The notes under the pieces are model-generated. The model ran no database searches. It saw nothing but the letters and a program-made list of their open reading frames with translations, and had not been told where the DNA came from. This document shows positions 1 through 13,998 of a DNA stretch of 13,998 nucleotides, in pieces. Position numbers and translations under genes: made by a program. Numbering within the stretch: position 1 is the first letter of the stretch; each line of letters begins with the position of its first letter. This DNA comes from Candidatus Nanohaloarchaea archaeon (GTDB lineage: Archaea > Nanohalarchaeota > Nanosalinia > Nanosalinales > Nanosalinaceae), in NCBI GenBank assembly GCA_046539225.1, contig JBKHHG010000019.1, positions 1 through 13,998 on the forward strand. The letters are read 5' to 3'.

Positions 1-324
1 ACCTGGCTCGCACCAGAACAAGTCCGCATTTTACCTGTAACCGACGAAAACCAGGAGTACGCCGAGAAAGTTAAGGAAGAATTAAGCGAGTTCCGAGTAG
101 AGATTGAAGACAGAAGCTGGACCGTCGGGAAGAAGATTCAGGCCGCGCACGACGACAACGTTCCTTACATGCTGATTTTAGGGGATGAAGAGGAGGAAGC
201 AGAGACTATCTCAGTCAGAGACAGGGAAGAACGCGAAGAGAAAGAAATAGATGTGGAAGAGTTCAGGGAGGCCTTGAAGGAAGAGGTTGAGGAGAAGAGT
301 TTGGAGCCAGAGTTTTTGAGGTAA
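1..324 (+). CDS. thrS: Threonine--tRNA ligase, C-terminal anticodon-binding domain (5' partial)
   Basis: Manual translation of frame 1: [24 protein letters not shown]...[40 protein letters not shown]..., stop TAA at 322-324. WLAPxQV and KKI..A....[11 protein letters not shown] are ThrRS hallmarks. Not in the supplied ORF track. Confidence 0.92.
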
Positions 325-332
325 TAGCTGGC

Positions 333-992
333 TTAATCTGTTTTATTTTTTCCTTTTCTGCCTGGAAACATACTGGATGTTAGGCTGGCTGCTACAATGC
401 CGGCCATATTGGCAGGGAAGAAGAGGCCTTCAATGCCAGCCTTGATAGATGCCTCTGAGGCCTCCAGATTGGCTTTGTAAAGGTCCTGGAGACTGTAGTC
501 ATCTGTCTTATCTGCATTAAGTTTGTACATTACTTCTTCTCCATCTCGTATCTCGCCAGCCAAGATTTCCTCTGTCTCTCTTCCAGAGAAGTGAACATCT
601 TCAAGACCTTCTTCACTAATTCCTCTCCAGTCGTAGTCAGTGTTTGCCACATATTCAAGTCTTTCGAGGTCATGGCGTTCCAGAAACTCTTTTAGCGGCT
701 CCGGGTTAATCGCTTCGCTGTCTTTAACTCTGGCCTCCATCAGTTTTTCACCGTTTTCGTTGACCGCTTTAAAAGTAGAGTCGCCGTTCTCCAGATACTC
801 GTGGATAACTATATCTTCCTGATCAGGGCCTCTCTGCATTTCGATTTCAGCGTGAGAAGCAACATTGAAGATGCTGTGGGGGAATATATTGCTGCTGACT
901 GAGCCTTTCGAACTCCACAGGCCTTCGCTTAACTGGCGGTACTCGGCTTCTTCAAGATCTGCTTCAGACAGGTTTCGGGTATCTGCAGCCAT
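333..992 (-). CDS. Hypothetical acidic protein (219 aa) with a hydrophobic C-terminal segment and basic tail
   Basis: Long ORF filling the gap between thrS and rps19e, D/E-rich like its neighbours. TATA-like TTAAAA about 29 nt upstream on the minus strand. No family recognised. Confidence 0.75.
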   Translation of the reverse strand: MAADTRNLSEADLEEAEYRQLSEGLWSSKGSVSSNIFPHSIFNVASHAEIEMQRGPDQEDIVIHEYLENGDSTFKAVNENGEKLMEARVKDSEAINPEPLKEFLERHDLERLEYVANTDYDWRGISEEGLEDVHFSGRETEEILAGEIRDGEEVMYKLNADKTDDYSLQDLYKANLEASEASIKAGIEGLFFPANMAGIVAASLTSSMFPGRKGKNKTD

Positions 993-1081
993 TAACTATT
1001 TCTTTATAAATGAAATTTTAACAGTTTTACGCTGGTTTCCCGGGTTTTTGATTTAAAAGCTTTTATTCACCGTGTAGATGT
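993..1081. promoter_or_regulatory. Divergent AT-rich promoter region (orphan gene / rps19e operon)
   Basis: TTTAAAA at 1052-1058 begins 30 nt before the rps19e ATG. Minus-strand TTAAAA (1021-1016) begins 29 nt before the ATG at 992. Confidence 0.6.
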
Positions 1082-1486
1082 ATGACTACAGTATATGATG
1101 TAGAGGCTGAACCCTTGATAATGGAAGTTGCGGAAGATCTGGAAGAGGAGTTTGATGCGCCTGACTGGACGAATTATGCGAAGACTGGCGCCAAGAAGGA
1201 TACTCCCCCTCAGCAGGATAACTGGTACCATATCAGGAGTGCAGCCATCTTGAGAAGGATTTACACTGATGGGCCTCTCGGGGTTTCCCGTCTGAGAACC
1301 ATCTTTGGAGACAGAAAGCACAGCGGTCACAAGCCTGAGCACCATGGAAAGGCCTCAGGCAAGGTTATCAGGACGGCTCTCCAAAACCTGGAAGAAGCAG
1401 GTTTGGTTGAAGAAGAGGAAGGCGAGGGACGGATGATCACTGAAGAAGGTCAGGCCTTGCTGGATGAGAAAGCAGCCGAAGTATGA
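1082..1486 (+). CDS. rps19e: 30S ribosomal protein S19e
   Basis: MTTVYDV, PDW..YAKTG, PP.Q.NWYHIRSAAILRRIY..GPLGVSRLRT, ASGKVIRTALQNLEEAGLV, GRMIT.EG..LLD are S19e motifs. Confidence 0.98.
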   Translation: MTTVYDVEAEPLIMEVAEDLEEEFDAPDWTNYAKTGAKKDTPPQQDNWYHIRSAAILRRIYTDGPLGVSRLRTIFGDRKHSGHKPEHHGKASGKVIRTALQNLEEAGLVEEEEGEGRMITEEGQALLDEKAAEV

Positions 1487-1785
1487 ACGATATAGAGGAT
1501 ATAAAGAAGGAGCAGATGGAGGAAATCCAGGAGCAACAGGAAGAAGAACAGGGACAAAAGGAACAGTTGAAAGAGGCCGCGAAGCAGCACCTCACGAAGG
1601 ATGCTAGGTCAAGGCTTGAAAACGTCAGGGCGGCCAGACCGGATCAGGCCTCGAGCATTGAGCAGCAGATCGCCCGGCTTGGAATGACGGGCAGGATCAA
1701 CGGAAAGATCGATGATTCCGAGTTAAAGCAGATGTTGAAGAAGTTGAATCAAAAAGGTTCCGACTATAGTATTAAACACAGGTAA
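1483..1785 (+). CDS. PDCD5/TFAR19-like double-stranded DNA-binding protein
   Basis: LTKDARSRLENVRAARPD...IEQQI..L...GRI.GKIDDSELKQMLKKL...YSIKHR. Conserved position downstream of rps19e in archaea; ATGA overlap. Confidence 0.93.
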   Translation: MNDIEDIKKEQMEEIQEQQEEEQGQKEQLKEAAKQHLTKDARSRLENVRAARPDQASSIEQQIARLGMTGRINGKIDDSELKQMLKKLNQKGSDYSIKHR

Positions 1786-1794
1786 CGATAATTT

Positions 1795-1968
1795 ATGGCA
1801 TCTAACAAGTCAAAGGGTAAGAAGAAGAGGCTGGCAAACGCCGCAGAGACCGCGAAATCTGCTCCTCGCTGGGTTTCGCTCAAGGTTTTCGGCATGGAAA
1901 GAGCCAGGAAGAAGTCGATAAAACCTCGGAAGAGCCGTCACTGGCGGCGTAACGACACCGATGAGTAA
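1795..1968 (+). CDS. rpl39e: 50S ribosomal protein L39e (57 aa)
   Basis: Manual translation: MASNKSKGKKKRLANAAETAKSAPRWVSLKVFGMERARKKSIKPRKSRHWRRNDTDE*. KKKRLA, PxWV and RHWRR motifs; canonical position before rpl31e with TAATG overlap. Not in the ORF track. Confidence 0.95.
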   Translation: MASNKSKGKKKRLANAAETAKSAPRWVSLKVFGMERARKKSIKPRKSRHWRRNDTDE

Positions 1969-2378
1969 TGCGTAGAACTGTCAATCTCTCAAAACTGAAG
2001 GCCTCTCCGCAGCAGGAGAGAGCCAAGAAAGCTGTTTCTCTTCTGAGAGAAAGCTTTGAGGAAGAAGTCAAGATCTCCAGAGAGCTTAACGAGGAGATCT
2101 GGAGCAGGGGAATCCACAATCCTCCGACAAAGGTCACGGTCGAAAATGAGGGGGGAACTCTTTACCCTGCGGAAAGCTTTGAAGCAGGGACAGAAACTGA
2201 AGAAGAGGAAGAGGACGAGGCCTCCACGGATTACACGGATACTGTATCTGGAAACATCAGCGAGGTAAAGGACAGGGTTGGAGAGCTTGAAGATCCTGAC
2301 TTTGAGGCCTTGATCGAGGCAGAGGAAGACGGTAAAGACCGGAAGACCTTGAAGGAATGGCTTGAGTCCCAGAAATGA
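1968..2378 (+). CDS. rpl31e: 50S ribosomal protein L31e with acidic linker and extra C-terminal domain
   Basis: R.VNL, RAKKAV..LR, VKIS.ELNE.IWSRGI.NPP.KV.V are L31e motifs in about the first 68 aa. Synteny between rpl39e and eIF6. Confidence 0.92.
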   Translation: MRRTVNLSKLKASPQQERAKKAVSLLRESFEEEVKISRELNEEIWSRGIHNPPTKVTVENEGGTLYPAESFEAGTETEEEEEDEASTDYTDTVSGNISEVKDRVGELEDPDFEALIEAEEDGKDRKTLKEWLESQK

Positions 2379-3010
2379 TTGAGAAATACAGTTTCCGCGG
2401 CTCCGAGAACACGGGTTTCTACACTGTCGCGACTAACTCCTACGTAATCGTGCCTCCGGGCTATGAAGAGGCGGGTTTTTTTGGGCAGGAGGTCGTTGAG
2501 TCAAAGGTTGGGAAGACAAGTCTTGTAGGGCTTTTCGCCGCGGGAAACTCTAACGGGGTTCTGCTTCCGAGAGAGCTTTCAGGTATTGAAAGGGAGAACT
2601 TTGAGGCCTCTGATGTAGAGTTTCACGTCGTGGACTCCAGCTTTAACGCGTTCGGCAATCTGGTTCTCTGCAACGACTCCGGCGCCTTGATCAGCGAAAA
2701 ACTTTCCGACCACAGGGAAGAGATCGAGGACGCGCTCGGTGTTAAGACCCGGGTAGGAATGATTCAAGGCCTGAATCCTGGTGTTTCAGCTGTCGCAAAC
2801 TCGAATGGTGCGGTTATCCACAGGGACGCATCCGAGGAAGACGCTTTGAAGGTTAAAGAGGTTTTAGGCCTTGAGGATGTGGATATCGGCACGGTCAACA
2901 TGGGATCGCCTTTCATCGGTTCCGGGGCCGCGGCCAACGACAAGCATCTTCTCACAGGTGAGAACACGACCGGGCCTGAGATCGGACGTTTCGACAGGAC
3001 GATGTTCTGA
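2375..3010 (+). CDS. eif6: Translation initiation factor 6 (aIF6)
   Basis: SLVG.FAAGNSNG.LLP, NAFGNLVLCND.GALI, G.SAVANSNGAVIH, IGTVNMGSPFIGSG.AAN, G..TTGPEI.R. Confidence 0.97.
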   Translation: MIEKYSFRGSENTGFYTVATNSYVIVPPGYEEAGFFGQEVVESKVGKTSLVGLFAAGNSNGVLLPRELSGIERENFEASDVEFHVVDSSFNAFGNLVLCNDSGALISEKLSDHREEIEDALGVKTRVGMIQGLNPGVSAVANSNGAVIHRDASEEDALKVKEVLGLEDVDIGTVNMGSPFIGSGAAANDKHLLTGENTTGPEIGRFDRTMF

Positions 3011-3016
3011 CATCGG

Positions 3017-3025
3017 TTTTTTATT
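3017..3025 (+). promoter_or_regulatory. T-tract/TATA element (likely eIF6 terminator and/or promoter of the pilus platform genes)
   Basis: TTTTTTATT just after the eIF6 stop and 28-30 nt before the ATG at 3048, the same spacing seen at other genes in the window. Confidence 0.5.
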
Positions 3026-3047
3026 CCAGTTTAAACAGCTTTAATGT

Positions 3048-3905
3048 ATGGACTACAGGGCGCCTGAGGCGGTCGAGCCATATATTCTGCCGCTCGCCGA
3101 GAGCATCCACGGGTTTCTACCCGGGATGGAGGACGACATAAGAGGGGCGAGGATGGAGAACGACCCTGAGGAGTACCTTGCTTTCTCGCTTTTCAAGTCT
3201 CTCCAGGCTGGCGCAGTTCTACTGTTTTCGGGCATCGCTCTGGGATATATTTTCGACATAGAGATGTTTATAACCGGCAGCTTGATCGTCTCCCCTGTTG
3301 TAACAGGTTTCGTGTTTATTTCGATTGCTTTCAGGCCTAAAATCAAGGCTAAACGTATTTCGCGAAACATCGAGAAAAATCTGCCGTATGCTTTACGGCA
3401 TATGCTTATAGAAGTGTCTTCCGGTATTTCTCTTTACCAGGCGATGGTCTCTGTCAGTCAGGACTACGAGGAGGCCTCGGACGAGTTTGAAAAGATTGTA
3501 TCTGATATACAGGGCGGGAAGTCGCAGGTTGAGGCCCTGGAAGACTCTATTTCGAGGACTCAGAGCCAGATGTATCGGAGGACGATGTGGCAGTTGATTA
3601 ACTCGATCAAGTCTGGTGCAAACGTCACCACGACCCTGGAGACTCTTGTAGATACTATTGTAGAGGAGCAGAAGATAAGGGTTAAGAACTACGGTGAGGA
3701 CCTGAATCCTTTTGTGTTGATGTACCTGATGCTTGCGGTAATATTTCCAAGCCTTGGCGTTACATTGATGATCGTGCTTTCATCTTTTACCGGTATGGGG
3801 ATTGAGGGCAATATGTTCTACTTTTTGATTGGAGGCCTGATCATCTTCCAGATATTTTTCCTGAACCTGATCAAGTCGAGAAGGCCTGAGGTGAGAGCCG
3901 CATGA
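3048..3905 (+). CDS. Type IV pilus/archaellum platform membrane protein (T2SS-F, TadB/TadC/PilC/FlaJ family)
   Basis: Two N-terminal TMs, IEKNLPYALRHM..EVSSG.SL.QAM..V, Y.EAS.EF..IV.DI..G, AL.....RT.S, then C-terminal TMs with IFPSLG. Confidence 0.92.
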   Translation: MDYRAPEAVEPYILPLAESIHGFLPGMEDDIRGARMENDPEEYLAFSLFKSLQAGAVLLFSGIALGYIFDIEMFITGSLIVSPVVTGFVFISIAFRPKIKAKRISRNIEKNLPYALRHMLIEVSSGISLYQAMVSVSQDYEEASDEFEKIVSDIQGGKSQVEALEDSISRTQSQMYRRTMWQLINSIKSGANVTTTLETLVDTIVEEQKIRVKNYGEDLNPFVLMYLMLAVIFPSLGVTLMIVLSSFTGMGIEGNMFYFLIGGLIIFQIFFLNLIKSRRPEVRAA

Positions 3906-4885
3906 ACAGGTTCTACCAGAAGCTTCCGGACCAGTACACTGACAGGGTGGAGAGCGAGGCCAGCTACGCGAAGATCGACAACTACGACAGCATAGTCCTG
4001 AAGGGCTTCATCACGTTTTTCACGGCCTCGATCGCAACGGGCTTCTTCCTGATGCCTTACAGTCTCCACCTTAACATCGGTGTAGGCCTGTTGATCGGTC
4101 TGGTAACCGGTTTCGGGGTTCCGCTGACATTTATATCTTTGAGGGCTGAGAGACGAAAGAACAATATCGAGGATGTACTGCCCGATGCGTTGAGGCTTGT
4201 CTCTTCAAACACTCGTTCAGGGCATACACTGGAGAAGGCCTTCCTGCTGAGTGCGAGGGATGAGTTCGGGCCTCTTGCCGAGGAGCTCAGGCTGACAGCG
4301 ATGGAGATGTACGGCGGTACCTCTGTAGAGGAGTCGCTGGAGAAGCTTGAGTTACGTGTAAAGTCCGAGCTTTTCCAGGAGACCCTGAAGCTTTTGATCG
4401 ACGGTATAAAGGCGGGCGGGGACAAAGCCGATCTTCTGGAGTCAAGCGCCGAGGATATAAGGAACTCTATGGAGATCAGGGAGGAGATCCAGTCCAGCAT
4501 CAGGATGTACGTAATCTTTATCATGATGGTGGCGGTAGCAGGCGCACCGGTGCTTTTCTCAGTCAGTGTCTACATGGCCGACACCACGACAGAGATGTGG
4601 GAAGGTTCGGAGATGGATATGGAGGGGCCTGGCGGCGGTATGGGAAGCCAGATAGGTTTCGATCTCTCTTTCCAGGCGCCTCAGGTCGATGTTGGAATGT
4701 TTGAAAACTTTGCGTACATGGCGATTATAACCACAAATACTTTTGCAGCCCTGATAATATCGGAGATACGGAACGGCAACGTCAAAAACGGTATAAAGTA
4801 CGCTCCGATCTTCGCCACTGTATCCGTCCTGATATTCATAGGCGTGAACTCGGGAATAGCCACGGCTTTAAGCGGGATAGGCTAG
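3902..4885 (+). CDS. Second T2SS-F domain platform membrane protein (TadC/PilC family)
   Basis: RR..NIE.VLPDALRL.SSN.RSG.TLEKA...SAR.EFGPLAEEL, G.S.EE.L..L..RVKS, GG..ADLLE..AEDIR, several TMs; ATGA overlap with its paralog. Confidence 0.93.
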   Translation: MNRFYQKLPDQYTDRVESEASYAKIDNYDSIVLKGFITFFTASIATGFFLMPYSLHLNIGVGLLIGLVTGFGVPLTFISLRAERRKNNIEDVLPDALRLVSSNTRSGHTLEKAFLLSARDEFGPLAEELRLTAMEMYGGTSVEESLEKLELRVKSELFQETLKLLIDGIKAGGDKADLLESSAEDIRNSMEIREEIQSSIRMYVIFIMMVAVAGAPVLFSVSVYMADTTTEMWEGSEMDMEGPGGGMGSQIGFDLSFQAPQVDVGMFENFAYMAIITTNTFAALIISEIRNGNVKNGIKYAPIFATVSVLIFIGVNSGIATALSGIG

Positions 4886-4896
4886 AGGCCTAAAGG

Positions 4897-4935
4897 TTTT
4901 TTATAGGGAAAACCCTAATTACAGCATGTCAGGTG
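4897..4935 (+). promoter_or_regulatory. Putative own promoter (TTTATA 4900-4905) and SD-like AGGTG (4931-4935) of the pilin gene
   Basis: TATA box consensus in the intergenic spacer. AGGTG ends 12 nt before the ATG at 4948. Confidence 0.5.
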
Positions 4936-4947
4936 TTAAACCTAACA

Positions 4948-5421
4948 ATGAACGAACATCATTTTGACAAGACAAAAGGTCAGTCAGCCATCGAGTACCT
5001 GATGACGTACGGATGGATGCTTCTCGTAGTAGCAATCGTAGGAGGAGCAATCTTCGCAACAGTCCAGGGCCAGTGCACACAGTCAACCTCCGGATTCACA
5101 GGAGGAGACGTAATAGTAGAGAACTTCGGGCTTGATGGAGAAGACAATTTACAGATGGAAGTCAGAAACGGAGGATCAGACACTCTCACCGTCAAAAATG
5201 CCTCTGTAATAAACGAAGATGATCCATCAGAGAACCTAGAGAACACAGACGATACCGAGGTAGACGTTGGAAATTCTGAAACCATCACCTTGAGTAATAC
5301 TGATGGAATGGAATCTTCTGATGGATGTAACGACTTTGATCTTGAGTTCACCTATGACATGGGAGAACTAACTGATCAAACGACTTCAGGAACACTGACT
5401 GACAGCATTGAGTTCAGCTAA
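4948..5421 (+). CDS. Archaeal type IV pilin, probable major pilin (class III signal peptide)
   Basis: KTKG|QSAIEYLMTYGWMLLVVAIVGGAIFATV: KG cleavage site, Q+1, E+5, hydrophobic helix, then a beta-rich acidic domain with two Cys. ATG 4948 preferred over GTG 4933. 'Major' is inferred from its own promoter and SD-like site. Confidence 0.88.
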   Translation: MNEHHFDKTKGQSAIEYLMTYGWMLLVVAIVGGAIFATVQGQCTQSTSGFTGGDVIVENFGLDGEDNLQMEVRNGGSDTLTVKNASVINEDDPSENLENTDDTEVDVGNSETITLSNTDGMESSDGCNDFDLEFTYDMGELTDQTTSGTLTDSIEFS

Positions 5422-5433
5422 AAGAACTCACAC

Positions 5434-5454
5434 ATTTCCCATCTTTTTTCTTTT
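5434..5454 (+). terminator. Pyrimidine/oligo-T tract after the pilin gene
   Basis: ATTTCCCATCTTTTTTCTTTT between convergent genes, typical of an archaeal intrinsic terminator. Confidence 0.55.
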
Positions 5455-6605
5455 CAGCTTACAAGGCCTGAAAGACTCCACTCATCGATACTGTCATCAC
5501 CGGTATCCTCGCTTAACATGAAGTCAGGCCTGAAATTGCCGTAGTCTCCTGTAGTTACCCCGGAGATCTCAACTAATGCAGGAGAACTGGAGTTGTAGTA
5601 GAGGTAGGCCTCGTTAGGCTCGCTTGAACCTCCTTCATCTGTGAAAGTGGTTAGGCCTCCTGACTCTGCGGAGAAGCTGCCTTCCATCCGGTTGAGGACT
5701 CCGGGGGCATTAGAGTTTTCAAGGTAACAGTTTTCATCCATCACCTTTCTGAAATGAGAATTCCAGGCCTCGCCGTTGTCAAGTATCAGGGATGCGCCGT
5801 CTGTCACGTTCAGCTCCAGGCCTTCTACAGTGGCGTAGTCACCGGAGGGAATCGTGCCTTCTTCCGTCACGACACCTGAGAAGTCGTCGGGAATCGAACC
5901 GTACTCCGATACGTCTTCCGTAACAAGTATTCTCGAGCGTGAGTGATCGACTTCTCCTATCCGGGGTTCTACTGCGGCGTAGCCGTGGGCGACTTCAGAG
6001 CCTGTGGCTGTTCCAAGAAGTTCAGCGGGTTTTTCAAAGCCGCAGTAGCTGTACTTTGGAGTGAAGGAGCCGCCGCTCGCATTCTCAAGCAGAGGGTCAG
6101 GGCCTTTCAATCCTTCAATTCCTTGGATAGTGCCGTTAAAGCTGTAGCGGGTAGATCTCGGGCTGTAGGTGAAGTTGTAGTTTAGATCAGCTGAGGCCTG
6201 GAGTTTAAGGCCTGGTTCGAGGCTGTAGTTGCCGTGGACGTACTCGAGGCTGTGACCTCTCTGGCTGTACATCGGTTCGAGGCCTGAGCTCCAGGAGCTG
6301 TAGTTTACGTAGTTCATTTCTGTGCCGTTGAACTCTCCAGCGTCGAAATCAATTGAGGCCTCCGCATCGTTTACGAATCCGTTGTCGACTATGTACTGGT
6401 TTGAGGCCTTGAGGTAGTCGGAGGCGGAGATTGCAACGCCTTTCTTGAAAGCTGATTTCAGGCTTTGGGCGTCTGCGTCCGCTACTTCTGAGCCTTTAAC
6501 CTGGATCTCCGCTTCTTGCGGTATCGAGTTCAGTGGAACCATGAAGAGGAGGAAAAGCACTGTCACCGCAAAGATTGCGAAAGGTGTGTGAGCCATTCCT
6601 TTCAT
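5454..6605 (-). CDS. Large pilin-like exported protein (383 aa), candidate pilus tip/adhesin
   Basis: MKG|MAHTPFAIFAVTVLFLLFMV short class III-like leader. Last gene of the pilin-like operon; two Cys and seven N-x-S/T sequons. Confidence 0.75.
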   Translation of the reverse strand: MKGMAHTPFAIFAVTVLFLLFMVPLNSIPQEAEIQVKGSEVADADAQSLKSAFKKGVAISASDYLKASNQYIVDNGFVNDAEASIDFDAGEFNGTEMNYVNYSSWSSGLEPMYSQRGHSLEYVHGNYSLEPGLKLQASADLNYNFTYSPRSTRYSFNGTIQGIEGLKGPDPLLENASGGSFTPKYSYCGFEKPAELLGTATGSEVAHGYAAVEPRIGEVDHSRSRILVTEDVSEYGSIPDDFSGVVTEEGTIPSGDYATVEGLELNVTDGASLILDNGEAWNSHFRKVMDENCYLENSNAPGVLNRMEGSFSAESGGLTTFTDEGGSSEPNEAYLYYNSSSPALVEISGVTTGDYGNFRPDFMLSEDTGDDSIDEWSLSGLVS

Positions 6606-7063
6606 TCTGCTACCACCACTGTGAAACGAGCAGCTCCTTCATCTCCAGGGACCACAAAGCTTGATGCACTGGTTTCATTCGCGTCTACAGGGATTATTTC
6701 TTCCCCTTCAATGTAAAGGCCTGACCTCCTGGGAAAAGTATCGAGATAGTTCCCCGCCAGTTCCTCGGGCGACGAGTCCTCGTTGTAGAGTTTCAGGATC
6801 GCTCTGTCAATGCTGAACCCTCTTTCAACCTCTGTAGACTCCACCAGGTTGTCCCTGTAGGATGCGTTCACTGCTGAAAGGCCTTCACGCCTCATCAGGT
6901 ATGAGATGTCGGCCGCCTGGGCTGCAGACCTGTCGTAACTGACCTCATCGCCTGAAACTCCTTTTGAAATCTGGGAGGTAGAGCCGATCAGTCCCGCAGC
7001 AAGGCCTATGATCATTAATCCTATGATGGCATCCATCGAAAAGTAGAATCCTTTCAGCGCCAT
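6602..7063 (-). CDS. Minor pilin-like protein
   Basis: MALKG|FYFSMDAIIGLMIIGLAAGLI class III-like leader; overlaps both neighbours. Confidence 0.8.
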   Translation of the reverse strand: MALKGFYFSMDAIIGLMIIGLAAGLIGSTSQISKGVSGDEVSYDRSAAQAADISYLMRREGLSAVNASYRDNLVESTEVERGFSIDRAILKLYNEDSSPEELAGNYLDTFPRRSGLYIEGEEIIPVDANETSASSFVVPGDEGAARFTVVVAE

Positions 7064-7533
7064 ACCGCGTACCTCACCTCTACATGGTTCAGATCGCCTG
7101 ATCTGTTGATTAAAGCGTTTCGCCGGAAGCTGAATACCTGGTCGGAGTCAGGGTCTTGCCCGATGCTGTAGAGCACATCCTCGCCTACAATCTCCAGGTT
7201 AAAGCCCGAGGCCTTTAGCAGGGATCTCTGGCGTTGGAAATCAAGTTTTTCAAACTCTTCAATCTTTTCCGGTTCGAGAACGTAGGGTTCACTCGTCAGT
7301 CCCAGGGTTTCGACGTTGCTGCTGTTCCAGTCCTCAGGTACTCCAGGCCTGTTCAGAATAGATTTCATGGTTCTCTCTCCCTGAGTGTACAGGTTTCGGT
7401 CTCTCTGGTCTGCGATCTGTGCGTTGACTATAGAGTTCCAGGAGATCAGGAAGATTGAAAGCATGAAACCCATTATCACTATGCTGGCGAGAAAGTCCGG
7501 TGCAAAGGCCTGACCCTTACTGCGGAACAACAT
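7054..7533 (-). CDS. Minor pilin-like protein
   Basis: Start revised to ATG 7533: MLFRSKG|QAFAPDFLASIVIMGFMLSIFLI; contains PG.PEDW.....LGL. Confidence 0.8.
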   Translation of the reverse strand: MLFRSKGQAFAPDFLASIVIMGFMLSIFLISWNSIVNAQIADQRDRNLYTQGERTMKSILNRPGVPEDWNSSNVETLGLTSEPYVLEPEKIEEFEKLDFQRQRSLLKASGFNLEIVGEDVLYSIGQDPDSDQVFSFRRNALINRSGDLNHVEVRYAVWR

Positions 7534-7909
7534 GCACCGACCCGTTGTTGAAGACCGTGAAAGGCCCATTCTCGGATTTTAACGATACGTCCCTGCCTGT
7601 GTAGCGTGGAGTGGCTGTCGAGCTCGCGGACTCTGACTCTGCCACCGCAAAACTGTCGGAAACATTCACTGTATAGCTGTCGCCGAAGACTTCGCGGGGA
7701 AGCGAAAAGTTTCTCTCGTAGCCGGTTCCGTAGGCCTGAGCGTTTTCGACTTCGAACGCCACTTTCGAGGCCACGGCATCTATCCTGGTTGTCTCCCTGT
7801 AGTCAAATGTTTCAACCTGTTTGTCCGCGGCGTTGGTAAAAAGGACTGCCAGGACTATCATCATAACCGAAAAGTAGATGAAGAACTCGAGCGATACCTG
7901 GCCCTTCAT
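7517..7909 (-). CDS. Minor pilin (class III signal peptide)
   Basis: MKG|QVSLEFFIYFSVMMIVLAVLF matches the KGQxSxEF class III motif. Confidence 0.87.
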   Translation of the reverse strand: MKGQVSLEFFIYFSVMMIVLAVLFTNAADKQVETFDYRETTRIDAVASKVAFEVENAQAYGTGYERNFSLPREVFGDSYTVNVSDSFAVAESESASSTATPRYTGRDVSLKSENGPFTVFNNGSVHVVPQ

Positions 7910-7945
7910 ACAGTCAAGTTGGACAGGCCTGAATAAAAAATAAAC

Positions 7946-8353
7946 TTACCTGGCGGAAAGGTTTACCTGATTTTTCCAGGCCTCTACTTCTACCTGTTGC
8001 TCGCCTTTCTTCATCGGGAGGGATGCGGTATTCAGCTCTGCGTCCACTATACGCGAAAAGTTCGAGGCTCTTCCCGATACATTCCGGGTGTACACAACTG
8101 AGTTACCGACTGTCCTGGCTTTTTCAATGGATGATGGTACCGAGATAGTTGCGGTGTCGCGGGCGGGCTCTCCCATGGCATCGACTCTTTCAATCTCCTG
8201 CTTTAAGTCGTCGAGGGAGGCCTGGAACCTGGAGAGTTCGGAGCTCTGCGATGTCTCGAACAGGCTGTCCTGTGACTGGATTATGAAAGGTGAGGCAAGC
8301 AGGGTCGCCATTGCCACGATCGTCACAAACTCCATCGAGCTCTGTGCCTTCAT
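7946..8353 (-). CDS. Minor pilin (class III signal peptide), paralog of 8350..8766
   Basis: MKA|QSSMEFVTIVAMATLLASPF. Confidence 0.87.
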   Translation of the reverse strand: MKAQSSMEFVTIVAMATLLASPFIIQSQDSLFETSQSSELSRFQASLDDLKQEIERVDAMGEPARDTATISVPSSIEKARTVGNSVVYTRNVSGRASNFSRIVDAELNTASLPMKKGEQQVEVEAWKNQVNLSAR

Positions 8354-8766
8354 GGTTCCGCCCTCGATATGTTTACCCTGTCACGGTAGGCCTCAACGTT
8401 CAAGGTGTATACTCCCTGCTCCGTCGGCATGTTTTCAGCGTTGATTTTCTGGTCGAATATCCTGGTGAAGTTGGCCTCCTCGCCTGATCTCTCCAGCGAG
8501 TAGGTGATTGCCCGGTCCTCTGAAACCTGGAAGTCTTCCATGTCACGAGTCAATCTAAGCTCTACCTGTTTCCTCGCCGGCTTATCCATCGCCCCTACCT
8601 TCCTGACCGTTCTCGCTACATCATCGAGAGAGGCCTGTATCTCCGCCACTTCGCTTCCGAACCCTATGTCGATCATCATGCTCTGGCTCTCCACAACGAA
8701 AGGTGCGGCAAGCACAAGCGCTATACCTACCACGGTTATGAACTCTACGGAGGCCTGCGCCTTCAT
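8350..8766 (-). CDS. Minor pilin (class III signal peptide), first gene of the operon
   Basis: Start revised to ATG 8766: MKA|QASVEFITVVGIALVLAAPF. The upstream 29 codons of the track ORF cover the promoter. Confidence 0.87.
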   Translation of the reverse strand: MKAQASVEFITVVGIALVLAAPFVVESQSMMIDIGFGSEVAEIQASLDDVARTVRKVGAMDKPARKQVELRLTRDMEDFQVSEDRAITYSLERSGEEANFTRIFDQKINAENMPTEQGVYTLNVEAYRDRVNISRAEP

Positions 8767-8865
8767 ACCTTTGTTTTTGGTCCACGGGTTAAAATGAGTT
8801 TGTCGATACCACCCTGAGATTACAACGCCCGATTTATATGGAGGCCGACGCAATTCAAAGGTATG
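8764..8865. repeat. Perfect 10-bp inverted repeat CATACCTTTG (8764-8773) / CAAAGGTATG (8856-8865)
   Basis: Read directly from the sequence; each arm contains the start codon of one of the divergent genes. Confidence 0.85.
8767..8862. promoter_or_regulatory. Divergent promoter between the minor pilin operon and ppsA
   Basis: TTTATA at 8833-8838 begins 30 nt before the ppsA ATG. Minus-strand TTTTAA (8794-8789) begins 28 nt before ATG 8766. Confidence 0.65.
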
Positions 8866-11400
8866 GGCACCGGCAACGTACTCTGGTTTAACGAGATCAA
8901 CGCGGACGACAAATCGAAAGTAGGCGGTAAAAGCGCAAACCTTGGAGAGCTGCAGAACCAGGTTGATGTACCGGTTCTACCGGGTTTTGCAACAACTGCA
9001 GAGGCCTACGACCGGTTTATACATGATACAGAGCTTAAAGACAAGATTGAAAGGATTTTAGATGATCTCGACAACGATGACGTGAAAGATCTCCAGATGC
9101 GTGGAGAACAGATCCGTGCCCATATTAAAGAAGCGGATATGCCCCAGGATCTGAAAGATGACTTCGCAGAGGCCTACGAACAGCTTGAGGAAAATCTTGG
9201 AGTAGAAAACCCTGAAGTAGCGGTTCGTTCATCCGCCACGGCCGAGGACCTTCCCGGAGCATCTTTCGCAGGCCAGCAGGAAACCTACCTGAACGTCTCC
9301 GGCAAGCAAGATCTTATCAAGAGGATCAAGGACTGTTTCGCGTCTCTTTTCACCAATAGGGCGATTTCATATCGTGAAGACAAGGGTTTCTCCCACTTCG
9401 ATGTTAAACTGAGCGCAGTAGTTCAAAAAATGGGTCGCAGCGATATCGGTGCTGCAGGCGTCATGTTCACCATGGATCCTGACTCAGGGTTCGACAACGT
9501 TGTAACAATCAATGGCAGCTACGGCCTGGGAGAATACGTCGTCCTGGGAGAAGTCAACCCTGACGAGTTCACCGTCTTCAAGGAGAACCTCGGCATTATC
9601 GAGAAGAACGTCGGAGAGAAAGAGGTTAAACTGGTTAGAAACAAGGATCATGAGCAGGGAGATGACCACGAAAACATAGAGGAAAAAGTGCCGAAGAGCG
9701 ACAGAGAAAAGTTCTGCATAACAGACAACCAGGTCCAGGAGCTTGCGAAATACGCCCTGAAAATCGAGGAGCACTACGGGAAGCCGATGGATATTGAATG
9801 GGTGCTGGACGGCGAAACGAAAGAGCTTTACATCGTCCAGGCAAGACCGGAAACAGTACAGGCAGAGAAAGACGAAAACGTGATCGAAGACCACAAGCTG
9901 AAAGAGGAGTCAGAAGTACTGCTTGAAGGAAGCGCGATCGGCTCCAAAATCGGCTCAGGCAAGGCCCACGTCCTCAACTCGCCGAAACAGATCGACCAGT
10001 TCGAAGAAGGAGAAGTTTTAGTAACAGACATGACGGACCCTGACTGGGAGCCGATCATGAAGAAAGCTGGCGCAATAATAACAAACAAAGGAGGAAGAAC
10101 CAGTCACGCAGCAATCGTATCCAGAGAACTCGGAGTACCGGCAGTAATCGGAACTGAGAACGCTACCTCGACTATAGCCGATAAGAAATCGGTGACAGTC
10201 GACTGTTCAAGTTCGACAGGAAAGATCTGGGATGGCGAGATCGAGTTTGAGGTGGAGGAGCACCATCTCGATGATATCCCTGAGACAGAGACCGATGTAC
10301 AGGTTAACATTGGGGAGCCAAGCGAGGTCTTCCACGTCGCTCAGCTACCGGTAGAAGGTGTAGGCCTTGCCAGGGAAGAGTTTATTATAAGCTCGCATGT
10401 AGGAGAACATCCTCTCAAGCTTATCGAAGAAGGACGCGAGGACGAATACGTCAGGGCTCTGCGTTCAGGCCTTGGAAAGATCGGGGCCGCATTCTATCCT
10501 GACCAGGTTGTTGTGAGGCTCAGTGACTTCAAGTCTGACGAGTACGCCGACCTAAAAGGCGGCGAAAACTATGAACCGGACGAGGCCAATCCTATGCTCG
10601 GGTTCAGAGGCGCCTCACGTTACTATGATCCTGAGTTCTCAAAGGCCTTTGAGCTTGAATGCAAGGCCTTGAGGCAGGCGATCGACGATCTCGAGCTTGA
10701 CAACTTTACCATAATGGTGCCGTTCTGCCGGACCGTAGAAGAAGGGAAAAATGTTCGGGCCAAGATGAAGGAGTACGGCCTTGACCAGGGCGATATCGAG
10801 GTCTACATGATGGCAGAGATCCCTACCAACATTATAAGAGCCGAGGAGTACGCGGAAGTATTCGACGGCTTCTCGATAGGGACAAACGACCTGACCCAGA
10901 TGACTCTCGGGGTCGACCGGAACAGCGACAAACTCAAGGACCTGTTCGATGAGAGAGATCCGGCGGTGAAGAAATCGGTGTCCAAGCTTATCGACAGAGC
11001 CCACAGAAAAAATAAACACGTTGGAATCTGCGGAGACGCACCTTCAACGCACGACGGCTACGCAGAGTTTTTAGTGGGCGAGGGTATCGACGCCATAAGT
11101 GTTTCACCGGATGTCGCACTTGAGACAATCCTGAAAGTAGCAGAGGCAGAAGAACAGAAACCAGAGGAAGAGTTCAGCGAAAGATTTTCACGCGAAAAGA
11201 TCGGGGAAGCCGCAGGGGAGATCTACGACGCGTTGAACGAGCACGGTGAGGCGAAGGCCTCAGCCCTGAAGGACTACACATCCCGTTTAAACGATTCGCT
11301 GAGGGAACAGGCGCTTGGATGGCTTGCAAGAGAGGAGAAAGTCGAGGTCGACCGGGATGAAGGCGAGGTAAAGTACAAACTGAAAGAAGAAAAGGCCTGA
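8863..11400 (+). CDS. ppsA: Phosphoenolpyruvate synthase (pyruvate,water dikinase) with C-terminal winged-helix extension
   Basis: VGGKSANLGEL, VAVRSSATAEDLPGASFAGQQETYLNV, PMDIEW, YIVQARPETV, phospho-His motif GGRTSHAAIVSRELG, EANPMLGFRGASRY, DGFSIGTNDLTQ, VGICG. Confidence 0.98.
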   Translation: MGTGNVLWFNEINADDKSKVGGKSANLGELQNQVDVPVLPGFATTAEAYDRFIHDTELKDKIERILDDLDNDDVKDLQMRGEQIRAHIKEADMPQDLKDDFAEAYEQLEENLGVENPEVAVRSSATAEDLPGASFAGQQETYLNVSGKQDLIKRIKDCFASLFTNRAISYREDKGFSHFDVKLSAVVQKMGRSDIGAAGVMFTMDPDSGFDNVVTINGSYGLGEYVVLGEVNPDEFTVFKENLGIIEKNVGEKEVKLVRNKDHEQGDDHENIEEKVPKSDREKFCITDNQVQELAKYALKIEEHYGKPMDIEWVLDGETKELYIVQARPETVQAEKDENVIEDHKLKEESEVLLEGSAIGSKIGSGKAHVLNSPKQIDQFEEGEVLVTDMTDPDWEPIMKKAGAIITNKGGRTSHAAIVSRELGVPAVIGTENATSTIADKKSVTVDCSSSTGKIWDGEIEFEVEEHHLDDIPETETDVQVNIGEPSEVFHVAQLPVEGVGLAREEFIISSHVGEHPLKLIEEGREDEYVRALRSGLGKIGAAFYPDQVVVRLSDFKSDEYADLKGGENYEPDEANPMLGFRGASRYYDPEFSKAFELECKALRQAIDDLELDNFTIMVPFCRTVEEGKNVRAKMKEYGLDQGDIEVYMMAEIPTNIIRAEEYAEVFDGFSIGTNDLTQMTLGVDRNSDKLKDLFDERDPAVKKSVSKLIDRAHRKNKHVGICGDAPSTHDGYAEFLVGEGIDAISVSPDVALETILKVAEAEEQKPEEEFSERFSREKIGEAAGEIYDALNEHGEAKASALKDYTSRLNDSLREQALGWLAREEKVEVDRDEGEVKYKLKEEKA

Positions 11401-11415
11401 AGGCCTCAAACCTTT

Positions 11416-11820
11416 TTATTTAAAATCTATTATTCTTTTATCTACTCTTTCGCCGTTGTGCTGTGTGACAACAGTGTAACGACCATTCAAGGGCTGTGTT
11501 GAGGCCTTGTAGACTCCTGTGGCGTAGCAGTTTTCTTCAAAGTTTTCAGGTTCTTGTTCATTCACTGACTTGACGTTTAACTTTACTGTGTCGCCTGAAC
11601 GGCTGTAGCTGTACCTCATGTCGGCCTCGGTTGACTGCACCGGGAAGAAACCCGAGTAGAAAAGCTTGTTATCCTTTACGGAGACCTGGAAGTCTTCGGC
11701 GCGGTCCTCTCTGCATTCGGTTTCAAGGTCTGTAAAGTTGATGTCTTCTTCAGCTGCCGCCAGAACTCCTGCCAGCCCAGCCATTAAGATTATCGCCGCA
11801 AACGCCCAGAACTTTGACAT
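11416..11820 (-). CDS. Small secreted hypothetical protein, beta-rich, two Cys
   Basis: MSKFWAFAAIILMAGLAGVLAAA signal peptide. ATG 11820 lies 30 nt from a minus-strand TTTAAA (11850-11845); GTG 11826 is an alternative start. Confidence 0.8.
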   Translation of the reverse strand: MSKFWAFAAIILMAGLAGVLAAAEEDINFTDLETECREDRAEDFQVSVKDNKLFYSGFFPVQSTEADMRYSYSRSGDTVKLNVKSVNEQEPENFEENCYATGVYKASTQPLNGRYTVVTQHNGERVDKRIIDFK

Positions 11821-11915
11821 ATTCACTATTGGGAGACAAAAGGATTTAAACTCTGGGTAGTGACAACCAGTATTGTTGAGGATTTATTAAGAAGTGAGCC
11901 CCAATCTTGGATGTA
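11821..11915. promoter_or_regulatory. Divergent promoter (secreted protein / minD)
   Basis: TTTAAA 11845-11850 (minus-strand gene) and TTTATTAA 11883-11890, beginning 33 nt before ATG 11916. Confidence 0.55.
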
Positions 11916-12698
11916 ATGAGTGACGCACGGATCATAGGCCTTATATCAGGGAAGGGTGGTGTAGGTAAGACCACCTTGACAGTCAACCTCGGTATAGGCC
12001 TGAAGCAGAGAGACGCCGAGGTAACGCTTGTAGACGCGGACTTCTCCGCAAGCAACCTTGGAGTCTACATGGGAAGGTACGACCACCCTGTAAAGATCCA
12101 GAAAGTTCTGCACGGCGAGGCCTCGGTCGAGCAGGCGATCTTCAGGCATCCGACAGGCGTAAAGGCGATCACCTCAAGCAACGAGATAAACCAGACCGAG
12201 CCAGATACCTCAAAGCTTAGAGAGATACTTGAAAAAGCCGGGGAAGGCTCCGACTACGTTCTCGTGGACTGCCCTCCAGGCCTGAACAACACGGTCGAAA
12301 CAATAATCGAGGCCTGCGACGAACTCATGATCGTGACGATGCCGACACAGACCTCAAGCCTGAACGCGGCCCAGATAATAGAGAAATCCAAGGATATGAG
12401 GAAGCCGATACTTGGCACAGTCCTCAACAAGATAGAAAACAACCCTGAAAAAGAACTTGTGGAACGCGAAGTCGAGATGATGACCGAAAGCCATATCCTG
12501 GGCAAGATCCCCTACGATGAAGAAATGAAGGAAGCCTTATTTGAAAACACTCCGCTCGTGCTCTACAACGAGTACAGCGAGGCCTCAATAGAGATACAGA
12601 GGCTTGCAGCCAACCTGGAAGGAGAACAGTTCGACGAACCCAGGTTTGCAAAGCTGAAAAGAGGCCTCAGAAACGTCAAGAAAAATATTTCACGTTAA
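11916..12698 (+). CDS. minD: MinD/ParA-family ATPase
   Basis: Deviant Walker A SGKGGVGKTT, LVDADF..SNL, DYVLVDCPPGL, G.VLNK, LG.IPYD, basic amphipathic C-terminus RFAKLKRGLRNV. ATG 11916 preferred over TTG 11907. Confidence 0.9.
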   Translation: MSDARIIGLISGKGGVGKTTLTVNLGIGLKQRDAEVTLVDADFSASNLGVYMGRYDHPVKIQKVLHGEASVEQAIFRHPTGVKAITSSNEINQTEPDTSKLREILEKAGEGSDYVLVDCPPGLNNTVETIIEACDELMIVTMPTQTSSLNAAQIIEKSKDMRKPILGTVLNKIENNPEKELVEREVEMMTESHILGKIPYDEEMKEALFENTPLVLYNEYSEASIEIQRLAANLEGEQFDEPRFAKLKRGLRNVKKNISR

Positions 12699-12863
12699 AG
12701 CCGCCATCACGGACGCCACACCCGCCAGGCCTAAAACAGCGAATGTCAGTGCTGCGGCTCCAGAGTACCTGAACCTTCCGTCTTCTTTCCTGTAGAGATA
12801 AGCTGTTAAAAACGCTGCCATTATTGAAAGCAGAAAAGCTGTGTAAGAACCGAGAAGTATCAT
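12690..12863 (-). CDS. Small membrane protein (57 aa, two TM helices)
   Basis: Manual translation: MILLGSYTAFLLSIMAAFLTAYLYRKEDGRFRYSGAAALTFAVLGLAGVASVMAALT*. Fills the gap, has the GTATG start context and a charged loop between two hydrophobic helices. Not in the ORF track. Confidence 0.72.
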   Translation of the reverse strand: MILLGSYTAFLLSIMAAFLTAYLYRKEDGRFRYSGAAALTFAVLGLAGVASVMAALT

Positions 12864-12888
12864 ACCGAAAGAGTGAAAAGATAAATAT

Positions 12889-13998
12889 TCAGTGGAGAGC
12901 GTCTCGGTGAAGCTTCAGGCCTGACTCCGTGTCGAACTCCTCGCCGCAGCTGTCGCAGACGAATACATCCGGATCCCCTGATTCTTCCTCGCCTTCTTCC
13001 TCTGAACTTTCATCACTTTCTTTATCTTCAGAGGCCTCTGAATCGGTTGAAGGCTCTCCCGAATCTTCTTTTACTTTTCCAGGGTCGACTTTCTGGGGTG
13101 AGACATCGGGTTTCTGGACCCTTCCGTTTCCAGCGGGTCTGTTCATCCCGTTCATCCTGCCATTCATTCTATCATCGCCGCCTTCCTTTCTCTTTCTGAC
13201 CGCGGCCGCAAGGATCACGCCGAAAACCAGTATAAGGCCGAGCGCAAGGTTCATATCGCTCTGGCTTTCGATGAACTCTCCTGTCGCCCTTGCAATATCT
13301 TCAGTCGATCCAAGATCTGAAGAGTTTTCCGAATCCGAATTAGAATCATTACTGCTTTCTTCACCCTCAAGATCTACATCCTCACTGAATGAAACAGAAG
13401 TAGTATCAGGACCTGCCTCCACATCCTCACCGTCTGAAACACCTGAGGCCTCAAAACTGATCGTCGGCGGCGACCTCAAATCCTCATCCAGATTCAAAGT
13501 CAAAACCACATCCTGAGAATCACCTGCGTCCAATGAATCAATACTCTCAGGACTTAACTCATAATCGCTTTCATCAACTCCCGAAACATCAAACTCAATA
13601 TCCTCTGCCGAGGCCTGACCAGTATTCTCAACACTGTACTCCACATCATAATCCTCACCAAGTGTTACCTCAGGACTGCTCTCAGAACTAACAGAAAGGC
13701 CTGTATCATAGAAGACTTCGATTGCCTCAGACTGGCTTTCCTCGAAGCTCTCGTAAGGATTCTTTTCGGCGGTGAACTCCACGTCATACATTCCGGCATC
13801 CTCAACATTGATGGAAACCTCAAACTCTCCGTCCTCACCCGTAGAGGCGTCCTCGCTGACTGAGTTGTCCTCGCTATTCAGGTCTAACTCTACATCGGCA
13901 TCCTCAACAGGATCCCCTGTATTATCATTGATCACATTTCCAGAGACGGTGATCTCGTCTCCAGAGGATACACTTGAACTGCTTACATCCAAACTATC
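12889..13998 (-). CDS. Membrane-anchored surface protein (Ig-like/CARDB-like domains, TM, acidic tail, C2H2 zinc finger); 5' partial
   Basis: The frame is open to the window edge. Ig-like segments (GDEITVSGNV....TGDPVEDADV, TGEDGEF; VENTGQASAEDI, IDSLDAGDS..V.LTL), TM NLALGLILVFGVILAAAV followed by RKRK, and terminal FVCDSCGEEFDTESGLKLHRDALH. Confidence 0.85.
   Translation of the reverse strand, partial: DSLDVSSSSVSSGDEITVSGNVINDNTGDPVEDADVELDLNSEDNSVSEDASTGEDGEFEVSINVEDAGMYDVEFTAEKNPYESFEESQSEAIEVFYDTGLSVSSESSPEVTLGEDYDVEYSVENTGQASAEDIEFDVSGVDESDYELSPESIDSLDAGDSQDVVLTLNLDEDLRSPPTISFEASGVSDGEDVEAGPDTTSVSFSEDVDLEGEESSNDSNSDSENSSDLGSTEDIARATGEFIESQSDMNLALGLILVFGVILAAAVRKRKEGGDDRMNGRMNGMNRPAGNGRVQKPDVSPQKVDPGKVKEDSGEPSTDSEASEDKESDESSEEEGEEESGDPDVFVCDSCGEEFDTESGLKLHRDALH

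Follow-up and report, generated by a model that had tools for sequence, protein, structure and literature searches.

AGGCCT as a genome-wide, HIP1-like iterated palindrome in a nanohaloarchaeon

Prokaryotic genomes usually avoid short palindromes. The main exception, HIP1 of cyanobacteria, still awaits an explanation and is bound up with methyltransferases. The 13,998-bp stretch of nanohaloarchaeal DNA analysed here (the window) raises the question of why an archaeon carries the palindrome AGGCCT about once every 210 bp. An earlier note, made from the letters of the window alone, had estimated about 67 sites at this spacing where few were expected. There are exactly 67, from 269 to 13702, while 200 dinucleotide shuffles gave a mean of 3.79 and a maximum of 11. 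The view that the full hexamer is enriched, and not GGCC, also holds: AGGCCT accounts for 67 of the 103 GGCC in the window and all other flank contexts together for 36, and genome-wide counts on both strands are 5,700 for AGGCCT and 299-438 for the single-flank variants. By codon phase, 37 sites read xAG-GCC-Txx, 23 read xxA-GGC-CTx and 4 read AGG-CCT, in genes on both strands; the other three are non-coding (4886, 7925 and 11401), exactly as the note had placed them.

On the forward strand, the 3' end of thrS (1..324) carries a site at 269. A hypothetical gene with no NCBIfam family follows on the reverse strand (333..992; sites at 424, 458, 919). The forward-strand block at 1082..3010 holds rps19e (1350, 1452), the gene of a PRK04239 DNA-binding protein (1646), rpl31e (1999, 2218, 2305) and eIF6 (2604, 2767, 2866). 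Two FlaJ/UpsF-like pilus platform genes come next (3048..4885, forward; 3333, 3472, 3833, 3882, 4084, 4236), and the non-coding site at 4886..4891 abuts the preceding stop codon. A pilin-like gene (4933..5421, forward), labelled from its N-terminus and lacking an NCBIfam match, lies in the gap at 4892-5463 and has no site. Six reverse-strand genes with hydrophobic N-termini (5454..8766) contain sites at 5464, 5526, 5606, 5653, 5765, 5818, 6194, 6208, 6280, 6356, 6404, 6717, 6879, 7002, 7209, 7345, 7506, 7732, 7978, 8218, 8388, 8631 and 8751, and the site at 7925..7930 is in a tandem spacer. The PEP synthase gene ppsA (8863..11400, forward; 9002, 9170, 10362, 10467, 10643, 10664, 11255, 11393) encodes a protein whose nearest named relatives are from Nanohaloarchaea MAGs (78-86%), and its conserved core contains the longest AGGCCT-free stretch of the window (9176-10361). 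Its last site, beside the stop codon, forms a pair 8 bp apart (11393..11406) with the non-coding site at 11401 in the convergent spacer. The remaining region, 11416..13998, holds a hypothetical gene (reverse; 11502), a minD-like ATPase gene (11936, 11996, 12118, 12278, 12310, 12580, 12662), a small ORF (reverse; 12727) and a truncated membrane protein gene (reverse; 12917, 13032, 13446, 13611, 13697).

Contigs from two other sequencing runs of one study allow the window to be compared. One covers 1418-6054 with 2 differences and another covers 184-5129 with 22; among the 40 listed of 196 differences between the window and other-run contigs, none falls inside an AGGCCT site. The window is thus reproduced by independent contigs, and the abundance is not the artefact that the note had named as a possible refutation. 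Nor is the enrichment confined to the window. The genome to which it belongs (G000) has 2,850 sites in 606,781 bp, present on each of its 38 contigs with densities of 1.66-5.81 per kb. Observed/expected ratios (O/E) are 20.2 (order 0) and 16.4 (order 1), and under the maximal-order Markov model, a check that had been proposed, AGGCCT is the top hexamer (z = 32.5). In a second carrier, G010, the O/E is 16.3. Simple codon bias, as suspected, is insufficient. The called genes of G000 contain 2,500 sites, against 435 after synonymous shuffling and 189 after codon permutation; a 5.7-fold excess is left by the former, and the counts by reading frame are 439/912/1149 against 83/175/176 shuffled. Between genes the O/E is 41-59 in G000 and 40-76 in G010, peaking in convergent spacers and dipping at start codons. 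A dicodon-preserving shuffle is not a valid refutation test, since most sites survive it by design. Synonymous shuffling and intergenic counts are suitable, and the signal withstands the two of them. Nothing was found in favour of an origin in codon or dipeptide bias or in an artefact of assembly or library preparation. The hexamer is also common to 12 genomes, orthologous sites are conserved, and we regard such an origin as refuted, its chance being negligible. These results support AGGCCT as a genome-wide, DNA-level palindrome that resembles the HIP1 type, being more than 10-fold over-represented, independent of frame and present in spacers, as the note had proposed for this archaeon.

The strength of the signal is best seen in coding DNA. 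Among 3,054 synonymous opportunities in G000, a fraction of 0.787 is filled with AGGCCT against 0.091 expected (odds ratio 36.9). The fraction is 0.747 of 4,854 in G010 (odds ratio 36.3) and 0.78 of 185 in 40 kb of G005, so that strength is near-constant in three genera. The next-best palindrome of G000 reaches a fill of 0.22, and the fill of AGGCCT is similar in the three frames (0.85, 0.75, 0.79). Proteins are affected as well: motif-compatible peptides occur at 1.81x in G000, 1.71x in G010 and 1.83x in part of G005, against 1.00x in the motif-free G024. RNA-polymerase loci were uninformative as a gauge of this footprint because they are too conserved. The most conserved genes have 3.15 sites per kb against about 5.3, rRNA is not enriched (0 and 4 sites in G010 against 0 and 3 in G024), and island-like DNA is AGGCCT-poor.

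Sequences one mismatch away constrain the origin of the sites. The nine neighbours count 240-450 each against 5,700, which makes them 13-24 times rarer, and none is strongly depleted (masked O/E 0.8-2.3). Because all nine are rare, no single-variant repair path would be enough; the Vsr-type signature, one neighbour depleted and the others near the motif level, was absent among them. Positions left unfilled show an excess of the three transition neighbours (176 against 111 in G000, 466 against 190 in G010; 425 against 354 in the control G024) and no excess of transversion neighbours (99 against 129, 158 against 218). Such a pattern is not what a simple, reversible balance of mutation and selection predicts; non-reversible refilling or recent relaxation would fit it better. 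Sites also exclude one another at short range. Pairs 9-20 bp apart number 48 against 76.9 expected in G000 and 57 against 96.7 in G010, about 40% fewer, and 63 other palindromes pooled leave no gap (19 against 20.1, 33 against 30.5). The exclusion is motif-specific and reaches 9-30 bp. No periodicity of spacing was detected at 4-300 bp in G010. An extended consensus and histone-type phasing were rejected, as controls showed the +3 A flank and the A/T wave of about 10 bp (10.3 bp) to be mostly generic to GC-centred words, G024 included; the wave amplitude is 0.0074-0.0091 around AGGCCT and 0.0050-0.0055 around other W-SSSS-W words. A weak +4 A effect is left (1.15-1.16 against 1.04-1.08).

AGGCCT is carried by 12 of the 50 genomes of the family. 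All 10 tree-placed carriers lie in one clade, interspersed with non-carriers, and genus g2 has two high genomes (G005, G025) and four low ones; the distribution is clade-limited and patchy. Site conservation in orthologs, a suggested check, is as for a HIP1-type palindrome: G005 and G025 keep 12 of 14 sites at 83.7% nucleotide identity, and G000 and G010 conserve 539 of 1,449 aligned sites at 65% amino-acid identity. The sisters G002 and G003, equal in divergence to G005/G025, keep 3 of 14, and G003 is losing the motif relative to G002. Three pattern scans for AGGCCT-rich viruses gave as best locus (L390) a set of collagen-like repeats, and no uniformly AGGCCT-rich contig was found among the loci examined, 80 of 121 and 26 of 26. 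AGGCCT occurs in 2 of 21 CRISPR spacers of G010 (764 bp), where composition predicts about 0.2, and one spacer of this genome had no exact viral match. No prior account of AGGCCT in nanohaloarchaea was found in open-access PMC and bioRxiv main texts.

What we infer is the binding of a protein to AGGCCT, the upkeep of the sites by selection and not by drive, and their purpose. The chances are evenly balanced that AGGCCT is the binding site of a putative dimeric, two-fold symmetric, sequence-specific DNA-binding protein. Such a protein would recognise the exact 6-bp palindrome at the DNA level, and each isolated site would confer a small, similar benefit (log-odds about 3.6), sufficient for most synonymous positions to become occupied and for amino acids to change where proteins are loosely constrained. 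Within about one protein footprint (20-30 bp) of an existing site, another would contribute less, although a site that directs repair of nearby mismatches could also produce the exclusion. The likely role would be chromosome organisation or self-DNA marking, and loss or change of the reader would let sites erode over a short evolutionary distance. Somewhat more tentative is the wider picture of a DPANN symbiont clade whose chromosome may be organised or self-marked by a putative methylation-independent protein, or a host-supplied factor, on a 6-bp palindrome every ~200 bp that rewrites the proteome and can be lost within a genus.

Candidates for the reader were drawn from 46 genes that G000 and G010 have in common and that G024 lacks or matches weakly, plus identity outliers. 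Eleven were checked in other genomes and none tracks AGGCCT. A 289-aa protein adjoining an AbrB gene occurs in 1 of 5 genomes, a low one, and Endo_dU in 1 of 5 (G003). A PolB2-like polymerase looked promising in five genomes, yet it is present in 27 of 50 family-wide, many of them low, and missing in G022, G034 and G065. A Cdc6 paralogue is present in 5 of 5, a DnaG-type primase in 4 of 5 (low G023 among them), and two small proteins in 0 of 5 each; the RadA type does not follow the motif. A SWIM protein is in G005 and low G067 and not in G022, and an RHH-like protein is in 6 of 50, three of them low, its misses being uninformative because it evolves fast. Nor does the type of pilus ATPase follow the motif; at E<=1e-90 the single-contig carriers G005 and G022 gave no match to it. 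A histone outlier proved to be a missed gene call. Among the 415 genes of G010 that have no match in G024, a selection was scanned: 73 against Pfam (a few with weak G024 matches) and 93 against PADLOC, the latter giving two weak, irrelevant matches.

The main rival, rather unlikely, is a molecular drive that serves no function itself. The strand with an intact AGGCCT would preferentially be kept or used as template in repair, in recombination or in gene conversion between chromosome copies, and sites would accumulate up to protein constraint. The transition excess fits steady decay with mutation-class-independent refilling; near-identical odds ratios in two genera, fewer sites in the most conserved genes, unenriched rRNA and AGGCCT-poor islands suit the drive too. 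It requires a sequence-specific repair factor, however, and none was found: neither the RadA type nor PolB2 nor Endo_dU follows the motif. It would have to act on nine neighbours simultaneously and needs an extra assumption for the exclusion at 9-30 bp. We consider distinctly improbable a methylation-coupled process of the HIP1 type (Elhai's ratchet), whose enzyme would be of an unrecognised family or come from the haloarchaeal host in trans, so that host switches would make the distribution patchy. The methyltransferase link that the note had suggested found no support: in searches with PF00145, PF01555, PF02086 and PF07669, no enzyme was common to the carriers, single-contig genomes included. 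A C5 enzyme occurs in G004 alone among 10 carriers searched, an N4/N6-beta enzyme is clearly over the cut-off in G022 alone of 10 (G026 is marginal, with a 28-bit sum), D12 is in 0 of 5, and strong Eco57I-type matches occur in many non-carriers as well as in 4 of 12 carriers. In G010 a motif scan gave no further intact DNA methyltransferase. A published nanohaloarchaeal methylome is reported to give GDGCHC only, from an m6A/m4C scan of a strain that may not be a carrier. Speaking for methylation, the trait flips inside genus g2, alternate HIPs of cyanobacteria accompany matching methyltransferases, and four HIP1-rich strains lack a recognisable CGATCG methyltransferase (PMC4390886); exchange of methyltransferases between nanohaloarchaeon and host has also been proposed (PMC11001535).

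An even smaller probability attaches to a DNA-uptake sequence or self tag that imports kin DNA, like the DUS of Neisseria and Haemophilus and as proposed for HIP1. Known DUS of Neisseriaceae and Pasteurellaceae are 9-12 bp long, non-palindromic and tied to ComEC-dependent competence. They share with AGGCCT its density of thousands of copies, the filling of all frames, a place in genes at a cost to protein sequence, and enrichment at gene ends; type IV pilus-like genes in the window and the two CRISPR spacers also agree with uptake. AGGCCT is a palindrome, unlike DUS, and the classical form of the uptake signal raised in the note is unsupported: ComEC was found in 0 of 50 genomes and DprA in 0 of 5, in searches that detected their positive controls, and the distribution of the pilus ATPase type differs from that of the motif. 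HIP1 has been correlated with secretion and uptake genes (PMC13756078).

Chi sites of RecBCD/AddAB are likewise over-represented, short, self-marking motifs read by a DNA-processing protein, but they are asymmetric, strand-polarised and far sparser than this palindrome, of which there is one in about 210 bp. Chi is named in the introduction of PMC4390886. HIP1 itself, in the strict sense, is GCGATCGC in a cyanobacterium, where it is 15-300-fold abundant (PMC4390886; PMC5861425). HIP1 or alternate HIPs and AGGCCT are alike as short, hyper-abundant palindromes in all frames and in spacers, conserved among relatives, gained and lost among kin, and unsettled in function. Xu et al. reported that CAGGCCTG, which contains AGGCCT, is over-represented in Synechococcus sp. 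PCC 6312 (PMC4390886; PMC5861425). The nanohaloarchaeal motif differs in its archaeal host, its 6-bp length and the absence of a co-occurring methyltransferase in the four families; the HIP period of Xu et al. lies at tens of kb, and exclusion below 30 bp is not mentioned for HIP1 in the accessible parts of PMC4390886 and PMC5861425.

Being common to some close relatives and lost in others, AGGCCT looks like an archaeal counterpart of HIP1. Without a recognisable cognate methyltransferase or ComEC, it separates 'HIP' from 'methylation'. It is switched off between close relatives (G002 and G003; G005/G025 and four congeners), and such matched pairs of 1-Mb carrier and non-carrier genomes offer a route to the reader. 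If a protein does read it, the motif would represent, to our knowledge, a form of chromatin or self-recognition code not yet described in archaea, and these natural pairs would open the HIP1 question to direct tests. In practice, the density of this single word is a marker that can help to bin these lineages and to recognise DNA that they acquired recently. A type II restriction-modification system of the GGCC type recognises the AGGCCT core, yet goes with avoidance and not enrichment. In this family it comprises an M.HaeIII-like C5 methyltransferase and an NgoPII-family nuclease, probably GGCC-specific to judge from family likeness, and occurs in 2 of 50 genomes, G024 and G020 (97 and 73 AGGCCT), two of the three AGGCCT-poorest among 37. 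The O/E of GGCC in G024 is 0.41.

The palindrome AGGCCT occurs exactly 67 times in the window, between positions 269 and 13702, against 3.79 ± 1.89 in 200 dinucleotide shuffles. The earlier note had put the number at about 67 and had placed sites in all frames, on both strands and in non-coding DNA; both statements hold (codon phases 4/37/23; non-coding sites at 4886, 7925 and 11401). The window is contig C19 of its own genome, G000 (606,781 bp, 38 contigs, 82% complete), and the enrichment is genome-wide, with 2,850 sites on 38/38 contigs at 1.66-5.81 per kb. AGGCCT is the top-ranking hexamer by count in G000, with an observed/expected ratio (O/E) of 20.2 under an order-0 model and 16.4 under an order-1 model. 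The exact hexamer matters, since each of its nine one-mismatch neighbours has 240-450 counts against 5,700 for the motif. The rarity of all nine neighbours also leads us to discard a Vsr-like single-mismatch origin. Sites are denser in intergenic DNA than in genes, the intergenic O/E being 41-59 for G000 and 40-76 for the carrier G010, and convergent spacers hold 11 sites per kb. Density dips at ≤15 bp from start codons and peaks directly after stops. The most conserved genes have 3.15 sites per kb compared with about 5.3, island-like DNA has a lowered density, and rRNA shows no enrichment. Contigs C24 and C36 of G000 are motif-poor (2.08 and 1.66 per kb), with reduced GC. An AbrB-like gene pair lies in the largest stretch of this genome without a site, 2,438 bp at C10:2843-5281; all three regions are probably recently acquired DNA. 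Spacing of the sites in G010 shows no periodicity at 4-300 bp. Around the sites, an apparent longer consensus and an A/T wave of 10.3 bp proved mostly generic in controls, including the motif-free comparison genome G024.

The strength of the signal is clearest at opportunities, which we define as coding positions where a synonymous change alone could create AGGCCT. G000 has filled 0.787 of its 3,054 opportunities, where background codon use predicts 0.091 (odds ratio 36.9). The fill is 0.747 of 4,854 in G010 (odds ratio 36.3), 0.239 of 803 in the intermediate genome G003 (5.9) and 0.035 of 2,314 in G024 (0.6). Opportunities are themselves in excess over residue-shuffle expectation, by 1.81x in G000, 1.71x in G010 and 1.41x in G003 (1.00x in G024), which indicates that protein sequences have been bent towards AGGCCT. 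No such protein footprint is seen in 40 kb of G066, a low congener of the carriers G005 and G025 (1.06 ± 0.09). Neighbouring sites exclude each other at short range, as judged from opportunity pairs within one gene that are both filled. At 9-20 bp the O/E of such pairs is 0.62 in G000 and 0.59 in G010, rising to 0.89 and 0.77 at 20-30 bp and to 0.99 and 0.87 at 30-60 bp; 63 other palindromes, pooled as a control, give 0.95 and 1.08 at 9-20 bp.

Carriers make up 12/50 family genomes (G000, G001, G002, G004, G005, G010, G022, G025, G026, G034, G061 and G065), with 2.0-4.7 sites per kb, or 4.3-17 times the reversed control word. Two genomes are intermediate, namely G003 (762 sites) and G063 (892 sites), the latter a bin of 1.3 Mb from genus g21. 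The RadA of G063 shares 92% identity with the protein of G010, a member of genus g7, and the bin is possibly chimeric. The remaining 36/50 family genomes are low (55-579 sites each), as are 20 genomes of other families of the same order (32-500 each). An RNA-polymerase tree (FastTree; 30 genomes, 1,559 columns; inner nodes weak) places all 10 carriers that it includes, together with G003 and the four low genomes G007, G017, G023 and G024, in a single clade (support 1.0). Genus g2 is mixed, two genomes being high and four low. AGGCCT is being lost in G003, and this loss is directly visible. At the aligned polymerase locus, where G003 and its sister G002 are 83.5% identical, 3/14 G002 sites are kept; for 10 of the 11 that G003 has lost, two or more further congeners have the site filled. 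The protein footprint is still present in G003. At the same locus G005 and G025, which are 83.7% identical, have 12/14 sites in common. No footprint is seen in G024 or in the G066 part, and thus old loss and independent gains are not separable for either genome. G000 and G010 have 539/1,449 aligned sites in common. The opportunities at G000 sites are kept at 0.447 in G010 versus 0.338 in G024, at similar protein identity. G024 is an imperfect control because it has a probable GGCC-type restriction system and avoids GGCC (O/E 0.41). The system consists of an NgoPII-family nuclease adjoining an M.HaeIII-like C5 methyltransferase (L014, G024:C1:840,488-842,407) and is found in only 2/50 family genomes, the other being G020 (L013). 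These two are among the three motif-poorest of 37 family genomes, and both are nearly AGGCCT-free.

The enrichment is a real, strong, lineage-limited genomic signal, and the chance that codon bias or an artefact explains it is negligible. Codon bias is insufficient, as had been argued from the window, since the 2,500 genic sites of G000 fall to 435 when synonymous codons are shuffled and to 189 when codons are permuted (gene set of 693-706 genes from a simple purpose-made caller, some small genes being missed). Two runs of a single study, one of which may be the source sample, yielded contigs that reproduce kilobase pieces of the window at >99% identity, and 0 of 40 listed differences (total 196) lie within a site. 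The same word is enriched in eleven further genomes, which together with the independent contigs argues that the enrichment is not an artefact. In the reading that we favor, and to which we give an even chance, AGGCCT is the binding site of a putative dimeric DNA-binding protein. What is observed are the counts, fill, protein footprint, short-range exclusion, distribution and negative gene searches; that such a protein occupies the palindrome, that selection acts on it and to what end are inferences. Selection for chromosome organisation or self-marking would keep the sites, and the benefit of further sites would saturate within about one footprint of the bound protein. A drive without function, through motif-biased repair or gene conversion, seems rather unlikely. 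Transition neighbours of the motif are in excess at unfilled opportunities (1.58x in G000, 2.45x in G010 and 2.10x in G003; 1.20x in the control G024), and transversion neighbours show no such excess (0.77, 0.73, 1.14 and 1.08, respectively). The transition excess argues against a plain reversible mutation-selection balance, and favors either recent relaxation or an ongoing decay of sites that are refilled non-reversibly.

The methyltransferase link that the earlier note had suggested found no support in a search of four families (PF00145, PF01555, PF02086 and PF07669): none is common to carriers. A C5 enzyme is present only in G004 among the 10 carriers searched, an N4/N6-beta enzyme is clearly above cut-off only in G022 among the same 10, D12 is found in 0/5 genomes, and strong Eco57I-type matches occur in 4/12 carriers and also in many non-carriers. 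A modification-coupled ratchet would call on an enzyme of an unrecognised kind or one supplied by the host, and we consider it improbable. Use of AGGCCT as an uptake tag, likewise raised in that note, is more doubtful still, with ComEC in 0/50 genomes and DprA in 0/5. Comparison of the complete G010 and G024 genomes with G000 gave 46 candidate genes. Eleven DNA-related or unassigned candidates, drawn from this list or picked as identity outliers, were looked for in further genomes; none of the eleven follows the distribution of AGGCCT. The reader of the proposed binding site may be very small, may come from the host or may be a shared protein whose specificity has changed; it may also be encoded in the 18% that G000 lacks.

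AGGCCT behaves like cyanobacterial HIP1 and the alternate HIPs as these are described in the available parts of the sources (PMC4390886, PMC5861425, PMC13756078), one of which names CAGGCCTG for Synechococcus PCC 6312 (PMC5861425). It is not HIP1 itself, and the cognate methyltransferase that is a feature of HIPs was not found here in the four families searched. For nanohaloarchaea, the available parts of two studies report only GDGCHC methylation (PMC11001535, PMC10266531); neither AGGCCT nor GGCC appears in the main text of the former, nor GGCC in the available part of the latter. A survey of archaeal restriction-modification gives, in its available part, no persistent system for DPANN (PMC10609329). 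No description of an AGGCCT motif in archaea was found in the open-access literature, supplements being outside the scope.

A CRISPR array of G010 (30-bp repeat, 21 spacers read; L099 18,759-20,000, G010:C1:798,759-800,182) adjoins cas-like genes. AGGCCT is present in 2/21 spacers against about 0.2 expected, a weak hint that invaders of G010 carry the motif; viral scans found no AGGCCT-rich contig. The Eco57I-type copy of G010 is frameshifted. A frameshift splits its type IIG-like restriction-modification gene at L084 about 11,230-11,290 (G010:C1 about 491,230-491,290). The break falls at a tract of dinucleotide repeats, read as THTHTH, directly 5' of the NPPY motif, and in G024 the homologue (1,363 aa) is unbroken. 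The split gene of this nanohaloarchaeon looks phase-variable. In G000, where no methyltransferase was found, CTAG avoidance is strong (O/E 0.14); it is mild in G010 (0.72), and in G024 and G003 CTAG is outside the ten lowest 4-mers. RadA falls into two groups across the family, 70-92% and 56-64% identical to the RadA of G010. The second, more divergent group (g19, g20, most of g21, and G019) cuts across the polymerase tree. A second B-family polymerase with small neighbours, which we take to be PolB2-like, is found in G000 (C22:4894-7384) and G010 (L093) and is patchy (27/50 family genomes).

The window itself holds thrS, rps19e, rpl31e, eIF6, two FlaJ-like genes, ppsA and a minD-like gene. 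The closest named relatives of its PpsA are from Nanohaloarchaea MAGs (78-86%). A short basic ORF at about 1795-1966, between a PRK04239 gene and rpl31e, is probably rpl39e. The type IV pilus-like locus at 3048-8766, with two FlaJ/UpsF-like platform genes and several pilin-like genes, keeps its synteny in G010 and G024, and the pilus ATPase of G000 is on the separate contig C8, adjoining a winged-helix gene. Compared with the window, the matching contigs of both runs (X1 and X2) have a 3-base insertion variant at 13024 and one extra base after position 4883 (stop codon before the site at 4886).
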